Shown here one piece after another: positions 1 through 64,000 of a stretch of 64,000 nt of DNA. The position numbers were made by a program, and so were the translations under genes. Origin of the DNA: Myxococcota bacterium (lineage in GTDB: Bacteria; Myxococcota_A; Polyangia; Nannocystales; Nannocystaceae); contig JBCCHT010000026.1 in assembly GCA_039028615.1 (NCBI GenBank), forward strand, positions 32,001-96,000. The letters are read 5' to 3'. The notes under the pieces are model-generated. The model worked only from the letters and a program-made list of their open reading frames with translations. It ran no database searches and was not told the origin of the DNA. Each line of letters begins with the position of its first letter. Positions within the stretch are counted from its first letter, which is position 1.

Positions 1-3000
1 ACATCGACTTCGATGCGGCGGGTATCCGGGTCCCGGGTGCGGCCGAGCCGTGGATCGGTGGAGCCTCGGGCGAGCCGCTGCGCGCGGGCATCAGCGCGTT
101 CGGAGCGGGCGGCAGCAACGTTCATCTCCTGCTCGAAGCGGCCGACGAGGCACCTGCCACCTCGATGCCCGAGCAGCCGGTCGCGTTCGTTCTGTCGGCG
201 AGGGATCAGCCGGGGCTTCGACGCTACGCACGAGATTGGCTCGTGTGGCTCTCGGGGCAATCGGAGTCCACGTCGACTTCGGCGGCGCAGCTGCGCGAGC
301 ACGTCGCTCGGACTCTCGGTGTGTCGGCCGACGACTTGGCGGGGGAGTCGATCGTGGACCTCGGGCTCGACCCCGCGACGCTGCAACGACTACGAGCCGA
401 CGTCGATGCGGAGCCTCGCGCTCCAGGCAACGCTTCTGTGGCCCTCACCGACATCGCCCATACACTTCAAGTCGGGCGCCCTGCGTTCGAGCATCGGCTC
501 GCCGTCGTCGTGCGTACGCTCGACGAGCTTCGCCGCCACCTGGAGAGCTTCGTCGCTGAACAACCCGCGTCTGGGACGCTGGCGTGGTGGGGCGAGCCTA
601 CGGCTCCATCGAACGATGCCCTCGATCCCACGAGCCTCGAGGCGTTGGCCCAACGTTGGCAGCGAGGCGAGCCCGTCTCGTGGCCACGCGTCGGCGAGGG
701 AGGCTCGAGCCCTCGCCGCATCAACCTCCCCCCGTATCCGTTTCACGGCGAGAGCTACTGGTACGGCCGCTGGAAACGCGGCAACGAGCCGGGGCCCCTC
801 GTCGCCGCCCGACCCACTCCCGATCAGGTATCGACCATGACCATCGCAGAACCAACCGAGAAGAAAGTCCCGGATTATCACGGTGACGAGGTCGGACTCG
901 AAGTGCTCGAGTCCGGGATCGCGGTGCTGATGCTGCAGGCAGAGGCCCACGACAACATGTTCACTTCGGGGTTGCTGCAGGGGCTCCAGTGGGCGCTGGC
1001 GAAGGTCGAGCGAGACCCTCGGGTCCGCGCCTTGGTGTTGAGCAGCCGCGGCCCCACGTTCTGCATGGGCGGCACGCCGGAGGCGCTCGAACGCCTCGCG
1101 CGCAAACAAGGGCGCTTCACCGACGCTTCGATCGTCTACGAAGGGTTGCTCCGGTGCCCGGTTCCCGTGATCTCGGCCATGCGCGGGCACGCCTCGGGAG
1201 GCGGCCTGATGTTCGGACTCTATGCCGACATCGTGGTGATGTCGCAGGACGCGGTCTATGGCGCCAACTTCCTCAAGTACGGGTTCACGCCCGGGATGGG
1301 GGCGACCTACGTGCTGGAGAAGCGGGTGGGAAGTGCGTTGGCCTCGGAGATGTTCCTGACCGGTCGAGGCTTCGGAGGTCGTGAACTCGAACGGCGAGGT
1401 TGCAATGCCACGTTCCGCACCACGGACGAAGTGCTGCCCCATGCATTGGAGCTGGCCCGGGCGGTCGCGGCGATGCCCCCGAGCGCGGTTCGGGTGCTGA
1501 AGGCGGAGCTCGCGGGGCGTTGGCTCCGAGAGCTGCCCGCGACGATCGAACGTGAACTCTCGATGCACGAGCGTGTGCTCGGCGACGAGTCGCTCCAGCA
1601 GATCGAACGCCACCTGGGTCGCGAAGTCGGCGACGTGCCGCCACCTGCTCCGCGCACGCCTTCGCCGATCCCCGAGGCGGTGGTTCAGAGCAACGCCCCG
1701 ACCAACGTCGCGGTGACGAAGTCGGTGGACGTCGATGCGCTGCGGCGGCGAGTCGAAACGACGCTGGTCGAGATCCTCGGCAAGACCCTCTACCTCCGTG
1801 AGGACGAGATCGATCACCGTCGCCCCTTCAACGAGCTCGGTGTCGACTCGATCGGTGCGGTCACGATCATCCGGGACCTCAACGATCGCTACTCCATGAG
1901 CCTCGACTCGGTGCTCCTGTACGAGCATCCGACGGTCGAACGGCTCGCCTCGTATGTCGCGGAGGCACTGGCGGACCAACAGCGTTCGACCGACGCGGTG
2001 TTGCGTGATGCTCCAGCGCCGATTGTGGAGCCGCAGCCCCTTCCCGCGATCGAGCCCGAGCCCGAGCCGGTGACGACTCCACCAACGTCGCCGCGCTTGT
2101 TGCCGCTGGCCGATCTCGGGGTCGAGGCGCAATCCGACTGGCCCGTGGATCCGTCGCCGGGGCGGGTGGCCCTCGCCCCGATCGAGGGCCGCCCGCCCGC
2201 GGGGTCTCACGATCCGGTTCAGCACGACAGCTCCGATCGACCCGAGCCAGAGGCGACGAAACCCGCGACCACGGGGCCTCGACCCATCGCGGTGATCGGC
2301 ATGTCGGGTCGATTCCCGGATGCCCCCGACCTCGATGCGTTGTGGACGAACCTCGCCGAAGGGCGCAGCAGCGTGCGGGAGATCCCGCGTGAGCGTTGGG
2401 ACGTGGAGCGCTACTACGACCCCGACCATCGTGCGCCCGGCAAGACCCTCAGCAAGTGGGGGGCGTTGTTGGACGACATCGATCGGTTCGATGCGCGGCT
2501 ATTCAACATCTCGCCGATGGAAGCGGAGGTCATGGATCCGCAGCAGCGCCTCTTCCTCGAGCAGGCATGGGCGAGCCTCGAGGATGCGGGCTACGCCTCT
2601 TCGGCGGGGCAGACCTCGTGTGGCGTGTTCGTGGGGTGTGCGGCGGGAGACTACGCCGACCGTCTCGTCGACCACGATCGGCTGAACACGGGCGAGGGCT
2701 TCCTGGGCACGGCGGGGTCGGTTTTGGCGGCGCGGATCGGGTATGTCCTCGACCTCACCGGTCCCACCGTGGCCATCGATACCGCGTGCTCGTCCTCGCT
2801 GGTCGCGTTGCACATGGCGTGTGAGGCGATTCGTAGTCGGCAGTGCTCGATGGCGATCGCGGGTGGCGTTGCGTTGATGGTCACCCCGCACATGCATGTG
2901 CGTACGAGCAAGCTGGGCATCCTGTCGCGGCGAGGCGTTTGTGCTCCCTTCGACATCTCCGCCGACGGCACCGCGCTGGGCGAAGGCGTCGGTGCGGTCG

Positions 3001-6000
3001 TTCTCAAGGACCTCGAGCAGGCCATCGCCGACGGCGACCACATCCACGCCGTGGTTCGTGGCTCGGGCATCGGCGGCGACGGTCGAACGAACGGACTGAC
3101 GGCCCCCAACGCACAGGCTCAGGCGTCGCTACTACGTACGACGTGGGAGCGCAGCGGCATCTCGCCCTCCGACATCGACTACATCGAGGCCCACGGCACG
3201 GGGACGGAGCTCGGCGACCCGATCGAGCTCAAGGCGATCGTCGAAGCGATGGGGGAGGACGCGAGCGGAGACCGGCCGTGTGGCGTCGGCTCGTTCAAGT
3301 CCAACGTCGGGCACACCACGATGGCCGCGGGGATCGGCGGGTTATTCCGAGCCGTGCTGGCGATCAAGCACGGCATCGTTCCGCCCACGGCTCACTTCCA
3401 GTCGCTCAACCCCAAGGCCAACCTCGGCGGCACTCGACTGTGCATCGATGCGGTTGCGCGACCGTGGAACCCGGGAGCGGTGCAAGAGCGCGTGGCCACG
3501 GTGAGCGCCTTCGGGTTCTCCGGTACCAACGCTCATGTGGTGGTGTCGGGGGCTCCGCCTCGCCGAGACGGCCTCTCGATGGCCGCCGATCAGCCCGTGC
3601 TCGTGCCCGTGTCCGGGCGAACGACCGAGGCGCTGCGTCAACGAGTGGCCGATCTCGCCGCCGCTCTCGACTATGGGCACGCGGCCGTCGATGTCGCGTT
3701 CAGCCTCGCGGTGGGTCGTAGTCACCTCAATCACCGTGTCGCGTTCGTGGCTCGAGGCGAGGCGGAGCTGCGTCGTGCGTTGTCGTCGTGGTCGCGCCGC
3801 GCCGACGGTGAATCGGCATCCGCGGGATCGATCGCGCCGCCAGACGAGCGTGCCATCGAGGTCGCCACCGCTCGACCGGAGGGCGAGTCGGCACTGCGCG
3901 TGCTGGCTGACGCCTACGAAGCCGGCCGAGACCTCGACTGGTCGCGCGTGTTCGCGGGGCGAGGAGGCCGTCGCGTTCCGCTCCCGACCTACCCTTTCGA
4001 AGACCAGCGCTTCTGGCTCTCGGAGCGGACTTCGGTCGAACCTTCGACGGATGCGCAGACCTACGCGACCACTCACTATCGGGTGGCCGCGCGTGACGAG
4101 TGGGTGGCCGACCATCGGGTCGCGGGGCGATCGTTGGTCCCGGGCGCGGCCTGCATCGCGTGGGTGGCTTCGGCGATCGAGGCTTCGTCGTTCGAGATCC
4201 AAGGCCTGCGATGGCTCGAGCCGCTGGTGGTGGACGATGTCCTCGAAGTCGCGTTGACCACGGGGACCGGACAGGGCGGGACGGGATTCCGCCTCGAGAC
4301 GCGCGGGGGCACGGCACATGCGACGGGCCGCGTTCGCTCGGGGACTTCGAGTTCGCCTGAGCCAGTTCGTGATCTCGACCACGTCTTCCGCCGTTGCTCA
4401 CGGATGCTGGACGGCGCAGATGTCTACGCCGCCTTCGTTCAGTCGGGCCTCGAGTACGGACCGTCGTACCAGGGCCTCGAGGAAGTACGGCTGGGCACGG
4501 GCGAGGCACTGGGTCGTATTCGTCTCGGCCGTGGGTCTCGAATCGACGGTGTGGGGGCACTGGACCCACGACTCCTCGACGTCGCCTGGCAGGCGATCGC
4601 AGCGCTGACTTGGGACGAGGCTCGCACCTCTCTGGTGCCGTTCTCCGTCGACTCTATCGTGGTCTTCGATGTGACTGCACCCGTCGCGTACTCCCACGTT
4701 CGCCGAATCGATGCATCACACTTCGACGTGGAGCTCCTGGATGCGACGGGGCAGGTGTCGATCCGCTGCGAAGGCATGCACTTGCGCGCAGTGGCTCCGC
4801 CCAGGCGGAGGTCGAGCTATCGACCCACGTGGCAGCCGTGCCCGACTCCGCCAGAGCCGACCACCACCACCACCACGAACATCACTGTGATCCACGAGGA
4901 TCGCGACGAGCCGTTGGTCGAGGCCGTGCGGCGGGCCGCGGGAGGCTCGTCGGTGAACGCCGTATCACTGTGGGAGTCGTCGTCCGCATTGGAGCGCGCG
5001 CTGCGGGACAGCGAGGCGATCTTGGTCGTCGCTGGCTCGAGCCGTCCCGAGGGAGCGGGCCCGGCCGAGCTGGGGAGTGCGGCGCTGCGAGTGACCAAGG
5101 CGCTGTTCTCCGCGGGGCGCCGTCGCGCTGCGTTGGCCCTCACCTTCGTCGTGAGGAACGCGTGCGCACTCGAGGGAGGAGAGCGACCTCAGCCGCGGGC
5201 CGCCACCTGGATCGGCCTGAGTCGTGTCATCACGGCGGAGGTCTCGCGATGGCATGTCACGTGTGTGGACATCGGCTCCGAGCCCGCAGATGAGCGGCTC
5301 GCTCGCGCGCTCGTCGACGGTCCACCTCATCCACTGTCCGCGATCCGCCAAGGCGCATGGCATCGACCTGCGTTCTCCAGCATCGACCTCGTGCCGCCGC
5401 AGCCCGGCCGTGGGTTCGAGCGGGGAGGGGTGTATCTCATCGTGGGCGGGGCAGGGGGGATCGGTCATGCCATCTCCCGGGAGCTGGCCACGCGCTACCG
5501 AGCGACGATCGCTTGGGTGGGGCGGCGTCCGCTGGATGCCGCGATCGAGCAGCAGATCCTCGAGATCGAGAAACTCGGCGGCCGTGCCCTCTATCAGTCG
5601 GCCGACGTCTCCGACGCCGACGCTTTCGAGGCCGCGGTGACGCGTCTCGAGGCACAGGTCGGCCAGTTCCACGGCGCGATCCACTGTGCGGCCGTGTTCT
5701 CCGATCGATCCCTCATCGCGATGGAGGAGGGCGACTTCCGAGCCGTGCTCGCGCCGAAGGTCGCGGGGGCCGAGGTCTCGTCTCGCGTGTTCTCGCGTCG
5801 GCCGCTGAAGTTCATGGTGTTCTTCTCGTCGGCGGCATCGTTCGTCTTCGCGGGGGGCCAGGCCAACTACGCGGCGGCCAGCACCTTCCTCGATGCACAC
5901 GCCGCCTCGCTCGACCTGCCGTTCCCGGTCTCGGTCGTGAACTGGGGCTACTGGGGCAGCGTCGGGGCGTTTGCCGACGAGGACCATCGGCGGCGTTTCG

Positions 6001-9000
6001 AGGCGCTGGGGGTCGAGCCGCTGAACCCCGAGGTCGGGATGGACGCGTTGGAGCGAATCGTCGCGCAACGAGTGCCGCAGGTCCTGGTCCTCGACGCTCC
6101 GCGTGAGCGTCTGGCGAGCTTTGGGATCGATGTGGTGGAGCCGGCGGCTGCTACACCGCGGTCGACCATGCCCGCGGCGGCCGCAGTCGCATCTTCGTCG
6201 TCCTCGGTGGCGGCACCCGCCGTGCTTCGGTACGTCCGGGAGATCTTCGCCGAGGTGCTCAAGTACTCGGTCGATGAACTCGATCCTCAGTCCACCTTCG
6301 AGGCTTTTGGTGTGGACTCGCTCGTCGGAGCGAAGGTTGTCGATCGCCTCGCGGAGGACGTCGGCGAGCTACCGGCCACGTTCCTGTTCGAGCACATGAC
6401 CATCGCATCGGTCGCCGATGCGTTGAGCCAGACCCATGGCGAACCACTGGCGCGAATGCTGGGCGCACCCGAACCGAAGCGCGCCGACGAGGTGGTGGCG
6501 AGGCCTTCGCGGCGACCCGCGGCCGTGCGTGCTCCGGTTTCCGTCGCCACGGACATCGCCGTGGTCGGCGTGAGCGGCCGCTACCCTCGCTCACCCGACA
6601 TCGATGCGTTGTGGCGCAACCTTCGAGACGGGGTCGACTGCATGTCGGAGATCCCCGCCGATCGCTGGAACTGGCGCGACCACTTCGACGGTGAGGAGGG
6701 CCGCGGCATCTATAGTCGCTGGGGCGGCTTCCTCGAGGACGTCGAGGACTTCGACCCGGGCTTCTTCGGAATCTTGCCTCGCGACGCGTCCGAGATCGAT
6801 CCGCAAGAGCGCTTGTTCCTCGAGAACTCGTGGCATCTGCTGGAGCAGGTCGGTCAGGGCAGCAGGGACACCCATGTCTCGCGAACCGGCGTGTTCGTCG
6901 GGGTCATGTACGGGGCGTATGGACAGCTCGCGGCGACGCACTGGCCTCAGGGGCGCTTCCCGGGGGCTCACTCCGCTCACTGGTCGATCGCCAATCGGGT
7001 GTCCTACACGTTCGACTTCCAGGGGCCGAGCTACGCCGTCGACACGGCGTGTTCTTCGTCGCTGACGGCGGTCCATCTCGCGTGCCAGTCGATCCTCGCC
7101 GGGGAGTGCGAGCAGGCCATCGCAGGCGGCGTGAACCTCATCCTGCATCCGGCCCACTACGCGGCGTTGTGCCATCGCCGGATGCTGGCTCGGGACCCGC
7201 ACTGCAAGGTCTTCGACGAGCGCGCCGACGGCTACGTGCCGGGCGAGGGCGTGGGCGCCGTGATGCTCAAGTCGCTGGCACAGGCCGAGGCCGATGGCGA
7301 CACAATCTGGGCGGTCATCAAGGGCAGTCACGTCAACGCGGGGGGCAAGACCAGCGGGTACACGGTGCCCAACCCCAACGCACAAGCGGCGCTGATCGAG
7401 ACGGCGCTGAAGCGCGCCAACGTGGAGCCTCGAACCGTCTCCTACATCGAGGCGCATGGTACGGGCACGGCACTCGGCGACCCGATCGAGGTGGTGGGGC
7501 TGTCGCGAGCGCTGCGAGATCGAGGCGCGATGGAGGCTTGTGCCATCGGATCGGTGAAGGCCAACCTGGGCCACCTCGAAGGCGCGGCCGGCATCGTGGG
7601 GTTGACCAAGGTGCTGCTGCAGCTGAAGCACCGCCAGCTGGCGCCCTGTGTGAATCTGGACAACCTCAACCCTCGCATCGACCTCGATGGAGCGCCGGTC
7701 GAGCCGCAGCGGGCGCTCGCCGACTGGCCACGAGCGAGTGCGTCGACGGACGATCGCGGGGAGCGAGTGAGCCCGCGGCGCGCGGGCGTCAGCTCCTTCG
7801 GAGCTGGCGGAGCCAACGTGCATGTGGTGCTCGAGGAGTACGTGGGCACGCAGGGGGCGGCCGACGCTCCTCGCTCGCCCGTCGACGGACCGTTGCCGTT
7901 CTTGCTTAGCGCACGGTCGGAGCGAGAACTGGACGCACTGGTGACCCGAACCGCCGCATGGGTCGAGGCCGCCGACGTGTCGTTGGAGTCGCTGGTCTAC
8001 ACCAGCCAGATCGGGCGTCGCGAGATGCCGCATCGGATCGCCGTACTCGCGTCCTCCGTGTCCGAGCTCGGACGTCGACTACGCGCCGTCGCCGAGGGCG
8101 ATGCGACCGTCGAAGGCGTGGTCCGAGGAACCTCGGACCATGGCGTCGACCGACGTTCACCGCTGCTGGCCGGCGAGGAAGGCAAGGCGTTCGCCCAGCT
8201 GCTGATGGATCGCGGTGATGTCTCTCGGGTGGCTCAGGCCTGGGTCGAGGGCCTACCCACGCCGTGGTCTCGCTGGTGGACGGACTCGCATCCTCCTCGC
8301 GCGCCGCTGCCCGGCTATCCTTTCGCGCGCAAGCGCTTCTGGGTCGATCCGGTGGGGATGGACTCCGTGGCTGCGCCGTCGCCCGAGCTTCCGCTTCGGC
8401 ACGAACTCGACATCGATCCGAGTGATCCCATCGTCCTCGAGCACCGCGTCGACGGCACGGCCATCGTGCCGGGTATGGCCTGGCTCGAGATCGTGCGGAG
8501 AAACCTACCGGGTGTGACCGCCGATTCTTCGATCGAGGTCGAGGGGCTCACGTGGCCTACGCCCATGCTCGGGTGGTCGGAAGGCGTGATGACCCTGCAG
8601 CCGCGCGACGATGGCTACGACTTCAGCGTGGAGTCGGTCGTGGGTGATCGCGTGTACGCACGAGGGTACGTGCGTGTGGTGAACCACTTCGATGGTCGCG
8701 TCGAACTGCAGCGGTTGCAGGCCCGCATGCCGGGACGCATCGACTCCAGCGACTTCTACACCCGCGCTCGCGAAGGCGGACTCGACTACGGTCCGACCTT
8801 CCAGGTCATTCGCGACTCGTGGGAGGGGGCCACGGAGGTCCTGATCCGCCTGGAAACGAGCGGTGACGCCCCGCTTCGTGGAGCGAGCCTTCGTCCCGAC
8901 CTTGCCGACGGTCTCGTGCAGGGAATCATCGCGCTCGAGCGCGAGGGTCGATCGTACCTGCCGACGGCGGTGGAACGCATCGTCGCTCGTGGCCCCTGGC

Positions 9001-12000
9001 CGTCTCGCGGCTGGGCCCACGTGGTCGAGGTCGAAGCCGCGGCCGGGACCGATGCCCGGTTGAACCGGCGCTTCGACGTCACTCTCGTCGCCGACGATGG
9101 TCAGGTGATGGCCCGGCTCCATGGGGTGACCGCCACCCTGGTCATGGCCAAGCGAGTCACGAAGTCGGACCCGAGCCCGATTGCCGCCCCGCCTGTGGCG
9201 ACCGGTTCGGTGGAAGAGCACCTGGAAGCCGCGTTGCGAGGCATGGCCCGCAGCTTCTTGCTGGTGGAAGAGTCCGATGTCGATCTCGACGCTTCCCTCG
9301 AGGAGCTCGGCTTCGACTCGCTGTCCCTGGTCGACCTGATCGACGAGATCAACGAGAGCTACGGACTCGATCTCGCTCCGCAGGTGCTGTTCGATTGCCC
9401 CACGCTGCGTGCCGTCGGTCGCTACCTGGCCACGAACCACGCCGACGCGGTCGCGTCTTCCATGCCGGCTTCGGTCGCGCTCGAGCCCACCGCTGCCCCG
9501 GTCGTGGCGGAGGTGGTGCTTCCGCAACAGCCGGTCCGGGCCGAGGTCTCGGATGTCGATGAAGCCAGCACCATCGCCATCGTGGGAGCGGCTGCCGTCC
9601 TGCCGGGCTCGGCCACGTTGGACGAGCTGTGGGATCACCTGGTTGCAGGTGACGATCTGGTCGGGCCCGTTCCGCCCGCGCGGATCGAGCTTTATGAGGG
9701 GCTGAACGGGCACAAGGTCTGGGGCGGCTTCGTCGACGACGTCGATCGCTTCGACGCGGCGTTCTTCCGGGTCTCGCCCCGCGAGGCGACGTTGATGGAC
9801 CCGCAGCAGCGCTTGTTCCTCGAGGTCGCGTACCGAGCGGTCGAATCCTCCGGCCATCGGGTGTCCTCGCTCGCCGGCACCCGCACGGGGTTGTTCGTGG
9901 GTGTCGGCACCTCCGACTACGGCGACCTCCTACGCCGCTACGACGTGCCCATTGCGGCCCACTGCGCCACGGGCATCGCTCACTCCATCTTGGCGAACCG
10001 GGTCTCGTTCCTGCTCGATCTGCAAGGCCCGAGCGAGGCGATCGACACCGCATGTTCGAGCTCGCTGGTCGCGATTCATCGTGCGGCGCGAGCCATCCTC
10101 GACGGAGAGTGCGACGTGGCTCTGGCGGGCGGCGTCAACCTGACGCTGAGCCCCGGCTTGTTCCAGGCCTTCACCGACTCGGGCATGCTCAGTCCGCAGG
10201 GGCGCTGCAAGACCTTCGACGCCAATGCCGATGGCTACGTCCGCGGAGAAGGGGCGGGCGCCATCGTCATCAAGACCATGGCGAAGGCGCGAGCGGACGG
10301 AGACGACGTGCTCGCGTTGATTCGCGGCAGTGCCGTCGGTCACGGCGGGCGCACGCAGTCGCTCACCGCTCCGAGCCCTGCGGCTCAGGAGCGGGTGCTC
10401 GTCGACGCCTACCTGGCCGCCGACGTCGACCCTTCAACCGTGTCGTACGTCGAGGCGCATGGCACGGGCACCAAGCTGGGTGATCCGGTGGAAGTCGAAG
10501 CACTGCTGCGAGCCCTTCGACGGCTCGAGCAGGAGCATGGCGGCACGCGCCCGGCGGAGGCCTCGATCGGAATCGGCTCCGTCAAGACGAATATCGGTCA
10601 CTTGGAAGCCGCGGCGGGAATCGCTGGCGTGCTCAAGGTCGTGCTCGCGATGCGTCACCGACAGTTGCCTCCGATGCTTCACTACCGTCGCCTCAACCCT
10701 CACCTGAAGCTGGAGGGATCGCCCCTGTTCGTGCTCGATCAGCTGACGCCATGGGCCGGGCGCACGGACGCCGATGGTCGCCTGGTGCATCGCGCGGGGG
10801 TCAGCTCCTTCGGCTTCGGCGGCACCAATGCCCACGTCGTGCTGGAGGGTCCGCCTGCATCCGAGCGGTCGTCGGGCACCATCCCGGCCGAGGCGCGGTT
10901 CTTGCCGCTGTCTGCACCGAAGGCCAACGGCCTGCGTGACCTGGCCGCCGCGGTGCTGCAGATGCTCGAGCGTGAACCGTCGCTGGAATTGTCGCGCTTG
11001 CTCTTCACCTATCAGTTCGGTCGCGACGCCTTCGATTCACGGGTCGTCATCGCGACACGGGACCGCGACGGCCTGGTCGCGGCGCTCGTGGCCGTAGCGG
11101 CCGGCAATCCCCTGCCAGGGATCGTGTTCCAGCCCGGCGACCAAGGGGCACCCCATGCCGCTGCCTCGTGGCTCGTTGGCGAAGGCTCGCTCGACGAGGG
11201 GTTATGGCCGAGCCCTCGTCCGACCCGTATCGCGGCTCCCGGGTGCCCGTGGAACCGGACTCGGTTCTGGTTCGAGCGGCCCGATCCAAAGACCCCCGAT
11301 GCGCGCCCCGTGCCTTCGAATGGCCAGGGCAAGCTTCGGCTGGTACCCGCGCGACGCGGGACCCCGGCGCGGGCGAGCGCCGTCTCGTCGAGCGCAGTGG
11401 CGGCCAAGGTTCCCGAGGGGCACAGCGCGACTGGACTGCGTGAATTCATCGAAGGCGAGGTTTCCACCTTGCTCGGTGTCCCTCGAGCCGAGCTTTCCCA
11501 TGAGACCCCGTTCGTCGACTTGGGGTTGGACTCGATCTTCGCGATGCAGCTGATGCGCCGCATCGAGAGCACCTACGGTGTCGAGCTGGCGACCTCGGAG
11601 ATCTACGATCACGACACCATCGCACGCCTAGCCACGTTCGCGGCCGCGCAGTGCGAGCAAGAGTCGAGCCCCGCCGAGCCGATCGCAGCCTCGGACCAAT
11701 CCGTGACGGACTCGTCCGAGATCGAGAGCGCCGCCAATGCGGACCCCACCGACCCGAACGCGGCCGACGGAGAGTTCGTGGAGGCGCAATCGCTTCTGCT
11801 TCGGAGGTTCGAGTCGGTCCTCGATCGGCCCGTCGCCACCGACGTGCCGTTCTCCGAGCAGCTCAGCTCCTTCGACATGCTCCGGGTCATCGCTGACCTC
11901 GAGCGTCGACTGGGGACGCTGCGCAAGAACCTGCTGTTCGAGTACCCGACCGTCCCCGCGCTCACTCTGCACCTCGTGCGAGACCACGGCGCAGACCGCT

Positions 12001-15000
12001 TCGGTGAGGAAGAGCAGGGTGAGAACCAGCCCAACGCGGGAGCCTCGCTGCTCAGCGAGGGCCTCGATGAGCCGGGCCCGTGGCTGCTGGCCAAGACGGT
12101 GGTGCGGGCAAACCCGCGGCTCCAGGCCGAGTTCACCGAACTCGAAGGTCGCCACGGCAAAGAGGGAGGCCTGCCCAACCGAGACATCTCCCCCTTGGTG
12201 TTCCTCGACTCGGCGCGTCGCGGGTACTTCAACTGTGCGCGTCGAGGCGAGGTCCTGTTCGCGTTCAGCAGCGTCGCGTCCGAGGAGGACTTCCCCGCGC
12301 TCGTCCGTGACTTCGTGACCTTCGCCCAGCGCAACGGCCTGGCGCCCAACTTCCTCTCCGTGCTCCCCATGGAGGAGGCGGGCGGCGTTCGGCTCAGCGC
12401 GACGCCCTTCGGTGTGGTCCAGCGGCTGCCGGAGCTCGCGTCCTTCGTGACGACCGGGAAGGCGAAGCGGCAGCTTCGCTACATGCTGCGGAACTTCACC
12501 CGCGATCGTACGTGCCGCACCGTCGAGTACCAGGTCGGGACCTCGACCGAGACGGATCGACAGATCGGCGAGATGATCGATCGCTGGTGCGAGACCAAGC
12601 GCATGATCAACCCCTACGTCCATCGGGTTCGAGAAGAACTGGTGGCGGGGCGCCTCGATGAGCGTCATCGGTTGTTCCTGACCTACGCCGATGACGCGCT
12701 GGCCAACGTGGTCATCTTGACCTCGATTCCCTCGGAGAACGGGTATCTCCTCGACCTCGAGTTCTACCCCGCGGAATTCCAAGGCGGCCTCGAGTTCGCC
12801 CTGGTGCGGCTATTCGAGCTGCTCCAGGAAGAGGGATGCACCATGTTCAGCTTTGGTGGGACGTTCGGGGTGAAGGCCACCGACTCGGCCAACGCCGATC
12901 CGCAAACCGAAGCGGACCTCGAGCAACTGCGGGAAGACGGGATCTTCGACGGGCGCGGCAACTACCAGTTCAAGAACAAGTTCCGCCCCGACAACGTGCC
13001 GATCTACCTGTGTCGACCGCTGGAGCCTGCGGCCACGCCCGTCGCGGAGATCATCCTGATGATTGCGTCACCCACCGTCGGCGCGACGAAGTCGACGGGG
13101 GAGTCGCCCGTGGCTCCCGTGTTGGGTGGCGAGGACGAGGCCGAGCGGCAGCGTCTGCTGGAGGACGTCGGTCACAACCCGCTGGTGCTCCCGGCGGCCG
13201 CGGTGCCCCTCGATCTGTCCACCGACTCGTGGGCGGAGATCGAGGAGGGTTTCGTGGCCGAGCGCATGAGCACCTTGCGGAGCCTGCCGCGGGGTGAGCA
13301 ACAGGCACCCCACCCCTTGCCCTTCCGGCACGTGTTCTCGGCCCCATCCGGTCGGGACGCCGAGGCGATGTTCTGCGGGGCGATGTCTCGTCGGCGCGGG
13401 GTCGTGCTCACCAACGGTCTGTTTCCCACGTGGTCGCTGAACCTCGTCGAGGCGGGCCTGGAACCCCACGTGCTGCGACCCAGCGAGACCAGTGGACGCT
13501 TCCGTGCGGACGTCGACCTCGAAGACTTGGTGGGTCAGCTCGCCACTCGACCCGGCGACATCGCCTTCGTTTGCCTGGAGCTGAGCAACAACGCGGGCGG
13601 CGGTCATCCGCTGTCCATCGCCAATCTCCGGGCCGTGCGTGAGCAGCTGGTGGTCCACGGTATTCCGCTAGTGCTCGATGCGACCCGCTTGCTCGAGAAC
13701 GCATACTTCGTGGCCGAGCACGAGACCGGTCGGGACAGCGATGACGTGTGGGCCGTGGCACGCGAGATGTTGGCGCTCGCGGACAGCATCACGCTGAGCC
13801 TGTCCAAGGATTTCGCCACCGACTACGGCGGGGTCGTGGCTACGCGGGATCCCAAGCTGGTGACGGCGCTGCACGAGCGTCGGGCCATGCGGGGTAACGA
13901 AGTCAACGCGAGCAACCGGCGACTGATCGAGGCAGCGCTGGCTCGTCCCGCCGAGGTCGCTCCGTTGGTACGAGCACGGATGGACGCGGTCGCGGGACTG
14001 TGGAGCGCGATGCGGGAGCGGGGCCTCCCCGTGCCGGAGCACACCGCGGGCCACTGCGTCGTGCTGGACGTCTCTGCGCTGCCGGCCTTCGCCTCGCTGC
14101 GCAATCCCCTGCCCGCGTTCGTGGCGGAGCTGTATCGCCAGGGAGGCGTTCGGGTGGCGCCGCACCTCGTCCCGGAGAGCTCGCCGATGTCGGGCCACGT
14201 ACGGTTCGCGGTGCCCGTGGGGATGCCGGCGGAGCGCCTCGACGCGGTGGCCGAGGTCGTGGCTCGGATCGCCGACCCCGACCATCGCCCGCTCGACCTC
14301 GAGCCGATGCAGACCGGCTCACCTGGGGCCTCGGTCGCCCGCTACCGCCCGGTCATCGAGGTGTCGCCGACGATCGTCAACGCACTCGAAGGCCGTCGTC
14401 AGACGCGGAACGAGAACGCCGAGGTGGTGGCCGAAATCTGCCCCGACGCGGAGCGTCGCATCGTGTCGCTGCCCGAGGGCCAGGTCGAGGTGTTCATGGT
14501 CGGTGATGGCCCGCCCGCGGTGCTGATGCACCCCTTCAACATCGGGGCAGGGATCTTCGCGGATCAGCTCGCGGGGCTCCGCGATGCCCATCGCGTCGTC
14601 GTGATCCACCACCCGGGAGTCGGAGCGACGACGGCGGCACCCGACCTGTCGCTGGACGGACTGGTCGCGCTGCTCCACGATGTGATCCGGGCGCTGGAGA
14701 TCGACGAGCCGCTGCATGTCGTGGGCGCGTCCGTCGGTGGCCTCGAAGCGCAGGCCTATGCCCTGCGGTACCCGGAACAGGTCGCCTCGCTCACGCTGCT
14801 GTGCAGCTCGTACCGGGTCGGCAATCGCAACGGCGTCATCAGCCCATTGGCAGACGTCGTCCGGGACGACTTCGCGGCGTTGGTGGCCGAGCGACCCGGG
14901 TTCCCGGAGCAACAGGACCGGCTCGCTCAGCGACTGTTCCGCTGCGAGAGCATGGCCCCTCAGATCGGGCTGCGTTATATCGACGAGTTCGAGATGGACC

Positions 15001-15272
15001 CGGGGCTGCTGGCACGCTTGCCTCAGCTGAAGTGCCCCACGCTCATCGTTCACGGGGGTCACGACACGGTGATCGACCGCACTACGGCCCGGGCCTTGTG
15101 GACGGCGATCGACGGCGCTCGTTGGGTGGAGCTGGAGCACGCGGGCCACTTCCCGAGCCTCACCGACCCTGCCGAGTGCAACGCACTGCTGCGGGAAGCG
15201 TTCGCGTCCGCGACTGAAGGCGACTCCGGCTCGGACTCCGATCCGGCGAAGGCCGAAGGAGGAGGACATTGA
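1..15272 (+). CDS. Trans-AT polyketide synthase, LnmJ-like, 5'-truncated by the window edge. Domains: [KS C-term]-ECH-ACP-KS-DH-KR-ACP-KS-DH-ACP-KS-ACP-ACP-DUF2156-PLP lyase(SH)-TE
   Basis: The frame is open from base 3 (IDFDAAG...ISAFGAGGSNVHLLLE, a KS C-terminus), so ATG 165 is not the start. ECH (GHASGGG, YGFTPGMGAT) ~880-1620. ACP GVDS ~1740-1975. Three full KS domains with DTACSSS/HGTGT/GH triads (~2283-3550, ~6552-7840, ~9570-10850). DH HxxxGxxxxP (~4075-4790, ~8395-9135). KR GGAGGIG/QANYAAAS. ACPs GVDSL, GFDSL, GLDSI. No AT (GHSxG) domain. Terminal DUF2156-like, tryptophanase-like (SLSKDF) and alpha/beta-hydrolase (GASVG) domains. Confidence 0.96.
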   Translation, partial: IDFDAAGIRVPGAAEPWIGGASGEPLRAGISAFGAGGSNVHLLLEAADEAPATSMPEQPVAFVLSARDQPGLRRYARDWLVWLSGQSESTSTSAAQLREHVARTLGVSADDLAGESIVDLGLDPATLQRLRADVDAEPRAPGNASVALTDIAHTLQVGRPAFEHRLAVVVRTLDELRRHLESFVAEQPASGTLAWWGEPTAPSNDALDPTSLEALAQRWQRGEPVSWPRVGEGGSSPRRINLPPYPFHGESYWYGRWKRGNEPGPLVAARPTPDQVSTMTIAEPTEKKVPDYHGDEVGLEVLESGIAVLMLQAEAHDNMFTSGLLQGLQWALAKVERDPRVRALVLSSRGPTFCMGGTPEALERLARKQGRFTDASIVYEGLLRCPVPVISAMRGHASGGGLMFGLYADIVVMSQDAVYGANFLKYGFTPGMGATYVLEKRVGSALASEMFLTGRGFGGRELERRGCNATFRTTDEVLPHALELARAVAAMPPSAVRVLKAELAGRWLRELPATIERELSMHERVLGDESLQQIERHLGREVGDVPPPAPRTPSPIPEAVVQSNAPTNVAVTKSVDVDALRRRVETTLVEILGKTLYLREDEIDHRRPFNELGVDSIGAVTIIRDLNDRYSMSLDSVLLYEHPTVERLASYVAEALADQQRSTDAVLRDAPAPIVEPQPLPAIEPEPEPVTTPPTSPRLLPLADLGVEAQSDWPVDPSPGRVALAPIEGRPPAGSHDPVQHDSSDRPEPEATKPATTGPRPIAVIGMSGRFPDAPDLDALWTNLAEGRSSVREIPRERWDVERYYDPDHRAPGKTLSKWGALLDDIDRFDARLFNISPMEAEVMDPQQRLFLEQAWASLEDAGYASSAGQTSCGVFVGCAAGDYADRLVDHDRLNTGEGFLGTAGSVLAARIGYVLDLTGPTVAIDTACSSSLVALHMACEAIRSRQCSMAIAGGVALMVTPHMHVRTSKLGILSRRGVCAPFDISADGTALGEGVGAVVLKDLEQAIADGDHIHAVVRGSGIGGDGRTNGLTAPNAQAQASLLRTTWERSGISPSDIDYIEAHGTGTELGDPIELKAIVEAMGEDASGDRPCGVGSFKSNVGHTTMAAGIGGLFRAVLAIKHGIVPPTAHFQSLNPKANLGGTRLCIDAVARPWNPGAVQERVATVSAFGFSGTNAHVVVSGAPPRRDGLSMAADQPVLVPVSGRTTEALRQRVADLAAALDYGHAAVDVAFSLAVGRSHLNHRVAFVARGEAELRRALSSWSRRADGESASAGSIAPPDERAIEVATARPEGESALRVLADAYEAGRDLDWSRVFAGRGGRRVPLPTYPFEDQRFWLSERTSVEPSTDAQTYATTHYRVAARDEWVADHRVAGRSLVPGAACIAWVASAIEASSFEIQGLRWLEPLVVDDVLEVALTTGTGQGGTGFRLETRGGTAHATGRVRSGTSSSPEPVRDLDHVFRRCSRMLDGADVYAAFVQSGLEYGPSYQGLEEVRLGTGEALGRIRLGRGSRIDGVGALDPRLLDVAWQAIAALTWDEARTSLVPFSVDSIVVFDVTAPVAYSHVRRIDASHFDVELLDATGQVSIRCEGMHLRAVAPPRRRSSYRPTWQPCPTPPEPTTTTTTNITVIHEDRDEPLVEAVRRAAGGSSVNAVSLWESSSALERALRDSEAILVVAGSSRPEGAGPAELGSAALRVTKALFSAGRRRAALALTFVVRNACALEGGERPQPRAATWIGLSRVITAEVSRWHVTCVDIGSEPADERLARALVDGPPHPLSAIRQGAWHRPAFSSIDLVPPQPGRGFERGGVYLIVGGAGGIGHAISRELATRYRATIAWVGRRPLDAAIEQQILEIEKLGGRALYQSADVSDADAFEAAVTRLEAQVGQFHGAIHCAAVFSDRSLIAMEEGDFRAVLAPKVAGAEVSSRVFSRRPLKFMVFFSSAASFVFAGGQANYAAASTFLDAHAASLDLPFPVSVVNWGYWGSVGAFADEDHRRRFEALGVEPLNPEVGMDALERIVAQRVPQVLVLDAPRERLASFGIDVVEPAAATPRSTMPAAAAVASSSSSVAAPAVLRYVREIFAEVLKYSVDELDPQSTFEAFGVDSLVGAKVVDRLAEDVGELPATFLFEHMTIASVADALSQTHGEPLARMLGAPEPKRADEVVARPSRRPAAVRAPVSVATDIAVVGVSGRYPRSPDIDALWRNLRDGVDCMSEIPADRWNWRDHFDGEEGRGIYSRWGGFLEDVEDFDPGFFGILPRDASEIDPQERLFLENSWHLLEQVGQGSRDTHVSRTGVFVGVMYGAYGQLAATHWPQGRFPGAHSAHWSIANRVSYTFDFQGPSYAVDTACSSSLTAVHLACQSILAGECEQAIAGGVNLILHPAHYAALCHRRMLARDPHCKVFDERADGYVPGEGVGAVMLKSLAQAEADGDTIWAVIKGSHVNAGGKTSGYTVPNPNAQAALIETALKRANVEPRTVSYIEAHGTGTALGDPIEVVGLSRALRDRGAMEACAIGSVKANLGHLEGAAGIVGLTKVLLQLKHRQLAPCVNLDNLNPRIDLDGAPVEPQRALADWPRASASTDDRGERVSPRRAGVSSFGAGGANVHVVLEEYVGTQGAADAPRSPVDGPLPFLLSARSERELDALVTRTAAWVEAADVSLESLVYTSQIGRREMPHRIAVLASSVSELGRRLRAVAEGDATVEGVVRGTSDHGVDRRSPLLAGEEGKAFAQLLMDRGDVSRVAQAWVEGLPTPWSRWWTDSHPPRAPLPGYPFARKRFWVDPVGMDSVAAPSPELPLRHELDIDPSDPIVLEHRVDGTAIVPGMAWLEIVRRNLPGVTADSSIEVEGLTWPTPMLGWSEGVMTLQPRDDGYDFSVESVVGDRVYARGYVRVVNHFDGRVELQRLQARMPGRIDSSDFYTRAREGGLDYGPTFQVIRDSWEGATEVLIRLETSGDAPLRGASLRPDLADGLVQGIIALEREGRSYLPTAVERIVARGPWPSRGWAHVVEVEAAAGTDARLNRRFDVTLVADDGQVMARLHGVTATLVMAKRVTKSDPSPIAAPPVATGSVEEHLEAALRGMARSFLLVEESDVDLDASLEELGFDSLSLVDLIDEINESYGLDLAPQVLFDCPTLRAVGRYLATNHADAVASSMPASVALEPTAAPVVAEVVLPQQPVRAEVSDVDEASTIAIVGAAAVLPGSATLDELWDHLVAGDDLVGPVPPARIELYEGLNGHKVWGGFVDDVDRFDAAFFRVSPREATLMDPQQRLFLEVAYRAVESSGHRVSSLAGTRTGLFVGVGTSDYGDLLRRYDVPIAAHCATGIAHSILANRVSFLLDLQGPSEAIDTACSSSLVAIHRAARAILDGECDVALAGGVNLTLSPGLFQAFTDSGMLSPQGRCKTFDANADGYVRGEGAGAIVIKTMAKARADGDDVLALIRGSAVGHGGRTQSLTAPSPAAQERVLVDAYLAADVDPSTVSYVEAHGTGTKLGDPVEVEALLRALRRLEQEHGGTRPAEASIGIGSVKTNIGHLEAAAGIAGVLKVVLAMRHRQLPPMLHYRRLNPHLKLEGSPLFVLDQLTPWAGRTDADGRLVHRAGVSSFGFGGTNAHVVLEGPPASERSSGTIPAEARFLPLSAPKANGLRDLAAAVLQMLEREPSLELSRLLFTYQFGRDAFDSRVVIATRDRDGLVAALVAVAAGNPLPGIVFQPGDQGAPHAAASWLVGEGSLDEGLWPSPRPTRIAAPGCPWNRTRFWFERPDPKTPDARPVPSNGQGKLRLVPARRGTPARASAVSSSAVAAKVPEGHSATGLREFIEGEVSTLLGVPRAELSHETPFVDLGLDSIFAMQLMRRIESTYGVELATSEIYDHDTIARLATFAAAQCEQESSPAEPIAASDQSVTDSSEIESAANADPTDPNAADGEFVEAQSLLLRRFESVLDRPVATDVPFSEQLSSFDMLRVIADLERRLGTLRKNLLFEYPTVPALTLHLVRDHGADRFGEEEQGENQPNAGASLLSEGLDEPGPWLLAKTVVRANPRLQAEFTELEGRHGKEGGLPNRDISPLVFLDSARRGYFNCARRGEVLFAFSSVASEEDFPALVRDFVTFAQRNGLAPNFLSVLPMEEAGGVRLSATPFGVVQRLPELASFVTTGKAKRQLRYMLRNFTRDRTCRTVEYQVGTSTETDRQIGEMIDRWCETKRMINPYVHRVREELVAGRLDERHRLFLTYADDALANVVILTSIPSENGYLLDLEFYPAEFQGGLEFALVRLFELLQEEGCTMFSFGGTFGVKATDSANADPQTEADLEQLREDGIFDGRGNYQFKNKFRPDNVPIYLCRPLEPAATPVAEIILMIASPTVGATKSTGESPVAPVLGGEDEAERQRLLEDVGHNPLVLPAAAVPLDLSTDSWAEIEEGFVAERMSTLRSLPRGEQQAPHPLPFRHVFSAPSGRDAEAMFCGAMSRRRGVVLTNGLFPTWSLNLVEAGLEPHVLRPSETSGRFRADVDLEDLVGQLATRPGDIAFVCLELSNNAGGGHPLSIANLRAVREQLVVHGIPLVLDATRLLENAYFVAEHETGRDSDDVWAVAREMLALADSITLSLSKDFATDYGGVVATRDPKLVTALHERRAMRGNEVNASNRRLIEAALARPAEVAPLVRARMDAVAGLWSAMRERGLPVPEHTAGHCVVLDVSALPAFASLRNPLPAFVAELYRQGGVRVAPHLVPESSPMSGHVRFAVPVGMPAERLDAVAEVVARIADPDHRPLDLEPMQTGSPGASVARYRPVIEVSPTIVNALEGRRQTRNENAEVVAEICPDAERRIVSLPEGQVEVFMVGDGPPAVLMHPFNIGAGIFADQLAGLRDAHRVVVIHHPGVGATTAAPDLSLDGLVALLHDVIRALEIDEPLHVVGASVGGLEAQAYALRYPEQVASLTLLCSSYRVGNRNGVISPLADVVRDDFAALVAERPGFPEQQDRLAQRLFRCESMAPQIGLRYIDEFEMDPGLLARLPQLKCPTLIVHGGHDTVIDRTTARALWTAIDGARWVELEHAGHFPSLTDPAECNALLREAFASATEGDSGSDSDPAKAEGGGH

Positions 15273-16222
15273 GCGCTAGGCTCGTCACGGGTCGGCTCGA
15301 TCGACTCGACGTCAGCACCGTCCATCGCCAGGTCGTGGTTCGGCCGGCGATGTGCGGCGCCCACTCGTTGTTCACGGGACAGGTCGGGGATTGGACCTGG
15401 GATGCGGTGGCGCAGGTCTGTGACGCCGACGTTCTCGCGGCACGGAACCCCGATGGCGACCCGACCTACCTGGCCTTCTACTACTACCACGTGCGGGGAG
15501 GGCCCCAGGCACACGTCGGAGGGCTGACCTTCGGAGACCACCTCGACGTGGTGTCCAAGGTCTACGGCTGCGGCGCGGAGTCGGTGCTCACCCTGCACAA
15601 GATCTCGGTGAATTCTCCGTCCGCGGGCCAGGACTTCACCTCGGCGGACTTCTTCGACTATCCCGATCCGTCGTGCATCTACGTCCAGAACTTCAACCGC
15701 TGGGTCTGTCGTAGCGCGCCGGGCAGCAACTCGGGCCTGAAGCGTTCTTCGCCCGAGGGCTTCATGCACGCTCACCTCCCGAGCCTCCCCGAGCGTCACT
15801 CTCCGCGTCGGGTCTACGGCCTTGCGAAGCGAGCCGGTCGCTTTCGGGGCCCCGGCCAGGCGCCGACCAAACCCGTGGCCCAGGTCGAGTTCCGATACGA
15901 GCTCGATGCATCGCGGGACGTCAATGGGGTGGGACTGATGTACTTCGCCTCGTACCACGCGATCATCGATCGCGGCATCTGGACGTTGTGGCGTCGACTG
16001 GGCCGGACCGACTCGTCGTTCGTGAGTCGCGTCGTGCTCGACCACAAGCTCTGTTATCTACGCAACGCCGAGCTGGGCTCTTCGTTGCAGCTGAGGGTGA
16101 GGCTGTCCTCACCGCCGGGCGATTCAGGCTCCGAGATCTACGACGTAGAGCTCTTCGAGGCCGAATCCCGAGAGGCGCTCGCCATCGCGAGCGTCGTGAT
16201 CGCGACTTCGGAGGTTTCATGA
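15269..16222 (+). CDS. LnmK-family bifunctional acyltransferase/decarboxylase (double hot-dog fold)
   Basis: Motifs PAMCG..SLF.GQVGDWTW, PTYLAFYY and RDVNGVGLMYFASY. TTG start overlaps the PKS stop and follows a GGAGGAGG RBS. Adjacent to ACP and HCS genes as in lnmKLM. Confidence 0.88.
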   Translation: MSARLVTGRLDRLDVSTVHRQVVVRPAMCGAHSLFTGQVGDWTWDAVAQVCDADVLAARNPDGDPTYLAFYYYHVRGGPQAHVGGLTFGDHLDVVSKVYGCGAESVLTLHKISVNSPSAGQDFTSADFFDYPDPSCIYVQNFNRWVCRSAPGSNSGLKRSSPEGFMHAHLPSLPERHSPRRVYGLAKRAGRFRGPGQAPTKPVAQVEFRYELDASRDVNGVGLMYFASYHAIIDRGIWTLWRRLGRTDSSFVSRVVLDHKLCYLRNAELGSSLQLRVRLSSPPGDSGSEIYDVELFEAESREALAIASVVIATSEVS

Positions 16223-16464
16223 CCCGACGAGATGTCATCGCCGCCCTGCATGAGGCGGTTGCCCTGGTCTTGCCCCACGTGGGCGCAGAAGAGATCCGAA
16301 TGGACCGTAACCTCGAGCAGCTCGGAGCGGACTCCGTAGACCGAATCGAGATCCTGGTGGGTATGACTCAGCGCCTGGGCGTTCAACGGCCGCTGTCCAG
16401 CTTCGCCACGGTGCCCGACATCGGGGCGCTCATCGACATGCTGGTCTCGGAGGCGGGCCGATGA
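16219..16464 (+). CDS. Beta-branching donor acyl carrier protein (LnmL-like)
   Basis: 81 aa from ATG 16219 (ATGA overlap with the upstream stop). LGADSVDR donor-ACP motif. Confidence 0.9.
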   Translation: MTRRDVIAALHEAVALVLPHVGAEEIRMDRNLEQLGADSVDRIEILVGMTQRLGVQRPLSSFATVPDIGALIDMLVSEAGR

Positions 16465-17705
16465 GCGCCTCGGAGCTCGGGATCGGCATCGAGGACCTCA
16501 ACGTCTACCTCGGCTGCCTCAAAGTACCCGTTCGCAGCTTCTTCCAGGCGCGCGGGCTCGACGAGCGTCGCTACGGCAACCTCCAGATGCAGGATCGTTC
16601 GATCGCACTGCCTCACGAGGACCCGGTGACCCACGCCGTGAATGCGGCCAAGCCCATCGTCGATGCGCTGGGCGACGCCGAGCGAGCCTCGATCGAGGTG
16701 TTGGTCACGGCTTCGGAGTCGGGCGTAGACATGAGCAAGTCCATCGCGTCTTATGTACATCGATACCTCGGGCTCTCGGGGCGGTGTCGCCTGCTCGAAG
16801 TGAAGCAAGCCTGCTTTGCCACGACGGGAGCGGTGCAGCTCGCTTCGGGCTACTTGGCATCGGGGATCTCGCCGGGAGCGAGGGCGTTGGTCATCGGTAC
16901 CGATGTGGCGATCGTCAACGAGCGAGCTCAGTACGCCGAGCCCACCATCGGCACGGGCGCAGCGGCGCTGCTGCTCGGCCCCCGGCCTCGGGTCTTTCAT
17001 CCCGATCACGGAGCGTTCGGCAATCACAGCTTCGAGACCATGGATTCGGCGCGCCCTCGGCCCGACTTCGAGATTGCGGATGTCGACGGCTCGCTATTCG
17101 CCTATCTCGACTGCCTGGACCGGAGCTTCGCCGCCTACGCGGATCGAGTCGAGGGCGTCGACTTCGAGCGGACCTTCGACTATCTCGCGTTTCACACCCC
17201 CTTCGTCGGACTGGTCAAGGCCGCGCACCGCAAGATGATGCGGAGCACGGGAGCCGACCCGGGGCAGGTGGCGGCCGATTACGAGCGCCGGGTCGCGCCT
17301 TCGCTCGTCTACCCGGGGCAGGTGGGCAACCTTTGTTCCGCGTCGGTGTACCTCGCACTCGCGAGCATCATCGACAGCGGGAACTTCGACGAGGGAACCC
17401 GCGTGGGCCTGTTCTCCTACGGCTCGGGGTGTTCCTCGGAGTTCTTCAGCGGTCGTATCGACATGGAGTCCAAGCGCACGCTGGCAAAGCACCGCATCGC
17501 CCAGCGCCTGGCCGATCGCATCGAGATTACTTTTGAGCAGTACGAGCGCCTACTCGAGGAGAACATGAAGTGCCTCGTACCCGTGGCGGACCGGGTCCTC
17601 GAGACCGCGCCCTACGACGCGTTGCTGGATCGGATCCCGGACCGGGATCCGATGTTGGTCCTGAAGAGGATTCGCCACTTCCACCGCGAGTACGACTGGG
17701 TCTGA
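16461..17705 (+). CDS. HMG-CoA synthase-like beta-branching enzyme (LnmM/PksG-like)
   Basis: EDPVT.AVNAA, SESGVD (catalytic Glu), EVKQAC (catalytic Cys), FHTPF (His), FSYGSGCSSEFFS. Confidence 0.95.
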   Translation: MSASELGIGIEDLNVYLGCLKVPVRSFFQARGLDERRYGNLQMQDRSIALPHEDPVTHAVNAAKPIVDALGDAERASIEVLVTASESGVDMSKSIASYVHRYLGLSGRCRLLEVKQACFATTGAVQLASGYLASGISPGARALVIGTDVAIVNERAQYAEPTIGTGAAALLLGPRPRVFHPDHGAFGNHSFETMDSARPRPDFEIADVDGSLFAYLDCLDRSFAAYADRVEGVDFERTFDYLAFHTPFVGLVKAAHRKMMRSTGADPGQVAADYERRVAPSLVYPGQVGNLCSASVYLALASIIDSGNFDEGTRVGLFSYGSGCSSEFFSGRIDMESKRTLAKHRIAQRLADRIEITFEQYERLLEENMKCLVPVADRVLETAPYDALLDRIPDRDPMLVLKRIRHFHREYDWV

Positions 17706-17726
17706 GCCCAGGGAAACGAGTTCACC

Positions 17727-17987
17727 ATGCAGCCCAACAACTCTCTCGATGGCCACATCCTGTCCGTTCTTCGCCAGTCCTTGCGCACCGTCCTCCCCGA
17801 CCTGAGCGAAGAGCAGCTCGTGCTCGACCGAGACCTCGCCGAGCTCGGGTTCAACAGCCTCGATCGTGCCGACGTCATCACGATGACCATGGAGGCGCTT
17901 GGGGTCGAAGTGCCGGTGGTGCAGTTCCTCGGGGTGAAGACCATCCGAGAGCTGACCCAGCTATTCGCTCGGCAGTCCCGTCGATGA
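17727..17987 (+). CDS. Second donor acyl carrier protein (AcpK-like)
   Basis: 86 aa with LGFNSLDRADVI, an AcpK-type (G.NS.DR) signature. Confidence 0.88.
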   Translation: MQPNNSLDGHILSVLRQSLRTVLPDLSEEQLVLDRDLAELGFNSLDRADVITMTMEALGVEVPVVQFLGVKTIRELTQLFARQSRR

Positions 17988-19228
17988 AGATCGCGATCAC
18001 GGGGATGGGGGCTGCGACCGCCGCGGGGTACGGCGTCGCGCCACTGGTCGACACGCTACGCAGTGGTCGTTCGCAGATGGTCGCGGGAGCTCCACTGGAG
18101 CCTCCCGTATTGGCTCGCCTCCCAGACTCGAAGCCGGGCTCGCCCCCGGGGGCGGTCGAAGTGCCCGCCGGGGTCACGCGGTTGCTCGCTCGTAGCGGGC
18201 CCGAGCTCCAGGCCCTCGTGTGGGCGGGGATGGAGGCTTGGGTCGATGCATCGCTCCACGGAGGGGCCGTGCCGCCTCGTCGCATTGGCTTGGTGATCGC
18301 CGGACACAATCTCACGCAATCCCGGGCCCTCGAGGTCGAGCTGACCTACGCGGGGCGGCGTCGCTACGTGAGCCCTCGATTCGTGCAGGAGTCCCTCGAC
18401 TCCACCGCGCTCGGCATCGTGAGTGAAGCGCTCGGCATTCGCGGTGAAGGAGTGTTGGTCGGTGCCGCCTCGGCGAGTGGGAATGCGGCACTAATCCACG
18501 GCTGCCGCATGATCGCCGACAGTAGTGTCGACGCATGTCTCGTGCTCGGGGCGCCCACCCGATTGACGGCGATGCAGGTCCAGAGTCTCGCCAACACGGG
18601 CGCACTCGGAGGCGCGACCCAAGCCTCGAATCCTCGACGAGCGTGCCGCCCCTTCGACGAGGGTCGAGACGGCTTCATTCCCGGGCAAGCGGCGGCCGCG
18701 ATGGTGCTCGAGTCGATCCCCAGCGCGGCAGGGCGCGGTCGGCCGATGCATGCGACGGTGCTCGGCTACGGCAGTGCACTCGCTGCTCGTAGCGGGCTCG
18801 AGCCCTCGGTCGAGGCCGAGGCCGAGGCCATGACGACCGCGCTCGCCCGCGCGGGATTGAGCCCGGGCCGAGTTGACTATGTCAACGCGCACGGGACTGC
18901 GTCGCGGCTCGGGGACGAGACGGAAGCCGAAGCCCTACGACGCGTCTTCGGTGCGGCGCGCCCGTGGATCAACTCGACGAAGGGTTGGGTCGGGCATGCC
19001 ATTCATGCAGCCGGAGTGTTGGAGGCCGTTGCCGTCGTTGCTCAATTGTGTGGCGGTTTCGTGCACCCTAACGCCAATCTCGACCGGCCGATTGATTCCG
19101 CTCTGCACTTGGTGGGACCCGAAGCCATCGATCAGCCCATCACTCATGCGTTGTCCAATGGGTTCGGCTTCGGCGGCATCAACACATCGATCGCTTTCGG
19201 ACGTGCGCCACGAGCGGAGCAACGATGA
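17984..19228 (+). CDS. Decarboxylating ketosynthase KS0 (PksF-like)
   Basis: Start ATG 17984 (MKIAITGMG) overlaps the ACP stop. Active-site Cys replaced by Ser (GAASASG). HGT and GH histidines and the GFGFGGIN C-terminus are retained. Confidence 0.92.
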   Translation: MKIAITGMGAATAAGYGVAPLVDTLRSGRSQMVAGAPLEPPVLARLPDSKPGSPPGAVEVPAGVTRLLARSGPELQALVWAGMEAWVDASLHGGAVPPRRIGLVIAGHNLTQSRALEVELTYAGRRRYVSPRFVQESLDSTALGIVSEALGIRGEGVLVGAASASGNAALIHGCRMIADSSVDACLVLGAPTRLTAMQVQSLANTGALGGATQASNPRRACRPFDEGRDGFIPGQAAAAMVLESIPSAAGRGRPMHATVLGYGSALAARSGLEPSVEAEAEAMTTALARAGLSPGRVDYVNAHGTASRLGDETEAEALRRVFGAARPWINSTKGWVGHAIHAAGVLEAVAVVAQLCGGFVHPNANLDRPIDSALHLVGPEAIDQPITHALSNGFGFGGINTSIAFGRAPRAEQR

Positions 19229-19986
19229 GCACTCCGAACCATTGGATCCGAAGTCCGCCCAGAGCCTCGGGGAGGATCAAGCTGTTCTGCTTCGCGCATG
19301 CCGGAGGCGGGGCAGGGTTCTTTCATCCCTGGGTCCGCGCACTCGCCCCGGACATCGAGGTGCACCGAATCGTCCTGCCCGGCCGAGAGTCTCGCCGTCA
19401 CGAGCCCGCCATCTCATCGATGAGCGAGTTGGTGCCCCTGGTGGCCTCTGCTTTGCAAGCCCATGCGACGGGACCCTACGCCTTGTTCGGCCACAGCATG
19501 GGAGCAGCGATCGCGTATGAGGTTGCACGGTGGATGAGCACCGCCGATCGCACTCCTCCGGTTCATTTGTTCGTGTCGGGGCGCCGTGCCCCACATTTGC
19601 CGGCCCGGAGGGATCCTTTCCACCTGCTGCCCGATCCGGACCTACTTCGGCTGATTCAGCAGCTCAATGGAACGCCGAGTGAGGTCTTCGAGTCTCGAGA
19701 CCTGATGTCCGAGTTCCTTCCCTGCCTCCGCGCTGATTTCAAACTCAATGAAACCTATCAGCCAGTGCCAGGGGTACCCCTACATTGTGGCGTCACCGGG
19801 CTGGCGGGCGACGGCGATCCGGAGGTCGATTTCGATGAACTGTTCGCGTGGGGCGAGCTCACCACGGGTCCGTTCGAATCGCGCCTATTCGAAGGCGACC
19901 ACTTCTACCTGAACACGAGGCAAGAACAGCTACTCTCCGAGTTGAGCCGACGACTTGTTCGTGCTACCGATCTCTTCCTTCGCTGA
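19225..19986 (+). CDS. Type II thioesterase (LnmN-like)
   Basis: LFCFAHAGGG, FGHSMG, GDHFYL. Confidence 0.95.
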   Translation: MSTPNHWIRSPPRASGRIKLFCFAHAGGGAGFFHPWVRALAPDIEVHRIVLPGRESRRHEPAISSMSELVPLVASALQAHATGPYALFGHSMGAAIAYEVARWMSTADRTPPVHLFVSGRRAPHLPARRDPFHLLPDPDLLRLIQQLNGTPSEVFESRDLMSEFLPCLRADFKLNETYQPVPGVPLHCGVTGLAGDGDPEVDFDELFAWGELTTGPFESRLFEGDHFYLNTRQEQLLSELSRRLVRATDLFLR

Positions 19987-20133
19987 ACAGCTGCAGAAAA
20001 GTCCGACTTCCGTAGCGAGTTCGACGCAGCTCGAATGCGACCCTTCGCATACACATGAATTAGCCACGCATAGGTGCGCCGCTTCGGCATAAGTGGATAC
20101 AAACCGGACCCTGGGACGGCCTACACTTTTGTC

Positions 20134-20153
20134 GGTGTGACGTATTTGACACC
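20134..20153. promoter_or_regulatory. CRP/FNR-box-like palindrome GGTGTGA-N6-TGACACC overlapping a TTGACA hexamer, upstream of the Crp-family gene
   Basis: TGTGA(20136-40)-cgtatt-TGACA(20147-51), one mismatch to TGTGA-N6-TCACA. Flanking GG/CC extend the symmetry. Confidence 0.45.
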
Positions 20154-20337
20154 AGCGCCGAGCGTTATTGCAACGGGTCGGTCGGCTGGAAGGGTGGTCC
20201 GCCAAGGGCCACAAAAATGCTGTTCTGCTCAAGTCTGAGCAGAATGGGCGTAGAGCAACCCCCTATCGTCGCAGCCAACTCAGTCGTCGGGACCGTATAA
20301 AGGCCGTTGCTTGTTTGGCAATGCATGATGCCCGGCC

Positions 20338-21075
20338 ATGGTGGTCCTGCGCAAGGCGTTTTCGCACGTGTCTCGATACATACACGCGGACCTTCATTTG
20401 GGCCTACCGGAGAATACTCGGGTTTCTGTGGCAGATTTTATTGCCAGTAAAACTCTGAGTACGAAGCCTACGGTAGTCCCTCGAGGAACAATCATATACG
20501 GCTGTGGGATGAGCAGCGACTCTGTATGCCTCATTGAAGAAGGCAAGGTCAAGCTCGTTATGCCCACAGAGAAAGGAAAGTGCTGTCTACTGGACATACG
20601 ATCGAATGGTGAGTTGTTCGGTGAACTCGCCATTGCTTCATCGAGTCGCAATCACCTCGCGGTGGCGATGCAGCGGACTTCCTTCTATCGATACCCTTCC
20701 TCCCGACTCTTGACCGAGCTGGCGGACACCGGGCTCTTGCCCGAGCTGGTGAAGTACCTCGCCGCCCAAATCATCCAGCAGGAGGAAATCATCACCGAGT
20801 TCGTCACGACCTGCAGTGAAGAGCGCCTCGCGTTGTTGCTGCTGCGTCTGGCCAAGCGCAGCGTAGGTCGCGATGGCTCGCGCCTGATCCTCGAGGAGCG
20901 AATCTCTTGTCAGGACCTGGCCCAGATGGTCGGGACGACGCGGTCGCGCATCGGGCTGTTCCTCAAGCGGTTCCGAGAACTGGACCTGGTGCGCTCGGGG
21001 AAGACCTTCTTTCTGTCGATCGACGCACCTCGGCTCCGGCAGTACCTCGACGAGCACTTCGGTACCGAGACCTAG
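20338..21075 (+). CDS. Crp/Fnr family transcriptional regulator (LnmO-like position)
   Basis: cNMP-binding barrel (LIEEGKVKL, GELFGE), SEERLA helix, HTH QDLAQMVGTTRSRI. Start codon uncertain. Confidence 0.9.
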   Translation: MVVLRKAFSHVSRYIHADLHLGLPENTRVSVADFIASKTLSTKPTVVPRGTIIYGCGMSSDSVCLIEEGKVKLVMPTEKGKCCLLDIRSNGELFGELAIASSSRNHLAVAMQRTSFYRYPSSRLLTELADTGLLPELVKYLAAQIIQQEEIITEFVTTCSEERLALLLLRLAKRSVGRDGSRLILEERISCQDLAQMVGTTRSRIGLFLKRFRELDLVRSGKTFFLSIDAPRLRQYLDEHFGTET

Positions 21076-21145
21076 CCAATCAGGCCTTGGCTCGGTGCTC
21101 ATGATTGAGCGGGAAGCGGGCGACGGTCGGGACAATATTCGGGTA

Positions 21146-22687
21146 ATGGACGCACGAACCGTCTCGGCTGACTCCGAGCTTCGCACCATCCTCGATGTCC
21201 TCACCGCTCGCGCCGCCCACGAGCCCGAACGCGTGGCGTTGCGGGTGATCGGGGGCCCGTCGTTGACCTTCGGTGAGTGGGAGCGGCGAGCCAACGCGGC
21301 AGCCCACGCTTTGCTCGACGCTGGAGTGAACAAGGGCGACGTCGTTGCCCTGTTCTTCGACGACAGAGACTGGGTGGACTACGCGGTCGCGTATATCGGA
21401 GCGTACAAGGCGGGGGCGGCTACGGTACACATGAACCCGTGGTACCCCGAGGCGGAGCTCGAGCGTCGCATCGAACAATGCGGCATCGAGACGCTCGTCC
21501 ACTCCGCGGACCTACGGCCGCCCAAGGCCGGCCGGGTCCTCAGCGCAGACGCCCTCCACCATGAAGATGTCACTGCGCCCGATGTCCCGCTCGGACCCAA
21601 GGACCTGGCCGACATCGCCTATACCGCGGGCACGACCGAGGGGCGCTCCAAGGGCGTGATGGTCGAACACGACGACTACCTGCTGGGGATCGACCTGGAG
21701 GAGGTCGTCGGCAATGACTCCGCCCTGAGCTTCTTGGGTCCCTTTCCCGCGGGCACTCCCTCGAGTCAGAATATCTTGTTGATGGGGATGGCGATGCCCC
21801 GACAGCTGTTGCTGCTGGACGAGCCCTCGCCGCAAGCCACCTGGGACGCCATCGAGTCCGAGGCCATCACCAACGTGATGATCACGCCGGGCATGGCGGT
21901 CGACTTGGTCAACTTGCCCTGCGCCCGACAAGGCGTGCTCGAGTCGGTGACCTCGCTGTCCGTGGGGGCGGCCGCCATTGCTCCCACGATGATCGCTCGC
22001 TTGATCGCGTTGTTCCCCAACGCATCGGTGACTCAGTACTACCTGTCGCTGGAGTCCATCCCCGCGATGGTGGCGTCGAGCTACGATCCGAAGCGGCCCG
22101 GCGCGGTCGGCAAGCCGCTGCCCGGGACCGGGATCGAGATCAGAAACCAGGCGGGCGAGGCCCTCGGGACCGGTGAGATCGGGGACATCTGGATGCAGCC
22201 GGCGGGGCGCGTACGTGCCTACAAAGGCGATCCGGAGTGGAACGCGAGGACCTTCCACGGCGCATGGATGTCGATGGGGGACAAGGGCTTCATGGACGAG
22301 GATGGCTACTGCCACTTCTACGATCGGGCGGCCGACGTGATCTCCGGCCCGGAGGGCTTCACGTCGACGCTGGCCGTCGAGGACGCGCTCTTTCAGCATC
22401 CCGGCGTGCGGGATGCCTGTGTCGTAGGGGTCCCGGGGGCCGATGGAGCGACACGAGTCGCCGCGGCGCTGGTGCTCGCGCCCGGGGCCGCGGTCGACGA
22501 CGTCCTCTCGGTGTGCCGCGAACACGTCGCGCCGCACCAGGTGCCAAGCGAGGTCCGAGTCGAGGGGTATCTACCCCGCGGGATCATCGGCAAGACGCTC
22601 AAGCGAGAGGTTCGCAAGTGGTTCCATCCCAACAGTGGCGATGCGGCATTGTTGGCACATCGAGAAGATCGAGTGCGCTATTGGTGA
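21146..22687 (+). CDS. Class I adenylate-forming (acyl-CoA ligase-like) enzyme
   Basis: P-loop YTAGTTEGRSKG, MGD, FYDRAAD, C-terminal PRGIIGKTLK. ATG 21146 preferred over 21095. Confidence 0.9.
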   Translation: MDARTVSADSELRTILDVLTARAAHEPERVALRVIGGPSLTFGEWERRANAAAHALLDAGVNKGDVVALFFDDRDWVDYAVAYIGAYKAGAATVHMNPWYPEAELERRIEQCGIETLVHSADLRPPKAGRVLSADALHHEDVTAPDVPLGPKDLADIAYTAGTTEGRSKGVMVEHDDYLLGIDLEEVVGNDSALSFLGPFPAGTPSSQNILLMGMAMPRQLLLLDEPSPQATWDAIESEAITNVMITPGMAVDLVNLPCARQGVLESVTSLSVGAAAIAPTMIARLIALFPNASVTQYYLSLESIPAMVASSYDPKRPGAVGKPLPGTGIEIRNQAGEALGTGEIGDIWMQPAGRVRAYKGDPEWNARTFHGAWMSMGDKGFMDEDGYCHFYDRAADVISGPEGFTSTLAVEDALFQHPGVRDACVVGVPGADGATRVAAALVLAPGAAVDDVLSVCREHVAPHQVPSEVRVEGYLPRGIIGKTLKREVRKWFHPNSGDAALLAHREDRVRYW

Positions 22688-22878
22688 TGTCCGACACAGA
22701 GCCATAATCAAACTGTGCTGACCATGAGGCAATTGCACCGTGCGAGTCGTAGAACTTTGGGGTTGCGGACCGCTGGCCGGCAGGCCTCTTTCCGTTGCCG
22801 TGTTCCGGCTCAGGAACGTGAAATCTCACGGTCCATTGCATCTTGCGTGGCACCGACAGCGGATATAGTCTCGCGGCC

Positions 22879-23271
22879 ATGAGCAAGGCTTCAGGCACAT
22901 TCGAGCTTTCGGCGACCCACGACATCTATGACGAGAGTCCGGGCGCGAAGCTCAGTCGCACCAAATACACCAAGACCTTTCAGGGAGACCTTGTCGCATC
23001 GAGCACGGTCGAGTCCTTGCAGGCGGTCTCCGACGACGAGAAATCTGCGGCATACGTGGGCATGGAGCGAATCTCCGGCACGCTCGGTGGGCGCTCGGGC
23101 TCCTTCGTGCTCCAGCACAGCGGCCTCATGGTAGGGGACGGCATGGAACTCGAGGTCAAGGTGCTCCCAGGAATGTCGACCGATGAGTTGACCGGCCTTT
23201 CTGGCACGATGAGCATCGACATCAGGGACGGTCAGCACTTCTACGAGTTCGAGTATTCCCTCGAAGGTTGA
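22879..23271 (+). CDS. DUF3224 family beta-barrel protein
   Basis: KTFQGDL...AYVGMERISGTLGGRSGSFVLQH...G.STDELTGLSG, the typical DUF3224 pattern. Confidence 0.85.
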   Translation: MSKASGTFELSATHDIYDESPGAKLSRTKYTKTFQGDLVASSTVESLQAVSDDEKSAAYVGMERISGTLGGRSGSFVLQHSGLMVGDGMELEVKVLPGMSTDELTGLSGTMSIDIRDGQHFYEFEYSLEG

Positions 23272-23513
23272 GTTGTTGAATTGATCGCGAGTATCGGTCA
23301 TTGTCGCGGTGCTCGCCCCTTCGGTTCATCGAATGGGCAAGTGCGAGCGGCAAGGCCGTATCGCGAGTGCGCGTTTCGAGCTTGCGCTCTTACGGGCTCG
23401 TGTTTGTAGGTCGAGTGGTGATTACGTCGTTGTTTGGGGTGGACCTCTTTCCTCTGTTCTGGCGCTCAATGATGAGCAGAGGTGATGAGAGTTCTTCGCT
23501 AGACCACGAGTCG

Positions 23514-23876
23514 ATGTCACAACCCGACATGAGCAAGATTCACCCGATTTTCATTCAGCAGGGAGAGCTGCTCGCGAAGCGCGATCTCGATGGGCTGATG
23601 GACCTGTACCATCCCGATGCCGTCTTCGTGCGATTCCAGCGTGTCGCCAGCGGCAAGAAGGAGATCCGGGAGGTCCTCGAGAAATACATCGCGCTGCAGC
23701 TCGAGTTCGTCGCTCTCGAGGAGTACGTCGATACTGGCGAGACCATCATGATGCGTTCCACCATGAAGGTCGAAGGCGAGACCGAGACCTCGTGTGCGAC
23801 GCTCGTGCTCCGCGACGGCAAGATCTGGCGACAGGCGGCCGCGCGAGAGGGTGGCGCCCGCGATTGGGGCTTCTAG
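23514..23876 (+). CDS. NTF2/SnoaL-like protein
   Basis: DLDGLMDLYHPDAVF...G..EIR...LRDGKI pattern, ~120 aa. Start 23514 or 23529. Confidence 0.8.
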   Translation: MSQPDMSKIHPIFIQQGELLAKRDLDGLMDLYHPDAVFVRFQRVASGKKEIREVLEKYIALQLEFVALEEYVDTGETIMMRSTMKVEGETETSCATLVLRDGKIWRQAAAREGGARDWGF

Positions 23877-23879
23877 AGG

Positions 23880-24605
23880 GTGTCGGCGGACCACAGCGGT
23901 GAAATCCCACGGCTCGCTCTGGAGGCGTTCGCCCGGAGCTTTCACCGTGAAGCATGTTCCTACGGCTTCACGGGCGTGGATTACCTGCGGTTCGTCAATC
24001 ATCTCTTCGAGCGCATTTTGGAAGGGGAGCCCGACCCCGAGGTTCGACCGGGTCCCGCTGTCGTTTCGGCGGGGACCCGGGCCGACCTCACTCTTCCGTT
24101 GATGGGCCACGGGGTCGCGCTGGAGCGTTATCTCGAGGCTCGGCATGGCCCAGTACTCAGGCGTTGGCTCGCGGGACGGGCTGGGCGCTACTTCGCGATG
24201 TCGCGAACGACCGCCGAGCGACTGGACGCCGAGCGGCTGATTCGCGATCCCGAGACGGCCTTGGGCGTCATCGCGACACCCGACGGGAGCCCGCTGGGCA
24301 TCGCCGCCTACTTCGGGCTCGATCGAGCACAGGACCGGGCCGAGCTGCGAGTCATGGTCGGCGAGGCGTCCCTGCGGGCGGACGAGCTGCTCGAGGAAGC
24401 GGTGCGCCTGTGGGTCCGGTACGGGATCGAGGAGCTGGGCCTGCGAAAAATCGTGGCCAGCCTCTTGGGCGCTGACCTGCTCGGTGTGCGAGTGCATCAG
24501 CGGCTCGGCTTTGACCTCGAGGGCGTTTTTCGCGACGAGGTGGCCCTGGACGACGGCTTCCACGATGTCGTCCGCATGGCGCTGCTGAGCCCGCCTCAGG
24601 TCTGA
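23880..24605 (+). CDS. GNAT (RimJ/RimL-like) N-acetyltransferase-fold protein
   Basis: AELRVMVGE, ELGLRKI, RLGFDLEGVFR, HDVVRM. The acetyl-CoA-binding G-x-G loop looks degenerate. Confidence 0.7.
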   Translation: MSADHSGEIPRLALEAFARSFHREACSYGFTGVDYLRFVNHLFERILEGEPDPEVRPGPAVVSAGTRADLTLPLMGHGVALERYLEARHGPVLRRWLAGRAGRYFAMSRTTAERLDAERLIRDPETALGVIATPDGSPLGIAAYFGLDRAQDRAELRVMVGEASLRADELLEEAVRLWVRYGIEELGLRKIVASLLGADLLGVRVHQRLGFDLEGVFRDEVALDDGFHDVVRMALLSPPQV

Positions 24606-24984
24606 GTCCAGATGGGCGCAGGCTCGAGCATCCTGCGGAACGCTGCGTCCTTCGTTGCGTGGCCGTAGGGCGTCCGTTTCGGTGCGGATCCATCAGCTGT
24701 CTCCAGAACTCGAGATGGAACTCGCTCTCGGTTTCGCCTGACTCGTCTGCTTCGAGACCCGCGCGGGGCCTGGCCCCCAATGGAGGCTGGAGACCCCGGT
24801 TCCCGCTACGTCTCGCCGTGCTGCGTTCCCGTGCGAGTGCTGCACGCGGGAACGAGTCGTTCATGCAAATGCTGCCGGCTCGAGCCGCGGCCGTCCGTCG
24901 TTGGTCCGTGCGGTCGAAGTGACAGTGCCGACCGTCACGATCTTCGCGGCCACTCGATCACGCCATTAGGCTCATAATGGTGGA

Positions 24985-26793
24985 ATGGAAATGGATGGTT
25001 GTCGGGTGCCGCAGGCGCGGCGTGGGTTTGGCGTGGCGCCGGGCGGATGGCTGTTGGCTTTGGGCATTGCCGGGTTGGCGTCGGCGGGTTGTGGCGACGA
25101 CGCGGGCAACGGTGACTCCGCAGGGGAAGGAGGCTCTGGCTCGGGTGTCGGCACCGGTTCGGGTGGCGTCGTCGACGGCACCATCGGTGACGCCGGGGAT
25201 GCCACCGCGGGCGGTGATGCCAACGACGACGGTAGCGATGACACGGGTGGTACCGACACCGGCGGTCAACAGTGCCCCGAGCCTGCGCCGGCCTCGGTCG
25301 TCAGCCGAGTCATCGAGCCGTTCCCCTCGGGCGTCGAGCTGGCGCTGGAGGACTACTTTGCCACGCACTGGCTCAACGCCAGCCCGGCCACGCATCTCGC
25401 CCAGCAGACCTACGTCGGCTCGTGCAACGTCGGTACCGCGTCGCCCTTGGTCTACGCGTCGGTGTCGACGGGCGACAACGAGGACTGCGAGTCCGAGGAT
25501 GGCCTGGACCGCTACGGCTGGGGTGGATGTGGTGGCCTGCTCGTCGAGCTGGCCTACGAAGAGGGAGGAGGCCTCGAGGCGACGGGCAAGGTCGCCGAGC
25601 TGGGCGAGTGCGTCGAGCTGTACGGGGTCGCGCCGAGCCCCGATTGCAGCACGGTCGCCGTGCTGTGTCGCCGAGAGAACATGGCCACCGAGGCGGCGGC
25701 GGGAGAGATCACCAAGAACTCCTTGCTGACCCATGGCGACTCCGACTGGATGACCCACCCGCTCAACATGAACGGGGATGGTCGCCGCATGGACGAGATC
25801 TGGCTCTACGAGTGGCCGGGCGGTGACATCGAGGAACTGGCCGACAAGTACGTCGTGCATCGGGCCATCGGCACTTCGTACGGAAAGTACTCGCTCATTC
25901 GCGGCAGCGACGACACCTACGGCATCGGCGTTCGATCGGACCTGTTCTCGGGCGATGGCACCATGCACTCGGCCGATGCCATGCTGATCCTCGACGCTCA
26001 GACCTTCGATTTCACGGACCGAGGGTACTCTTGGGCGTGTGGAGTCGGGCACACGGTGACCAATTTCATGGCGTACAACCCGGCGACGGAGAAGTACGCC
26101 ATGCACTGCATGACGGACTGGAACGCCGACGAAGTCCCGGCGGGGGACTCGTATATCCGCCTGGAAGATGGCGACAAGGACAACGACGGCGACGGGGTGA
26201 ACAACGGCTACTTCCGGCACCACCGCTGGGACGGGTCGATGGTCGGTGGCGCCATCCAGCTGCAGCCCGTGTCCGACGGCGGCTTCATCGGAGCCTTGGT
26301 GGGCATCCCGGGCGATGCGGGTCCCCACCCCGAGCCACTTCATGAAGCGCCGGTTCCGACCTCCGTCGGTGTGGCGCGCTTCGAGCCCGACGGTCGGCTC
26401 ATCGGCGAGATTCAGTGGCTCGAGTCGGACGACGACGGCCTGGTCTCCCACGTGCAGCTGGCCCCGCTCGGCAACGATCGCTTCCTGTTCGGATGGGGCA
26501 CCATGCATCGCTTTTCGTCCTACGAGGACGACCGACACATGGACTACAAGGTGCCCCACGAGTATCACTTGTACGAGATCGACGACTCGGGGACGGTCCT
26601 CACCGAGGCCCTCGATCTGCCGAGTGATGCGGGGTGGGGCGAGTGGGACGAGATGACTCCGCTCGGCCATGGCCGAACGGCGTGGATCCACTCGACTCCG
26701 TCGACGGTGACGCTCGAGGAGGGATCCACGAGTCAGTTCGACCTGAACCGAGACACGCTGGTCACCCACGTCTACACCGCGGCGTGCCCGTGA
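24985..26793 (+). CDS. Hypothetical lipoprotein with Gly/Asp/Thr-rich linker
   Basis: Lipobox-like LASAGC, low-complexity linker, then a ~500 aa globular region. Strong GC3 codon bias. Start uncertain. Confidence 0.75.
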   Translation: MEMDGCRVPQARRGFGVAPGGWLLALGIAGLASAGCGDDAGNGDSAGEGGSGSGVGTGSGGVVDGTIGDAGDATAGGDANDDGSDDTGGTDTGGQQCPEPAPASVVSRVIEPFPSGVELALEDYFATHWLNASPATHLAQQTYVGSCNVGTASPLVYASVSTGDNEDCESEDGLDRYGWGGCGGLLVELAYEEGGGLEATGKVAELGECVELYGVAPSPDCSTVAVLCRRENMATEAAAGEITKNSLLTHGDSDWMTHPLNMNGDGRRMDEIWLYEWPGGDIEELADKYVVHRAIGTSYGKYSLIRGSDDTYGIGVRSDLFSGDGTMHSADAMLILDAQTFDFTDRGYSWACGVGHTVTNFMAYNPATEKYAMHCMTDWNADEVPAGDSYIRLEDGDKDNDGDGVNNGYFRHHRWDGSMVGGAIQLQPVSDGGFIGALVGIPGDAGPHPEPLHEAPVPTSVGVARFEPDGRLIGEIQWLESDDDGLVSHVQLAPLGNDRFLFGWGTMHRFSSYEDDRHMDYKVPHEYHLYEIDDSGTVLTEALDLPSDAGWGEWDEMTPLGHGRTAWIHSTPSTVTLEEGSTSQFDLNRDTLVTHVYTAACP

Positions 26794-26834
26794 CGCTGCG
26801 GTGCGTGGCTACTCCCGTTCGCCGACCCGAGCGG

Positions 26835-27842
26835 TCAACCGACCGGGGGTAGCTCGGGCTCGGCCCAGGGCGCGGCCAGGTCGTTGCACGTGTAGCCCAG
26901 GTCGCCGATGAAGGTCATCGTGCCGTCCATGGTGACTTCGTACAGGCCTCGTACCGTGCTCTGGTTGTTGTTGGTGCAGATGTACAGCGCGCCGTTGTCG
27001 GGGTGATGTTCGAAGCCCACCAGACCGAGGGTCTCGCTGAGCGCCGTGACCAGTGAGTAAGTGCCGGTCGTGGTGTTCACCTCGTACATCGAGTTGGTGC
27101 CGGCCTCGACGGCCATCAGCATCTGGTCGGCCTCTACCCAGGTCGCGCCGCCATTGCCGATGTTGAAACCCGCCGGGCCCATCTCGGTGAAGACTCCCGT
27201 GTCGACATCGACGCGGTAGAGGCGGTCGGTGGTGCTGTCGACCGCGTACAGGCCGTAGTCTTCGTCGGGACTGATGCCGTTCACCCCGCTGACGTTCCCT
27301 GGGTAGGTCGCGACGCGGGTCGCCACGCAGGAGGGGAGCTCGATCTCCCACAGGCCGTCCGAGCCGTTGTTGGCGCCGATCAGCCGGTCGTCCCGGGTGA
27401 AGGTCATGCTCGAGAACTCGAAGGGGGACCCCGTCTCGGGGTTGATGAGCTCGCACAGCTCGACGGTCGACGCATCGACCCGCGAGACTCGATAGAGGGT
27501 TCCGCCTTCGGAGTTGAGCATCCACTCTACGGGTTCGCTCATGTTGCCGACGTCCGGGCCATTGCCGAGGTCGAACAGGATCCCGGAGTCGTCCTCCGTG
27601 GTGCCCGAGTCGGGGTCGGTGCTGCCCTCATCCCCCGTGCTGCTCGCCGAGCTGGTGGTGCCTCCGGCCGAGCTGGTGGTGCCGTCGGCCGAACCGGTCG
27701 TGTTGGCCGTCGAACCAGTCGACGCATTGGCGGTATCGAGGTTGGTTCCGACACCGTCGCTGCCCGCGGCGTCGGGCGCTGGTTCGGTGCCGCACGCAGC
27801 GGCGGCAAGCATCACGATCGAGACTCCAATAAGGCGAACCAT
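26835..27842 (-). CDS. Hypothetical lipoprotein, probable beta-propeller
   Basis: LAAAAC lipobox, Thr/Ser/Gly linker, repeated LY.VD/LYEV blades. Confidence 0.75.
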   Translation of the reverse strand: MVRLIGVSIVMLAAAACGTEPAPDAAGSDGVGTNLDTANASTGSTANTTGSADGTTSSAGGTTSSASSTGDEGSTDPDSGTTEDDSGILFDLGNGPDVGNMSEPVEWMLNSEGGTLYRVSRVDASTVELCELINPETGSPFEFSSMTFTRDDRLIGANNGSDGLWEIELPSCVATRVATYPGNVSGVNGISPDEDYGLYAVDSTTDRLYRVDVDTGVFTEMGPAGFNIGNGGATWVEADQMLMAVEAGTNSMYEVNTTTGTYSLVTALSETLGLVGFEHHPDNGALYICTNNNQSTVRGLYEVTMDGTMTFIGDLGYTCNDLAAPWAEPELPPVG

Positions 27843-28268
27843 GTCTCGAGTATTTCACAGGGCGTCGCGGCGTCTCAACTCGACACGGAGCAAGTGCGAT
27901 CGAGTCGAACGTTTTTGCGAAGACCGGATCGTTCCTCGCCGGCACCATGCTCACACACGGTGCGACATCATCGGTCGATCGATCGAAGACATCAGTGCTG
28001 CACGTAGGCGGGAGCATCCGCATGCGGCAGGGACTGCATCGTGAACGATTGGTTCGGACGAACGAGACTGGGTGGGGCATGCCATTTCTGCACGACTGAC
28101 TCGGTGTATTTCGCGATCGGCTGCAGTTTTCGCTTCGACGCTCTCGCACGGACCGACACCCGACGGTTTCGAGCGGCAGAAATCTCGACCATGACCAAGT
28201 CGGCGTTTTCGTCTTTGAGGAAGAGTCAGCGGGTTCGCGTGAGCAACCTACGGATGTGCACGCCGTGC

Positions 28269-29147
28269 TCAGCACGATTCCTCGATCCCGACCCGTTCGC
28301 ACGCCCACCGCCAAAACTGCTGCGCCTGATCCTCGTCGCGCGACTGCTCGCTCGAGTCGACCACTGCAAAGTGATGGAAGTAGCGACCGCCGGCTTCGTC
28401 CAGCGGGGTCTCGCCGTAGAGCTTGGCCAGGCCATCGGCCGAGTCGTCGAGGGCGGTCGCGAACGGCATGCGAGGCAGGATGGAGCGCAACGCAAAGCGC
28501 ATGAACGTCTTGGGGGCGCCCACGGCCGCAGTCGTGGGCACGAACCCGGGAGACACCACGCTGAAGTGCACCCCTCGGTTCCCGACGCGACGCTCGAACT
28601 CGTAGGCGACCCACAGCAGCGCGAGCTTGCCGTTCTTGTAGGCGCGCTTGGGGTGGTAGTTGGCGTCGAGGTTCGGATCGTCGAGGCGAAGGTCGACCGC
28701 GGGCCCGCGTGCGTCGGGGTAGTGCAGCGAGGAGCCTACGCCCCAGATCTGGGACGGCCGCGTGAGCGTGGGCAGTAGCAATCGGGTGAGCAGCAAGGGG
28801 GCCACTGCGTGCACCTGCAAGCTCTGCTCGATGCCGTCCTCGGTCAGCGTTCGTTCCGGCGGCGGGAAGAGCATGCCCGCGTTGTGCACGAGCACATCGA
28901 TGCGCTCCTGCTCGGCGAGCACGGCTTCGGCCAGCTCCCGTACCGACGAAAGCGAGGCCAGATCGAGGACGCGAGCTTCGATCTCCGCCCCCGGCACTTC
29001 GTGCGCGAGCCTCTGTGCCGCGGCGCTGGCTTTGGTGTCGTCCCGTGCCGTGACGATCAACCGATGTCCTGCCCTCGCCAACCGCTGGGCGGCCGCGAGA
29101 CCGAGGCCGCGATTCGCTCCGGTGATGAGGATGGTCCGGCGAGTCAC
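28269..29147 (-). CDS. Short-chain dehydrogenase/reductase (retinol-DH-like)
   Basis: TGANRGLG, HNAG, YKNGK (YxxxK), VSPG. Confidence 0.93.
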   Translation of the reverse strand: MTRRTILITGANRGLGLAAAQRLARAGHRLIVTARDDTKASAAAQRLAHEVPGAEIEARVLDLASLSSVRELAEAVLAEQERIDVLVHNAGMLFPPPERTLTEDGIEQSLQVHAVAPLLLTRLLLPTLTRPSQIWGVGSSLHYPDARGPAVDLRLDDPNLDANYHPKRAYKNGKLALLWVAYEFERRVGNRGVHFSVVSPGFVPTTAAVGAPKTFMRFALRSILPRMPFATALDDSADGLAKLYGETPLDEAGGRYFHHFAVVDSSEQSRDEDQAQQFWRWACERVGIEESC

Positions 29148-29183
29148 GGCCGGGATGATGCCATCATCGCTCGACTCGGGGGG

Positions 29184-31202
29184 CTAGTCTTTGCGGTTGT
29201 CGCGGAGCTGCATCGTGGCGTCCACCAGGTCGATGAATGCCGCCCGGTACCCAGCCAGGTCGGCCCCCTTGGCGTTGTTGGCCAAGCGACGGACACGTCG
29301 AAGCGAGGTCGCGCCCCGGTGCTCCGAGTCACGCAGCTCCATACCGTACATGGCCACGGCGGCGGCGAACCGTAGATCTTCGCTGGCATTGTCGATGGAG
29401 TTGGGCCGCCCCTTCATCGTGACCTCCATGCGCTTGCTTCGAGAGCCGCGAGGTTTCTTGAAGCGCACCGCGACCGTCATCCACTCGTTGCCCGCGGCGT
29501 CCGAGGTGAGGGCGCGGTCGCGTTGGTAGCGGAGGCGCTTGCTCTTGCGGTCGCGCATGCTCTGGGGCGGCTCGGTGCCGCTGGGTACGAGCTCGTAAAG
29601 AGCGGTCACGCTGTGCCCGGCCCCGAGTTCGCCCGCGTCCTTGGTGTCGTCGTCGAAGTCCTCGTCGGCGAGCAGGCGGTTCTCGTAGCCCACGAGTCGG
29701 TAGCCCGCGATCTTGGCGGGGTTGAATTCCACCTGCAGCTTGACGTCCTTGGCGACGGTGACGAGGGTCGAACCCGCTTGGTCCACCAAGACCTTGCGGG
29801 CCTCTTGGAGGTCGTCGATGTACGCGTAGTTGCCGTTGCCATGGTCGGCGAGCTGCTCCATCTTGGCGTCTTGTAGGTTGCCCTGGCCGAAGCCGAGTAC
29901 GGTCAGGAACACGCCGCTCTCGCGCTTCCTCTCGATGAGGCGCACCAGCTCGCCATCGCTGGTCGTGCCGACGTTGAAGTCGCCGTCGGTGGCGAGGATG
30001 ACCCGGTTGATGCCCGACTTGATGAAGTTGCGGCGGGCGAGTCGATAGGCGAGGCGGATGCCGCCGGCCCCGTTGGTGCTGCCGCCGGGCTCGAGGGCGT
30101 TGATGGCGTCGCGGATGGTGGTGCGGTCCTTGCCGCTGGTGGGTGGCAGAACGACGCCCGCCGCTCCGGCGTAGACCACGATGCTCACGTGATCCTCGGG
30201 CCGCAGCTGCTGGACCAGCAGCTGCATGCCGCGCTGGAGTAGCGGGAGCTTGTCGGGCGAGCTCATGGAACCCGAGACGTCGAGCAGGAACACCAGGTTG
30301 CGCGGCGGCACTTTCTCGGTGGCGATGGGGCGAGTCTGCAGGCCGATGCGGGCGAGCAGGTGATCCTCGTTCCACGGGCACTCGGCCACCTCCCAGTTGA
30401 TCGAGACGGGGCGATCGGCCTTGGGGGTGACGTAGTCGTACTCGAAGTAGTTGACCAGCTCCTCCACGCGTACCGCGTCGGGCGGCGGGAGCTGCCCGTA
30501 GCTGATGAAGCGCCGCACGTTGGAGTAGGACGCCGTGTCGACATCGGCGGAGAACGTGGACAGCGGTCGATCGAGCGGCGCGATGAAGGAGTTGTCGTCG
30601 ATATGAGCGTAGCCCTCGCGGTTCGAAGGCTCCTGCTGCTGGCGAATGGGTTGAGCGGTGGAGTTCGAGAATCTGACGCCGGCCGAGTCTCGTGATGCGG
30701 TGGCCGAGGCTGAGACGACTTGGGTGAAATCGCGGGAGGTCGAGCTGCCCACCGGGATGTTGTGGAAGTCCTCCATCGAGAGGGTGCGCCCCACCGACGT
30801 TTTTTGCTCGACGGGTTTGTGCTGGACCTGGATGGTGCGCTTGAACGAGTCGGAGGGGTCGATCACGAAGTTCAAGCGGAGCTTGGCGCCCGCGACCATC
30901 GTGGAGACCTTGGTGACGTCGGCTTTGCCCGAGAGTACTTGGACGGAGCAGTGGCGCGCGGGAACGTCGGCGAACCGAAAGAGGCCGTTGGCGTTCGTCT
31001 GTGTCTCGCGGATCTCTTCCCCCGTGCACTGCAGGATCACCATCGCTCCGGCGATCCTCGTGCCCTCTTGATTCTTCACGACCCCCGAGATTTGCCCTGC
31101 TCTCGAAGGCGCGGGCGCGGCTGCCTGAGCCTGCGTGGGGCCGATCCCGGTGGGGCCGAGGAAGGCGAGGGAGAGCAGGGCGGGAAAGAGCGCGCGTCGC
31201 AT
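29184..31202 (-). CDS. Secreted vWA-domain protein (YfbK-like, vWF_A + DUF3520) with N-terminal carboxypeptidase-regulatory-like domain
   Basis: Signal peptide, STFSADVDTASY, MIDAS DVSGS, ATDGDFNVG, YRLVGYENR, DAGELGAGHSVTALYE. Confidence 0.92.
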   Translation of the reverse strand: MRRALFPALLSLAFLGPTGIGPTQAQAAAPAPSRAGQISGVVKNQEGTRIAGAMVILQCTGEEIRETQTNANGLFRFADVPARHCSVQVLSGKADVTKVSTMVAGAKLRLNFVIDPSDSFKRTIQVQHKPVEQKTSVGRTLSMEDFHNIPVGSSTSRDFTQVVSASATASRDSAGVRFSNSTAQPIRQQQEPSNREGYAHIDDNSFIAPLDRPLSTFSADVDTASYSNVRRFISYGQLPPPDAVRVEELVNYFEYDYVTPKADRPVSINWEVAECPWNEDHLLARIGLQTRPIATEKVPPRNLVFLLDVSGSMSSPDKLPLLQRGMQLLVQQLRPEDHVSIVVYAGAAGVVLPPTSGKDRTTIRDAINALEPGGSTNGAGGIRLAYRLARRNFIKSGINRVILATDGDFNVGTTSDGELVRLIERKRESGVFLTVLGFGQGNLQDAKMEQLADHGNGNYAYIDDLQEARKVLVDQAGSTLVTVAKDVKLQVEFNPAKIAGYRLVGYENRLLADEDFDDDTKDAGELGAGHSVTALYELVPSGTEPPQSMRDRKSKRLRYQRDRALTSDAAGNEWMTVAVRFKKPRGSRSKRMEVTMKGRPNSIDNASEDLRFAAAVAMYGMELRDSEHRGATSLRRVRRLANNAKGADLAGYRAAFIDLVDATMQLRDNRKD

Positions 31203-31383
31203 GGTTGCCCCGAAAACGCCGAGCCGGTTGACCCATTACGCGAAACCATCCCTAGAGGGGATCGATGTCGGAGGGGGGCGTTGATGCTCGTACCCGATTT
31301 CGGATCGATGCGACGGCGCGTGCCTGAACGCCGTTTTGTTCTCTAGTGCCCGAGTACGGGCCCGTGGCGGCAGTCGTGTCCGT

Positions 31384-31413
31384 CGTGATCCGGCGGATGG
31401 CCTCGGGCGTCTA
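31384..31413 (+). promoter_or_regulatory. Putative ECF sigma promoter (TGATCC-N16-CGTCT) before the trypsin-like gene
   Basis: CGTGATCCG-N15-CGTCT, identical in arms and spacing to the motif at 32512-32540. Ends 8 nt before the ATG. Confidence 0.55.
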
Positions 31414-31421
31414 CGTGGGCA

Positions 31422-32492
31422 ATGACGGTTCGACACCACACTACTGCCCTGCTGTGCGCGGCCCTCTCGATGGTCGGCGTGGCGTGTGATGAAGGGGAAG
31501 ACCTGACGATTCCGACCTTCGAGGCGACGCGCATCGGACCCCTGCTGCCGTGCGCCGAGGGCAGCTATGACCGCGAACAAATCAACGCCGAGCTGGCCGA
31601 CTACCCCGAACTCGCGCAGGAACTCGGCATCGACGAGGTCCAGACCTGTGAGGACGCGTCTGCGTACTTCGGGGCCTACACCGACTTCATCGAGAGCCTA
31701 CCTTCGGCGGAGGAGGACCGGGTTTCCGATGACCCCTCGGACTTCCGAATCGCGTCCGCCGACGGCACGAACCTCTCCACGGGAGGCGTGCTCGAGATCC
31801 CGGGGTGTACGGGGGTGCTCATCACCGAACGCGCCCTCATCACGGCGGCGCACTGCGTCGACCAATACTCCCCCGATGGCTCCCGGAACTACTGGAAGAC
31901 GGGCTTTACGATCAAAGACTTCGGCTCCACGGAGTGGACGGGCACGGTTCGAATCAACGTCCACCCCAACTGGACCGGGGGGGACTTCGGCGGCCAGACC
32001 GACGTGGCGGACGACATCGCGGTGGTGAAGATCCTCAGCGGGAGCTTCGGGTTTCCGAACTCGCACCGCCATCGCCTCTACAAGGGCTACATGAGCACCA
32101 TCGGCTGGATGAAGATGTTTGGCCGCGGAAACTCTTCGAACTCGGGAGGAGGCTCGGGAACGCTGCGGTTCATGAACTTCAAGGCGGATTGGTCGGGGCC
32201 CTATCACTTCCTGATGTACGCCGACGACCCGAGCCGCGTCTGCAAGGGGGATTCGGGTGGCCCGGTTCGCGATCTCACACCGAGCAATGGCTACCCCACC
32301 GTCGCCGGGTTGCTGACGTCCATGCAGGTCTCCACCGTCGGGGTCAACCGCTGCGCCGCCGACGGGGGGAAACAACGCGCGACTCGGCTCCAGCACAAGA
32401 TTCGCTGGATCGACGACATGATCGGCGGCTCGGACGACGACGACTGCACGACGTTCCACGACAACGGCTGGGTCTACGAGCGCTGCTGGTAG
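31422..32492 (+). CDS. Trypsin-like (S1) serine protease lipoprotein
   Basis: Lipobox VGVAC. Catalytic triad motifs ITAAHC, DIAVV, CKGDSGGP. Confidence 0.93.
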   Translation: MTVRHHTTALLCAALSMVGVACDEGEDLTIPTFEATRIGPLLPCAEGSYDREQINAELADYPELAQELGIDEVQTCEDASAYFGAYTDFIESLPSAEEDRVSDDPSDFRIASADGTNLSTGGVLEIPGCTGVLITERALITAAHCVDQYSPDGSRNYWKTGFTIKDFGSTEWTGTVRINVHPNWTGGDFGGQTDVADDIAVVKILSGSFGFPNSHRHRLYKGYMSTIGWMKMFGRGNSSNSGGGSGTLRFMNFKADWSGPYHFLMYADDPSRVCKGDSGGPVRDLTPSNGYPTVAGLLTSMQVSTVGVNRCAADGGKQRATRLQHKIRWIDDMIGGSDDDDCTTFHDNGWVYERCW

Positions 32493-32511
32493 CGGCACTT
32501 TCTCGTCGAAC

Positions 32512-32541
32512 CGTGATCCGCAGACGAGCGCGGGACGTCTT
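32512..32541 (+). promoter_or_regulatory. Putative ECF sigma promoter (TGATCC-N16-CGTCT) before the metalloprotease gene
   Basis: Second copy of CGTGATCCG-N15-CGTCT, in a 54-nt intergenic gap. Confidence 0.55.
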
Positions 32542-32546
32542 CCCCG

Positions 32547-34622
32547 GTGACCGTGAACACGCAAGCAATGAGCGCCTCTAGGAAGTTCTTCGGCCCCAGC
32601 GGGGGGCTGGCCATCGTGATCGGCCTGGCCACAGGGTGTACGCCGCCCGACGAGTCGGAGCCCGATTTCGCCAGCACCGATGCGTCTGCGCGCGGAGCTG
32701 AAGTCCACGGTGACGATGACCTCATGTGCGAGGAGCCGAAGGAGTCCGACGAGGTTCCTCGGGAGGTCCTCCTCCGGCCCCCGGCTCCGCCTGCTCCGGT
32801 GGCTCCTGGTGCGTGGACCCGCGGGGGGCAGCTGCACTTCGATGTTCCGGTCTCGCGCGAGATCGTGACCGTCTACGAGCACCTGATCGATCCCGATGAC
32901 GAGGCGACGCGGGAGGTGACCCATGACGTCGGCGGTCACAAGCTCACGGTGCTCGCCTCCGGCCAGTCGCAGCCGTCGCCCTTACCCGGTCAGACCATCG
33001 TGGTCGTGCCGGGCCGGGATCTCCGCGACTTCCGGCTGGCGCTCGACCTCAGCGTGTTGGCGGACCAAGACGAGATCTGGTTCGAGGACATTCGAGTCGA
33101 GGATATCGAGGGGAGGGCGGTCGGCCATGCGGACCAGACCAACTTCGCGGCCGAGCCGCTGACCTGCGGCGAGCAGGCTCTGGTCCGCTTCGGTGAAATC
33201 CCGGCCGGCATGCCCTCGTTCACGTGGCCGATCAACAAAAATTGCCTGGACGCCAAGTGCCTGCAGGTTCGCACCGCGTATGTCGAGGCGGTCCACGCGA
33301 CGTGGCGCATGACTCAAATGCTCGATCCCCTCGCCGACTTCCCGTCCTACAGCCGCAGCTGGGCCTGGGACCAGCCGGCCGCGACGGCTGACGCAATGCC
33401 GGCCGGCAGCCGGACCAGCCTGCGCTACTACTTCGGCTCGTACCGAGACGATCGCTACGGCACGATTCGCGAGCTGTATCGCGATCACCTCAACGTGCTG
33501 CGCTCGGGGCGAATGGACGGGATCGACCTACGGCTGAAGTGTCCCACGGAGACCTCGCATCCAGGCAACGCCTGCATCACGGGCAGCTCGTGGGCGCACC
33601 ACTCCGTGAAGGGGTGGATCAACATTTGCCCGCGGCTATGGTCCAGGCTCGACACCTTCTACCCGACCGACGAAGAAAGCTGGCTGAGCTGGTTCAATCA
33701 CACGGTGGCGCACGAGTTCTTCCACCACCACTGGGTTCAGATCAACGGTGTCGGGTGGCGCATGCTGCAGGACGTCGTCGCCCATCGGCACGGCAACGCG
33801 TGCACCAACATCTCCACCGAGACGATGATCTCCCAGCCCGGGGCCGACCCCTACGATGCGGCGCCTCGCCATCTCGGTGGTTGGGTCAACTCGCAGAGCG
33901 AGGGGTGCGGGCACCGTCGCGTCGCTTTGCGGACGCTCGACAACTACAACACCGCGGCGCGGGTCATCGGCGAGAAGATCCGGCGCAGCGAGATCGTGTC
34001 GTGGCCCTACGTGGAGCCGACCCCACAACCTCCGCAGTGCGTGGGAGGGGAGGGGTGCCGCTGCGACGAGGTCGACCCCACGTATGACGTGCCCGATGGA
34101 GACGCGGGACCCGACTCGTTCTGCATCGACAACGGCAACGACCTGCAGTGCATGGAGCGGGCGTTCGGGGCGGGCAACCCCGTCGGGATCTGCACCGACT
34201 GCGACCAGGTGCGCGGCCCGGGCTGCGAGTGTCGCGACGGGCATACCCCCTGCGACGTCGGGAGCTGCTTCGGTGACGACACTCGAGGCCAAGACATGTC
34301 GTGGGGGCGCTGCTATATCGAGCCGCCCGACTACGCCTGCCTCGTCGACTGCGAAGAGCTGCTCGGCTCGGGGGCGACCTGCCTGTGGAATCACCCGGGA
34401 GAGGCGCGCTGCGTGCCCTCGGGGGTGGGCCTGCCCGAGGCGACCAACTGCTGGGATGACGGAGGTCACTTCGATGGTGAGGCGGACTGCGTCTCGCATC
34501 CCGAGTGCGGTGTCGATGCCCCCGACGCTCCCGACGGCACCGAGGATCCGACGTGCCAGGACCTGGGCTACCCGCCCTATTTCATGTGCGACGATAGCTT
34601 TCGCTGCGTGCGAGACCTGTAG
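32547..34622 (+). CDS. Putative zinc metalloprotease lipoprotein (M35/aspzincin-like) with Cys-rich C-terminal region
   Basis: Lipobox LATGC, INICP, TVAHEFFH (HExxH), downstream D and DNY. The last ~200 aa are dense in Cys. Confidence 0.7.
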   Translation: MTVNTQAMSASRKFFGPSGGLAIVIGLATGCTPPDESEPDFASTDASARGAEVHGDDDLMCEEPKESDEVPREVLLRPPAPPAPVAPGAWTRGGQLHFDVPVSREIVTVYEHLIDPDDEATREVTHDVGGHKLTVLASGQSQPSPLPGQTIVVVPGRDLRDFRLALDLSVLADQDEIWFEDIRVEDIEGRAVGHADQTNFAAEPLTCGEQALVRFGEIPAGMPSFTWPINKNCLDAKCLQVRTAYVEAVHATWRMTQMLDPLADFPSYSRSWAWDQPAATADAMPAGSRTSLRYYFGSYRDDRYGTIRELYRDHLNVLRSGRMDGIDLRLKCPTETSHPGNACITGSSWAHHSVKGWINICPRLWSRLDTFYPTDEESWLSWFNHTVAHEFFHHHWVQINGVGWRMLQDVVAHRHGNACTNISTETMISQPGADPYDAAPRHLGGWVNSQSEGCGHRRVALRTLDNYNTAARVIGEKIRRSEIVSWPYVEPTPQPPQCVGGEGCRCDEVDPTYDVPDGDAGPDSFCIDNGNDLQCMERAFGAGNPVGICTDCDQVRGPGCECRDGHTPCDVGSCFGDDTRGQDMSWGRCYIEPPDYACLVDCEELLGSGATCLWNHPGEARCVPSGVGLPEATNCWDDGGHFDGEADCVSHPECGVDAPDAPDGTEDPTCQDLGYPPYFMCDDSFRCVRDL

Positions 34623-34842
34623 CGGCCTCCCGTTCGGGGGGGGCGGTTGCCATGCCGAACCCGTCGTTCCGTGCTCCTTGGGCGCTCCTGCCTGCCAGTA
34701 GGCGGGCAGGTCGCCGAAGGGCCGACTAGGCAAACGGTTGCCGACCCCGAGGGCTCGGTGACCACGGCACGCTCGCCAGCGCGCGTCGTGCCGTGAAAAG
34801 TGCGTGAACGATCGAGCGAAGCGTTAGACACTGCATGACGTG

Positions 34843-36525
34843 ATGCGTCGATGCGGTTTGTTCCTTCCTCTCGCTGTTTTCGCGGTCGCGTGTGTCGAGG
34901 AGTCTCCGGGCTCCGCGAGCGGCTCGACCACGGATCCGGGGGCGACCACCGCGATGGGCTCCACCGCCTCCACCCCGGGAGTGGACTCGACGGAAGGACC
35001 GGTCGGCACTACGTCGTCGGCCACATCCACCACCGCCATGGGGACCGGAACCAGCAGTGACTCTGCGCCCGACGACGGAGGGCTGGTCTTCGATGTGGAG
35101 GTCGCCGACTTCAACCCCAGCGTCGGAGAGGCGACATGCGAGCAAGCAGCGGCGTCGCTGACCTCCGCCGGTTGTTCGTTCGCCCCGATCGTCGGGAATC
35201 CGAGCAGCAGTGCCTTCATGGGTCCGCTGCCGTGGGCCGTGATCGCGGCGAATGCCAACGTTCAGCCCGCGACCGTGACGCTCTACGACACCGACGGCGT
35301 GGAGCTGGGCACCGAGGTCATCGATCCCGGGGACCTGCACGTGTTCGAGCTGACCGGCCCCGAGAATGCGCCCATGGAGCACCCCGGCACGAGCGCGGTG
35401 CACCGCGCCCTGCGGCTCGAGAGCGACATCCCCATCGTCGCCTATCAGTTCCAGCCCTACTCCACCAGCAGCATCGCCATCTCGGACGCGTCGCTGCTGC
35501 TACCCGAGCACGCGTGGAGCGACAACTACCTCAACTTCAACGCCAGCAACGACGGTGAGCAGTGGCTCATCGTCGCCTCGCTGGAGGACGGGGTCGAGGT
35601 CACCGTCGAGGCCCCCAACTTCATGGTCGGCACTTCGAATCCTGGCCCGGGGATTCCTCCGCTCGGGGCCAGCCAGCAGCACGTGGAGATCCTCGACCGC
35701 CAAGACACGCTGAAGATTCACAGCGGCAGCGCCGACCTCACTGGCATGCGGGTCTACGCCGACGGCGGCAACGTGGCGCTGTACACCGGGAGTCCGGGGA
35801 TGAGCCTGCCGGGCCCCGGTTTTCAGCAGTATCGCGACTATCTCGAGGAGCAGCTGCCGCCCCGTGAGTCGTGGGGCACCGAGTACGCGGCCATCAAGTA
35901 CCGACCGCGGACCAACGAGCAAGACATCTACCGGATCATCGCCGACAAGGACGGGACCATCGTCCAGATCACGGGCGACTACACCGACAACTTCGCACTC
36001 AACGAGGGCGAGTTCGTCCAGTTCGAGACGGACGGCAACTTCCTCGCGACGGGCAACGAGGCCTTCGCGGTGGCGCACTTCATGCCCAGCTGCAGCGAGA
36101 GCACGGGTGCCTTCGACCCGTCGGAGTACCCGGGCACATTCGAGGCGACCAACAACTGCATGGGCAGTGCGCTGGCGTCCGATATGGGTGACCCCGCGGT
36201 GAGCTTCGTCGTACCGACCGCTCAGTTTCGCAGCCGCTACACCTTCCTCGTGCCGTTCACCTACGCGTGGGACATGCTCACCGTGGTGGCGCCGACCGGT
36301 CAGTGGGGCTCCATCGACCTCGACGGCGCTCCGCTGCCGCCTTCGACTCCGCTTGGCTTCGGCGGGCTCTCCTATGCCCGCTTCCTGCTGGACGATGGCC
36401 CCCACGTGATCGAGTCGGCCGAGGCGGCGTTTGGCGTCGAGGTCTATGGCTACGACTGCCGCATCAGCTACGCCTATCCCGGTGGGTTGAGCCTGGGCTC
36501 GATCAACGTGCCGCCGGCCGGTTAG
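34843..36525 (+). CDS. IgGFc-binding-domain lipoprotein
   Basis: Lipobox FAVAC, Thr-rich linker, PIVAYQFQP, SDASLLLP, LEEQLPP, GDP, VEVYGYD..SYAYPGG. Confidence 0.88.
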   Translation: MRRCGLFLPLAVFAVACVEESPGSASGSTTDPGATTAMGSTASTPGVDSTEGPVGTTSSATSTTAMGTGTSSDSAPDDGGLVFDVEVADFNPSVGEATCEQAAASLTSAGCSFAPIVGNPSSSAFMGPLPWAVIAANANVQPATVTLYDTDGVELGTEVIDPGDLHVFELTGPENAPMEHPGTSAVHRALRLESDIPIVAYQFQPYSTSSIAISDASLLLPEHAWSDNYLNFNASNDGEQWLIVASLEDGVEVTVEAPNFMVGTSNPGPGIPPLGASQQHVEILDRQDTLKIHSGSADLTGMRVYADGGNVALYTGSPGMSLPGPGFQQYRDYLEEQLPPRESWGTEYAAIKYRPRTNEQDIYRIIADKDGTIVQITGDYTDNFALNEGEFVQFETDGNFLATGNEAFAVAHFMPSCSESTGAFDPSEYPGTFEATNNCMGSALASDMGDPAVSFVVPTAQFRSRYTFLVPFTYAWDMLTVVAPTGQWGSIDLDGAPLPPSTPLGFGGLSYARFLLDDGPHVIESAEAAFGVEVYGYDCRISYAYPGGLSLGSINVPPAG

Positions 36526-36832
36526 GTGCTGCCACGGCCGCCCACATCCGCGACAAAGGAGGGCAAGGGCACACCCCGACGAGCGACTCGATCTCGGGCG
36601 CGCACGAACGATGATCGTCGATTTTCGTGCGGTACTTCGTTCACCACCGTTGTGAACGTCGAACGGGGACGAGGTCTTCGTCTCCCCACGCCCAAGGCCG
36701 CAAACGGGACACCGCCGAAACCCTGGGCATCGCTCTGCTAAAGTCGAACGGAGATCGGTCGAGGTTGGTGACGGTGGGCGCGAGAGCCCGTCGCACGCCA
36801 TTGCATGAGAACGAGCGAAGGCGATTGGACGG

Positions 36833-37372
36833 ATGAAGTTGGTCGAGCAAGAGAAACCCTCTTTGTCGGCGGGGCCGCGAGCAGATTCCCACGTCATGCT
36901 CTCTGCCACGCCCGACCGCGCATTCGCGACGTGGAGGAGCGTGCTGTTCGTGGCGTGGCGGAAGGAAACCTCCGTCGAGGCCGTCGAAGAGGTCGGTCGC
37001 CACGCTCGAGAGCTCGGTCGCGCGTTCCCGGACGGCATCCTGCTCCTCATCAACGTCGAGGACTCGGCGCCTCCCCCTTCATCCAAGGCCCGCGGCGCGA
37101 TGGCCTCGATGCTGAAGGCCGCCACCGACGTCCGTGCTGCCGCCATCGTGCATCAGGGGCAGGGCTTCGGTGCTTCGATGGTGCGGATGGTCGTGCAGTC
37201 TCTCAACATGATCGCCAAGTACCCGTATCCCAGCCGCGTGTTCGGAACGAACCGGGCGGGAGCTGGCTGGCTCGTCGAGCAGGTGGATGCCGCGGGGATT
37301 CCCGAGCTGTTCTCCAAAGAGGAGCTCATCGCCGCGATCGAGGAGATCAAGAGCGCCTACGCGGTTCATTGA
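36833..37372 (+). CDS. Myxobacterial STAS/SEC14-like small protein
   Basis: W..V....W, PPP...R, A.V..G.GF.AS..R pattern. Codon bias supports coding. Confidence 0.6.
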   Translation: MKLVEQEKPSLSAGPRADSHVMLSATPDRAFATWRSVLFVAWRKETSVEAVEEVGRHARELGRAFPDGILLLINVEDSAPPPSSKARGAMASMLKAATDVRAAAIVHQGQGFGASMVRMVVQSLNMIAKYPYPSRVFGTNRAGAGWLVEQVDAAGIPELFSKEELIAAIEEIKSAYAVH

Positions 37373-37399
37373 GCCCACGAGGAGGGCCGTTTCTCCGGT

Positions 37400-37434
37400 T
37401 TGACAACTGTATACTGTATCTGTACAGTGTACAG
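37400..37434 (+). promoter_or_regulatory. Sigma70 promoter (TTGACA-N17-TACAGT) overlapped by a YtrA-type operator
   Basis: -35 at 37400-05, -10 at 37423-28. Inverted repeat CTGTATACTGTA-tctg-TACAGTGTACAG (11/12 match) at 37407-37434. Confidence 0.8.
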
Positions 37435-37436
37435 CG

Positions 37437-37826
37437 ATGCTGTCGATCGAAGTCGATCTCGACGGGGCTACGCCGATCTATCAGCAGATCGCCGACGGCA
37501 TCCGGGAGCTGATTGCTCGGGGGTCCCTGGGGGATGGGGCCATCTTGCCGAGCGTGCGAGCGCTGGGGCGGCAGGTGGGCGTCAACCTCAATACCGTGGC
37601 CCGGGCGTATCGAATTTTGGCCGAAGAGGGGCTCGTCGAGCTCCGGCAAGGGGCTCCGGCTCGCGTGGCCGCCGGGCCACGCGAACGCTCGGTCGATGGC
37701 GCGATACTCGATGACGATGCCCGCCGCAAGCTGTTCGACTTGTTCAGTCGCTGGATCTTGGATGGTGCGAGCAAGCGCCAGATCGAGCGCGTACTGAAGA
37801 CCGCCACCGCGGAGTACTTCCGCTGA
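37437..37826 (+). CDS. GntR family regulator, YtrA subfamily
   Basis: PIYQQI, LPSVRAL, VNLNTVARAY. Short C-terminal helix, 129 aa. Confidence 0.93.
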   Translation: MLSIEVDLDGATPIYQQIADGIRELIARGSLGDGAILPSVRALGRQVGVNLNTVARAYRILAEEGLVELRQGAPARVAAGPRERSVDGAILDDDARRKLFDLFSRWILDGASKRQIERVLKTATAEYFR

Positions 37827-37842
37827 GCGCCGAGGAACTGCC

Positions 37843-38859
37843 ATGGAACCTGGTCCGCAGCTCATGATGTTCGTGTCCGTGCTCAGCGCGGCCCTCACCA
37901 TTCATTTCATCGCCACGCCGCGGCCCGGCCGCTTCATGCTGGTGCGCGTCCCCGATGCCGATCGCCATCGAGCCCGAGCTCGTCGCGCCCTCGTGTTCAA
38001 CGGCATGGTCGCCGTCGCGGCGCTCCTCACCGTGTTCTTCGCGTCCGATCCGACCTGGCGCGCGCACGCGGTCGCGCTCGTGGCTGCGATCGTCGTGCCG
38101 TCGACGTGGATGGTGCTCGAGCTGCGGCGCGTACTTCGACAGTCGCCGCAGACGTCGGGCTCTTCGCGATACCGCGTGTCGCTCGAGTCCCCGCCGCCGA
38201 TCGCTTCCTATCTGTCGCCGACCTTGGTCGTGCTCGACCTCGCCGCCGTCGCGGTGCCTGCCGTCCTCTTGCAGGTCTACAACGGCGGTGAGTTCGGGCC
38301 CTGGTTCTTCTTCCTGCCCGTCATGCTGTTCATCTCCGCGGTGGTCGGCTTTTGCATCTGGCTGCAGGTGAGCCAGCGTAGGGCCTTGCCCGCGTCAGAC
38401 CCCGAGCGCTACGCACGGCTCGACGAACGGCGGCGGCGCGGCGTGGTGCGAATGCTCGAGTCGGCGCTCGTGTGCTGGAACCTCGCGGGGGGGCTGTTCT
38501 GGCTCAGCATCGCGATGGGCCATGCCGGGCCCGGCTACGCGGGGGCCGTGGTCGGTGTGCTCATCGGCGGCGCGGGCGTGCTCGTGGTCATCGTCAGGCA
38601 GCTCCCACGGTTGGCTCGGATCTCCGACGAACTCGCGACCCTGGCCGACGCAGATGCCCTGGGCACACGAGCGAACGGCTGGCGGTGGGGAGGCTTGGTC
38701 TACTACGCGCCGAATGACCCAGCCCTCGCCGTGCCGAAGCGGTCGGGGATCGGCCAGACGCTCAACCTGGCCCGGCCCTTGGCGTGGGCGTTCCTCGGTG
38801 GCCTGGTGCTCGCACCGACGATGATCACGGTGATGGCACTGACGCGAGCGCAGGGGTGA
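37843..38859 (+). CDS. DUF5808-domain integral membrane protein
   Basis: Several TM segments and C-terminal W..G.VYYAP.DP.L.VPKR.GIG.TLNLARP. Typical YtrA operon partner. Confidence 0.82.
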   Translation: MEPGPQLMMFVSVLSAALTIHFIATPRPGRFMLVRVPDADRHRARARRALVFNGMVAVAALLTVFFASDPTWRAHAVALVAAIVVPSTWMVLELRRVLRQSPQTSGSSRYRVSLESPPPIASYLSPTLVVLDLAAVAVPAVLLQVYNGGEFGPWFFFLPVMLFISAVVGFCIWLQVSQRRALPASDPERYARLDERRRRGVVRMLESALVCWNLAGGLFWLSIAMGHAGPGYAGAVVGVLIGGAGVLVVIVRQLPRLARISDELATLADADALGTRANGWRWGGLVYYAPNDPALAVPKRSGIGQTLNLARPLAWAFLGGLVLAPTMITVMALTRAQG

Positions 38860-39006
38860 AGCCCGAGTTGGAGAGGCGAAAGTTGACCGGCTGGCCTTCG
38901 CTTCTCATCGGCTCTACCAACGGAGGCGGTGGACTGACGAAAGAAACGAGAGCGTGCGCGCGTGCTAGACTGGCACTCACCGCCTTTGTCGAGGGTTACC
39001 CGAAAG

Positions 39007-39417
39007 ATGTCCACGCGCCGCCGGTTTCGTCGCAAGCCGGACACGGCGATTACCGCCGTTCCGCTCGAACTCGATACTCAGGGCTTTACGTACCAAAAAT
39101 GGGGCGGAGCCCAGCACTGCAAGCAAGGTGACTGGATCGTTCGTGCCGGTCACGAGGTTTACACGGTCGATCGAGAGACGTTTGCAAGGACGTACCGGGA
39201 GCTGAGCCCCGGCCGCTACGAGAAGGTGGGTTTCGTTTGGGCCGAACAGGCCAATACCGCGGGGTCCATCACCACAAAAGAGGGATTGACCGCGTACCAG
39301 GCCGGGGATTATCTCGTTTTCAACGATAAGGAAGGTGTCGATGGCTATGCGATGCCGGCCGAGAAGTTCCACCGCCTCTATCAGCCTGTTTTGACGGACA
39401 TGTCCGGGAGCAAGTGA
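39007..39417 (+). CDS. Small protein with two tandem PGDYG-like repeats
   Basis: Repeat 1: RRK...WGG...KQGDWIV...Y.VD..TF..TY. Repeat 2: EK...TKEG...AGDYLV...Y......F...Y. Stop overlaps the next gene's start (GTGATG). Confidence 0.72.
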   Translation: MSTRRRFRRKPDTAITAVPLELDTQGFTYQKWGGAQHCKQGDWIVRAGHEVYTVDRETFARTYRELSPGRYEKVGFVWAEQANTAGSITTKEGLTAYQAGDYLVFNDKEGVDGYAMPAEKFHRLYQPVLTDMSGSK

Positions 39418-41123
39418 TGTCCGCGAAGATTCCTACCTACTTCAGCCACAGTTATCGCCTGCGTGATCAGAACCTCAACAAGGAGCTGTGGTCTGTCTTC
39501 GCGAAGCATGGCTTTTTCTTCTCCGTTGACCCCCCGTCCAACATCACGGTGCACGCTCATCTCGAGCGGATGATGCGACAGAACAGCTGTTTCGTCGCGG
39601 TCGTGAATCGGCGGAACGAGGAGGCTGAAGTCTTTTGTTCACGGTTCGTGCTCTACGAAATGGGTCTTTCGTTGCAGGCTCGACTCCCGCGGCTGCTGCT
39701 GATCGATGGGGAGATTGGCTCGTCAGTATTCGACTCGCTGTCGAGTGAAGAGAAGGTGTTCTTCTCCCGAGGGAGCGATGGTCACGCGCAGTACGATCGG
39801 AGGGAACTCGAGAGGAAAGTCCTACGGCTCAAAGCGCGTGCCGAGCCCCTGACCTCACACACTGGTAAGCAAAGAGGCCCGATCGGGCTCTTGGTGCCTG
39901 AAACGAAGCGTAGTGCCGCCTACGGAGGTGCCTCCGTTCGCCGGAAGGTTGGCGAGGTCGCCCGACTGCACGGTTTCGTTTGCGAGGAGATTCCTGCTCC
40001 ATCTCGCGACAATGCCAGTTTTGCCATCGCGCTCGATCGATGTGAAGCCGTCGTTCTCGATGTTCGCGGAGACAAGACCCTACCTCCCTGGGTCTTTGCG
40101 TACATCCATGGGCGCTTAGTGCCCAGCATCAAGCTAGTTCGGTTGATGGAGGGGGAGCTGGCCTCCGATGTCGAACTTCCACCTGTGGTGAAGAGGCTCC
40201 GGATGGATCCCGATGAACCTACGGTTGAGAGCGTAACCTACTGGCGAGATTCATCAGACCTCATTCACCAGCTGGACCGAGCATTCGACAAGTTGGACGA
40301 ACATGCGACAGAACTGCGTCGGCCGAAGGAGGGACTGCGCTACTTCGATAGCATCGGGCGCCAGCCCGCGCGGGTATTCATCAGCAATGCCGGGGCCAAT
40401 AACGATACCGCTGCGAGACTATCTCGCCATCTTCGACTGAACAACATCGAGCGCTTTCAGTACAAAGACCGGGATGCAATTCCGACGGGAAGCAACTGGC
40501 AGGCCCAGATTCTCCACGAGTTGCGCGCGTGCCAGGTCTTCGTTGCGTTGATTGGACCCACCTACCGGGGCAGCGAGTGGTGCAGGAGAGAGTTCGAGAT
40601 TGCCCAGCAGCGGGCGAAGAGCGAAGAGCTTGTCATCCTGCCCTATCGACTCGGTGCGGCTGATGTCAGGTTCGCTGGAAAACTCCAAGCGCCCGACCTC
40701 CCCGCACGAGCCGCGGGTACACGCAAGATCATGAAGGACATCGATCGGGCTCTGAAGAGCGCGAGGCGGTCGAAGACACAGCGTCAACCGTACCTTCTTG
40801 GTGGGTCGAGGGAGCTTCTGGTCGATGCGTTGCGCCACATGCCGGCGGGTGCATGGAAGAAACTCCACGGTCAACTTCGAGTGGCTGGTGTCGATATCGC
40901 GCCTGCGCGATCGAAGAAGGTGCAGGCCCGGGGGGTAGCCGAGGAGGTCTTGTTCGCGGCGGAACGGGCGACTCTCACTGAAACTGCGGCCCGCCAGTCG
41001 CCGTCGGCCGTCGCCTACTTGATGGAGCAGCTCACCATTCTGGCGCCTAACCGGTACCGCAAGGTGCTCTCGAAGATTAGCAAGCGTCACCGACGGGGAG
41101 CCCGAAAGATCGAATCGATCTGA
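39417..41123 (+). CDS. Multi-TIR-domain protein (TIR-like, degenerate TIR-like, TIR_2, helical C-terminus)
   Basis: N-terminal YFSHSY...FVAVV...CSRFVLYE. C-terminal RVFISNA...W...VFVALIGPTY..SEWCRRE. Confidence 0.8.
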   Translation: MSAKIPTYFSHSYRLRDQNLNKELWSVFAKHGFFFSVDPPSNITVHAHLERMMRQNSCFVAVVNRRNEEAEVFCSRFVLYEMGLSLQARLPRLLLIDGEIGSSVFDSLSSEEKVFFSRGSDGHAQYDRRELERKVLRLKARAEPLTSHTGKQRGPIGLLVPETKRSAAYGGASVRRKVGEVARLHGFVCEEIPAPSRDNASFAIALDRCEAVVLDVRGDKTLPPWVFAYIHGRLVPSIKLVRLMEGELASDVELPPVVKRLRMDPDEPTVESVTYWRDSSDLIHQLDRAFDKLDEHATELRRPKEGLRYFDSIGRQPARVFISNAGANNDTAARLSRHLRLNNIERFQYKDRDAIPTGSNWQAQILHELRACQVFVALIGPTYRGSEWCRREFEIAQQRAKSEELVILPYRLGAADVRFAGKLQAPDLPARAAGTRKIMKDIDRALKSARRSKTQRQPYLLGGSRELLVDALRHMPAGAWKKLHGQLRVAGVDIAPARSKKVQARGVAEEVLFAAERATLTETAARQSPSAVAYLMEQLTILAPNRYRKVLSKISKRHRRGARKIESI

Positions 41124-41158
41124 CCTGGCTGAGGCTCGCGGGCGCTACAATCCACGCG

Positions 41159-42304
41159 GTGGTCTCTGACTACGATGGGTGGAAAGCCGAGGAAGCCTCG
41201 CCGGGCTATGTCCTCTCCCACTCGTACGTCGTCGATCAGATCTACCGAGACAGTACGGACCCGAAGACCAATCAGTTCTCGCGCTGGCTCGAGGTCAAGA
41301 ACTCGGGGGGGATTCGGCCTCGGACTGGGAACGACGGCACGCTTGTGGCCCTGGTTCTGGTGAGCACCCATGTTGCGGTTGCGACCTACAACCCTTGGGA
41401 AGATATCGTCGAGCCGCTTCAGGGCCGGGTTTGGTACTGGGGAGACGCGAAGGCGCACGCGTCCAAACGTCGAGATGACTGGCAGGGCAACCGCTACCTC
41501 GCTCAGATCTGGGAAGACATCAACGAAGGGCGTTGGTCGAAGGTTCCTCCCATCTTGCACTTTTCCAAGCCGGCGAAGGGGTTGGTTCGATTCACCGGGC
41601 TATGTGTGCTGACCGACTTACGTGATGCCTGGATGGAGGACAAGGGGATGCGGGTGCGTAACTACAACGCAACCCTCGACATCCTGCCCGTGGACAAGGT
41701 CCCCGTCGCATGGATTCGTGCCCGCAAACACGGCGTCGATATGAAGGTTCCTCCCGAGTGGGCTGCCTACGCGACGACGGGGAAGCACGAGCGGCTGCTG
41801 GCGTACGCCAAGCAGGTGCGAAGCCAACAAGAGCAGCTCCCCGAGGCTGCGTCCAGCCAACGCGCATTGCTCCACGACCTCAACCAGCTCGACCCGTTCA
41901 AGTTCGAGCGCCTGGTGGTTCGAGCGTTTCAGTCGATGGAGGTCAGCCACGACATTTCACAGACCCGCCGCTCGCGTGACGGCGGCTTCGACTTCCTCGG
42001 GTCGTTTCAGCTGCCTCCGCCTCTATCCTATCGGATTGCCATGAAAGGGGAGGTGAAACGCTACGATCCAGAGCGGCATGGCGTTGGGCCCAGAGATGTC
42101 GCTCGCCTCGTCGCTCGGTTGCAACGCGGAGAACATGGAGTCTTTGCGACCAACTCGTACTTCACTCGCCAGGCCCAGGCGGAAGTGCTCGAGGACCGAT
42201 ACCCCGTCGAGTTGATCCACGGGGGGCGATTGGCGGGGATGCTCGCGAAGGTCGGTGCGGTGAAGGGCGGGAAGCTCGACGATTCTTGGGTTCGCGGAGA
42301 GTGA
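41159..42304 (+). CDS. Modification-dependent restriction endonuclease, AspBHI/MspJI-like (SRA-like N-terminus + Mrr catalytic domain)
   Basis: NSGGIR, NPWED......YWGDAK, F.GL, then FE.LV, T..SRDGGFDF, GEVKRY, V.RLVARL, GVF.T.SYF..QAQ.E...D.YP. Confidence 0.87.
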   Translation: MVSDYDGWKAEEASPGYVLSHSYVVDQIYRDSTDPKTNQFSRWLEVKNSGGIRPRTGNDGTLVALVLVSTHVAVATYNPWEDIVEPLQGRVWYWGDAKAHASKRRDDWQGNRYLAQIWEDINEGRWSKVPPILHFSKPAKGLVRFTGLCVLTDLRDAWMEDKGMRVRNYNATLDILPVDKVPVAWIRARKHGVDMKVPPEWAAYATTGKHERLLAYAKQVRSQQEQLPEAASSQRALLHDLNQLDPFKFERLVVRAFQSMEVSHDISQTRRSRDGGFDFLGSFQLPPPLSYRIAMKGEVKRYDPERHGVGPRDVARLVARLQRGEHGVFATNSYFTRQAQAEVLEDRYPVELIHGGRLAGMLAKVGAVKGGKLDDSWVRGE

Positions 42305-42331
42305 CTCGAAGGCGACCGTCGCTGCGTCCCG

Positions 42332-45256
42332 TTACTCGGCCGTAGCGGTGCCACCACCTGGCGGAGGCGTCTCGCGAGCACGCATCTCATCTCGTGTAGG
42401 CACGGTGACTCGGTCGTTGTGAAAGAGCAGCGCGTTGGTCAGAAACCCGAGGTCGTGGTGATTCTGGTAGCGGTGCGCGGGGTTCCATGACAACACGATG
42501 ACCCGCCCCTTACCGACGGGCACGTCGAGGATGGCGGGCTTGCGCTCGATCGCTTTGGGCTTCTTGACGATGCCCGACAAGGTGAGCGGCGCGGGCTTGT
42601 CCTTCTTGGCTGCCTTCTCCGCGTCTTTGCTCGGCTCATCACCTGCGCTCGGGGGCTCGTCTTGGGCGGGCTCGGGGTCGATGTCGGCGGCCTTGTCGGC
42701 TTCCACGTCCGCTTGCGCCCAGGTCTTGGTGCCGTACTGCATGACGACCATGCCGCGGTCGAACTCCCGCACGTCGAACAGCGGGTGATTGCCGCGGAAG
42801 ACGTGGGTGACTTCGGGGTAGCCCCACGCGAGCGGATGCTCGGGGCGTAGGACCTTGGTGGTCAGGTGAGAGCCGGGGGACTGGGCGGCGTCGCTGCTGG
42901 AGACGGGGCGGGCGAGGCCGCCGTCGGCGACGAGGCGGCCGCCGCTGCCGAGGGTGACGACGGTGCCGCCGTCCTCGATGAAGCGCTGCAGGTTGCCGAG
43001 GCCCTCGAAACCCATGCCACCGGTGATGTCGTCGGAGCTGTCGATGACGCCGTGAGAGGGGAATTCGTCGGTACGGGTGTAGGGCATGGGGCCCCACTTG
43101 GGATCGATGCCGCCGACGATGTCGCGCAGTCGCATGCCGCCTTGGCTGGGTACGACGATGACATCGAAGCGATCGCTCAGTTTCCCCGCGCGCAGGTGGT
43201 CCTTGTTGATGAGCGTGAACGGGATGCCTTGGCTCTCGAAGGTGTGGCGGAGCCAGCCGGAGTCTTGGGTGTAGCGCCAGGTATGAAACACGGCGACGCG
43301 CGGGGGGTCGACCTCGAGCAGTGTCCCGCTGGGCGTCGCGGTCAGGGCCTTGACGTCCACCCGGAAGCGCTCGGCGAGGCTCTGGATGGCGTCGGCGGAG
43401 GCCCCCTCGATCACCAAGCTTCCCGCGGGGTGTCCCTGCCAGGGCTCGGTCAGGGCCCGGACGTCGACGGTGTCCTCGAGGGCGAAGCGGAGACCGGCGA
43501 GGCCGGTCTGGGCGACGTGGTCGATGATCCAGGCCTTGCCCTTGCCGTCGACTTCACCCGCGAGAGCGGGGACGGAGTCCATGGGGGTCAACGAAGCGGC
43601 GAGCACGGCGTCGTCTTTGACCGGCCGAACCTCGATCCCGAGCATGTAGTCGAGGCTCCACGCGACGTCGTCGTAGGGGGTGTATTGAGCGGTCTTGGGG
43701 AAGGGCTGGGCCAGCAGCAGGGTCTTGGCGAAGTTGCGATAGGGCTGGTCCATGCGCACGACGTAGTCGCCGGTCGCAACCTCCACGTCACCCCAGGTGG
43801 TGGCTGCGTTCGCCCGGTGAAGTTCGATGCGATGCTCGTTGAGCAGCCACAACAGCTGGTGCAGGGCTCCTTTGTCGCGTTGCTTCGCCGGAATGACGAA
43901 ACCGTACGGAGCCTCGGTCGAGCCCTTGTGCACCGCATTCGCGCCCTTTTGCCAGAAGTTGAACAGGAGGGTCTCGCCGTTGCGCGCGGCTAGCTGTAGC
44001 GAAGCGAGCACGGCGGTCTGCATGTAGTTGACGTTGTTGCGCAGGCTCCAGCGAAGGTCCTTTTCGGGGGGCCAGGCCCGGTACCACTGGCGAGAGTTGA
44101 TGCGACGGTCGGCGAAGCTGGACTGCCGCAGGTCTCGGTCGAAGGTGCCCGGGTTGGAGTTGCCGAAGGTCTCGTAGAATCGACCCACCGCGTTGTGGTT
44201 GTTGGTGACCCACAGGAGGTAGCCGGGATACCAGCCGGTATAAAAACCCCAGGTCCAGACGCCGCGGAGGCCGAGCTTGGTCGCCTGGCTGACCTCGTAG
44301 CTGGCGATCCACTGCCACTCGGTGACGGTGATGGGGTCGATCGCTTCGTTGTAGGGCCCGGTGCCGGTCGAGACGTACAGCAGCGGCACCGACTCGTGCA
44401 GATCGAGCGAGAGCACGGGGAGCAGGTCGTGGAAGGCCCCCACGTAGTTGCGGGTGAGCGGCTGACTGAGCTGCAGGCCGTCGCGGTTGTTGTCGTGGGC
44501 GGTGTAGTCGCCCCAGTAGGGCGCCATGCGGGGCGGGCTGTCCTCGAGGTCGGTCACGCCCGTCAGGTAGCGGCGATACCAGTCGACCATGCGAGCCCGG
44601 CCATCGGTCTCGAGCACGGGGGTGATGAGGGTGACGACGTTGTTGCGGATCTCCTCGATGTGGGGCTGGTCGCTCACCGCGAGCCGGTAGGCCAGCTCCA
44701 TGACCATCTCGGGAGGCCCGGTCTCGGGCGAGTGCAGGCCGGCGGTGAGCCAGTACATGGGTGGCGTGGACCGAGCGAGCTCGTGGGCTCGGGCTTCGTC
44801 GGTCTGGCGGGGATCGGCGAGCTCGTGGTTGGCGGCCTTGATCTCGTCCAGTCGCGCGAGCAGTGAGCGATCGGCGATGGCGGCGATGAGCATCTCGCGG
44901 CCGCCGTGGGACTTGCCGATGGACCACACCTGGACCCGATCGGACTTGGCCGCCAGCTCACGGAAGTAGGCGTGAATCTCGTCGGGGGAGGAGAGGTGGT
45001 CGGGCGCCCCGGTGACATGGCCGTTGAAGGCCAGCGGAGTGGGGACGCGACGCGAGGCCGGCAGGTGATCGACCCACGGCGTGGAGAACCCGTCCTCGGT
45101 GGTGTAGGCGCGGATCTTCGCGGTGCTCGTCTCGTCGAGCCGGTCGGGGCCCCGACGTTCGGCGCCCCGGGCCGTGCCGCACGCGACCGTCAGCAGCAGC
45201 GTCAGGGGCAAGAACATCAGCCACAGGCGACCCGTCACGCGGAGCGATCCGACCAT
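42332..45256 (-). CDS. M14 zinc carboxypeptidase family protein with C-terminal glutamine-amidotransferase-like domain
   Basis: GLHSPE, HDNNRD, DLHE. Signal/lipobox LTVAC. Start uncertain (45256 or 45217). Confidence 0.9.
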   Translation of the reverse strand: MVGSLRVTGRLWLMFLPLTLLLTVACGTARGAERRGPDRLDETSTAKIRAYTTEDGFSTPWVDHLPASRRVPTPLAFNGHVTGAPDHLSSPDEIHAYFRELAAKSDRVQVWSIGKSHGGREMLIAAIADRSLLARLDEIKAANHELADPRQTDEARAHELARSTPPMYWLTAGLHSPETGPPEMVMELAYRLAVSDQPHIEEIRNNVVTLITPVLETDGRARMVDWYRRYLTGVTDLEDSPPRMAPYWGDYTAHDNNRDGLQLSQPLTRNYVGAFHDLLPVLSLDLHESVPLLYVSTGTGPYNEAIDPITVTEWQWIASYEVSQATKLGLRGVWTWGFYTGWYPGYLLWVTNNHNAVGRFYETFGNSNPGTFDRDLRQSSFADRRINSRQWYRAWPPEKDLRWSLRNNVNYMQTAVLASLQLAARNGETLLFNFWQKGANAVHKGSTEAPYGFVIPAKQRDKGALHQLLWLLNEHRIELHRANAATTWGDVEVATGDYVVRMDQPYRNFAKTLLLAQPFPKTAQYTPYDDVAWSLDYMLGIEVRPVKDDAVLAASLTPMDSVPALAGEVDGKGKAWIIDHVAQTGLAGLRFALEDTVDVRALTEPWQGHPAGSLVIEGASADAIQSLAERFRVDVKALTATPSGTLLEVDPPRVAVFHTWRYTQDSGWLRHTFESQGIPFTLINKDHLRAGKLSDRFDVIVVPSQGGMRLRDIVGGIDPKWGPMPYTRTDEFPSHGVIDSSDDITGGMGFEGLGNLQRFIEDGGTVVTLGSGGRLVADGGLARPVSSSDAAQSPGSHLTTKVLRPEHPLAWGYPEVTHVFRGNHPLFDVREFDRGMVVMQYGTKTWAQADVEADKAADIDPEPAQDEPPSAGDEPSKDAEKAAKKDKPAPLTLSGIVKKPKAIERKPAILDVPVGKGRVIVLSWNPAHRYQNHHDLGFLTNALLFHNDRVTVPTRDEMRARETPPPGGGTATAE

Positions 45257-45361
45257 GGCAGCGGTGTAACGCGGGGATGCCTCGCTCGACAACCACGCGG
45301 CGACGGGTTGGGCAGTGGCGCCCCGCAGTTTGTCGGTGGCCGACCGGGTGCCGCGGGGGAA

Positions 45362-45889
45362 TCAGTCCCGCAGGATACTGAACATACCGTCGCGAACTTC
45401 GACGACGTCGCCCGTGGCCGCAGAGTGCCCGTCGAACCAGAAGGTGCCCTCGACGCGCTCGTCGGTGTTGAGGGTGATCTCCAGCAGGCCTTCGCCCGCC
45501 GGGTTCTGCAGCGTATCGACTCCGCTGATGACCCAGCTGAGCCTCACGGCTTCGGTATCGGAGAGGTCGATTTCTCCGGTCCCTTCGAGGTTGCGGATCA
45601 GCATGCTGACGCTGTCGCCGCCTTCGCGTACGCCGACGACGCTGGTCATGATGAAGCCCGGCACGCCGTTTTCCCACACGCGGTTGAACTGCGTATCGTC
45701 GACGGAGAGGAAGGGCTCGCCATCGACGGTCGCGATGAGCCACTCGTCTTGGGCGGGGGGCTCGGGAGCTTGTGTGCCGGTCTCGCCTTCACCGGGTTCA
45801 TCGACGGGGTCGCAGCCGAGTGGTGCGACGGCGACGAAGCTCGACAGCAGGAGGGGCAGGAAGTGGTGGCGAGGGCGTGGCGTGGGCAT
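45362..45889 (-). CDS. Hypothetical lipoprotein (beta-rich)
   Basis: Lipobox PLGC, ATVDG.F, EGTF.F...V.DG.F pattern. Confidence 0.7.
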   Translation of the reverse strand: MPTPRPRHHFLPLLLSSFVAVAPLGCDPVDEPGEGETGTQAPEPPAQDEWLIATVDGEPFLSVDDTQFNRVWENGVPGFIMTSVVGVREGGDSVSMLIRNLEGTGEIDLSDTEAVRLSWVISGVDTLQNPAGEGLLEITLNTDERVEGTFWFDGHSAATGDVVEVRDGMFSILRD

Positions 45890-46121
45890 GGTGGTGGTCG
45901 TCGTGCTCGATGAGACACACGTCACCCCGGGGCCCCTTGGCCGCGGGGAATGAACTCGGCGTCGTGATTCCGAAGACGGTGCTGCCCCGGCGAGCGTCAG
46001 AGATTTTTTTCGACTTTTCTCTTCGGCCCCGGCTCGAGCTCAGAAACTCGCGGAACCTCGGTCTGACCGATCGCGCGGGCCAACCGTCTTGTCGGACATG
46101 GCGATCGATTCGAACGCGAGC

Positions 46122-46946
46122 TCAGGCGCGCGGAGCCAGGTCGAGCCCGTCGAGCTTGGCGCGGTGATCGGCGAAGCGATACCGCAGCCGCGCAGTGACC
46201 GCGCGTACGAGCGCTCGGGCGCGAGGGGGGGTCGACCTGGTGCTGTCGGCGATGGCCTTGAAGGGATGCCCTTCGATCCACATGCGCAGGGCGACCCGCT
46301 GTTGCTCGGGGAGCTCGTCGATGTACGACTCGACCTCGCGGAAGAACCCCCGCAACACGACCCAATCGGTCATGGGAGGCCGTTCGCCTTCATCGGGGCG
46401 GGCATCGAGGCCGTCCGCCTCCGTGTTGACCTTCCGCTTGGAGGCGGTGCGCTTGGCATCGTCGCGCACGGTGCCCAGCTTCGTGCGTACGTGGTCGCCG
46501 ACGGCAAAGCGGGTGGCGGTCAGCAGCCATGCGCGCAGGGGCGTGCCCTCGGCCATCGCCGGATCGTCGGGGGAATCGGGCGGGCGCTCGTCTTCGGCTC
46601 CCCACGTCAGGTTCACCAATCGGGCGCCTCGCTCCACCGTCGCTGCGCCCTGAGCACTCGCCGCATGCGGGGTCGCCCGGTCGAGGAAGCTCTGCAACGA
46701 GGCAAAGCCTCGGCGATGCAAACGGCCGATGACCGCCACCAGCACCGCCCGTTGGTCGTCTTCCGCGGTGAGCCCGTAGGACCGCAGCACGAAGTTCCCC
46801 GACACCCAGCGCTCGACAAAGGGTGTGACGCGAGTGAGAAATTGGTGCCAAGCTGCCGTTCGCGCGGGCTTGGGCGCATCGTGGTCCACCACGCGGGCGA
46901 CCAGCGTGGTGAGTTCGGACTCGACCTCGGAATCCCAGTCGGTCAC
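46122..46946 (-). CDS. ECF-type sigma-70 factor with an insertion in region 2
   Basis: AEDD (DAED-like), LRAWL...R..V.D.VR, region 4 LPEQQRVAL..IEG..FKAIA...A..RLR. Confidence 0.75.
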   Translation of the reverse strand: MTDWDSEVESELTTLVARVVDHDAPKPARTAAWHQFLTRVTPFVERWVSGNFVLRSYGLTAEDDQRAVLVAVIGRLHRRGFASLQSFLDRATPHAASAQGAATVERGARLVNLTWGAEDERPPDSPDDPAMAEGTPLRAWLLTATRFAVGDHVRTKLGTVRDDAKRTASKRKVNTEADGLDARPDEGERPPMTDWVVLRGFFREVESYIDELPEQQRVALRMWIEGHPFKAIADSTRSTPPRARALVRAVTARLRYRFADHRAKLDGLDLAPRA

Positions 46947-46980
46947 GCGACCCCAACCTAACACAGGCCTCACCCTCTCC

Positions 46981-49900
46981 GTGTCCGAGTCTCACCCCAC
47001 CATCGACGAACTCACCGCTTGGACCGGTGGCGACGACAATGCGAAGGCGGCATGGGACGCGCACATGACCCGATGCGAGCAGTGCCAGAGTCTCGTCGGG
47101 TTGCTCGACGTGGGCGAGGACGACGAGGCAGACCTCGGGCCCTCGATGCCCGACGATGGTGAAGGCGAGCGCTTCGATCTGCTCGGTCGATTGGGGCACG
47201 GCGGCATGGGGGAAGCGTGGCTCGCCTACGACACCCGGCTCGGTCGCGAAGTCGTGCTCAAGCTACCCCGCACGGCGGACCCGGTGGCCGCGCGCGCCCT
47301 GATGGAAACCCTGGCCAAAGAAGCCGTGCTGACGGCCGGCCTCTCTCACCCGAGCATCGTGGCGGTCTATGAGGCGGGGAGGTTGCCCGACGGTCGGCCG
47401 TTTTACGCGATGCCCTATATCGCGGGCACGGATCTCGAGGACGAGATCGCGTCGCGCCCGGACTTCGGCGATCGGATCCGGTTGCTCCCCCGGCTGGCAG
47501 CCATCGCGTACGCCTTGGCTCATGCGCACGAGCGCGGCGTGGTCCACCGGGACGTGAAGCCCTGCAATATTCGTCTAGGCCGCAACTCGGAGACGACGTT
47601 GTTGGACTGGGGATTGGCCGGGCGCGTGCGTGAGACGGACGGAACCGAGGGGCGCGCGGCGGCGGCGGATGTGGGGCCACTGACCGCGGCGGGGGTGGGG
47701 ACGCCCGGATATATGGCTCCAGAGCAGAGCGAGGGTGCTCTGCCCATGCCGGCGATGGATGTGTACGGACTGGGGGCAACGCTCGTGCACCTGCTCAGCG
47801 GTCGAGCACCGTCGGTTTCTGCACCGGTTCGCGACTTGCCTCCGCAGTCGCCATCGGAGCTGCGGTCGCTGTGTTCCCGCGCGCTCGCATCCCAACCCGA
47901 GCAACGGTTGCCGGACGCATCCTCGTTTGCGCGTGAGCTCCAGAGCTTCCTGGACGGGCGGCTCCTCGCGACGCATGAGTACGGCGCGGGGGAGCGGATG
48001 CTGCGTTTCGCCCGGGAGCACTGGCGCGTGCTCGCGCTGGCCGGGCTGGCCATGGTCACGGCCGGTTCTCTGTGGGCGTTGCGCGGGCGAGCGGAGCGGG
48101 CCGAGACCCGGGCGCGCGACCTGGACCGTCGGGTGGAGAACGAGCTCGCGCGCTCGCTGTCGTCGGAAGCCGAACTGCTCTCGGATCAGGTCGGACGCCG
48201 TGGTGAGGCGCTGGTGCGAGCCGTCCGGGCGGACGCGCGAGATGGGCTGGACGACGCCTCGCAGCGGGCGACCTGGCGCGCGCTGGGGAGCGTGCTGGCG
48301 CGCGGTCCGACCACGCAGTGGATCGAGCAAGGCGCGGGCGCGGCCATCCGATCGCTCCCGAATACCCGCGGGGTCGCGCACGTGGGCCCGGGAGGTGTCT
48401 TGCGGCGCTTCAAGGGCGGGCACCTGAGCGATACCGAGTCGGTCCGGCTGACGTCGACGCAATCGCATCGCATCGTGGAGTCTCCCTCCGGCGAGGCGGT
48501 GTATGTCGATGGCACGACCGACAGCGGAATCGCGGACTGGGAGGCGGGGTCCTACCGGGCGATCGAGGGCTCGGGCCCGGGCCCGAACCCCGGGTGCTGG
48601 CTCGACGACGAGACGCTGGTCGTCGGCCTCGGTGAACGGCTCGCGCGGGTGAATCGCGAGGGGGTCATCGTCGAGAGTGTCGAGCAAGAAGCGGTCGCTG
48701 CATTCGCGGGGTGTCTGGACGCGGTGGCCGTGTTCACCACCGTGGCGGGGGAGCTCACGCTTTGGGACGGCGGCGACGGCATCGATCGCCGTGAGGTCGG
48801 AGCACCGACTGCCGAGGTCGGTGTGTCGGGTGGATCGGCCTGGATCGTCGGTCAAAACGGTCAGGTCTCGGAGGTATCCTGCGCCGCGCCCACCGACGTG
48901 CACGGCTGCGAGCTGGCGGTACGCGGGACCTTCGAGGTGGGGCGCGTGCACCTGCCGGCCTTCGATTCGGAGCGGGGCTTCCTGGCGGTCTCCAATATCG
49001 AAGCCGACGCCTCTGGAGAGCGGCTCTACGTGCTGAGGCCGGGCGAGGGGCCCGAGCTGGAGTCCCGAGCTCGCTTCCGCGGGTTCATCAACGGCTTCAG
49101 TCCCCGCGGCGACCGCATGACCGAGGTCACCGAGGACACGACCGGGGTGTTGGTGAGGCCCACGAACGCCCCTTGGCTGGCGACCCGGGTCGATTCGGGG
49201 AGCTCGTTCTTCCTTCGAACCCGTTCCGTGGCCGACGGCGGCGGGTACGTCTGGGCAGCCAACGGAGAAGGCACGTTGCTCGCCCATGTCGGTGACGAAC
49301 CCGGTCGAGGAGGGGTCTTCGCCCATGGTCGCGACCTACTCTCGCTCGAGCGCCGCGGACACGCGATGGTCAGCACGTCGGCGGATGGCACGGTGGTCAT
49401 CCGATCGATGGAGGGGCTCGTGGCGAGCGCCCAGCTCGACGACGCGGTGGTCGCGGTGGCACCTCGTGCCGAGAGCCCGACCGTGGCCGTCGCCGATGCG
49501 AGTGGGTCGGTGTGGACGTGGCGTGGGCACGACCCTCCCATGAAGTCGGCCGAGCATGCGTTCGTGGTGCGGGCGTTGGCGTGGAACGATGACGGCACGG
49601 TGCGCAGCTTCGACGCTGGCGGTCACACGCGAGGCATCCACGGGCCGGCTGTGCCTCCGCCCGGTGAGCCCGCGGTCGTCAGCCTCGAGCCCTCGATCAC
49701 GAAGTCGCTGTCGGCAGGGATCGGTGCTCGGATCTCGGGGGCGGGCGCCGAGCGTCGGTTTGAGCTCTGGGGCTTGGTCGAGGGGGAGCCGTCGTGGCAG
49801 GTCCGCAGCCCGGCGCTGGCCGAGGCGGAAAACTCGGTGCTCGGCGTGTATCCCGTTTCTCGAGGGCGGGTGCTGGTCGCGACCGAGTCGGCGGCGGTGG

Positions 49901-50391
49901 TGGTGACACTGGATCGGGAGCGGGCGTCCGAGTGGGCGGGGCGCCTGGACGAGCCCACGTGGATCGAGACGAACCCCGAGGACGCGTCGTGGTTCGCCAC
50001 CATCGACCCCGATTTCGGCATTCGGGTGCACAACCTCGATGGTGAGAGCGAGTCGCTGTTGCTCGAGGGGGAGCAGCCGCCCACGGATGTGGCGATGAAC
50101 GTGGGAGCCCGACGGCTCGTTGCGTTGTCGGGGGAAGAGGTCACAGTGTGGAACCTCGACACTCGGCGACCGCAGTGGTCGTTCTCGGCACCCGGGACGG
50201 TGGCCATCGAGTATGGCCCGGAGCGTCGCTGGATCTGGCTGGGGATGGCCAACGGCAGCGTTCGAGCCGTTCCCGCCGATCCGACGCAGCTGCGGGCGGT
50301 GGCCTGTGAACGGCTCGAGAACTTCAACGAGCTGGCGGCGCAGGTGCGTCCGATGTGCTCGGCTGAAGGTTCCGAAGCTGGGGATCGGTGA
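46981..50391 (+). CDS. Ser/Thr protein kinase with N-terminal HxxxCxxC zinc finger, TM helix and WD40-like beta-propellers
   Basis: HMTRCEQC, GHGGMG, VVLK, HRDVKPCN, DWG, GTPGYMAPE. TM LALAGLAMV. S.SADG.V and WN/WD blades. Confidence 0.9.
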   Translation: MSESHPTIDELTAWTGGDDNAKAAWDAHMTRCEQCQSLVGLLDVGEDDEADLGPSMPDDGEGERFDLLGRLGHGGMGEAWLAYDTRLGREVVLKLPRTADPVAARALMETLAKEAVLTAGLSHPSIVAVYEAGRLPDGRPFYAMPYIAGTDLEDEIASRPDFGDRIRLLPRLAAIAYALAHAHERGVVHRDVKPCNIRLGRNSETTLLDWGLAGRVRETDGTEGRAAAADVGPLTAAGVGTPGYMAPEQSEGALPMPAMDVYGLGATLVHLLSGRAPSVSAPVRDLPPQSPSELRSLCSRALASQPEQRLPDASSFARELQSFLDGRLLATHEYGAGERMLRFAREHWRVLALAGLAMVTAGSLWALRGRAERAETRARDLDRRVENELARSLSSEAELLSDQVGRRGEALVRAVRADARDGLDDASQRATWRALGSVLARGPTTQWIEQGAGAAIRSLPNTRGVAHVGPGGVLRRFKGGHLSDTESVRLTSTQSHRIVESPSGEAVYVDGTTDSGIADWEAGSYRAIEGSGPGPNPGCWLDDETLVVGLGERLARVNREGVIVESVEQEAVAAFAGCLDAVAVFTTVAGELTLWDGGDGIDRREVGAPTAEVGVSGGSAWIVGQNGQVSEVSCAAPTDVHGCELAVRGTFEVGRVHLPAFDSERGFLAVSNIEADASGERLYVLRPGEGPELESRARFRGFINGFSPRGDRMTEVTEDTTGVLVRPTNAPWLATRVDSGSSFFLRTRSVADGGGYVWAANGEGTLLAHVGDEPGRGGVFAHGRDLLSLERRGHAMVSTSADGTVVIRSMEGLVASAQLDDAVVAVAPRAESPTVAVADASGSVWTWRGHDPPMKSAEHAFVVRALAWNDDGTVRSFDAGGHTRGIHGPAVPPPGEPAVVSLEPSITKSLSAGIGARISGAGAERRFELWGLVEGEPSWQVRSPALAEAENSVLGVYPVSRGRVLVATESAAVVVTLDRERASEWAGRLDEPTWIETNPEDASWFATIDPDFGIRVHNLDGESESLLLEGEQPPTDVAMNVGARRLVALSGEEVTVWNLDTRRPQWSFSAPGTVAIEYGPERRWIWLGMANGSVRAVPADPTQLRAVACERLENFNELAAQVRPMCSAEGSEAGDR

Positions 50392-50938
50392 TCCTCACCC
50401 GTCCGCGGTGTTGCGGCAGCGACTTGGCGGCCACCCGGGCATCGCCGGTGGTGGAGAGCCGAGCCCAGCGATGTTTTCCCGCGAGCTGGCCGTCGATCCA
50501 CAGCGTGACCTGGTCCCTGCGCTGCTCGATCCGCACCCGAAACGGTTGCGTGGTCTCGAGCGTGGGGTGGGCGGTCCAGCCGTCGGTCGCGAACTGGGCT
50601 TCGTTCTCGTAGAACGCGTAGCGGCCGTTCTGGAACAGGATGAGTCCCGAGGGCATCCGGACCTCCACTGACGGGCGAGCGTCGCGGGAGATCCTCTGGA
50701 GCCCGACCTCCAGGTCGAAGTCCCCGGTGATGGGGGTCGTGAACCGGGCCCAGGCAAAGGTCCACGCCAGTGCGGCCGGCGGGGTGACCAGCCACCACTG
50801 GCCACACTTCGCCCCCCGCATCACGGAGGGCGAGTCGACGAAGGCATCCTCGTCACACTCTCGCTCCGTCGCCTCGGAAGAGCCGAGGAGCATGGTCAGC
50901 AGACCGATGGCGAAGGGCGAGAGTGCGGAGGCGGGCAC
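50324..50938 (-). CDS. Hypothetical secreted protein, possible concanavalin-A/LamG-like fold
   Basis: Signal-like N-terminus, F.L.V, F.VRIEQ....T.WIDG. 3' end overlaps the convergent kinase gene. Confidence 0.5.
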   Translation of the reverse strand: MPASALSPFAIGLLTMLLGSSEATERECDEDAFVDSPSVMRGAKCGQWWLVTPPAALAWTFAWARFTTPITGDFDLEVGLQRISRDARPSVEVRMPSGLILFQNGRYAFYENEAQFATDGWTAHPTLETTQPFRVRIEQRRDQVTLWIDGQLAGKHRWARLSTTGDARVAAKSLPQHRGRVRITDPQLRNLQPSTSDAPAPPAR

Positions 50939-50950
50939 GAGCGTCGTGCC

Positions 50951-53719
50951 TCAGTTGGCCGGCGGGGCGTAGCTGGTGAGCTTGATGCCTTCGACGGCCG
51001 CGACGTACTCGTCGTAGTTCGGCGTACGCCCCAGGATGGTGGAGAGCACCACGATCGGCGTGGAGGCGAGCAGCGACTCGCCCTTCTTCTCGTCACTGTC
51101 GGCGACGACGCGCCCCTGGAACAGACGAGTCGACGTCGCCATGACGGTGTCGCCCTTCTCGGCCTTCTCCTGGTTGCCCATGCAGAGGTTACAGCCGGGC
51201 CGCTCGAGGTACATGATGTTCTCGTACTTCGTGCGGGCGGTGTCCTTGGGTGAGATGTCGTCGAACTCGAAGCCCGAGTACTTCTGCAGGACGGCCCAGT
51301 CGCCCTCTTCCTTCAGCTCGTTGACGATGTTGTAGGTCGGCGGGGCCACGACCAGCGGCGCCTTGAAGGTCACCGTGCCCTGCTGGCGCTCGATGTTCTT
51401 GAGCATCTGGGAGATGATCTTCATGTCTCCCTTGTGGACCATGCAGGAGCCGACGAACCCGAGGTCGACCTTCTTGGTGCCGCCGTAGTACGAGATGGGC
51501 CGGATGGTGTCGTGTGTGTAGCGCTTCGACACGTCCTCGTTGTTCACGTCGGGGTCGGCGATCATCGGCTCGATGATCTCATCCAGGTCGACGACGAACT
51601 CGGCCGAGTACTGGGCGTTGTCGTCGGGGCGCAGGGCGGGCTTGTCACCGGAGCGGAGCTCGGCGATGCGCTGCTCGGCCTTGTCGATCAGGCCCTGGAG
51701 CAGCTTCCGCTCGTTGTCCATGCCCTTGTCGCACATGATCTGAATGCGGCTCTTGGCGATCTGGAGCGACTCGATCAGCGTCTCGGGCTCCGAGATGCAG
51801 ATGGAGGCCTTGGCCTTCATCTCCGCGGTCCAGTCGGTGAACGTGAAGGCCTGGTCGGCGAGCAGGGTGCCGATGTGCACCTCGATGACCTTGCCCTGGA
51901 ACACGTTCTCCCCGAACTGGTGGAGCATCTGCGCCTGAGTGGCATGGACGACGTCGCGGAAGTCCATGTGGTCCTTGAGCGTGCCCTTGAAGGTCACCTT
52001 GACCGACTGCGGGATGGGCATGGTGGCCTCACCCGTGGCCAGAGCCAGGGCCACCGTGCCCGAGTCGGCCCCGAAGGCGACGCCCTTGGACATCCGCGTG
52101 TGGGAGTCGCCGCCGATGATCACCGCCCAGTCGTCGACGGTGATGTCGTTGAGCACCTTGTGGATGACGTCGGTCATCGCCGGGTACTCGCCCTTCGGAT
52201 CGCGCGCGGTGATGAGCCCGAACTTGTTCATGAAGCCCATGAGCTTCGGGATGTTCGTGCGCGCCTTGAGGTCCCAGACCGAGGCAGTGTGGCAGCCCGA
52301 CTGGTAGGAGCCGTCGACGGTGGGCGAGATGACGGTGGCGGCCATCATCTCGAGCTCCTGCGAGGTCATCAGGCCGGTGGTGTCCTGCGAGCCGACGATG
52401 TTGACCTTCACCCGGACGTCGGAGCCGGCGTGGAGCACCTTGCCCGGCGTCACGCCGACCGCGTTCTTGTTGAAGATCTTCTCGACGGCGGTGAGGCCCT
52501 GTCCCTGGTGGGAGATTTCCTTGGCCTCGGCGTACACGGCGGGCACGTCGATGCCGAGGATGCCGGCGGCGGTGGTCTGGAGCTTCTTGCCGAAGACGAC
52601 CGCGTACGAGCCCTTGGAGCGGATGAACTCGAGCTTCTGGGGCGTCAGGGCCGAAGCGATGTCGCACAGCTCCTGCGTGCCGTCCTCGTTGTAGAGCTTC
52701 TTGGTCTTGGTGTTGATGGTCAGGACGGTGCCGGTGTCGATGGAGAACAGCTGCTCGAGCACGGGCTCGCCGTCCTCGTCCACGACCACCTCACCCTCGT
52801 CGTCGAGCTTCTTGACCCAGTTCTTCAGGTCGATGCCGATGCCGCCCGTCACTCCCACCGTGGTGAGGAAGATGGGCGAGATGCCGTTGGTGCCGCCGAC
52901 GATGGGGGCGATGTTGATGAACGGCACGTAGGGGCTGGCCTGGATACCCGTCCACAGCGCGACGTTGTTGACCCCGGACATGCGCGAGGAACCGACCCCC
53001 ATGGTCCCCTTGTCGGCGACCAGCATCACGCGCTTGTCGGGATGCTTCTCCTTGAGCGCGGTGACGACGTCTTGCGCCTCCTTGTTGTGCTCGAAGATGC
53101 AGTGGCCGTGCAGCTCGCGGTCGGAGCGGGAGTGAGCGTCGCTACCCGGCGACAGCAAGTCGGTGGAGACGTCGCCCACCGCGGTCACGTAGGTCACGAC
53201 CTTGATGATTTCCTCGACCGCCGGAAGCTCGGTGAAGAACTCGGCCTTCGCGTAGCTGTGGAGAATGTCGGTGGCGATGGTGTGGCCGGCCTCGTGGGCG
53301 GCCTCGAGGCGATCGGTGTCCGCCTCGTAGAGGAAGACCTGCGTCCTGAGGACCTTGGCCGCATCGAGGGCGGTGGCCTTGTCGTCGCCGAGCGCGAGGT
53401 CCAGCAGCACCTCGACGGAGGGCCCGCCCTTCATATGTGACAGCAGCTCGAACGCGAAGGCCGGGGTGATTTCCTCGACGGTCGCGGAGCCCAGGATGAT
53501 CTCCTTGAGGAACCGAGCTTTGGCCCCTGCTGCGCTCGTGGTGCCGGGCAGCGTGTTGTAGATGAAGAACTGGAGCGAGTCGGCGCGGTGCTCGTGCCCG
53601 GTGTCCTTGATCTGGGCGATCAACTCTTCGACGAGAGCGGCGTCCTCGATGGGCTTGGGATGAAGCCCGATGCCCTTACGCTTTTCGATCTGTTTGAGGT
53701 AATCCGTGTAAACGCTCAT
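50951..53719 (-). CDS. acnB: Aconitate hydratase B (bifunctional aconitase / 2-methylisocitrate dehydratase)
   Basis: STDLLSP, GSSRMS, GSQDTTG, QSGCH, GDSHTR, FVGSCM, GCNLCMGNQ, TSTR. GGAG RBS before ATG 53719. Confidence 0.96.
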   Translation of the reverse strand: MSVYTDYLKQIEKRKGIGLHPKPIEDAALVEELIAQIKDTGHEHRADSLQFFIYNTLPGTTSAAGAKARFLKEIILGSATVEEITPAFAFELLSHMKGGPSVEVLLDLALGDDKATALDAAKVLRTQVFLYEADTDRLEAAHEAGHTIATDILHSYAKAEFFTELPAVEEIIKVVTYVTAVGDVSTDLLSPGSDAHSRSDRELHGHCIFEHNKEAQDVVTALKEKHPDKRVMLVADKGTMGVGSSRMSGVNNVALWTGIQASPYVPFINIAPIVGGTNGISPIFLTTVGVTGGIGIDLKNWVKKLDDEGEVVVDEDGEPVLEQLFSIDTGTVLTINTKTKKLYNEDGTQELCDIASALTPQKLEFIRSKGSYAVVFGKKLQTTAAGILGIDVPAVYAEAKEISHQGQGLTAVEKIFNKNAVGVTPGKVLHAGSDVRVKVNIVGSQDTTGLMTSQELEMMAATVISPTVDGSYQSGCHTASVWDLKARTNIPKLMGFMNKFGLITARDPKGEYPAMTDVIHKVLNDITVDDWAVIIGGDSHTRMSKGVAFGADSGTVALALATGEATMPIPQSVKVTFKGTLKDHMDFRDVVHATQAQMLHQFGENVFQGKVIEVHIGTLLADQAFTFTDWTAEMKAKASICISEPETLIESLQIAKSRIQIMCDKGMDNERKLLQGLIDKAEQRIAELRSGDKPALRPDDNAQYSAEFVVDLDEIIEPMIADPDVNNEDVSKRYTHDTIRPISYYGGTKKVDLGFVGSCMVHKGDMKIISQMLKNIERQQGTVTFKAPLVVAPPTYNIVNELKEEGDWAVLQKYSGFEFDDISPKDTARTKYENIMYLERPGCNLCMGNQEKAEKGDTVMATSTRLFQGRVVADSDEKKGESLLASTPIVVLSTILGRTPNYDEYVAAVEGIKLTSYAPPAN

Positions 53720-53966
53720 CGTCAGCTCCCTGATGCTCGGACGGTTTTGGGGGTCGGGGAACGTACCGATACCCTGAACGTTAGTCAACGCTCTCACCCG
53801 TTCCACGGGGCCGTGCAGCGCGCCAAGAGAACGACGAACACCGCGGTCTACGAGTCGTTTGACGAGGTCTACGCGGAACACGTGTGGTGAGCGCCCGTAG
53901 CGTTCAACGCAGGGGCGTCGCGTCGCGTTCGAATGTCGCCGTCACATGTCGCACACGCGCGAGTCG

Positions 53967-55622
53967 CTAGCACGTCACGCCGAGTACGGGACGAACGTTG
54001 ACCTCGAATTCCCAGTGCACCGATGGGCTTCGTACCGCGCTGCACAGCAGCTGCCATTCGCCCACCTGCTGCCACGGGTAGAGCATCGCGGCGCCTCCAC
54101 GGGCGACGCGAGTCCCGTCGCCGAAGCGTGGTGCGCCGTCGACGGGCGCGCCCTCGTAGGTCTCTTTCCACACGTCGGCGCATAGCTCGGGTTGCAGGCC
54201 GAAGCCCCAGCAGCCGAACGCGTTCGCGGCCTCGGCTTCGGCGGAGTCGGTGCGCTGGAACCATGCCTCGTCCGGTACTTCGTGACCTCGCCAAGTGAGT
54301 TCGTGCTCTTTGCCGCCACGAGCCAGGTACTCCCATTCGGTCTCGGAGAGCAGACGCCACTGTGTCTCGTCGAGGAAGGGAACGACGGTGTCTGGAGTCA
54401 TCGAGTAGCCCGGTGACGCGCAGACCAGCAACGGCCCCACGGTCGCGCGCATGAGCGGCCGCATGGAGTGGAGCTGCTTTTCGAGGAAGTTGCCGAACTC
54501 CTCGAACCAGTTGTCGCCCGCGGGACGGGCGACCTCACTCGCCGCTCTCACCAGCGCCTCTTCCTCGGGTGAAAGCCCGCGGTCGTAGCTGCCGCCGGGG
54601 ACCAGCCGGAACACCAGGTCGTCGTGGTGGAAGCTGGCGAGCGGGGCGCCTTCGAAGGTCTCGAAGCCGCTGAACGCAAGCCCCTCGACGCGGGCCGCGA
54701 CTCGCTCGGCGATCGCCGTGCGCCGCTCCTCGCTCGCGGCCTTCCAGGTTTCGAACGAGGCCAGCTCGGGGGCGTCGACCTCCACCGCTCGCGCATGGGT
54801 CTGTCGCGCGGCGTCCCCGATGCCATCGACCCGACGCGTGGATTCGTACTTCTCGAGCCAGTACTCGACCGCCTTGCGACACTCCTCGGTCGGTCCCTCG
54901 CGCTCGGCGGGAGGGCCACCGCCTGCGTCCATGGCCGCGAGCAGTTCGGTCCAGCGCTCCTTGCCCTCGAGATGCGCTCTCGCTTTGGCGATGGAGGCCT
55001 TTGCCCCGGTACCCGTAGCCAGGTCGAGGACGGGCAGGGTGTAGCGCATCTGAACTCGCGCCGCGTTGGCGTTGCCCGGCGTCCCGATGAGTCGCACGAG
55101 CAGGGCGTCGCGCCTCGCCTCGGGCAAGCCCTCGACGATGGCTCGCAGGTGCGGCCACGGCACGTGGAAGATGATGTGCGCGTCGTGAGACTCCGGGATC
55201 GGGGTGCCCCGCTGGGCGCTCATCGCTACGCAGAGCGTGAACAGCGACTTGTGTGCGTGCGGGAGCTCGTCGGCCTCGAGCAGTTCGGTCGCGACGGCGC
55301 CCGGATCGAACGCATCGCCTGCGGCCTCGAGCACTCGGGCCAGCACGGGTCCCGGCGGCGCCCACCCCTGTGGCTCCCCCACTGCGGCGCTGACGAAGAC
55401 TCGGGCGACCGTCGCCGCGTCGAGGCCCGCCTCGCCGAGTTCTCGCTCCACGCCCAGCCATCGCGCCGCGCCCTGAACCATCGCGGGCGATGCCCCCTCG
55501 TACAGCTCCGCCGCCTCCCACAGCATCGCTTCGGGCGGGCTTCGCTTGTACCAGCGCCCCAACACATCGAAGAGCGCTCCGTCACCCAGCGGGCTGTGCA
55601 TCAGCTTGGCGTCTTTGAGCAT
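53967..55622 (-). CDS. Protein with C-terminal formylglycine-generating-enzyme (FGE/SUMF1)-like domain
   Basis: F.LVPGG.Y..G, RLLSETEWEYLARGG, NAFG, E.C.D.W...Y.GAP.DG, RVARGG. Confidence 0.8.
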   Translation of the reverse strand: MLKDAKLMHSPLGDGALFDVLGRWYKRSPPEAMLWEAAELYEGASPAMVQGAARWLGVERELGEAGLDAATVARVFVSAAVGEPQGWAPPGPVLARVLEAAGDAFDPGAVATELLEADELPHAHKSLFTLCVAMSAQRGTPIPESHDAHIIFHVPWPHLRAIVEGLPEARRDALLVRLIGTPGNANAARVQMRYTLPVLDLATGTGAKASIAKARAHLEGKERWTELLAAMDAGGGPPAEREGPTEECRKAVEYWLEKYESTRRVDGIGDAARQTHARAVEVDAPELASFETWKAASEERRTAIAERVAARVEGLAFSGFETFEGAPLASFHHDDLVFRLVPGGSYDRGLSPEEEALVRAASEVARPAGDNWFEEFGNFLEKQLHSMRPLMRATVGPLLVCASPGYSMTPDTVVPFLDETQWRLLSETEWEYLARGGKEHELTWRGHEVPDEAWFQRTDSAEAEAANAFGCWGFGLQPELCADVWKETYEGAPVDGAPRFGDGTRVARGGAAMLYPWQQVGEWQLLCSAVRSPSVHWEFEVNVRPVLGVTC

Positions 55623-55697
55623 CACTCGACGGTAACACCCTCGGAGAGCCGCGACGCGACGCGGCACGCTTCGTTCCCGTCGAACGATCTGGGGAGC

Positions 55698-56996
55698 CTA
55701 CTCCTGCGACAGCGTGACCTTCAGGGCGGTGTCCTCGAGTACGACCACGTCTCGTTGGACTCGCTTGCCGTCGTGCTCCATCACCACCTGGTGCTCGCCG
55801 AAGCTCACGCGTGTCCGGCAGGGGGTCGTACAGCGGGTGGCTCCGTCGACCGTGGCCGTGACGCCGGGAGGGTTGCTGACCAGGGTGAGCATGGCCGAGT
55901 TGTCTTCGGTGAGCTCGATGGGCTCGGCTTTCGGGGCGACCACGGGCCTTGGCGAGGGCGGGGGCGTGACTGGGGTCGGCCTCGGCGGCTCGACCACGAC
56001 TGGGGCCACGGGCAGTGGTGCTGGCGCAGGGGCGACGACCGGCGCCTCGGCGGGCACTGGCGGGGAGGGAGCGCGGGCCGTGAGCACGAAGACCACGGCG
56101 ACGCCGAACGCGAGGAGACTGGCGGAAAGTCCCGCCACCAATGCGACGGGGTTGCGTCGTTGGGATGCGTTGCGCTGCAGAGCCGTGACGGGTTTGGGCG
56201 GCGGAGCATCCAGCGCAAAAAGGGCCTCCCGGGGCTTGCCGAGTCGCTCTGCGAGGCCGGGCGCGATCATCCGCAGCACGACGCTGCGCAGGCGCTCGTC
56301 CATGCCGCGCAACAACCGGCTCGCGTCGACCCGCCCGGTGCTCGCATCCATGGGCAGGTCGGCCACCTCGCGACGCTCGGCGAGCGAGACCAGCGTCATG
56401 CCCAGTCCGTACATGTCCGAGGCGGGCTCGGGGCGGCCGATGATCTGCTCCGGCGCCATGTAGCCGAAGGTCCCGACGGAGGTCATGTCCGTCTTGCCGC
56501 CGACACGGACCGCTCCGAAGTCGATGAGGTACGTCCGCTCGCCCAGCATCACGTTGCGAGGGTTGATGTCGCGGTGCAGGACGGGCGGCACCTGCTCGTG
56601 CAAGTACGCGAGGATCTCGAGGCACTGCCGAAGGACGCGTTCGAACTCGGCGGGCGACAGCGGACCGTGGTCGGTGATCTGCTGGGCGATGGTGTGCCCG
56701 GAGACCTCGGTCTGCACGATGCCCGCCGTGCGGTCGTCCTCGACGATGCGGTCGACCAGCCGTGGAATGCCGGGGTGCTCGAGCGCGGCGAGGGTCGTGA
56801 CCTCGCGTTCGAACAGCTCGACCTGCTTCCAGTCGTCGACGTGCTCCATCCGCAGCAGCTTGAGCACGTAGCGGGAGCCCGCTTCGCCCTCGCGTTCGAC
56901 GAGTAAGGTTTTTCCCTGACCCCCTTCGCCCAGCTCGCGAACGACGTGATAGGCGTGGTGCTCGGAGCGAAAGGTCTCGGGGCCGGAGGTACTCAT
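55698..56996 (-). CDS. Ser/Thr protein kinase with TM helix, Pro-rich linker and PEGA domain
   Basis: GEGGQG, HRDINPRN, DFG, GTFGYMAPEQ. PEGA S.PPG....VDG...TTP. Confidence 0.93.
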   Translation of the reverse strand: MSTSGPETFRSEHHAYHVVRELGEGGQGKTLLVEREGEAGSRYVLKLLRMEHVDDWKQVELFEREVTTLAALEHPGIPRLVDRIVEDDRTAGIVQTEVSGHTIAQQITDHGPLSPAEFERVLRQCLEILAYLHEQVPPVLHRDINPRNVMLGERTYLIDFGAVRVGGKTDMTSVGTFGYMAPEQIIGRPEPASDMYGLGMTLVSLAERREVADLPMDASTGRVDASRLLRGMDERLRSVVLRMIAPGLAERLGKPREALFALDAPPPKPVTALQRNASQRRNPVALVAGLSASLLAFGVAVVFVLTARAPSPPVPAEAPVVAPAPAPLPVAPVVVEPPRPTPVTPPPSPRPVVAPKAEPIELTEDNSAMLTLVSNPPGVTATVDGATRCTTPCRTRVSFGEHQVVMEHDGKRVQRDVVVLEDTALKVTLSQE

Positions 56997-57054
56997 CGTT
57001 CTCGCGCTTGCTGGAGTCTTCGAGTCACGAATATAACGCACGAGGATATCGACC

Positions 57055-57600
57055 ATGATGCGCACGACCGTTCCCTTTGCCCTCGCCTGCTTGCTCGCCT
57101 ACGGTTGTGACTCGAAGAAGGACGCCGGTCCCACGGCGGACGCCAAGGTCAAGGAATCCCCGAAGGAGGCCAAGAGGGACGCTCGCGCCGAGGTGGCCAA
57201 GGCGGTGGACGAGGCCAAAGCGGCGAAGGACAAGCGAGCGAAGGCCAAGGACGCCAAGGCCGAGGAGACTTACGGCGAGGAGTTCTGCGCCGTCATCATC
57301 CCGTGCTTTCAGGAGATGAAGTTCGTGGGCAACTTCATGGCCGACGTCTCCGTCGACATCGAACCCGAGGGTAGCGTCTCTGCGGTCAGCTTCACGGGCG
57401 ACGCACCCAAGCCCGTGCAGACCTGCATCAACACCAAGATCAAGGCCACCACGCTCGCCGACTACAACGGCAAGCCGGGTCGTACGAAGTGCACGAAGAG
57501 CGGCCAGCTGATGGGCGGCGGCCAGATGGTCATGTCCGACATGAGCTACGAAGTCCGCGAGGCCGCGGGCGGTGATGCCAAGGCGGCCGACGCCGAGTAG
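57055..57600 (+). CDS. Hypothetical lipoprotein with Lys/Ala-rich linker and a TonB-C/AgmX-like small domain
   Basis: Lipobox LAYGC, I.PC....I.P.G.V....C pattern. Confidence 0.65.
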   Translation: MMRTTVPFALACLLAYGCDSKKDAGPTADAKVKESPKEAKRDARAEVAKAVDEAKAAKDKRAKAKDAKAEETYGEEFCAVIIPCFQEMKFVGNFMADVSVDIEPEGSVSAVSFTGDAPKPVQTCINTKIKATTLADYNGKPGRTKCTKSGQLMGGGQMVMSDMSYEVREAAGGDAKAADAE

Positions 57601-57655
57601 ACGCGGTCGCGTCGCGGTTCACGAGCGCGCCACGGCGTCCGCGATCGGCCAGTCC

Positions 57656-58741
57656 CTACTCGGGCTGCGGCTTGCACTTGGCGGTGGCGCCGTCCGTGAA
57701 CTGACCCGTCCACGCTTCGTTTTGCCGCACGGAGCCCCGGAAGAACACCGGCTCGGTCGCGACCTTGTCCGCCTGCATGAAGATGTACGAGGCGCGCATG
57801 GAGCTGGGCGGGCTGCCCTTCGCGACGGAGAACTCCCGCAGTAGCTCGAAGCTTCGCAAGGCGCCCCACATGACTCGTGCGCCCGCGGAGGGGTCGTAGC
57901 CGGCCCGCACCGAGTACTCGACCGCCCGCTCGTCGGCGAGCACGTCGTCCATGGGCCCGTCGCAGACCGCGAGGTACTTACCCGCGATCTGTTGGATCCG
58001 TTCGGGCGGGATGAACAAGGACAGCATCTCCTTGTCGTAGGAGTCCCACTCGACTCGGGCGATCTCGTGGCCGAGGATGAACGCGATTTCGGCCTCGTCC
58101 AGTTTTTCGACGAGGCCCATGCTCACGAACACGTTTCCGCCCGGAAGGGCAAAGGCCTTGGCGCCGAGCGTCTCGTCCTCGGAGCGGTACAGGCGGAACG
58201 AGAACGAGCCGGAGAACACCGGGTCTTTCCGCGCCCCTGCGACGCGTTCACCGACGGCCTGCACATACCCGACGAGCTCGCCGGAGTCGACGAGTTTCAC
58301 CCTCGAATCTCCGAGGACCGCGCGCTCGAGTTCTTCGGCCAGGGATTTTTCGGTGTCGCTGCCGTGGAGCTTGGCCGCCCGCGCTCGGTTGCTGAAGGTC
58401 AGCCGAGAGCACTCCAGCGCGGCTCGAGCTTCGGCTGCCTTGGCGCAGTTCTTGGCCTTGACCTTGGCCCGGTCCCAGCTGCCGTTCTCACAATAGTTGG
58501 AGAGCCGATCGATGGGATCGCTGCGCTTGAGCTTCTCGGGCCAGGGCAGTGCCTTCGCACATTCGAAGTACGAGTCGGGGTACTCCGGGGCCGCAGCGGC
58601 CGGCGCTTCTTCCTTCTTCTTGCTCGATTCGCCCTCGTCCTCCTTGGACAGCAAGGAGCAGGCGCTGGTCATGGTGGCCGCGAGCAGGAACAGCGTGGCC
58701 ACGGTGGCCGAGCCGAAGGAGAGCGTGTTCGAGCGGTACAT
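57656..58741 (-). CDS. M48-family peptidase-like lipoprotein with a degenerate zinc motif
   Basis: AFALPGG.VFV..GL, EIAFILGHEIAR (HExxH changed to HExxR), AD......AGYDP. Confidence 0.8.
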   Translation of the reverse strand: MYRSNTLSFGSATVATLFLLAATMTSACSLLSKEDEGESSKKKEEAPAAAAPEYPDSYFECAKALPWPEKLKRSDPIDRLSNYCENGSWDRAKVKAKNCAKAAEARAALECSRLTFSNRARAAKLHGSDTEKSLAEELERAVLGDSRVKLVDSGELVGYVQAVGERVAGARKDPVFSGSFSFRLYRSEDETLGAKAFALPGGNVFVSMGLVEKLDEAEIAFILGHEIARVEWDSYDKEMLSLFIPPERIQQIAGKYLAVCDGPMDDVLADERAVEYSVRAGYDPSAGARVMWGALRSFELLREFSVAKGSPPSSMRASYIFMQADKVATEPVFFRGSVRQNEAWTGQFTDGATAKCKPQPE

Positions 58742-58796
58742 GGGGGGGACGCCTGCATGGTACAGGCACCGCCCGCGAAAACCACGCGCTCATTGG

Positions 58797-60083
58797 CTAC
58801 GGGTTCGGGACACCGACGGCGTCCCACGCCTGATCGATCGACGAGAGCAAGCCCGGACTCTCGGGATAGAGTTCTTGGGCCGCGAGCCGGGTCGCGTGTC
58901 GCATGTCGGCGTGGGTCGCATTGGGGGCGAGAAGCTCGTTGGCGCGGTAGAAGATCTGGGCCGCCGATGCGATGCCGATCCCGACCACCACCGGGCCACC
59001 GGGATGGTCTGTCGGTCGAGGGTGCGTGCCGCCTTCGGAGAGCAAGTGGAACGCCAGGCCCACGATCCCCTTGGCCAAGCTGCCGTGGGCTCCGTCGGAG
59101 TAGTGGTCGGAGATGCCCGGGACCGACGCGGGATCGGACAGGTCGTTGGGGTTGTCGATCACGTCCTCCGAGATTTGCCACACCGCGTCGCCGACCGAGC
59201 CCGGCGGCAGGCTCCACCAGGTGCAGATCGACGCGAAGACGTCGGCCAGCCCTTCGTTCAGCGCACTCGACTCGGAGCCGTCGTGCGCGAGCGAGGAGGT
59301 GTGCAGGATCATCCCGTGGGTGAACTCGTGGAGCACGGTGTCGAGAGAGGTGGCCGGGTGCCCCGTGTAGTCGTTGAATGCGGTGGCCTCGAACATCGCC
59401 TCGTTGCGATTCCAGAACGGGCCGAAGATGGTCGAAGTCTCGATGACCGCCCGGAGCTCCGCCCCGTTGCCGTCGTAGCTGTCGCGCCCGAACAGGTCGT
59501 CCATGCAACCGAGGAAGACCCCCATGTTGTCGTAGGCAGCGGTGGCGACCTCGCTGGGGCACGCGATGTCGCAGGCGTTCAGGACGGCACAGGTGCCGTC
59601 GTTCACCACGACGTCGCAGTAGCTCTCGTAGAGGAACTTGATGTTGCCGTCGCCCGCGTCGTCGATGTCGAGGAAGGTATGCCCCTGGATGACGCGTCGA
59701 GGGGCCAGGGGCGAGGGCTCTTCGATGCCCGTGTCGCTGCTGTCGGCCGCGTCGTCGGATGATTCGTCGTCGGTTGCGTCGAGCCCGTCGGTGCCGGTCG
59801 TGGTCGCGTCGGCCGCCTCGTCGGCACCGTCGGTGTTCATGCCCGGGTCGTTGGTCGTGTCGCTGCTCGAGCCGAAGGCGCCCGTGGTGTCGTCGCTCAC
59901 ATCGGGGCCAGGTCCGAAGCTGAACGCTCCGCTCGTCTCTCCGCCCGCCCCGGTGACGCAACCCGCGGCCAGGGCCAGCAACACGCTGCCTGCCGCCAGA
60001 CACGAGCCGAGGAGGCGTTCCCGACGATCGACTCGATGCGGGGGAGCGAAGGGCTTCGGGCTCGCGACGGCCGGGGCTTTCAT
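58797..60083 (-). CDS. M4 (thermolysin-like) metallopeptidase lipoprotein
   Basis: GRDSYDG.G, LD.V.HEFTHG, S.ALNEG.AD, W.I.E, GIG...A.QIFY.A, W.AVGV. Lipobox LAAGC. Confidence 0.9.
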   Translation of the reverse strand: MKAPAVASPKPFAPPHRVDRRERLLGSCLAAGSVLLALAAGCVTGAGGETSGAFSFGPGPDVSDDTTGAFGSSSDTTNDPGMNTDGADEAADATTTGTDGLDATDDESSDDAADSSDTGIEEPSPLAPRRVIQGHTFLDIDDAGDGNIKFLYESYCDVVVNDGTCAVLNACDIACPSEVATAAYDNMGVFLGCMDDLFGRDSYDGNGAELRAVIETSTIFGPFWNRNEAMFEATAFNDYTGHPATSLDTVLHEFTHGMILHTSSLAHDGSESSALNEGLADVFASICTWWSLPPGSVGDAVWQISEDVIDNPNDLSDPASVPGISDHYSDGAHGSLAKGIVGLAFHLLSEGGTHPRPTDHPGGPVVVGIGIASAAQIFYRANELLAPNATHADMRHATRLAAQELYPESPGLLSSIDQAWDAVGVPNP

Positions 60084-60169
60084 CACCTGCCAAAGTAACC
60101 CCGCGGGACCCGAAGTATTCAGTGCACGAAAAGAATGTGACCCTGTTGCGCAGTCGCTATCGTTCACGG

Positions 60170-61849
60170 GTGCACCGCCGGCTCGTTCTCCTGTGTGGCT
60201 CTTTGCTCTCGGCCTGCGCTACGGCTCCGCAGGTCGTTGCGACCGCGGCGACGGTGTTCACGGTCGAGCCCGGCGGCGCGATCGTGACGCTCGATCCGAC
60301 CGCGCCGCGCGTCGAGGCGATCGTCGTCGCCAACGGGGCGATCACCGAGGCGGGGACACGCGAGGAGGTGGTCGCTCGCCATCCGACCGCCACCGTGCAC
60401 TCGCTCGGCCCACGTACGGTTCTGCCGGGAATCATCGATGCGCATGTCCACTCCCGGGAGCTCGGCTCGGATGCGTTGTTGGTCGATGTGGGCGACTGCC
60501 CCGATGTCGCGTGTATGGTGACTCGGCTTCGCGAGCGCTACCCACAGCCGGAGTCGGGACAGTGGCTGGTGGCGGACGGCTGGGACGAGGGCGCGTGGGC
60601 ATCGCGGGGCTACCCCGACCGCGCAGCGCTGGACGAGGCCTTCGCGGGCAACCCGGTGCTGGTGACGTCGCGGCATGGCTTCGCGAGCCTGGCCAACGGC
60701 GCGGCCCTGGGACTCGCGGGTATCGGGATGGAAACGGCCGACCCCGAGGGCGGGACCATCGTGCGCGACTCGGATGGTCGGGTGACGGGCGTGCTGCTCA
60801 CGCTGGCCCAAGACCTCGTCCGTGCCGTCAAACCGCCGCTGTCCCACGCGGAGCGCAAGGCCGCGATCGTGGCCGGCCTGGGGCAGCTCGCCGAGGCTGG
60901 GGTGACCTGTGTGCACGAAGCGGGCATGAGCCGAGCCGATACCGCTGCGTTCGTCGAGCTCGCCCAGGAGGGAGCGCTACCGATTCGCGTGTACGGGTTG
61001 CTCGACGGCAACGATCGCGAGCTGGTCGACGAGTGGATCGGCTCTGGCCCGCGCATCGATCCCCGAGATCACTTCACGGTGCGCGGCTTCAAGGTGTTCT
61101 ACGACGGCTCGCTCGGCTCCCGTACCGCCTTGCTCGCGGAGCCCTATGCCGATGTACCGGACGCAGCGCGGCCCACCGAGCGCATCCGGCCCGACGCCGT
61201 GGCGGCGCTGGCCGAGGTGGCGGCACAGTCCGGCTTCCAGCTCGCCGTGCACACCATTGGGGACGAGGCCAACACGCGCATGCTCGATCTGTTCGAGCAG
61301 ACCTTTGCCGCGGTGCCGGGCGATCATCGCTGGCGCCTCGAGCACTTTCAGGTGGTCGCGCCGGGCGGGTTTCGGCGCGTGGCCGACCTGGGGGTGATCG
61401 CGAGCATGCAGCCCAGTCACGCGGTGGGGGACAGCGCGTGGGCCGAAGATCGAGTGGGGCCCGACCGCATCCGTCGGGCCTACGCGTGGCGAAGTGTGCT
61501 CGAAGCGGGGGCGCCCTTGGTGCTCGACTCCGACGTGCCCGGAGAGCCGTGGATGCCGATGCAGACCCTGTACTTCGCGGTGACGCGCCAACCACTCGAT
61601 GGCTCGGTGCCTCCGTGGCAACCGGAACAAGCGCTGACCATCGACGAGGCCATCGAGGCGATGACGGTGACGGCGGCCTACGCCGGCTTCCATGAAGGGC
61701 GGCTCGGTCAGCTACGGCCGGGAGCGTGGGCCGACTTCATCGTCCTCGACGCCGACCCTTGGCGCACCGAGGCGGCTCGGCTCGCCGAGATCACGGTGGA
61801 GCAGACGTGGATTGCAGGTGCGCCTCTACCCGCTGGGGTGGCTGGCTAG
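60170..61849 (+). CDS. Amidohydrolase 3 family protein (YtcJ-like)
   Basis: PGIIDAHVH, K.FYDGSLGSRTA, HTIGD.A, RLEH, SMQP.H, SD.P, G.L.PG..ADF.VL. Confidence 0.93.
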   Translation: MHRRLVLLCGSLLSACATAPQVVATAATVFTVEPGGAIVTLDPTAPRVEAIVVANGAITEAGTREEVVARHPTATVHSLGPRTVLPGIIDAHVHSRELGSDALLVDVGDCPDVACMVTRLRERYPQPESGQWLVADGWDEGAWASRGYPDRAALDEAFAGNPVLVTSRHGFASLANGAALGLAGIGMETADPEGGTIVRDSDGRVTGVLLTLAQDLVRAVKPPLSHAERKAAIVAGLGQLAEAGVTCVHEAGMSRADTAAFVELAQEGALPIRVYGLLDGNDRELVDEWIGSGPRIDPRDHFTVRGFKVFYDGSLGSRTALLAEPYADVPDAARPTERIRPDAVAALAEVAAQSGFQLAVHTIGDEANTRMLDLFEQTFAAVPGDHRWRLEHFQVVAPGGFRRVADLGVIASMQPSHAVGDSAWAEDRVGPDRIRRAYAWRSVLEAGAPLVLDSDVPGEPWMPMQTLYFAVTRQPLDGSVPPWQPEQALTIDEAIEAMTVTAAYAGFHEGRLGQLRPGAWADFIVLDADPWRTEAARLAEITVEQTWIAGAPLPAGVAG

Positions 61850-64000
61850 CCAGGCATCGATGGCTTCGATGTAGCGGGCGTGGAAGGGGCCCGCCGCCAC
61901 GAACCCGGGCCGGGCTTGCTGCACGAGGGCACGCGCTTCGGCCTGGTTGCCGCCTGCACTCCACCGCGCCTGCCCGGCGATCCAGCGAGCGAATGCCAGC
62001 TCCGCCGTCGGGCCCTGGATGTCCGCCGCCTGGGCCATCGCGGCGTCGGCCAGCTCGACCGCCGTCGCGGAATTCCCGAGGCCGAGCTCGGCGTTGGCCA
62101 AGCCGGTCAGGGCCATGGAATACGTGGCGGGGTTGGGTGTCGGCTGGGCCTCGAAGACCTCGCGAGCGCGGCGGTACCAGTCATGGGCGCGCTGGAACTC
62201 GCCGCGGAACGCCAGCCCCTCCCCGTACTCGCACCACAGCTTGGCCAAGGTCGGATGCTCGGGACCGAAGCTCGCCTCCGCGACTTTCAGGGAGTGCTCG
62301 AAGAGCGCTTCGGCCTCGGGCCAGGCTCCTTGCAACTCGTGCGCATCGGCCAGGTTGTTGAGCACGATCGCGATGATGGGGTGGGTCTCGCCGTAGGCCT
62401 TCTGCGCGAGGGACAGCGCCTGCTCCAGCCTCTCGATGGCTGCGGCGTACTGACCCTGCGTGATCAGAGCCGTGGCCAGGTTGGTGAGGGGAATCGACAG
62501 GTTGGGATGGTCTTCGCCGAAGTTCTCGGCGGTGATCGAAGCCGAGCGCTCGAGCGGAGGCACGGCGCGCGCGTAGTCCCCCCGCGCTTGATAGACGTTG
62601 CCGATGTTGTTGTAGGCCATCGCGACCGTGGGGTGGATGGGCCCGAAGGCGGACTCGAGCACCTCGAGCGCCTGCCGATGAAGCGCCAGCGCTTCCTCGT
62701 CCTTACCGAGCTGAAGGGTGCTGGTCGCCAGCGCGGTGAGGGCGTGGCCGACCTCGGGGTGACCGGGGCCGACCGCTCGGCGCAGCAGGTCCAGCCCTTC
62801 GGTCAGGCGCACGGCCGCTTCGTCGTATCGACCGTTCTTGTGCAGCAGGGTGCCCACGTTGGTGAGTGACCGCGCGACGGAGGGGTGCTCGGGGCCGACG
62901 GTCTCTCGCAGCAACACCAGCGCGCGCTCGACCAGGGGCAGGGCCTGCTCGCTCTCCCCGCGGTCGAAGTAGATGGTCGACAGGGCGGTGAGGCGCTGAG
63001 CCTCCCGCAGCGGGTCCTCGCCGAGCTCGAGCATCGCGATCTCGGCCAGCGACGCCCACAAAAATCCGACCTCGTGCTTGGCCAGGCGGTAGCCCGTGAC
63101 CTGAGACAACGAGGTGGCCGCATCGACCATGAGCATGTGCGCGTGGACCTTGGCGCCGTCGTAGTAGGCCTGCTCGAGGTGCGGGCGGGCTTGATCGTAC
63201 TTGCCCGTGGCCGCGTAGAGCTTGCCCAGCTCGAACGCGGCCCGCGGTCGGATCGCGGCGCCGGGAAAGGAGTCGGCGGCCGCGAGGGCTTCCTCGGCCA
63301 GCGCGAGGGCTTCGCCGTAGCGCCCCGCACCTCGGAGCGCTCGTACCCGCGACAGCCGAGCTCGAACCTCGCGGATTTCCTCCCGGCGATCGGAGGGCGG
63401 CGGAGGCAGGCGTCGCAGCAGGCCTTCGTGGCGACACGGGTCCACGGGGGCGAGCCCCGCGGAGGCTTCCACCGCGTGCTGCAGGACGTTCTGGTCGGCA
63501 CGAATCAGCTCGTCGACCAGCGCGTCGAGCTCCTCGCGTCGCTGGTCGAGGCACCACGCGGCGCGGTCGTGCAGGTCGTCGTCCCATCGTTCTTCGACGC
63601 GGTGCGCGGTGCAGATCTCGGTGGTCGTCTCGGCGAGGGCCTCCACGTGACGGTCGAGCCAGGGCAGTACCCGATCGACGAGCGGCGTGGCGAAGGTGAC
63701 CCCGGTGTCCTGCATCGCGGCCGACAGCTCGTCGCGGCGCGAGCCGATCCACAGCTGCTCGACGGCAGTGCCCGCGCGCGTGCACTCGCGCTGCTCGGAG
63801 GCATGCAGCCACTGCCGTCCGACGAGGATGGCGGCGAGGGTCCCCGCTCCGAGTCCGGCGACCGTGAGCCATCGCCGGGAGCGGGCCCGCCTGCGGCCGG
63901 CTTCGAGGGCGACGAGCAGCGCCTCCATCGTGTCGAAGCGGCGCTCGGGTGCGCGCTCGAGGCCCCGGGTGAGGACGCGGAGGAGCCAGCTGGGCACGCG
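61826..64000 (-). CDS. Ser/Thr kinase (C-terminal part only) with TM helix and multiple TPR repeats, 5'-truncated by the window edge
   Basis: End of kinase domain (VL.RGL...P.RRF..M..L), TM segment, conserved CL..R segment, about eight G..HP.VA..L.N.G TPR repeats. Confidence 0.9.
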   Translation of the reverse strand, partial: RVPSWLLRVLTRGLERAPERRFDTMEALLVALEAGRRRARSRRWLTVAGLGAGTLAAILVGRQWLHASEQRECTRAGTAVEQLWIGSRRDELSAAMQDTGVTFATPLVDRVLPWLDRHVEALAETTTEICTAHRVEERWDDDLHDRAAWCLDQRREELDALVDELIRADQNVLQHAVEASAGLAPVDPCRHEGLLRRLPPPPSDRREEIREVRARLSRVRALRGAGRYGEALALAEEALAAADSFPGAAIRPRAAFELGKLYAATGKYDQARPHLEQAYYDGAKVHAHMLMVDAATSLSQVTGYRLAKHEVGFLWASLAEIAMLELGEDPLREAQRLTALSTIYFDRGESEQALPLVERALVLLRETVGPEHPSVARSLTNVGTLLHKNGRYDEAAVRLTEGLDLLRRAVGPGHPEVGHALTALATSTLQLGKDEEALALHRQALEVLESAFGPIHPTVAMAYNNIGNVYQARGDYARAVPPLERSASITAENFGEDHPNLSIPLTNLATALITQGQYAAAIERLEQALSLAQKAYGETHPIIAIVLNNLADAHELQGAWPEAEALFEHSLKVAEASFGPEHPTLAKLWCEYGEGLAFRGEFQRAHDWYRRAREVFEAQPTPNPATYSMALTGLANAELGLGNSATAVELADAAMAQAADIQGPTAELAFARWIAGQARWSAGGNQAEARALVQQARPGFVAAGPFHARYIEAIDAWLASHPSG

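Follow-up and report, generated by a model that had tools for sequence, protein, structure and literature searches.

A probable largimycin-subtype hybrid NRPS/trans-AT PKS cluster of the leinamycin family in a Nannocystaceae genome from a marine metagenome

Analysis of a 64,000-nucleotide stretch of contig C26 (hereafter the window; C26:32001-96000, C26 coordinates being counted along the whole contig) and of the 32 kb lying 5' of it showed what is very probably a leinamycin-family cluster of the largimycin subtype, a hybrid of NRPS and trans-AT PKS genes. The cluster covers at least C26:84-56605 (to window position 24605) in a Nannocystaceae genome from a marine metagenome. A leinamycin-family cluster in a myxobacterium had been proposed in a first-pass annotation of the window, and this proposal was supported: the host was Nannocystaceae-like, the contig was continuous over the cluster border, the expected upstream genes were present and the cluster matched no known compound. 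The Pfam E-values, the PDB matches (2e-89 and 5e-64) and the stop-start overlaps placed the gene assignments far beyond chance. Rfam and tRNA scans over the window produced zero matches. To our knowledge, four compound groups of the leinamycin family are known, all from Streptomyces. The coordinates of the features are given in Table 1.

Table 1. Features of the cluster (plain numbers are window positions; C26 marks contig coordinates)
Feature	Position	Strand	Evidence or remark
AT-ER, discrete trans-AT	C26:4741-~7050	-	fabD E 3e-86; PfaD family E 3e-180
ECH1	C26:7056-7826		
P450	C26:9359-10579		
Loading trio, adjacent genes: Thr-type A-PCP, SyrB2-like halogenase, GxCxG hydrolase	C26:11402-15443		
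Complete LnmJ/LrgJ-like PKS gene	C26:28268-47272		6334 aa
LnmJ/LrgJ-like AT-less PKS gene, 3' 15.3 kb	3-15272	+	open frame, 5089 aa, 5' end open; Pfam
In-line ECH, ECH2-type, first beta-branching module (module 5, family numbering)	909-1595	+	PF00378, E 1e-46
Module 7 DH-ACP without KR	8412-9428	+	DH-ACP spacing just 29 residues
Terminal-module KS	9567-10685	+	Cys, HGTGT and NIGH all present
Tandem ACPs, ACPa (GLDS) and divergent ACPb (QLSSFDML)	11430-11993	+	ACPa PF00550, E 1e-21; ACPb local HMM
DUF domain, DUF2156 / MprF C-terminal fold	12246-13016	+	aa 4082-4338; PF09924, E 5e-16 to 7e-15
SH domain, PLP-dependent cysteine/thiocysteine lyase type	13134-14078	+	PF01212; PDB 9cen, 1c7g
Off-loading TE, GASVG nucleophile elbow	14550-15170	+	aa 4850-5056 (alpha/beta-hydrolase); PF00561
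LnmK/LrgK-like bifunctional methylmalonyl-CoA:ACP acyltransferase/decarboxylase	15269-16222	+	LnmK_N_HDF E 4e-72; TIGR04098 E 1e-76
Donor ACP 1 (LnmL/LrgL-like)	16219-16464	+	PF00550
HCS/HMGS 1 (LnmM/LrgM1-like, serving terminal-module branch)	16461-17705	+	Pfam; TIGR01835
Donor ACP 2 (LrgA/WsmT-like)	17727-17987	+	local HMM iE 3e-12; NF005502 E 3e-19
Free decarboxylating KS (LrgD/WsmU-like; catalytic Cys to Ser)	17984-19228	+	NF005490 E 5e-128; ATGA overlap
Type II thioesterase (LnmN/LrgN-like)	19225-19986	+	PF00975 E 1e-48; GHSMG motif
Crp/Fnr-family regulator	20338-21075	+	Pfam
Acyl-CoA-ligase-like adenylating enzyme	21095-22687	+	PF00501; NF004837 E 9e-70, under its cut-off
DUF3224 protein, recurs in related clusters	22843-23271	+	PF11528 E 4e-35
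SnoaL_2 (NTF2-like) protein	23301-23876	+	Pfam
GNAT acetyltransferase	23880-24605	+	Pfam

Assembly line and loading genes

The complete LnmJ-like gene, which begins upstream of the window, showed the domain string DH-ACP-KR-KS-ECH-ACP-KS-DH-KR-ACP-KS-DH-ACP-KS-ACP-ACP-DUF-SH-TE (Pfam and local domain map). For its part within the window, Pfam gave a KS tail, ECH, ACP, KS, DH, KR, ACP, KS, DH, ACP, KS, ACP, DUF2156/LPG_synthase_C, Beta_elim_lyase and an alpha/beta-hydrolase TE. The second ACP (ACPb, ORF aa 3942-3997, iE 6e-6) was detected only by a profile made from the cluster's own ACPs. With it, the AT-less PKS ending in ACP-ACP-DUF2156-PLP lyase-TE that had been read from the window at first pass was recovered. 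Acyl_transf_1 was absent from the Pfam results on both PKS proteins, the LnmI-like and the LnmJ-like. Two frames of 4267 aa and 6334 aa were intact, with no stops. The ACP-ACP pair and the DUF-SH-TE string were mapped in 12 of the 12 homologous DUF-SH-TE synthases examined, and an ECH stood at the equivalent position in 10 of 12 mapped homologues of the LnmJ-like synthase. The SH domain matched Beta_elim_lyase (aa 4439-4660, E 7e-22) and the PKS lyase domain of PDB 9cen (E 5e-64), with the Lys of SLSKDF aligned to the second Lys in SGKKD of tyrosine phenol-lyase. The TE accounted for 390 residues C-terminal to the didomain.

The NRPS/azole and trans-AT genes had been expected upstream of the window and were found there: the 32 kb 5' of it carried an LnmI-like NRPS-PKS gene, the AT-ER, a second HCS, ECH1, P450, SDR and MacAB-type efflux genes and the loading trio. 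The LnmI-like gene was read as PCP-Cy-Cy-A-PCP-Ox-KS-ACP-KS-KR-ACP-KS. Its azole-type NRPS module had two Condensation-type domains (DxxxxD matched by pattern in the second only), an A domain with Cys-like code anchors (D-L-F..L-V-W), a PCP and a nitroreductase-type Ox. One module was split as KS / DH-ACP-KR between the LnmI-like and LnmJ-like proteins at C26:28226/28268, giving eight modules in all over the two proteins, one NRPS and seven KS. PMC7618002 likewise describes the leinamycin family as having eight modules and a terminal KS-ACP-ACP-DUF-SH-TE. The leftmost cluster gene begins at C26:84, at the contig end, so genes may be missing from this edge. No free ECH2 gene was found among the ORFs scanned on the cluster.

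Three KS domains were on the LnmI-like protein and four on the LnmJ-like protein. In the alignment KS2-KS7 all kept Cys/His/His, while KS1 was missing the catalytic His of HGTGT; the homologue in Sphaerimonospora has the same substitution, which indicates a family trait and not decay. The DH of module 7 kept the HxxxGxxxxP motif. A KR was likewise missing, in the domain map, from module 7 of the Pseudomonas and Endozoicomonas homologues. For this module, ketoreduction must be supplied from elsewhere or the DH must be idle.

In the loading trio, the A-PCP protein matched TIGR01733 (E 2e-129) and showed the code anchors D-F-W..M-V-H, which we take to fit a Thr code. The halogenase matched SyrB2 (PDB 2FCT, E 7e-127), scored 415 bits with TIGR01762 (cut-off 226) and kept H-Q-A where hydroxylases have a carboxylate; the Pfam label PhyH for this gene was replaced in view of the TIGR01762 and SyrB2 matches. 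The trio resembles SyrB1/SyrB2/SyrC of syringomycin in its Thr-type A-PCP, its SyrB2-like halogenase with H-x-A and its neighbouring GxCxG alpha/beta-hydrolase, but unlike the syringomycin genes it would feed a PKS-NRPS starter position. SyrC-type shuttles use the Cys of GxCxG, and the hydrolase here had a GICGG motif.

Downstream genes and comparison with known systems

The LnmK-like gene had a TTG start after AAGGAGGAGG, overlapping the stop of the PKS gene, and its product matched PDB 4HZN/6X7L over the full length (E 2e-89). The genes J-K-L-M1-A-D-N were joined by ATGA/TTGA stop-start overlaps with Shine-Dalgarno sites. A search of genome contigs with the DUF-SH gave 25 related (LNM-type) loci, 18 of them actinomycete. 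An HCS placed after the TE was present in 18 of the 25, at 55-60% identity to HCS1, and Crp/Fnr homologues (33-38% identity) in 15. The free KS had Ser for Cys with both His retained (alignment). The LnmK-like, ACP, HCS, TEII, Crp/Fnr and NTF2 genes had all been named in the first-pass list, which was incomplete in leaving out the second ACP, the Cys-to-Ser KS, the DUF3224 gene and the GNAT gene. DUF3224 homologues were present in two of the loci (L013 and L015) and in Sphaerimonospora (48%). The SnoaL_2 and GNAT genes had counterparts in none of the 25 LNM-type loci and none in the Sphaerimonospora cluster, and their membership of the cluster is uncertain.

The adenylating enzyme of the earlier reading does carry an AMP-binding domain but is of the fatty-acyl-CoA-ligase type and not an NRPS A domain. 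Its candidacy as an LnmQ-type starter A domain was rejected since it scores as an acyl-CoA ligase; a search with A4/A5 motif patterns gave only two hits, both incomplete and non-canonical, one resembling an FDD-type A4 and the other a P....GK A10. Homologues at 32-33% were found in loci L013, L015 and L021.

Largimycin (lrg; Streptomyces argillaceus, MIBiG BGC0001853) was the closest described relative, a likeness drawn from published descriptions and from uncharacterised actinomycete homologues. As described in PMC9396626, lrg shares the order J-K-L-M1-A-D-N together with M2-F-G, the ECH2 domain in module 5, the tandem ACPs followed by DUF-SH-TE, the trans-AT character and a loading trio, LrgS/LrgH/LrgY, for Thr activation, chlorination and transfer to the NRPS, transfer being the putative role of the hydrolase in the present cluster. 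In PMC9396626 and PMC13200230, two HMGS cassettes are described for lrg, with propionyl via an AT/DC enzyme and acetyl via a decarboxylating KS, as here. The A-domain code is Cys-like in both clusters, and according to PMC13200230 LrgI yields an oxazole all the same. The differences are that the scanned ORFs of C26:1-56.6 kb, a stretch bounded on its left by the contig end, gave one P450 against three in lrg and no LrgO-type FAD oxidoreductase (oxime formation in lrg); that module 7 here has no KR and no MT-sized gap; that SnoaL, GNAT and FabG-like SDR genes are present beyond those of lrg; and that the host is myxobacterial.

An uncharacterised cluster in Sphaerimonospora sp. CA-214678 (NZ_CP192056.1; L012, L043-L046) had counterparts at 43-62% identity: HCS2 62%, ECH1 51%, AT-ER 57%, halogenase 58%, hydrolase 43%, LnmK 44%, ACP1 51%, HCS1 59%, ACP2 43%, KS0 53%, TEII 48% and DUF3224 48%. 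Its genes keep the K-L-M1-A-D-N order, and its LnmI-like protein is collinear (one alignment of 4501 columns, 44.5% identity). However, its genes are placed otherwise round the PKS, with the halogenase and hydrolase between the I- and J-like genes, and its J-like protein of 7018 aa differs in two ways: the ECH is preceded by one more ACP, and modules 6 and 7 each include a KR and show unassigned gaps.

The lnm-type arrangement claimed at first pass stood for the K-L-M order, the TEII and the Crp/Fnr gene, but with largimycin and not leinamycin as the closest described relative. Shared with lnm are the KS-ACP-ACP-DUF-SH-TE end, an LnmK structural homologue, the AT-less PKS with discrete AT, the Cy-Cy-A-PCP-Ox order and the downstream position of the Crp/Fnr regulator and TEII. 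We know of no second HCS cassette, in-line ECH module or halogenase trio in lnm. The leinamycin starter is D-Ala, loaded via LnmQ/LnmP. Weishanmycin (wsm), as outlined in PMC7618002, is similar in its two HMGSs for modules 5 and 8, donor ACP and KS0, ECH1, in-line ECH2 in module 5 and eight modules. The wsm cassette, as described there, has no LnmK-type AT/DC, whereas the present cluster has both donor systems and the halogenating loader.

Host assignment, distribution of the didomain and alternative explanations

Judging by its marker proteins, the host is a member of the Nannocystaceae (Myxococcota), as the first-pass annotation had suspected from the flanking genes. RpoB, encoded on a different contig (C6), shared 94% identity with Paraliomyxa miuraensis and 84-85% with Nannocystis and Enhygromyxa. 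In all probability the genome represents a metagenome bin. Mis-binned or chimeric actinomycete DNA, with no myxobacterial leinamycin-type pathway at all, might be suspected from several facts: every characterised member and most of the related loci are actinomycete, run X1, which holds the cluster DNA, is labelled marine metagenome, the cluster lies at one contig end, and the DUF-SH didomain was found in none of 72 other genomes of the family (1 of 73 counting the host) and none of 400 other genomes of the phylum. This explanation is nevertheless very improbable. The cluster's own 205-kb contig also bears AcnB, 85-89% identical to Myxococcota/Nannocystales MAG proteins and 85-91% to Myxococcota-type proteins, and the nearest Atlas match of the gene adjoining the cluster (24985-26793) was a Myxococcota hypothetical protein cluster (score 0.95). 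Chimerism near 24.6 kb, raised as a possibility at first pass, found no footing: a Logan contig from run X1 spans window 12000-29658, the right border of the cluster included, with 0 differences and a flat depth of ~17-20, and the next Logan contig had a depth of 17.2. Since this contig comes from the same data set, it repeats the assembly with another assembler but adds no further sample; on the stretch, runs X2 and X3 yielded pieces of ≤51 bases and were uninformative on occurrence. Between the cluster and the remainder of the genome the tetranucleotide correlation was 0.98, compared to 0.88-0.93 for actinomycete LNM-type loci, and its GC content was 0.67, compared to 0.668 for the rest of C26 and 0.71-0.76 for the actinomycete loci. 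The nearest DUF-SH, an actinomycete one, shared no more than 50% identity, and the PKS protein formed a singleton cluster, in keeping with the first-pass view that the pathway is not assigned to a known compound; in the DUF-SH tree the window was placed outside the actinomycete groups.

The same tree (96 rows) bears on whether the leinamycin likeness ends at the didomain, with an unrelated product. PMC8479088 reports 109 DUF-SH BGCs and three families besides LNM ('non-LNM'), the didomain is widespread and programmable, and in 65 of the 96 rows it is N-terminal in unrelated PKSs (Lysobacter, Trinickia, Fulvivirga, Acidobacteriia and others). These rows, however, fell on the opposite side of the tree. 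The window fell among the terminal-type didomains (a clade of 29 rows out of 96, SH-aLRT 100), the didomain here stands at the end of the synthase with a TE behind it, and the LnmI/LnmJ-like domain order, split module, Cy-Cy-A-PCP-Ox, AT-ER and K-L-M genes are all present, which leaves a non-LNM synthase very improbable. A silent or decaying relic of an old transfer is also improbable, if less extremely so. Its presence in a single genome of the family suggests dispensability, and module 7 without KR and KS1 without its catalytic His could be taken as losses. Against this, both long frames are intact with the catalytic residues of KS2-KS7 kept, the DH, TE, TEII, PLP-lysine and halogenase iron-ligand motifs are conserved, translational coupling with good ribosome-binding sites is retained, the KS1 change is common to the Sphaerimonospora homologue and the composition is ameliorated to that of the host.

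The first-pass statement that the characterised members come from actinomycetes held; records from Pseudomonas, Endozoicomonas, Paraburkholderia and Thermoanaerobaculia also contained terminal DUF-SH-TE synthases, all uncharacterised. A weak DUF match in another genome of the same genus (G451) was rejected as a relative, being a cis-AT KS-AT-DUF2156-DH-KR-ACP without lyase. Among the literature matches listed, no title or opening of an abstract reported a myxobacterial leinamycin-type cluster. No co-mention of 'leinamycin' with Nannocystis, Myxococcota, Nannocystaceae, Enhygromyxa or Plesiocystis was found among the literature matches listed, and none of the thiocysteine lyase papers, judged from titles and abstracts, dealt with non-actinomycete producers.

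Predicted pathway and significance

The leinamycin-family reading leads to a predicted pathway, by homology to the characterised lrg, lnm, wsm and syr enzymes. L-Thr would be loaded by the A-PCP protein, chlorinated by the SyrB2-like Fe/2OG halogenase and moved as an aminoacyl group by the GxCxG alpha/beta-hydrolase onto the PCP with which the LnmI-like protein begins. The Cy-Cy-A-PCP-Ox module would add the Cys-coded residue and form the azole, either a thiazole or an oxazole. Seven KS modules would follow with malonate supplied by the discrete AT-ER, KS1 being probably non-extending without its HGTGT His. In module 5, acetyl-ACP (from ACP2 and the Cys-to-Ser KS), HCS2, ECH1 and the in-line ECH are predicted to give an exomethylene branch, and in the last module propionyl-ACP (from the LnmK-like enzyme and ACP1), HCS1 and ECH1 a carboxylated branch on the tandem ACPs. 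The DUF domain may then join (thio)cysteine to this carboxylated branch, and the SH PLP lyase may cut the C-S bond to leave -SH or -SSH. Release by the TE would give a macrocycle; closure by the Thr amine to a macrolactam is the simplest case. Overall, we infer the product to be a sulfur-bearing congener not described before, which may be chlorinated transiently.

It is also possible, as a tentative extension, that the cluster belongs to a Gram-negative leinamycin branch nearest the Pseudomonas and Endozoicomonas synthases, with which it has the KR-less module 7 in common, and long split from the actinomycete lines. On this view an uncultured marine Nannocystaceae bacterium might make a new azole macrolactam that bears a persulfide or thiol group, starts from chlorothreonine and has two beta-branches of different kinds, with the FabG-like SDR of the cluster giving the module 7 ketoreduction in trans.

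Leinamycin-family compounds are DNA-alkylating antitumour leads, and the sulfur chemistry of DUF-SH is only partly understood. The cluster alters no concept, as the device, the cassette logic and the halogenating loader were already described. For comparative enzymology it provides divergent sequences of DUF, SH, LnmK and tandem ACPs, and it is a candidate source of a new congener. As a marine myxobacterial assembly line 40-60% identical to any other, it widens the host range of the family.

Organisation of the synthase and its gene cluster

The assembly carrying the cluster (G000) was 12.27 Mb in 94 contigs, 96.7% complete and 1.8% contaminated. In it the window occupies C26:32001-96000, and the cluster as seen measures roughly 57 kb. 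Pfam scans of the LnmJ-like (J-like) PKS frame, made on the whole frame and on 17 overlapping slices, found no acyltransferase domain and gave the order KS tail, ECH, ACP, KS, DH, KR, ACP, KS, DH, ACP, KS, ACP, DUF2156/LPG_synthase_C, Beta_elim_lyase and alpha/beta-hydrolase. A divergent second ACP (motif QLSSFDML), missed by Pfam at E 1e-4, was located between the last Pfam-reported ACP and DUF2156 (iE 6e-6) with a local profile built from ten carrier domains of the same cluster. Each of the 12 homologous synthases that were examined also showed the terminal ACP-ACP pair on mapping. The whole gene starts at C26:28268 (contig numbering) and its product of 6334 aa is equal in length to the database cluster P0001, with an N-terminal order of DH-ACP-KR-KS. 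The LnmI-like (I-like) protein ends in a KS and the J-like protein begins with DH-ACP-KR, hence one module is divided between both proteins.

Each of the J-like protein's three DH domains had an intact HxxxGxxxxP motif, and GxSxG was present in both the TE and the type II thioesterase (TEII). The PLP lyase (SH) domain matched a solved PKS lyase domain (PDB 9cen, E 5e-64), and its SLSKDF aligned with the SGKKD motif of tyrosine phenol-lyase, whose second Lys we take to be the PLP lysine. Module 7 had a DH and lacked a KR, and no MT-sized gap was present in this cluster. From the PKS gene through the thioesterase, genes showed stop/start overlaps (TTGA or ATGA) and GGAGG-type sites ahead of their starts. 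The LnmK-like protein retained the stretch PTYLAFYY, which includes a Tyr at chain position 62, presumably the catalytic residue.

The leinamycin-type arrangement claimed in the first-pass annotation was confirmed by the Pfam domain order and the downstream gene matches. Its gene list held overall; the second free ACP and the decarboxylating KS had been overlooked, DUF3224 and GNAT were not listed, and the gene called an adenylating enzyme was acyl-CoA-ligase-like rather than an NRPS-type A domain. The NRPS, azole and trans-AT genes that it had predicted upstream were found there as the Cy-Cy-A-PCP-Ox part of the I-like protein and the AT-ER gene, and the minus-strand genes upstream are divergent from the I-like and J-like genes.

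Features of the cluster and its flank (window numbering; C26, numbering of contig JBCCHT010000026.1; upstream, in the 32 kb of C26 before the window)
Feature	Position	Strand	Match or remark
HlyD/ABC/FtsX/FtsX efflux set	extends to C26:84, end of contig	-	
AT-ER gene	upstream	-	fabD E 3e-86; PfaD family E 3e-180
ECH1	upstream	-	
HCS 2	upstream	-	42.5% identical to HCS 1
P450, single	upstream	-	
FabG-like SDR	C26:10641-11411	-	inside cluster
Alpha/beta-hydrolase	upstream	-	GICGG elbow
Chlorinating enzyme	upstream	-	TIGR01762 415 bits (cut-off 226); SyrB2 PDB 2FCT E 7e-127
A-PCP	C26:13533-15443	-	TIGR01733 E 2e-129
I-like NRPS-PKS, 4267 aa	C26:15423-28226	+	PCP-Cy-Cy-A-PCP-Ox-KS-ACP-KS-KR-ACP-KS
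J-like PKS frame	3-15272	+	5' end open in window
LnmK-like gene	15269-16222		LnmK_N_HDF E 4e-72; TIGR04098 E 1e-76; PDB 4HZN/6X7L E 2e-89, full length
ACP, first free	16219-16464		
HCS 1	16461-17705		
ACP, second free	17727-17987		
Free KS	17984-19228		NF005490 E 5e-128; catalytic Cys replaced by Ser, both His retained
TEII	19225-19986		
Crp/Fnr regulator	20338-21075		
Acyl-CoA-ligase-like enzyme	21095-22687		
DUF3224	22843-23271		
SnoaL_2	23301-23876		
GNAT	23880-24605		
602-aa protein	24985-26793		directly after cluster
VWA/YfbK gene	29184-31202	-	
TIR-domain protein	39414-41123	+	
Nuclease	41159-42304	+	AspBHI-N and Mrr_cat domains
Two Ser/Thr protein kinases	46825-50391 and 55698-57065		one with PEGA domain
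AcnB	50951-53881	-	
FGE-sulfatase-domain protein	53967-55667		

The Pfam name PhyH of the halogenase gene was replaced by chlorinating enzyme on its TIGR01762 and SyrB2 matches; the protein retained H-Q-A at what we take to be the His116/Ala118 position of SyrB2. In KS2 to KS7, the Cys, the HGTGT motif and the second His were retained. KS1 had SAAGAS in place of HGTGT, a loss that is a family trait since KS1 of the homologue from Sphaerimonospora sp. CA-214678 has AAAGAA there, and the substitution would fit a first KS that does not extend. The code anchors of the free A-PCP (D-F-W..M-V-H) fit the Thr code of A domains, DFWNIGMVHK, and those of the in-line A domain of the I-like protein (D-L-F..L-V-W) are close to the Cys code, DLYNLSLIWK.

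Comparison with named systems and proposed biosynthesis

As described in PMC7618002, every leinamycin-type hybrid has eight modules, the last of which is the same throughout (KS-ACP-ACP-DUF-SH-TE), and weishanmycin has two HMGSs (HCS), a donor ACP and a free decarboxylating KS (KS0), together with ECH1 and, within module 5, an in-line ECH2; all of these were present in this cluster. The closest description was that of largimycin (lrg), compared as published in PMC9396626 and PMC13200230. There, lrgK encodes an AT/DC, lrgL and lrgA ACPs, lrgD the decarboxylating KS, lrgM1 and lrgM2 HMGS and lrgF ECH1, with ECH2 in module 5 and tandem ACPs in module 8. The gene orders are lrgJ-K-L-M1-A-D-N and lrgE-M2-F-G, and the loading module consists of three separate proteins, LrgS, LrgH and LrgY, for Thr loading, halogenation and transfer to LrgI. 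The J-K-L-M1-A-D-N order in the window was identical to that described, and M2-F-G plus a loading trio of the same kind were in the DNA upstream. An LrgO-type FAD oxidoreductase was not found among the ORFs scanned, which held one P450 versus three in lrg; because the cluster runs up to the end of the contig, these genes are "not found here" rather than "absent".

By homology, the free A-PCP would load Thr, the SyrB2-like enzyme would chlorinate it and the GxCxG hydrolase would shift the Thr unit to the PCP at the N-terminus of the I-like protein. An azole would be formed from a Cys-coded residue via Cy-Cy-A-PCP-Ox, and the chain would be handed on by KS1 without extension, followed by six extensions on ACPs loaded by the AT-ER protein. 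In module 5, an acetyl-derived branch would be introduced via ACP2, the free KS, HCS2, ECH1 and the in-line ECH to give an exomethylene. For module 7, with its DH and no KR, the clustered FabG-like SDR may speculatively be a candidate trans-acting ketoreductase. In the last module, a propionyl-derived carboxylated branch would arise via the LnmK-like enzyme, ACP1, HCS1 and ECH1. The DUF would then attach (thio)cysteine and SH would cut the C-S bond, so that an -SH or -SSH group would remain, chemistry reported as shown for GnmT, LnmJ and WsmR in PMC8479088. Finally, the TE would cyclise the chain; since LrgO was not found, amide closure is the simplest guess, and it is also described for the lrgO mutant product (PMC13200230).

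Sequence relatives of the cluster

A search with the DUF-SH region (1147 candidate proteins) gave 97 proteins at E ≤1e-10, in which the window's own PKS protein was a singleton cluster and the next-best identities were 50% (Micromonosporaceae MAG) and 48% (Pseudomonas sp. H3(2019)). The didomain was terminal in 29 (28 others and the window), followed by 349-425 residues, N-terminal in 65 and internal in two. The partial record P0097 ends 17 residues past a match confined to the DUF half and was left out of the tree because it covered only 303 of 640 positions. In the resulting 96-row tree (quick IQ-TREE, LG+G4, SH-aLRT only), all 29 terminal-type rows were separated from the rest by a branch with a support of 100. 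Actinomycete names were on 18 of these rows, the window was one, and four carried other names (Pseudomonas, Endozoicomonas, Paraburkholderia jirisanensis and a Thermoanaerobaculia MAG). The window's branch was long (0.63) and joined the Pseudomonas/Endozoicomonas group at a support of 88, which is not strong; the two synthases so named share the KR-less module 7 of the window.

A scan of genome contigs, in a set that excludes the window's own record, gave 25 loci, 18 from actinomycetes and seven from Bacillota, Holophagae or Thermoanaerobaculia; Myxococcota were not represented. An HCS directly after the TE (55-60% identical) was found in 18 of the 25, a KS0 homologue (42-53%) in 14 and an LnmK homologue in three (L012, L013 and L015). 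Halogenase homologues were found in the genomes of these same three and not in those of L021 and L005. Only L012, from Sphaerimonospora sp. CA-214678, had the full K-L-M1-A-D-N order. Its region had counterparts for 14 of 20 queries (33-62% identity); the A-PCP match (33%) falls within its I-like gene, whose product is collinear with that of this cluster (44.5% identity).

Host, distribution in the lineage and significance

RpoB (G000:C6:4573-8775) shared 94% identity with that of Paraliomyxa miuraensis; the values were 89% for a Nannocystaceae MAG fragment, 85% for Nannocystis species and 84-85% for Enhygromyxa, with the next tier, under Polyangia or Haliangium labels, at 72-74%. AcnB in the window was 85-91% identical to proteins that, where named, were Myxococcota, Myxococcales, Deltaproteobacteria, Nannocystales, Nannocystaceae or Bradymonadia MAGs, and the kinase and FGE-sulfatase genes around it are typical myxobacterial flank content. 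Neither Pfam nor NCBIfam gave a match for the 602-aa protein; the nearest to it in the Atlas was a Myxococcota hypothetical protein cluster (score 0.95), and the structure neighbours of the protein were propeller-like models without a family. A patch of lower GC at 39414-42304 (0.61-0.63 against about 0.67), holding the adjoining TIR and AspBHI-N/Mrr_cat genes, is probably a small defence islet.

One run (X1), labelled marine metagenome, contains the stretch and is possibly its source. A Logan contig of this run, built from the same data by a second assembler and not an independent sample, covered window 12000-29658 with zero differences at a depth of 17.3, and the next began from 29981 at a depth of 17.2; the read comparison covered the first 32 kb. 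The break (29650-29990) lies inside the VWA/YfbK gene, where the local depth doubled to about 35, which suggests a short repeat common to other DNA of the sample.

Across the phylum, 39 of 400 other genomes sampled matched the DUF-SH query at E ≤1e-30, and all the matches listed were to the lyase half only, spanning about residues 310-636 of the query at 31-36% identity within frames of 465-989 aa; none had the didomain. With the DUF half as query, one of 72 other family genomes matched (17 genera, including five genomes of the same genus; 42 of 73, with G000, at least 90% complete). This match, L049 (G451:C927, 6962-13525, same genus), was ruled out as a DUF-SH relative: it is a single cis-AT module, KS-AT-DUF2156-DH-KR-ACP, with DUF2156 alone within a PKS and no lyase, adjoining Mrr/McrBC restriction genes. 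The cluster is thus sporadic in the lineage. Its tetranucleotide correlation with the rest of the genome was 0.983, compared with 0.945-0.998 (median 0.997) for 25 random chunks of other contigs and 0.88-0.925 for actinomycete LNM-type loci. The simplest reading is a gain by transfer, old enough for composition to adjust; loss elsewhere in the lineage could also account for the pattern.

All the devices in this cluster and their arrangement are already known, and uncharacterised terminal-type synthases are already in public records from Pseudomonadota and Acidobacteriota. No link of the leinamycin family to myxobacteria was found in the literature searched, a search outside which the organism list of 109 BGCs in PMC8479088 falls. 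What is new is the host, a marine and probably uncultured member of the Myxococcota, the divergence of its sequence, which is 40-60% identical to any relative, and details such as the KR-less module 7, the absent MT-sized gap and the additional SnoaL, GNAT and SDR genes. The cluster makes a good lead for mining and would surprise specialists modestly; it is not a conceptual advance.

Follow-up and report, generated by a model that had tools for sequence, protein, structure and literature searches.

A low-GC three-gene island in a Nannocystaceae genome encodes a multidomain TIR protein, a tandem PGDYG-like protein and a modification-dependent nuclease

The locus occupies positions 39007–42304 of the analyzed 64,000-nt stretch of DNA (the window), which derives from a myxobacterial genome of the Nannocystaceae. 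It comprises three co-oriented open reading frames on the + strand, encoding proteins of 136 aa (P0001, 39007–39417), 568 aa (P0002, 39417–41123) and 381 aa (P0003, 41159–42304). Genes 1 and 2 meet at a GTGATG junction (39414–39419, + strand), where, as read from the sequence, the TGA stop of gene 1 (39415–39417) overlaps the ATG of gene 2 (39417–39419) by one base; the gap between genes 2 and 3 is 35 nt. The GC content is 0.601 vs 0.683 for the genome, and just 0.55% of 7,294 genomic windows (3.3 kb each) are as low. An earlier note on this DNA had described three co-oriented low-GC genes with GTGATG coupling, a description borne out by the coordinates, the overlap and the composition; the G+C counts given there (31/60 in 39421–39480, 48/60 in 38521–38580) are exact.

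The codon fit of genes 1, 2 and 3 is 0.09, –0.03 and 0.09 per codon, respectively. On the left the locus is flanked by GntR and DUF5808 genes, on the right by an M14 peptidase gene; an empty-site comparison drew on 5 further genomes from the genus and detected neither flanking gene in them. Searches for repeats, a promoter and a terminator at the locus gave nothing meaningful or above chance. In the probable source sequencing run, read depth is even across the locus and one contig spans 37500–41664, which does not amount to independent support. We regard the locus as a small, foreign-looking island.

P0002 (39417–41123, + strand) belongs to a conserved full-length family with 38 homologues, and its structure is predicted with pLDDT 89 and pTM 0.86. 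Domain 3 (residues 314–450; 40356–40766, + strand) is a canonical TIR domain: it matches Pfam TIR_2 (E 2e-17), superposes on the TIR enzymes of SPARTA, AbTir and plants (fold Z 16.6, rmsd 2.0, 128 aligned), and has an invariant Glu392 in the catalytic position (codon 40590–40592; Glu in 53/53 alignment rows having a residue). Domain 1 (residues 1–145; 39417–39851, + strand) appears to be a TIR-like alpha/beta unit with an invariant Glu81 (codon 39657–39659; Glu in 52/52 rows having a residue), and in a weak hhalign alignment with domain 3 (E 0.009, probability 4.6%) Glu falls on Glu. Domain 2 (residues 152–297; 39870–40307, + strand) is an alpha/beta unit with no Glu at the equivalent helix and is likely inactive. 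Neither domain 1 nor domain 2 has a Pfam match even at E 2, and their comparison with the TPR-S hydrolase domain gave E values of 0.06 and 0.02, respectively, at probabilities below 3%. Of the units of P0002, only domain 3 is proven to be a TIR domain by both profile and fold, so the "multi-TIR" label of the earlier note holds for residues 314–450 and is not proven for domains 1 and 2.

A Foldseek search with the whole of P0002 was uninformative. The family was not found in viral contigs or plasmids, nor in 400 other genomes of the phylum (E 1e-15, 3 candidates scored per genome), and 60 relatives contained no full-length member.

The C-terminal helical domain of P0002 (40788–41120, + strand), which is swapped for a PNP domain in the homologue P0160, faintly resembles EAD7-type adaptor domains in structure. 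In multicellular bacteria, EADs recruit TIR and further effectors, according to the accessible part of the source (PMC7159879). P0002 might belong, as a detached effector, to a ternary conflict or cell-signaling system and be recruited through its EAD-like C-terminus, rather than form a stand-alone anti-phage system. We consider this very unlikely: the likeness (residues 458–541; TM 0.49/0.67) is below our bar for naming, 34 family members yielded no EAD Pfam match except VMAP-M0 (E 0.025) in 2, and neither the window nor the loci compared contain an NTPase core.

At the DNA level, we could compare 17 loci of P0002 relatives, 9 with at least 900 nt of upstream sequence and 4 with none. In 14 of them, a stand-alone RyR-domain gene lies directly 3' of the TIR gene; after clustering at about 90% identity, this holds for 8 of 11 clusters, in two clades. 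The count of 14/17 overstates the association, because 13 of the 14 RyR loci fall in one clade (of a quick tree, from which locus L020 was left out as a fragment). In the second clade, L005 has no partner; genes other than RyR fill the partner slot in L013 and L020. Nearby slots in other TIR loci hold a Tle1-like phospholipase, an S8 peptidase or a SLOG-like membrane protein, the last in L020 only (E 0.12–0.16).

All 14 RyR proteins keep His35, Trp38, His60 and Asp77, with the spacing of His75, Trp78, His100 and Asp117 in RyDEP, a phage RyR protein that cleaves 2'/3'cADPR and whose homologues sequester it (PMC13232231). The usual partner of the P0002 family is a stand-alone RyR protein with the same four ligand residues; however, RyDEP is a phage anti-defense protein (PMC13232231), whereas the RyR genes described here belong to the host and are coupled to the TIR gene. 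The window differs in turn, having a PGDYG gene and no RyR gene, and the source genome (96.7% complete) gave no RyR match.

This PGDYG–TIR adjacency was seen once, in the source genome. The earlier note had named a lack of joint conservation as something that would refute its reading, and the loci compared show such a lack: a PGDYG gene occurs in none of the 17 TIR loci, vs 14 with RyR. These loci represent the family outside the sub-clade to which P0002 itself belongs (P0123, P0127, P0154, P0156), and a local PGDYG–TIR pairing may exist there. Our literature search (RyR with TIR plus SLATT/SLOG) found nothing on this locus type or on an RyR–TIR pairing; Burroughs et al. 2015 (NAR) is said to cover SLOG, SLATT and TPR-S systems and may bear on novelty.

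P0001 (39007–39417, + strand), the candidate regulator or sensor, is predicted to fold into two intertwined SH3-like beta barrels (pLDDT 89). The earlier designation "tandem-PGDYG" agrees with an internal repeat (hhalign probability 93%, E 2.9e-7) and with the nearest Atlas clusters, which are PGDYG (0.96; one Atlas structure row meets the bar), but the score against Pfam PGDYG (PF14083) is 17.7 bits, under the cut-off of 27. P0001 has 336 homologues, about 60% identical, and some close ones carry the PGDYG family or pass the Pfam cut-off. A Foldseek search of the PDB returned no match at E 0.001, which is not proof of a new fold, and we found no solved sequence relative. The best fold match (Z 4.5) is not significant; the top matches are SH3/Tudor-like, folds more typical of readers of peptides or nucleic acids. 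Aromatic residues are conserved in the family, which is slightly acidic overall (net charges of –13 to 0 in sampled members). No paper naming PGDYG or PF14083 turned up in the literature searched.

P0001 was not found in annotated phages, and viral contigs gave two weak matches; its distant relatives are common phage proteins with no assigned role, as is the case for RyR. The phage sponges Tad1, Tad2, Acb2, Acb4, Sequestin and Lockin are, like PGDYG, small, modular and widespread in phages. Sponge pockets, as described in the accessible parts of the reports, are positively charged (10.1101/2025.07.12.664507, PMC13728456), unlike the slightly acidic PGDYG family, and among the matches listed P0001 had no sequence or fold match to a solved sponge.

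Among the 120 longer PGDYG homologues listed, the domain is fused to patatin in 83 and to SLATT in 33, and fusions occur at either end (36 N-terminal, 83 C-terminal). In PADLOC, the patatin of such a fusion corresponds to a phospholipase effector (E 5e-46); a PGDYG–MBL fusion matches LmuA (E 9e-71). We also inspected stand-alone copies, namely six other close homologues of P0001. Three (L025, L059, L060) have TIR_2 genes and TPR-S effectors no more than 8 kb away, one (L061) overlaps a patatin gene, and the loci of the other two (L026, L062) have no TIR or effector family. In L060, the PGDYG gene is 2 nt ahead of a TPR-S gene, and the next gene along is homologous (31%, E 2e-33) to the one 3' of the TIR gene in L020. 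In one genome (G1072), none of the 5 TIR_2 matches is farther than 10 kb from the PGDYG gene. PGDYG-like and RyR-like domains co-occur in one Atlas cluster and, weakly, in L027.

The fusion data could also mean that PGDYG is a sensor or adaptor, whose tandem SH3-like barrels would bind either nucleic acid or a protein from a phage and activate the attached effector, in this case the TIR NADase. PGDYG is fused at both ends to unrelated killing-type domains, the SH3/Tudor-like top matches and the conserved aromatics fit such a role, as does the translational coupling of genes 1 and 2, and two 285-aa PGDYG fusions (L037, L038) each stand alone amid housekeeping genes, with no TIR neighbor. The latter count against the reading of a signal, because a signal-dependent effector should not sit alone. 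On the other hand, the usual companion of the P0002 family is RyR, which binds nucleotide signals, and in none of the 17 loci is it PGDYG, so the TIR protein does not need PGDYG; furthermore, the fold matches are below significance. On balance we judge a sensor or adaptor role rather unlikely.

The three genes may instead be unrelated cargo of an insertion hot spot, with a TIR gene that has lost its RyR partner and PGDYG as merely a common resident of defense islands. The two families do not meet in the loci compared, PGDYG being absent from the 17 TIR loci and the P0002 family from the six stand-alone PGDYG loci; the codon fit is unequal among the genes, and the relatives of the nuclease are solo insertions. 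Against this stand the one-base overlap, the intactness of genes 1 and 2, with all conserved residues present, and the neighbor network that the two families share (TPR-S, SLOG-like membrane protein, RyR). We deem this explanation unlikely.

P0003 (41159–42304, + strand) is an AspBHI/MspJI-type modification-dependent restriction endonuclease and probably separate cargo. It combines an N-terminal methylcytosine-binding domain (PF18062, E 8e-34) with an Mrr-like nuclease domain (PF04471, E 2e-16), retains the D..ExK catalytic motif and aligns over its full length with AspBHI (4oc8, E 2e-32). Both domains are common to AspBHI, MspJI and LpnPI, and nothing notable differs. From the family, P0003 would presumably cut 5mC/5hmC DNA. 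The earlier note had called it a type IV enzyme; PADLOC classes it as type II methyl-directed (E 9e-52), not type IV.

A joint action of this nuclease with the TIR system, which the earlier note had considered, receives no backing from the comparison: an AspBHI-type nuclease is found in 0/17 TIR loci, and the loci of the three closest P0003 relatives have neither a TIR nor a PGDYG gene. A fixed PGDYG–TIR system might, for example, guard the restriction enzyme and kill the cell once that enzyme is blocked, or supply it with a signal. The co-orientation, the short gap and the common low GC would fit, as would the effector-like genes (Tle1-like, S8, SLOG-like) that fill nearby slots elsewhere. 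Besides the distribution just given, P0003 has its own methyl-DNA reader and no additional sensor, and we find such a system highly improbable. P0003 is an ordinary AspBHI-type enzyme that probably acts on its own.

In PADLOC, the only strong match at the locus was the nuclease, as had been anticipated, save that gene 2 gave weak TIR-domain matches; NCBIfam matches were far under cut-off. The earlier statement that the PGDYG–TIR pair matches no known system is thereby upheld. The components that would mark CBASS, Pycsar, SPARTA or Avs, also noted earlier as absent (cyclase, Argonaute, STAND NTPase), did not turn up in Pfam scans of the genes called between 15269 and 63997. Thoeris types I–XI, as far as the available part of the paper goes (10.64898/2025.12.03.692087), share with the locus a TIR protein, a catalytic Glu and a small operon, and Thoeris-like neighbors (SLATT, type VII/VIII-like hydrolase-TPR-S and SLOG-like membrane proteins) are found around the P0001 and P0002 families. 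However, P0002 is a 568-aa multidomain TIR protein, unlike the small ThsB, and the locus has no separate recognized effector: Pfam, PADLOC and NCBIfam scans gave no match to ThsA, Macro, SLATT, caspase or TPR-S, and the TIR gene adjoins just the PGDYG and restriction-enzyme genes. The main text of the same paper, in its available part, does not mention RyR, PGDYG or patatin. The type III protein ThcB4 (NCBIfam NF058526) matches the TIR region of P0002 (residues 315–400) at 38.4 bits, the cut-off being 220, and no SLOG effector gene is present in the window. The locus is likely a TIR-based defense that fits no named system; of the "new two-gene TIR system" proposed earlier, that part stands, but not the fixed pair.

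Tentatively, we favor a scheme in which the TIR enzyme makes an ADPR-type signal and is served by an interchangeable small regulator, here PGDYG in place of RyR, the nuclease being separate. It draws on the invariant Glu81 and Glu392, the RyR partner of most relatives examined and the fusion partners and TIR neighbors of PGDYG; the slightly acidic character of the PGDYG family, its SH3/Tudor-like fold and the loci L026, L062, L037 and L038 count against it. P0002 would likely be an NAD-cleaving immune enzyme that produces an ADP-ribose-type signal upon phage infection, with domain 3, through Glu392, hydrolyzing or cyclizing NAD+. P0001 would bind the nucleotide signal and hold its level below a threshold, taking the role predicted for the RyR protein beside most relatives examined. 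Because no separate effector gene is present at the locus, the output would reside in the same chain, as the N-terminal module of P0002 (domain 1 would be a second catalytic unit with Glu81, and domain 2 would bind a ligand without being active), or be plain loss of NAD+. The locus may thus protect against phage, with the methylated-DNA nuclease of gene 3 probably working independently. A broader proposal, which we hold to be possible but doubtful, is that tandem-PGDYG is a widespread, undescribed receptor of ADP-ribose signals made by TIR enzymes, serving as a sensor where fused to patatin, SLATT or hydrolase effectors, as a buffer that sets a threshold where it stands alone next to TIR enzymes, and as a sponge family in phages, and that the P0002 family is an undescribed system with its own eraser, mostly RyR and here PGDYG.

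The leads provided by the locus are the PGDYG domain and the TIR–RyR pair. If the genes are simply cargo, the finding amounts to one further TIR gene next to an ordinary restriction enzyme. As degraders of TIR signals, the RyDEP preprint deals only with phage proteins (PMC13232231). If our scheme is true, host TIR genes coupled to RyR, together with a lineage in which PGDYG has been swapped in, would make it possible to test directly, using two small proteins, how the host restrains such signals or switches them off. A function would also be assigned to PF14083, a domain fused to several defense-type effectors and with distant relatives in unannotated phage families, and the RyR repeat, known from animal calcium channels, would gain a bacterial setting.

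We confirmed the three co-oriented open reading frames and the overlapping junction described in the earlier note: gene 1 (39007-39417), encoding a PGDYG-like (PF14083) protein, shares one base between its stop and the start of gene 2 (39417-41123), encoding the TIR protein, and gene 3 (41159-42304), encoding the nuclease, follows after 35 nt. The G+C counts behind the reported low GC were exact; the three-gene stretch stands at 0.601 against 0.683 for the genome, among the lowest 0.55% of 7,294 genome windows. Read coverage, from the probable source sequencing run, is even across the locus. Around it lie genes for a GntR protein, a membrane protein with DUF5808 and an M14 peptidase, and no further defence genes were recognised among those called between 15269 and 63997. 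The window also holds the end of a polyketide cluster (165-17987; a 5,035-aa ORF with LnmK-like, HMG-CoA-synthase-like and acyl carrier protein genes). Outside it, about 65 kb away on the same contig (G000:C26:138704-142692), lie two more TIR_2 genes, which face each other.

Judging from its sequence, gene 3 encodes an ordinary AspBHI-type enzyme, with RE_AspBHI_N and Mrr_cat domains, an alignment to AspBHI along its whole length (E 2e-32) and a match to PADLOC mREase_II at E 9e-52. Of 72 further genomes from the family, 5 gave a match to it; genes 1 and 2 are absent within about 6-8 kb of its three closest relatives (53-70% identity; three of the five matched genomes), and a gene 3 homologue occurs in 0/17 loci of the gene 2 family. 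With the adjacency seen here on one side and these absences on the other, a system coupled to the nuclease appears the most improbable of the readings considered. In a genome of the same genus, a low-GC island (L052:4601-11718) that encodes a kinase and a DUF4062 protein contains a broken AspBHI-type gene.

The gene 2 family (38 homologues) is conserved full-length, most members being 42-51% identical end to end. It is rare: a search of 400 further genomes from the phylum did not find it, and 60 relatives contained no full-length members. In the predicted structure (pLDDT 89, pTM 0.86), three alpha/beta units precede a tail of helices. The description of a multi-TIR protein held only in part: the third unit has the canonical TIR form, Pfam gives no match for either of the first two, and unit 1 aligns weakly with unit 3, with the glutamates in register. 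Among 56 alignment rows, redundant ones included, Glu81 (unit 1) is present in 52/52 and Glu392 (unit 3) in 53/53 with a residue there; unit 2 has Ala or Pro at the equivalent position. The tail bears a faint likeness to EAD7, the point in favour of an EAD-recruited effector, which we consider very unlikely; in a distant homologue (P0160) a purine-nucleoside-phosphorylase-type (PNP) domain takes the tail's place.

Scans of genomes and metagenomes yielded 17 loci of this family, all from outside the sub-clade of the gene 2 protein (P0002) itself. Among these loci the idea of a conserved PGDYG-TIR pair was not supported: a gene 1 homologue was found in 0/17, with at least 900 nt of upstream DNA at nine loci, 100-430 nt at four and none at four. 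Instead, a stand-alone RyR-domain gene lies directly 3' of the TIR gene in 14 of the 17, mostly overlapping its stop (Pfam-confirmed for all nine partners scanned, of 14). These 14 are not independent, because they group into eight clusters (about 90% identity), and in a quick tree a single clade takes in 13 of them. The remaining one, L019, falls in a second clade; L005, also of that clade, lacks a partner. The following gene is an uncharacterised one of 230 aa in L013, and in L020 it encodes a membrane protein that matches SLOG faintly. PF02026 has no match in the window's own genome.

PMC13232231 describes a phage RyR-domain protein that cleaves 2' and 3'cADPR using His75, Trp78, His100 and Asp117, and reports that 6/8 tested homologues bind the signals without cleavage. 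The corresponding His35, Trp38, His60 and Asp77 are kept, with identical spacing, in 14/14 partners; since that source finds these residues conserved across the family, they would indicate ligand binding, not necessarily catalysis. A Tle1-like phospholipase gene occurs in five loci, 5' of the TIR gene in two and 3' of the RyR gene in three. These sets (L004:6739-10008, L010, L007, L008 and L018:7995-11470; TIR, RyR and DUF2235 genes in two gene orders), which sit in the interval from gshB to a comM-type gene, are candidates for a complete system of signal maker, eraser and effector.

The gene 1 family is well conserved (336 matches of similar length; 887 representatives at E 0.001). The protein has an internal repeat, and its confident model predicts two beta barrels; the best solved-structure matches, SH3/Tudor-like, are insignificant, and Atlas structure neighbours fall in clusters with RyR, TPR-S and DHH domains. 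Among the longer homologues listed (120 of 148, many mutually related), 83 are patatin fusions and 33 SLATT/DUF4231 fusions, with one each of MBL, thioesterase, muramidase and unannotated; in PADLOC the fused patatin hits a phospholipase effector, and the fused MBL hits LmuA/Avs1a. Further partners include a PDC-S60-like domain and Zeta toxin. In six very long proteins (P0281, P0336, P0314, P0367, P0386, P0388) the PGDYG unit recurs many times, and two of them have a Zeta-toxin-like domain at the end. More remotely, the family is related to phage families that carry no annotation (117/119 members match three PHROGs), and at L027:2494-5090 a TrkA_N protein with a weak RyR match adjoins a distant PGDYG gene.

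Matches occur in 3/400, 1/72, 4/401, 2/331 and 3/225 genomes of five overlapping sets (weak matches counted in the first three) and on one plasmid. Close stand-alone homologues occupy six loci. L025 has a TIR-WD40 gene, a frameshifted PGDYG gene and a TPR-S protein; L060 has CHAT-TPR-S, TIR_2 and PGDYG, with a TPR-S gene only 2 nt beyond the last; then come a homologue of the membrane protein seen in L020 and a protein with DUF4062. The PGDYG gene of L059 is accompanied by a TPR-S-patatin fusion and three TIR_2 genes; this island (L059:935-8597; G1072:C5) holds all five TIR_2 matches of a 4.2-Mb genome, each within 10 kb of the PGDYG gene. The PGDYG gene overlaps a patatin gene in L061; no adjacent TIR or effector family was seen in L026 and L062. 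In the Thoeris preprint (10.64898/2025.12.03.692087) the cADPR-activated effectors are hydrolase-TPR proteins for type VIII and SLATT proteins for type VII; judging from their domains, the TPR-S proteins here may belong to type VIII. The unannotated, faintly SLOG-like membrane family (E 0.12-0.16), a candidate effector, is found behind a TIR gene (L020:596-1717), in the PGDYG/TPR-S island (L060:10807-11886) and in Streptomyces, where its gene lies on a plasmid next to integrase genes and one for a TPR protein (L063:5983-7101).

We tentatively favour the gene 1 product as a nucleotide-binding regulator, because on the simplest account the TIR enzyme would have one slot for a small partner, which most of the lineages sampled fill with an RyR protein predicted to bind the signal and this one with PGDYG, and because PGDYG elsewhere may behave like a sensor attached to effectors. 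Against this, the PGDYG-TIR adjacency was seen once, the RyR count is clade-biased, the PGDYG family is slightly acidic and PGDYG fusions occur without TIR neighbours; those of 285-286 aa at L037:7180-8037 and L038:3053-3913, alone among housekeeping genes, would be hard to account for if they depended on a signal from a TIR enzyme. That gene 1 encodes a direct phage sensor, which the effector fusions also favour, is possible but rather unlikely; that the genes are unrelated cargo, as the single adjacency might suggest and the overlapping junction might not, is unlikely and ranks next, ahead of EAD recruitment and, last, nuclease coupling.

The locus matched no named-system model above its cut-off. 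Thoeris needs a separate effector, and on that point the locus falls outside it. Burroughs et al. 2015 reportedly treats SLOG, SLATT and TPR-S systems and may bear on novelty. The literature searched contained no description of PGDYG, PF14083 or RyR with TIR, and these terms are absent from the main text of the Thoeris preprint; the literature covered also included PMC9503650, PMC7159879, 10.1101/2025.07.12.664507, 10.1101/2025.08.24.671296, PMC13728456 and PMC13142454. Most plausibly the locus works like a TIR-signalling defence, and the PGDYG domain, together with the pairing of TIR and RyR in hosts, merits bench work.
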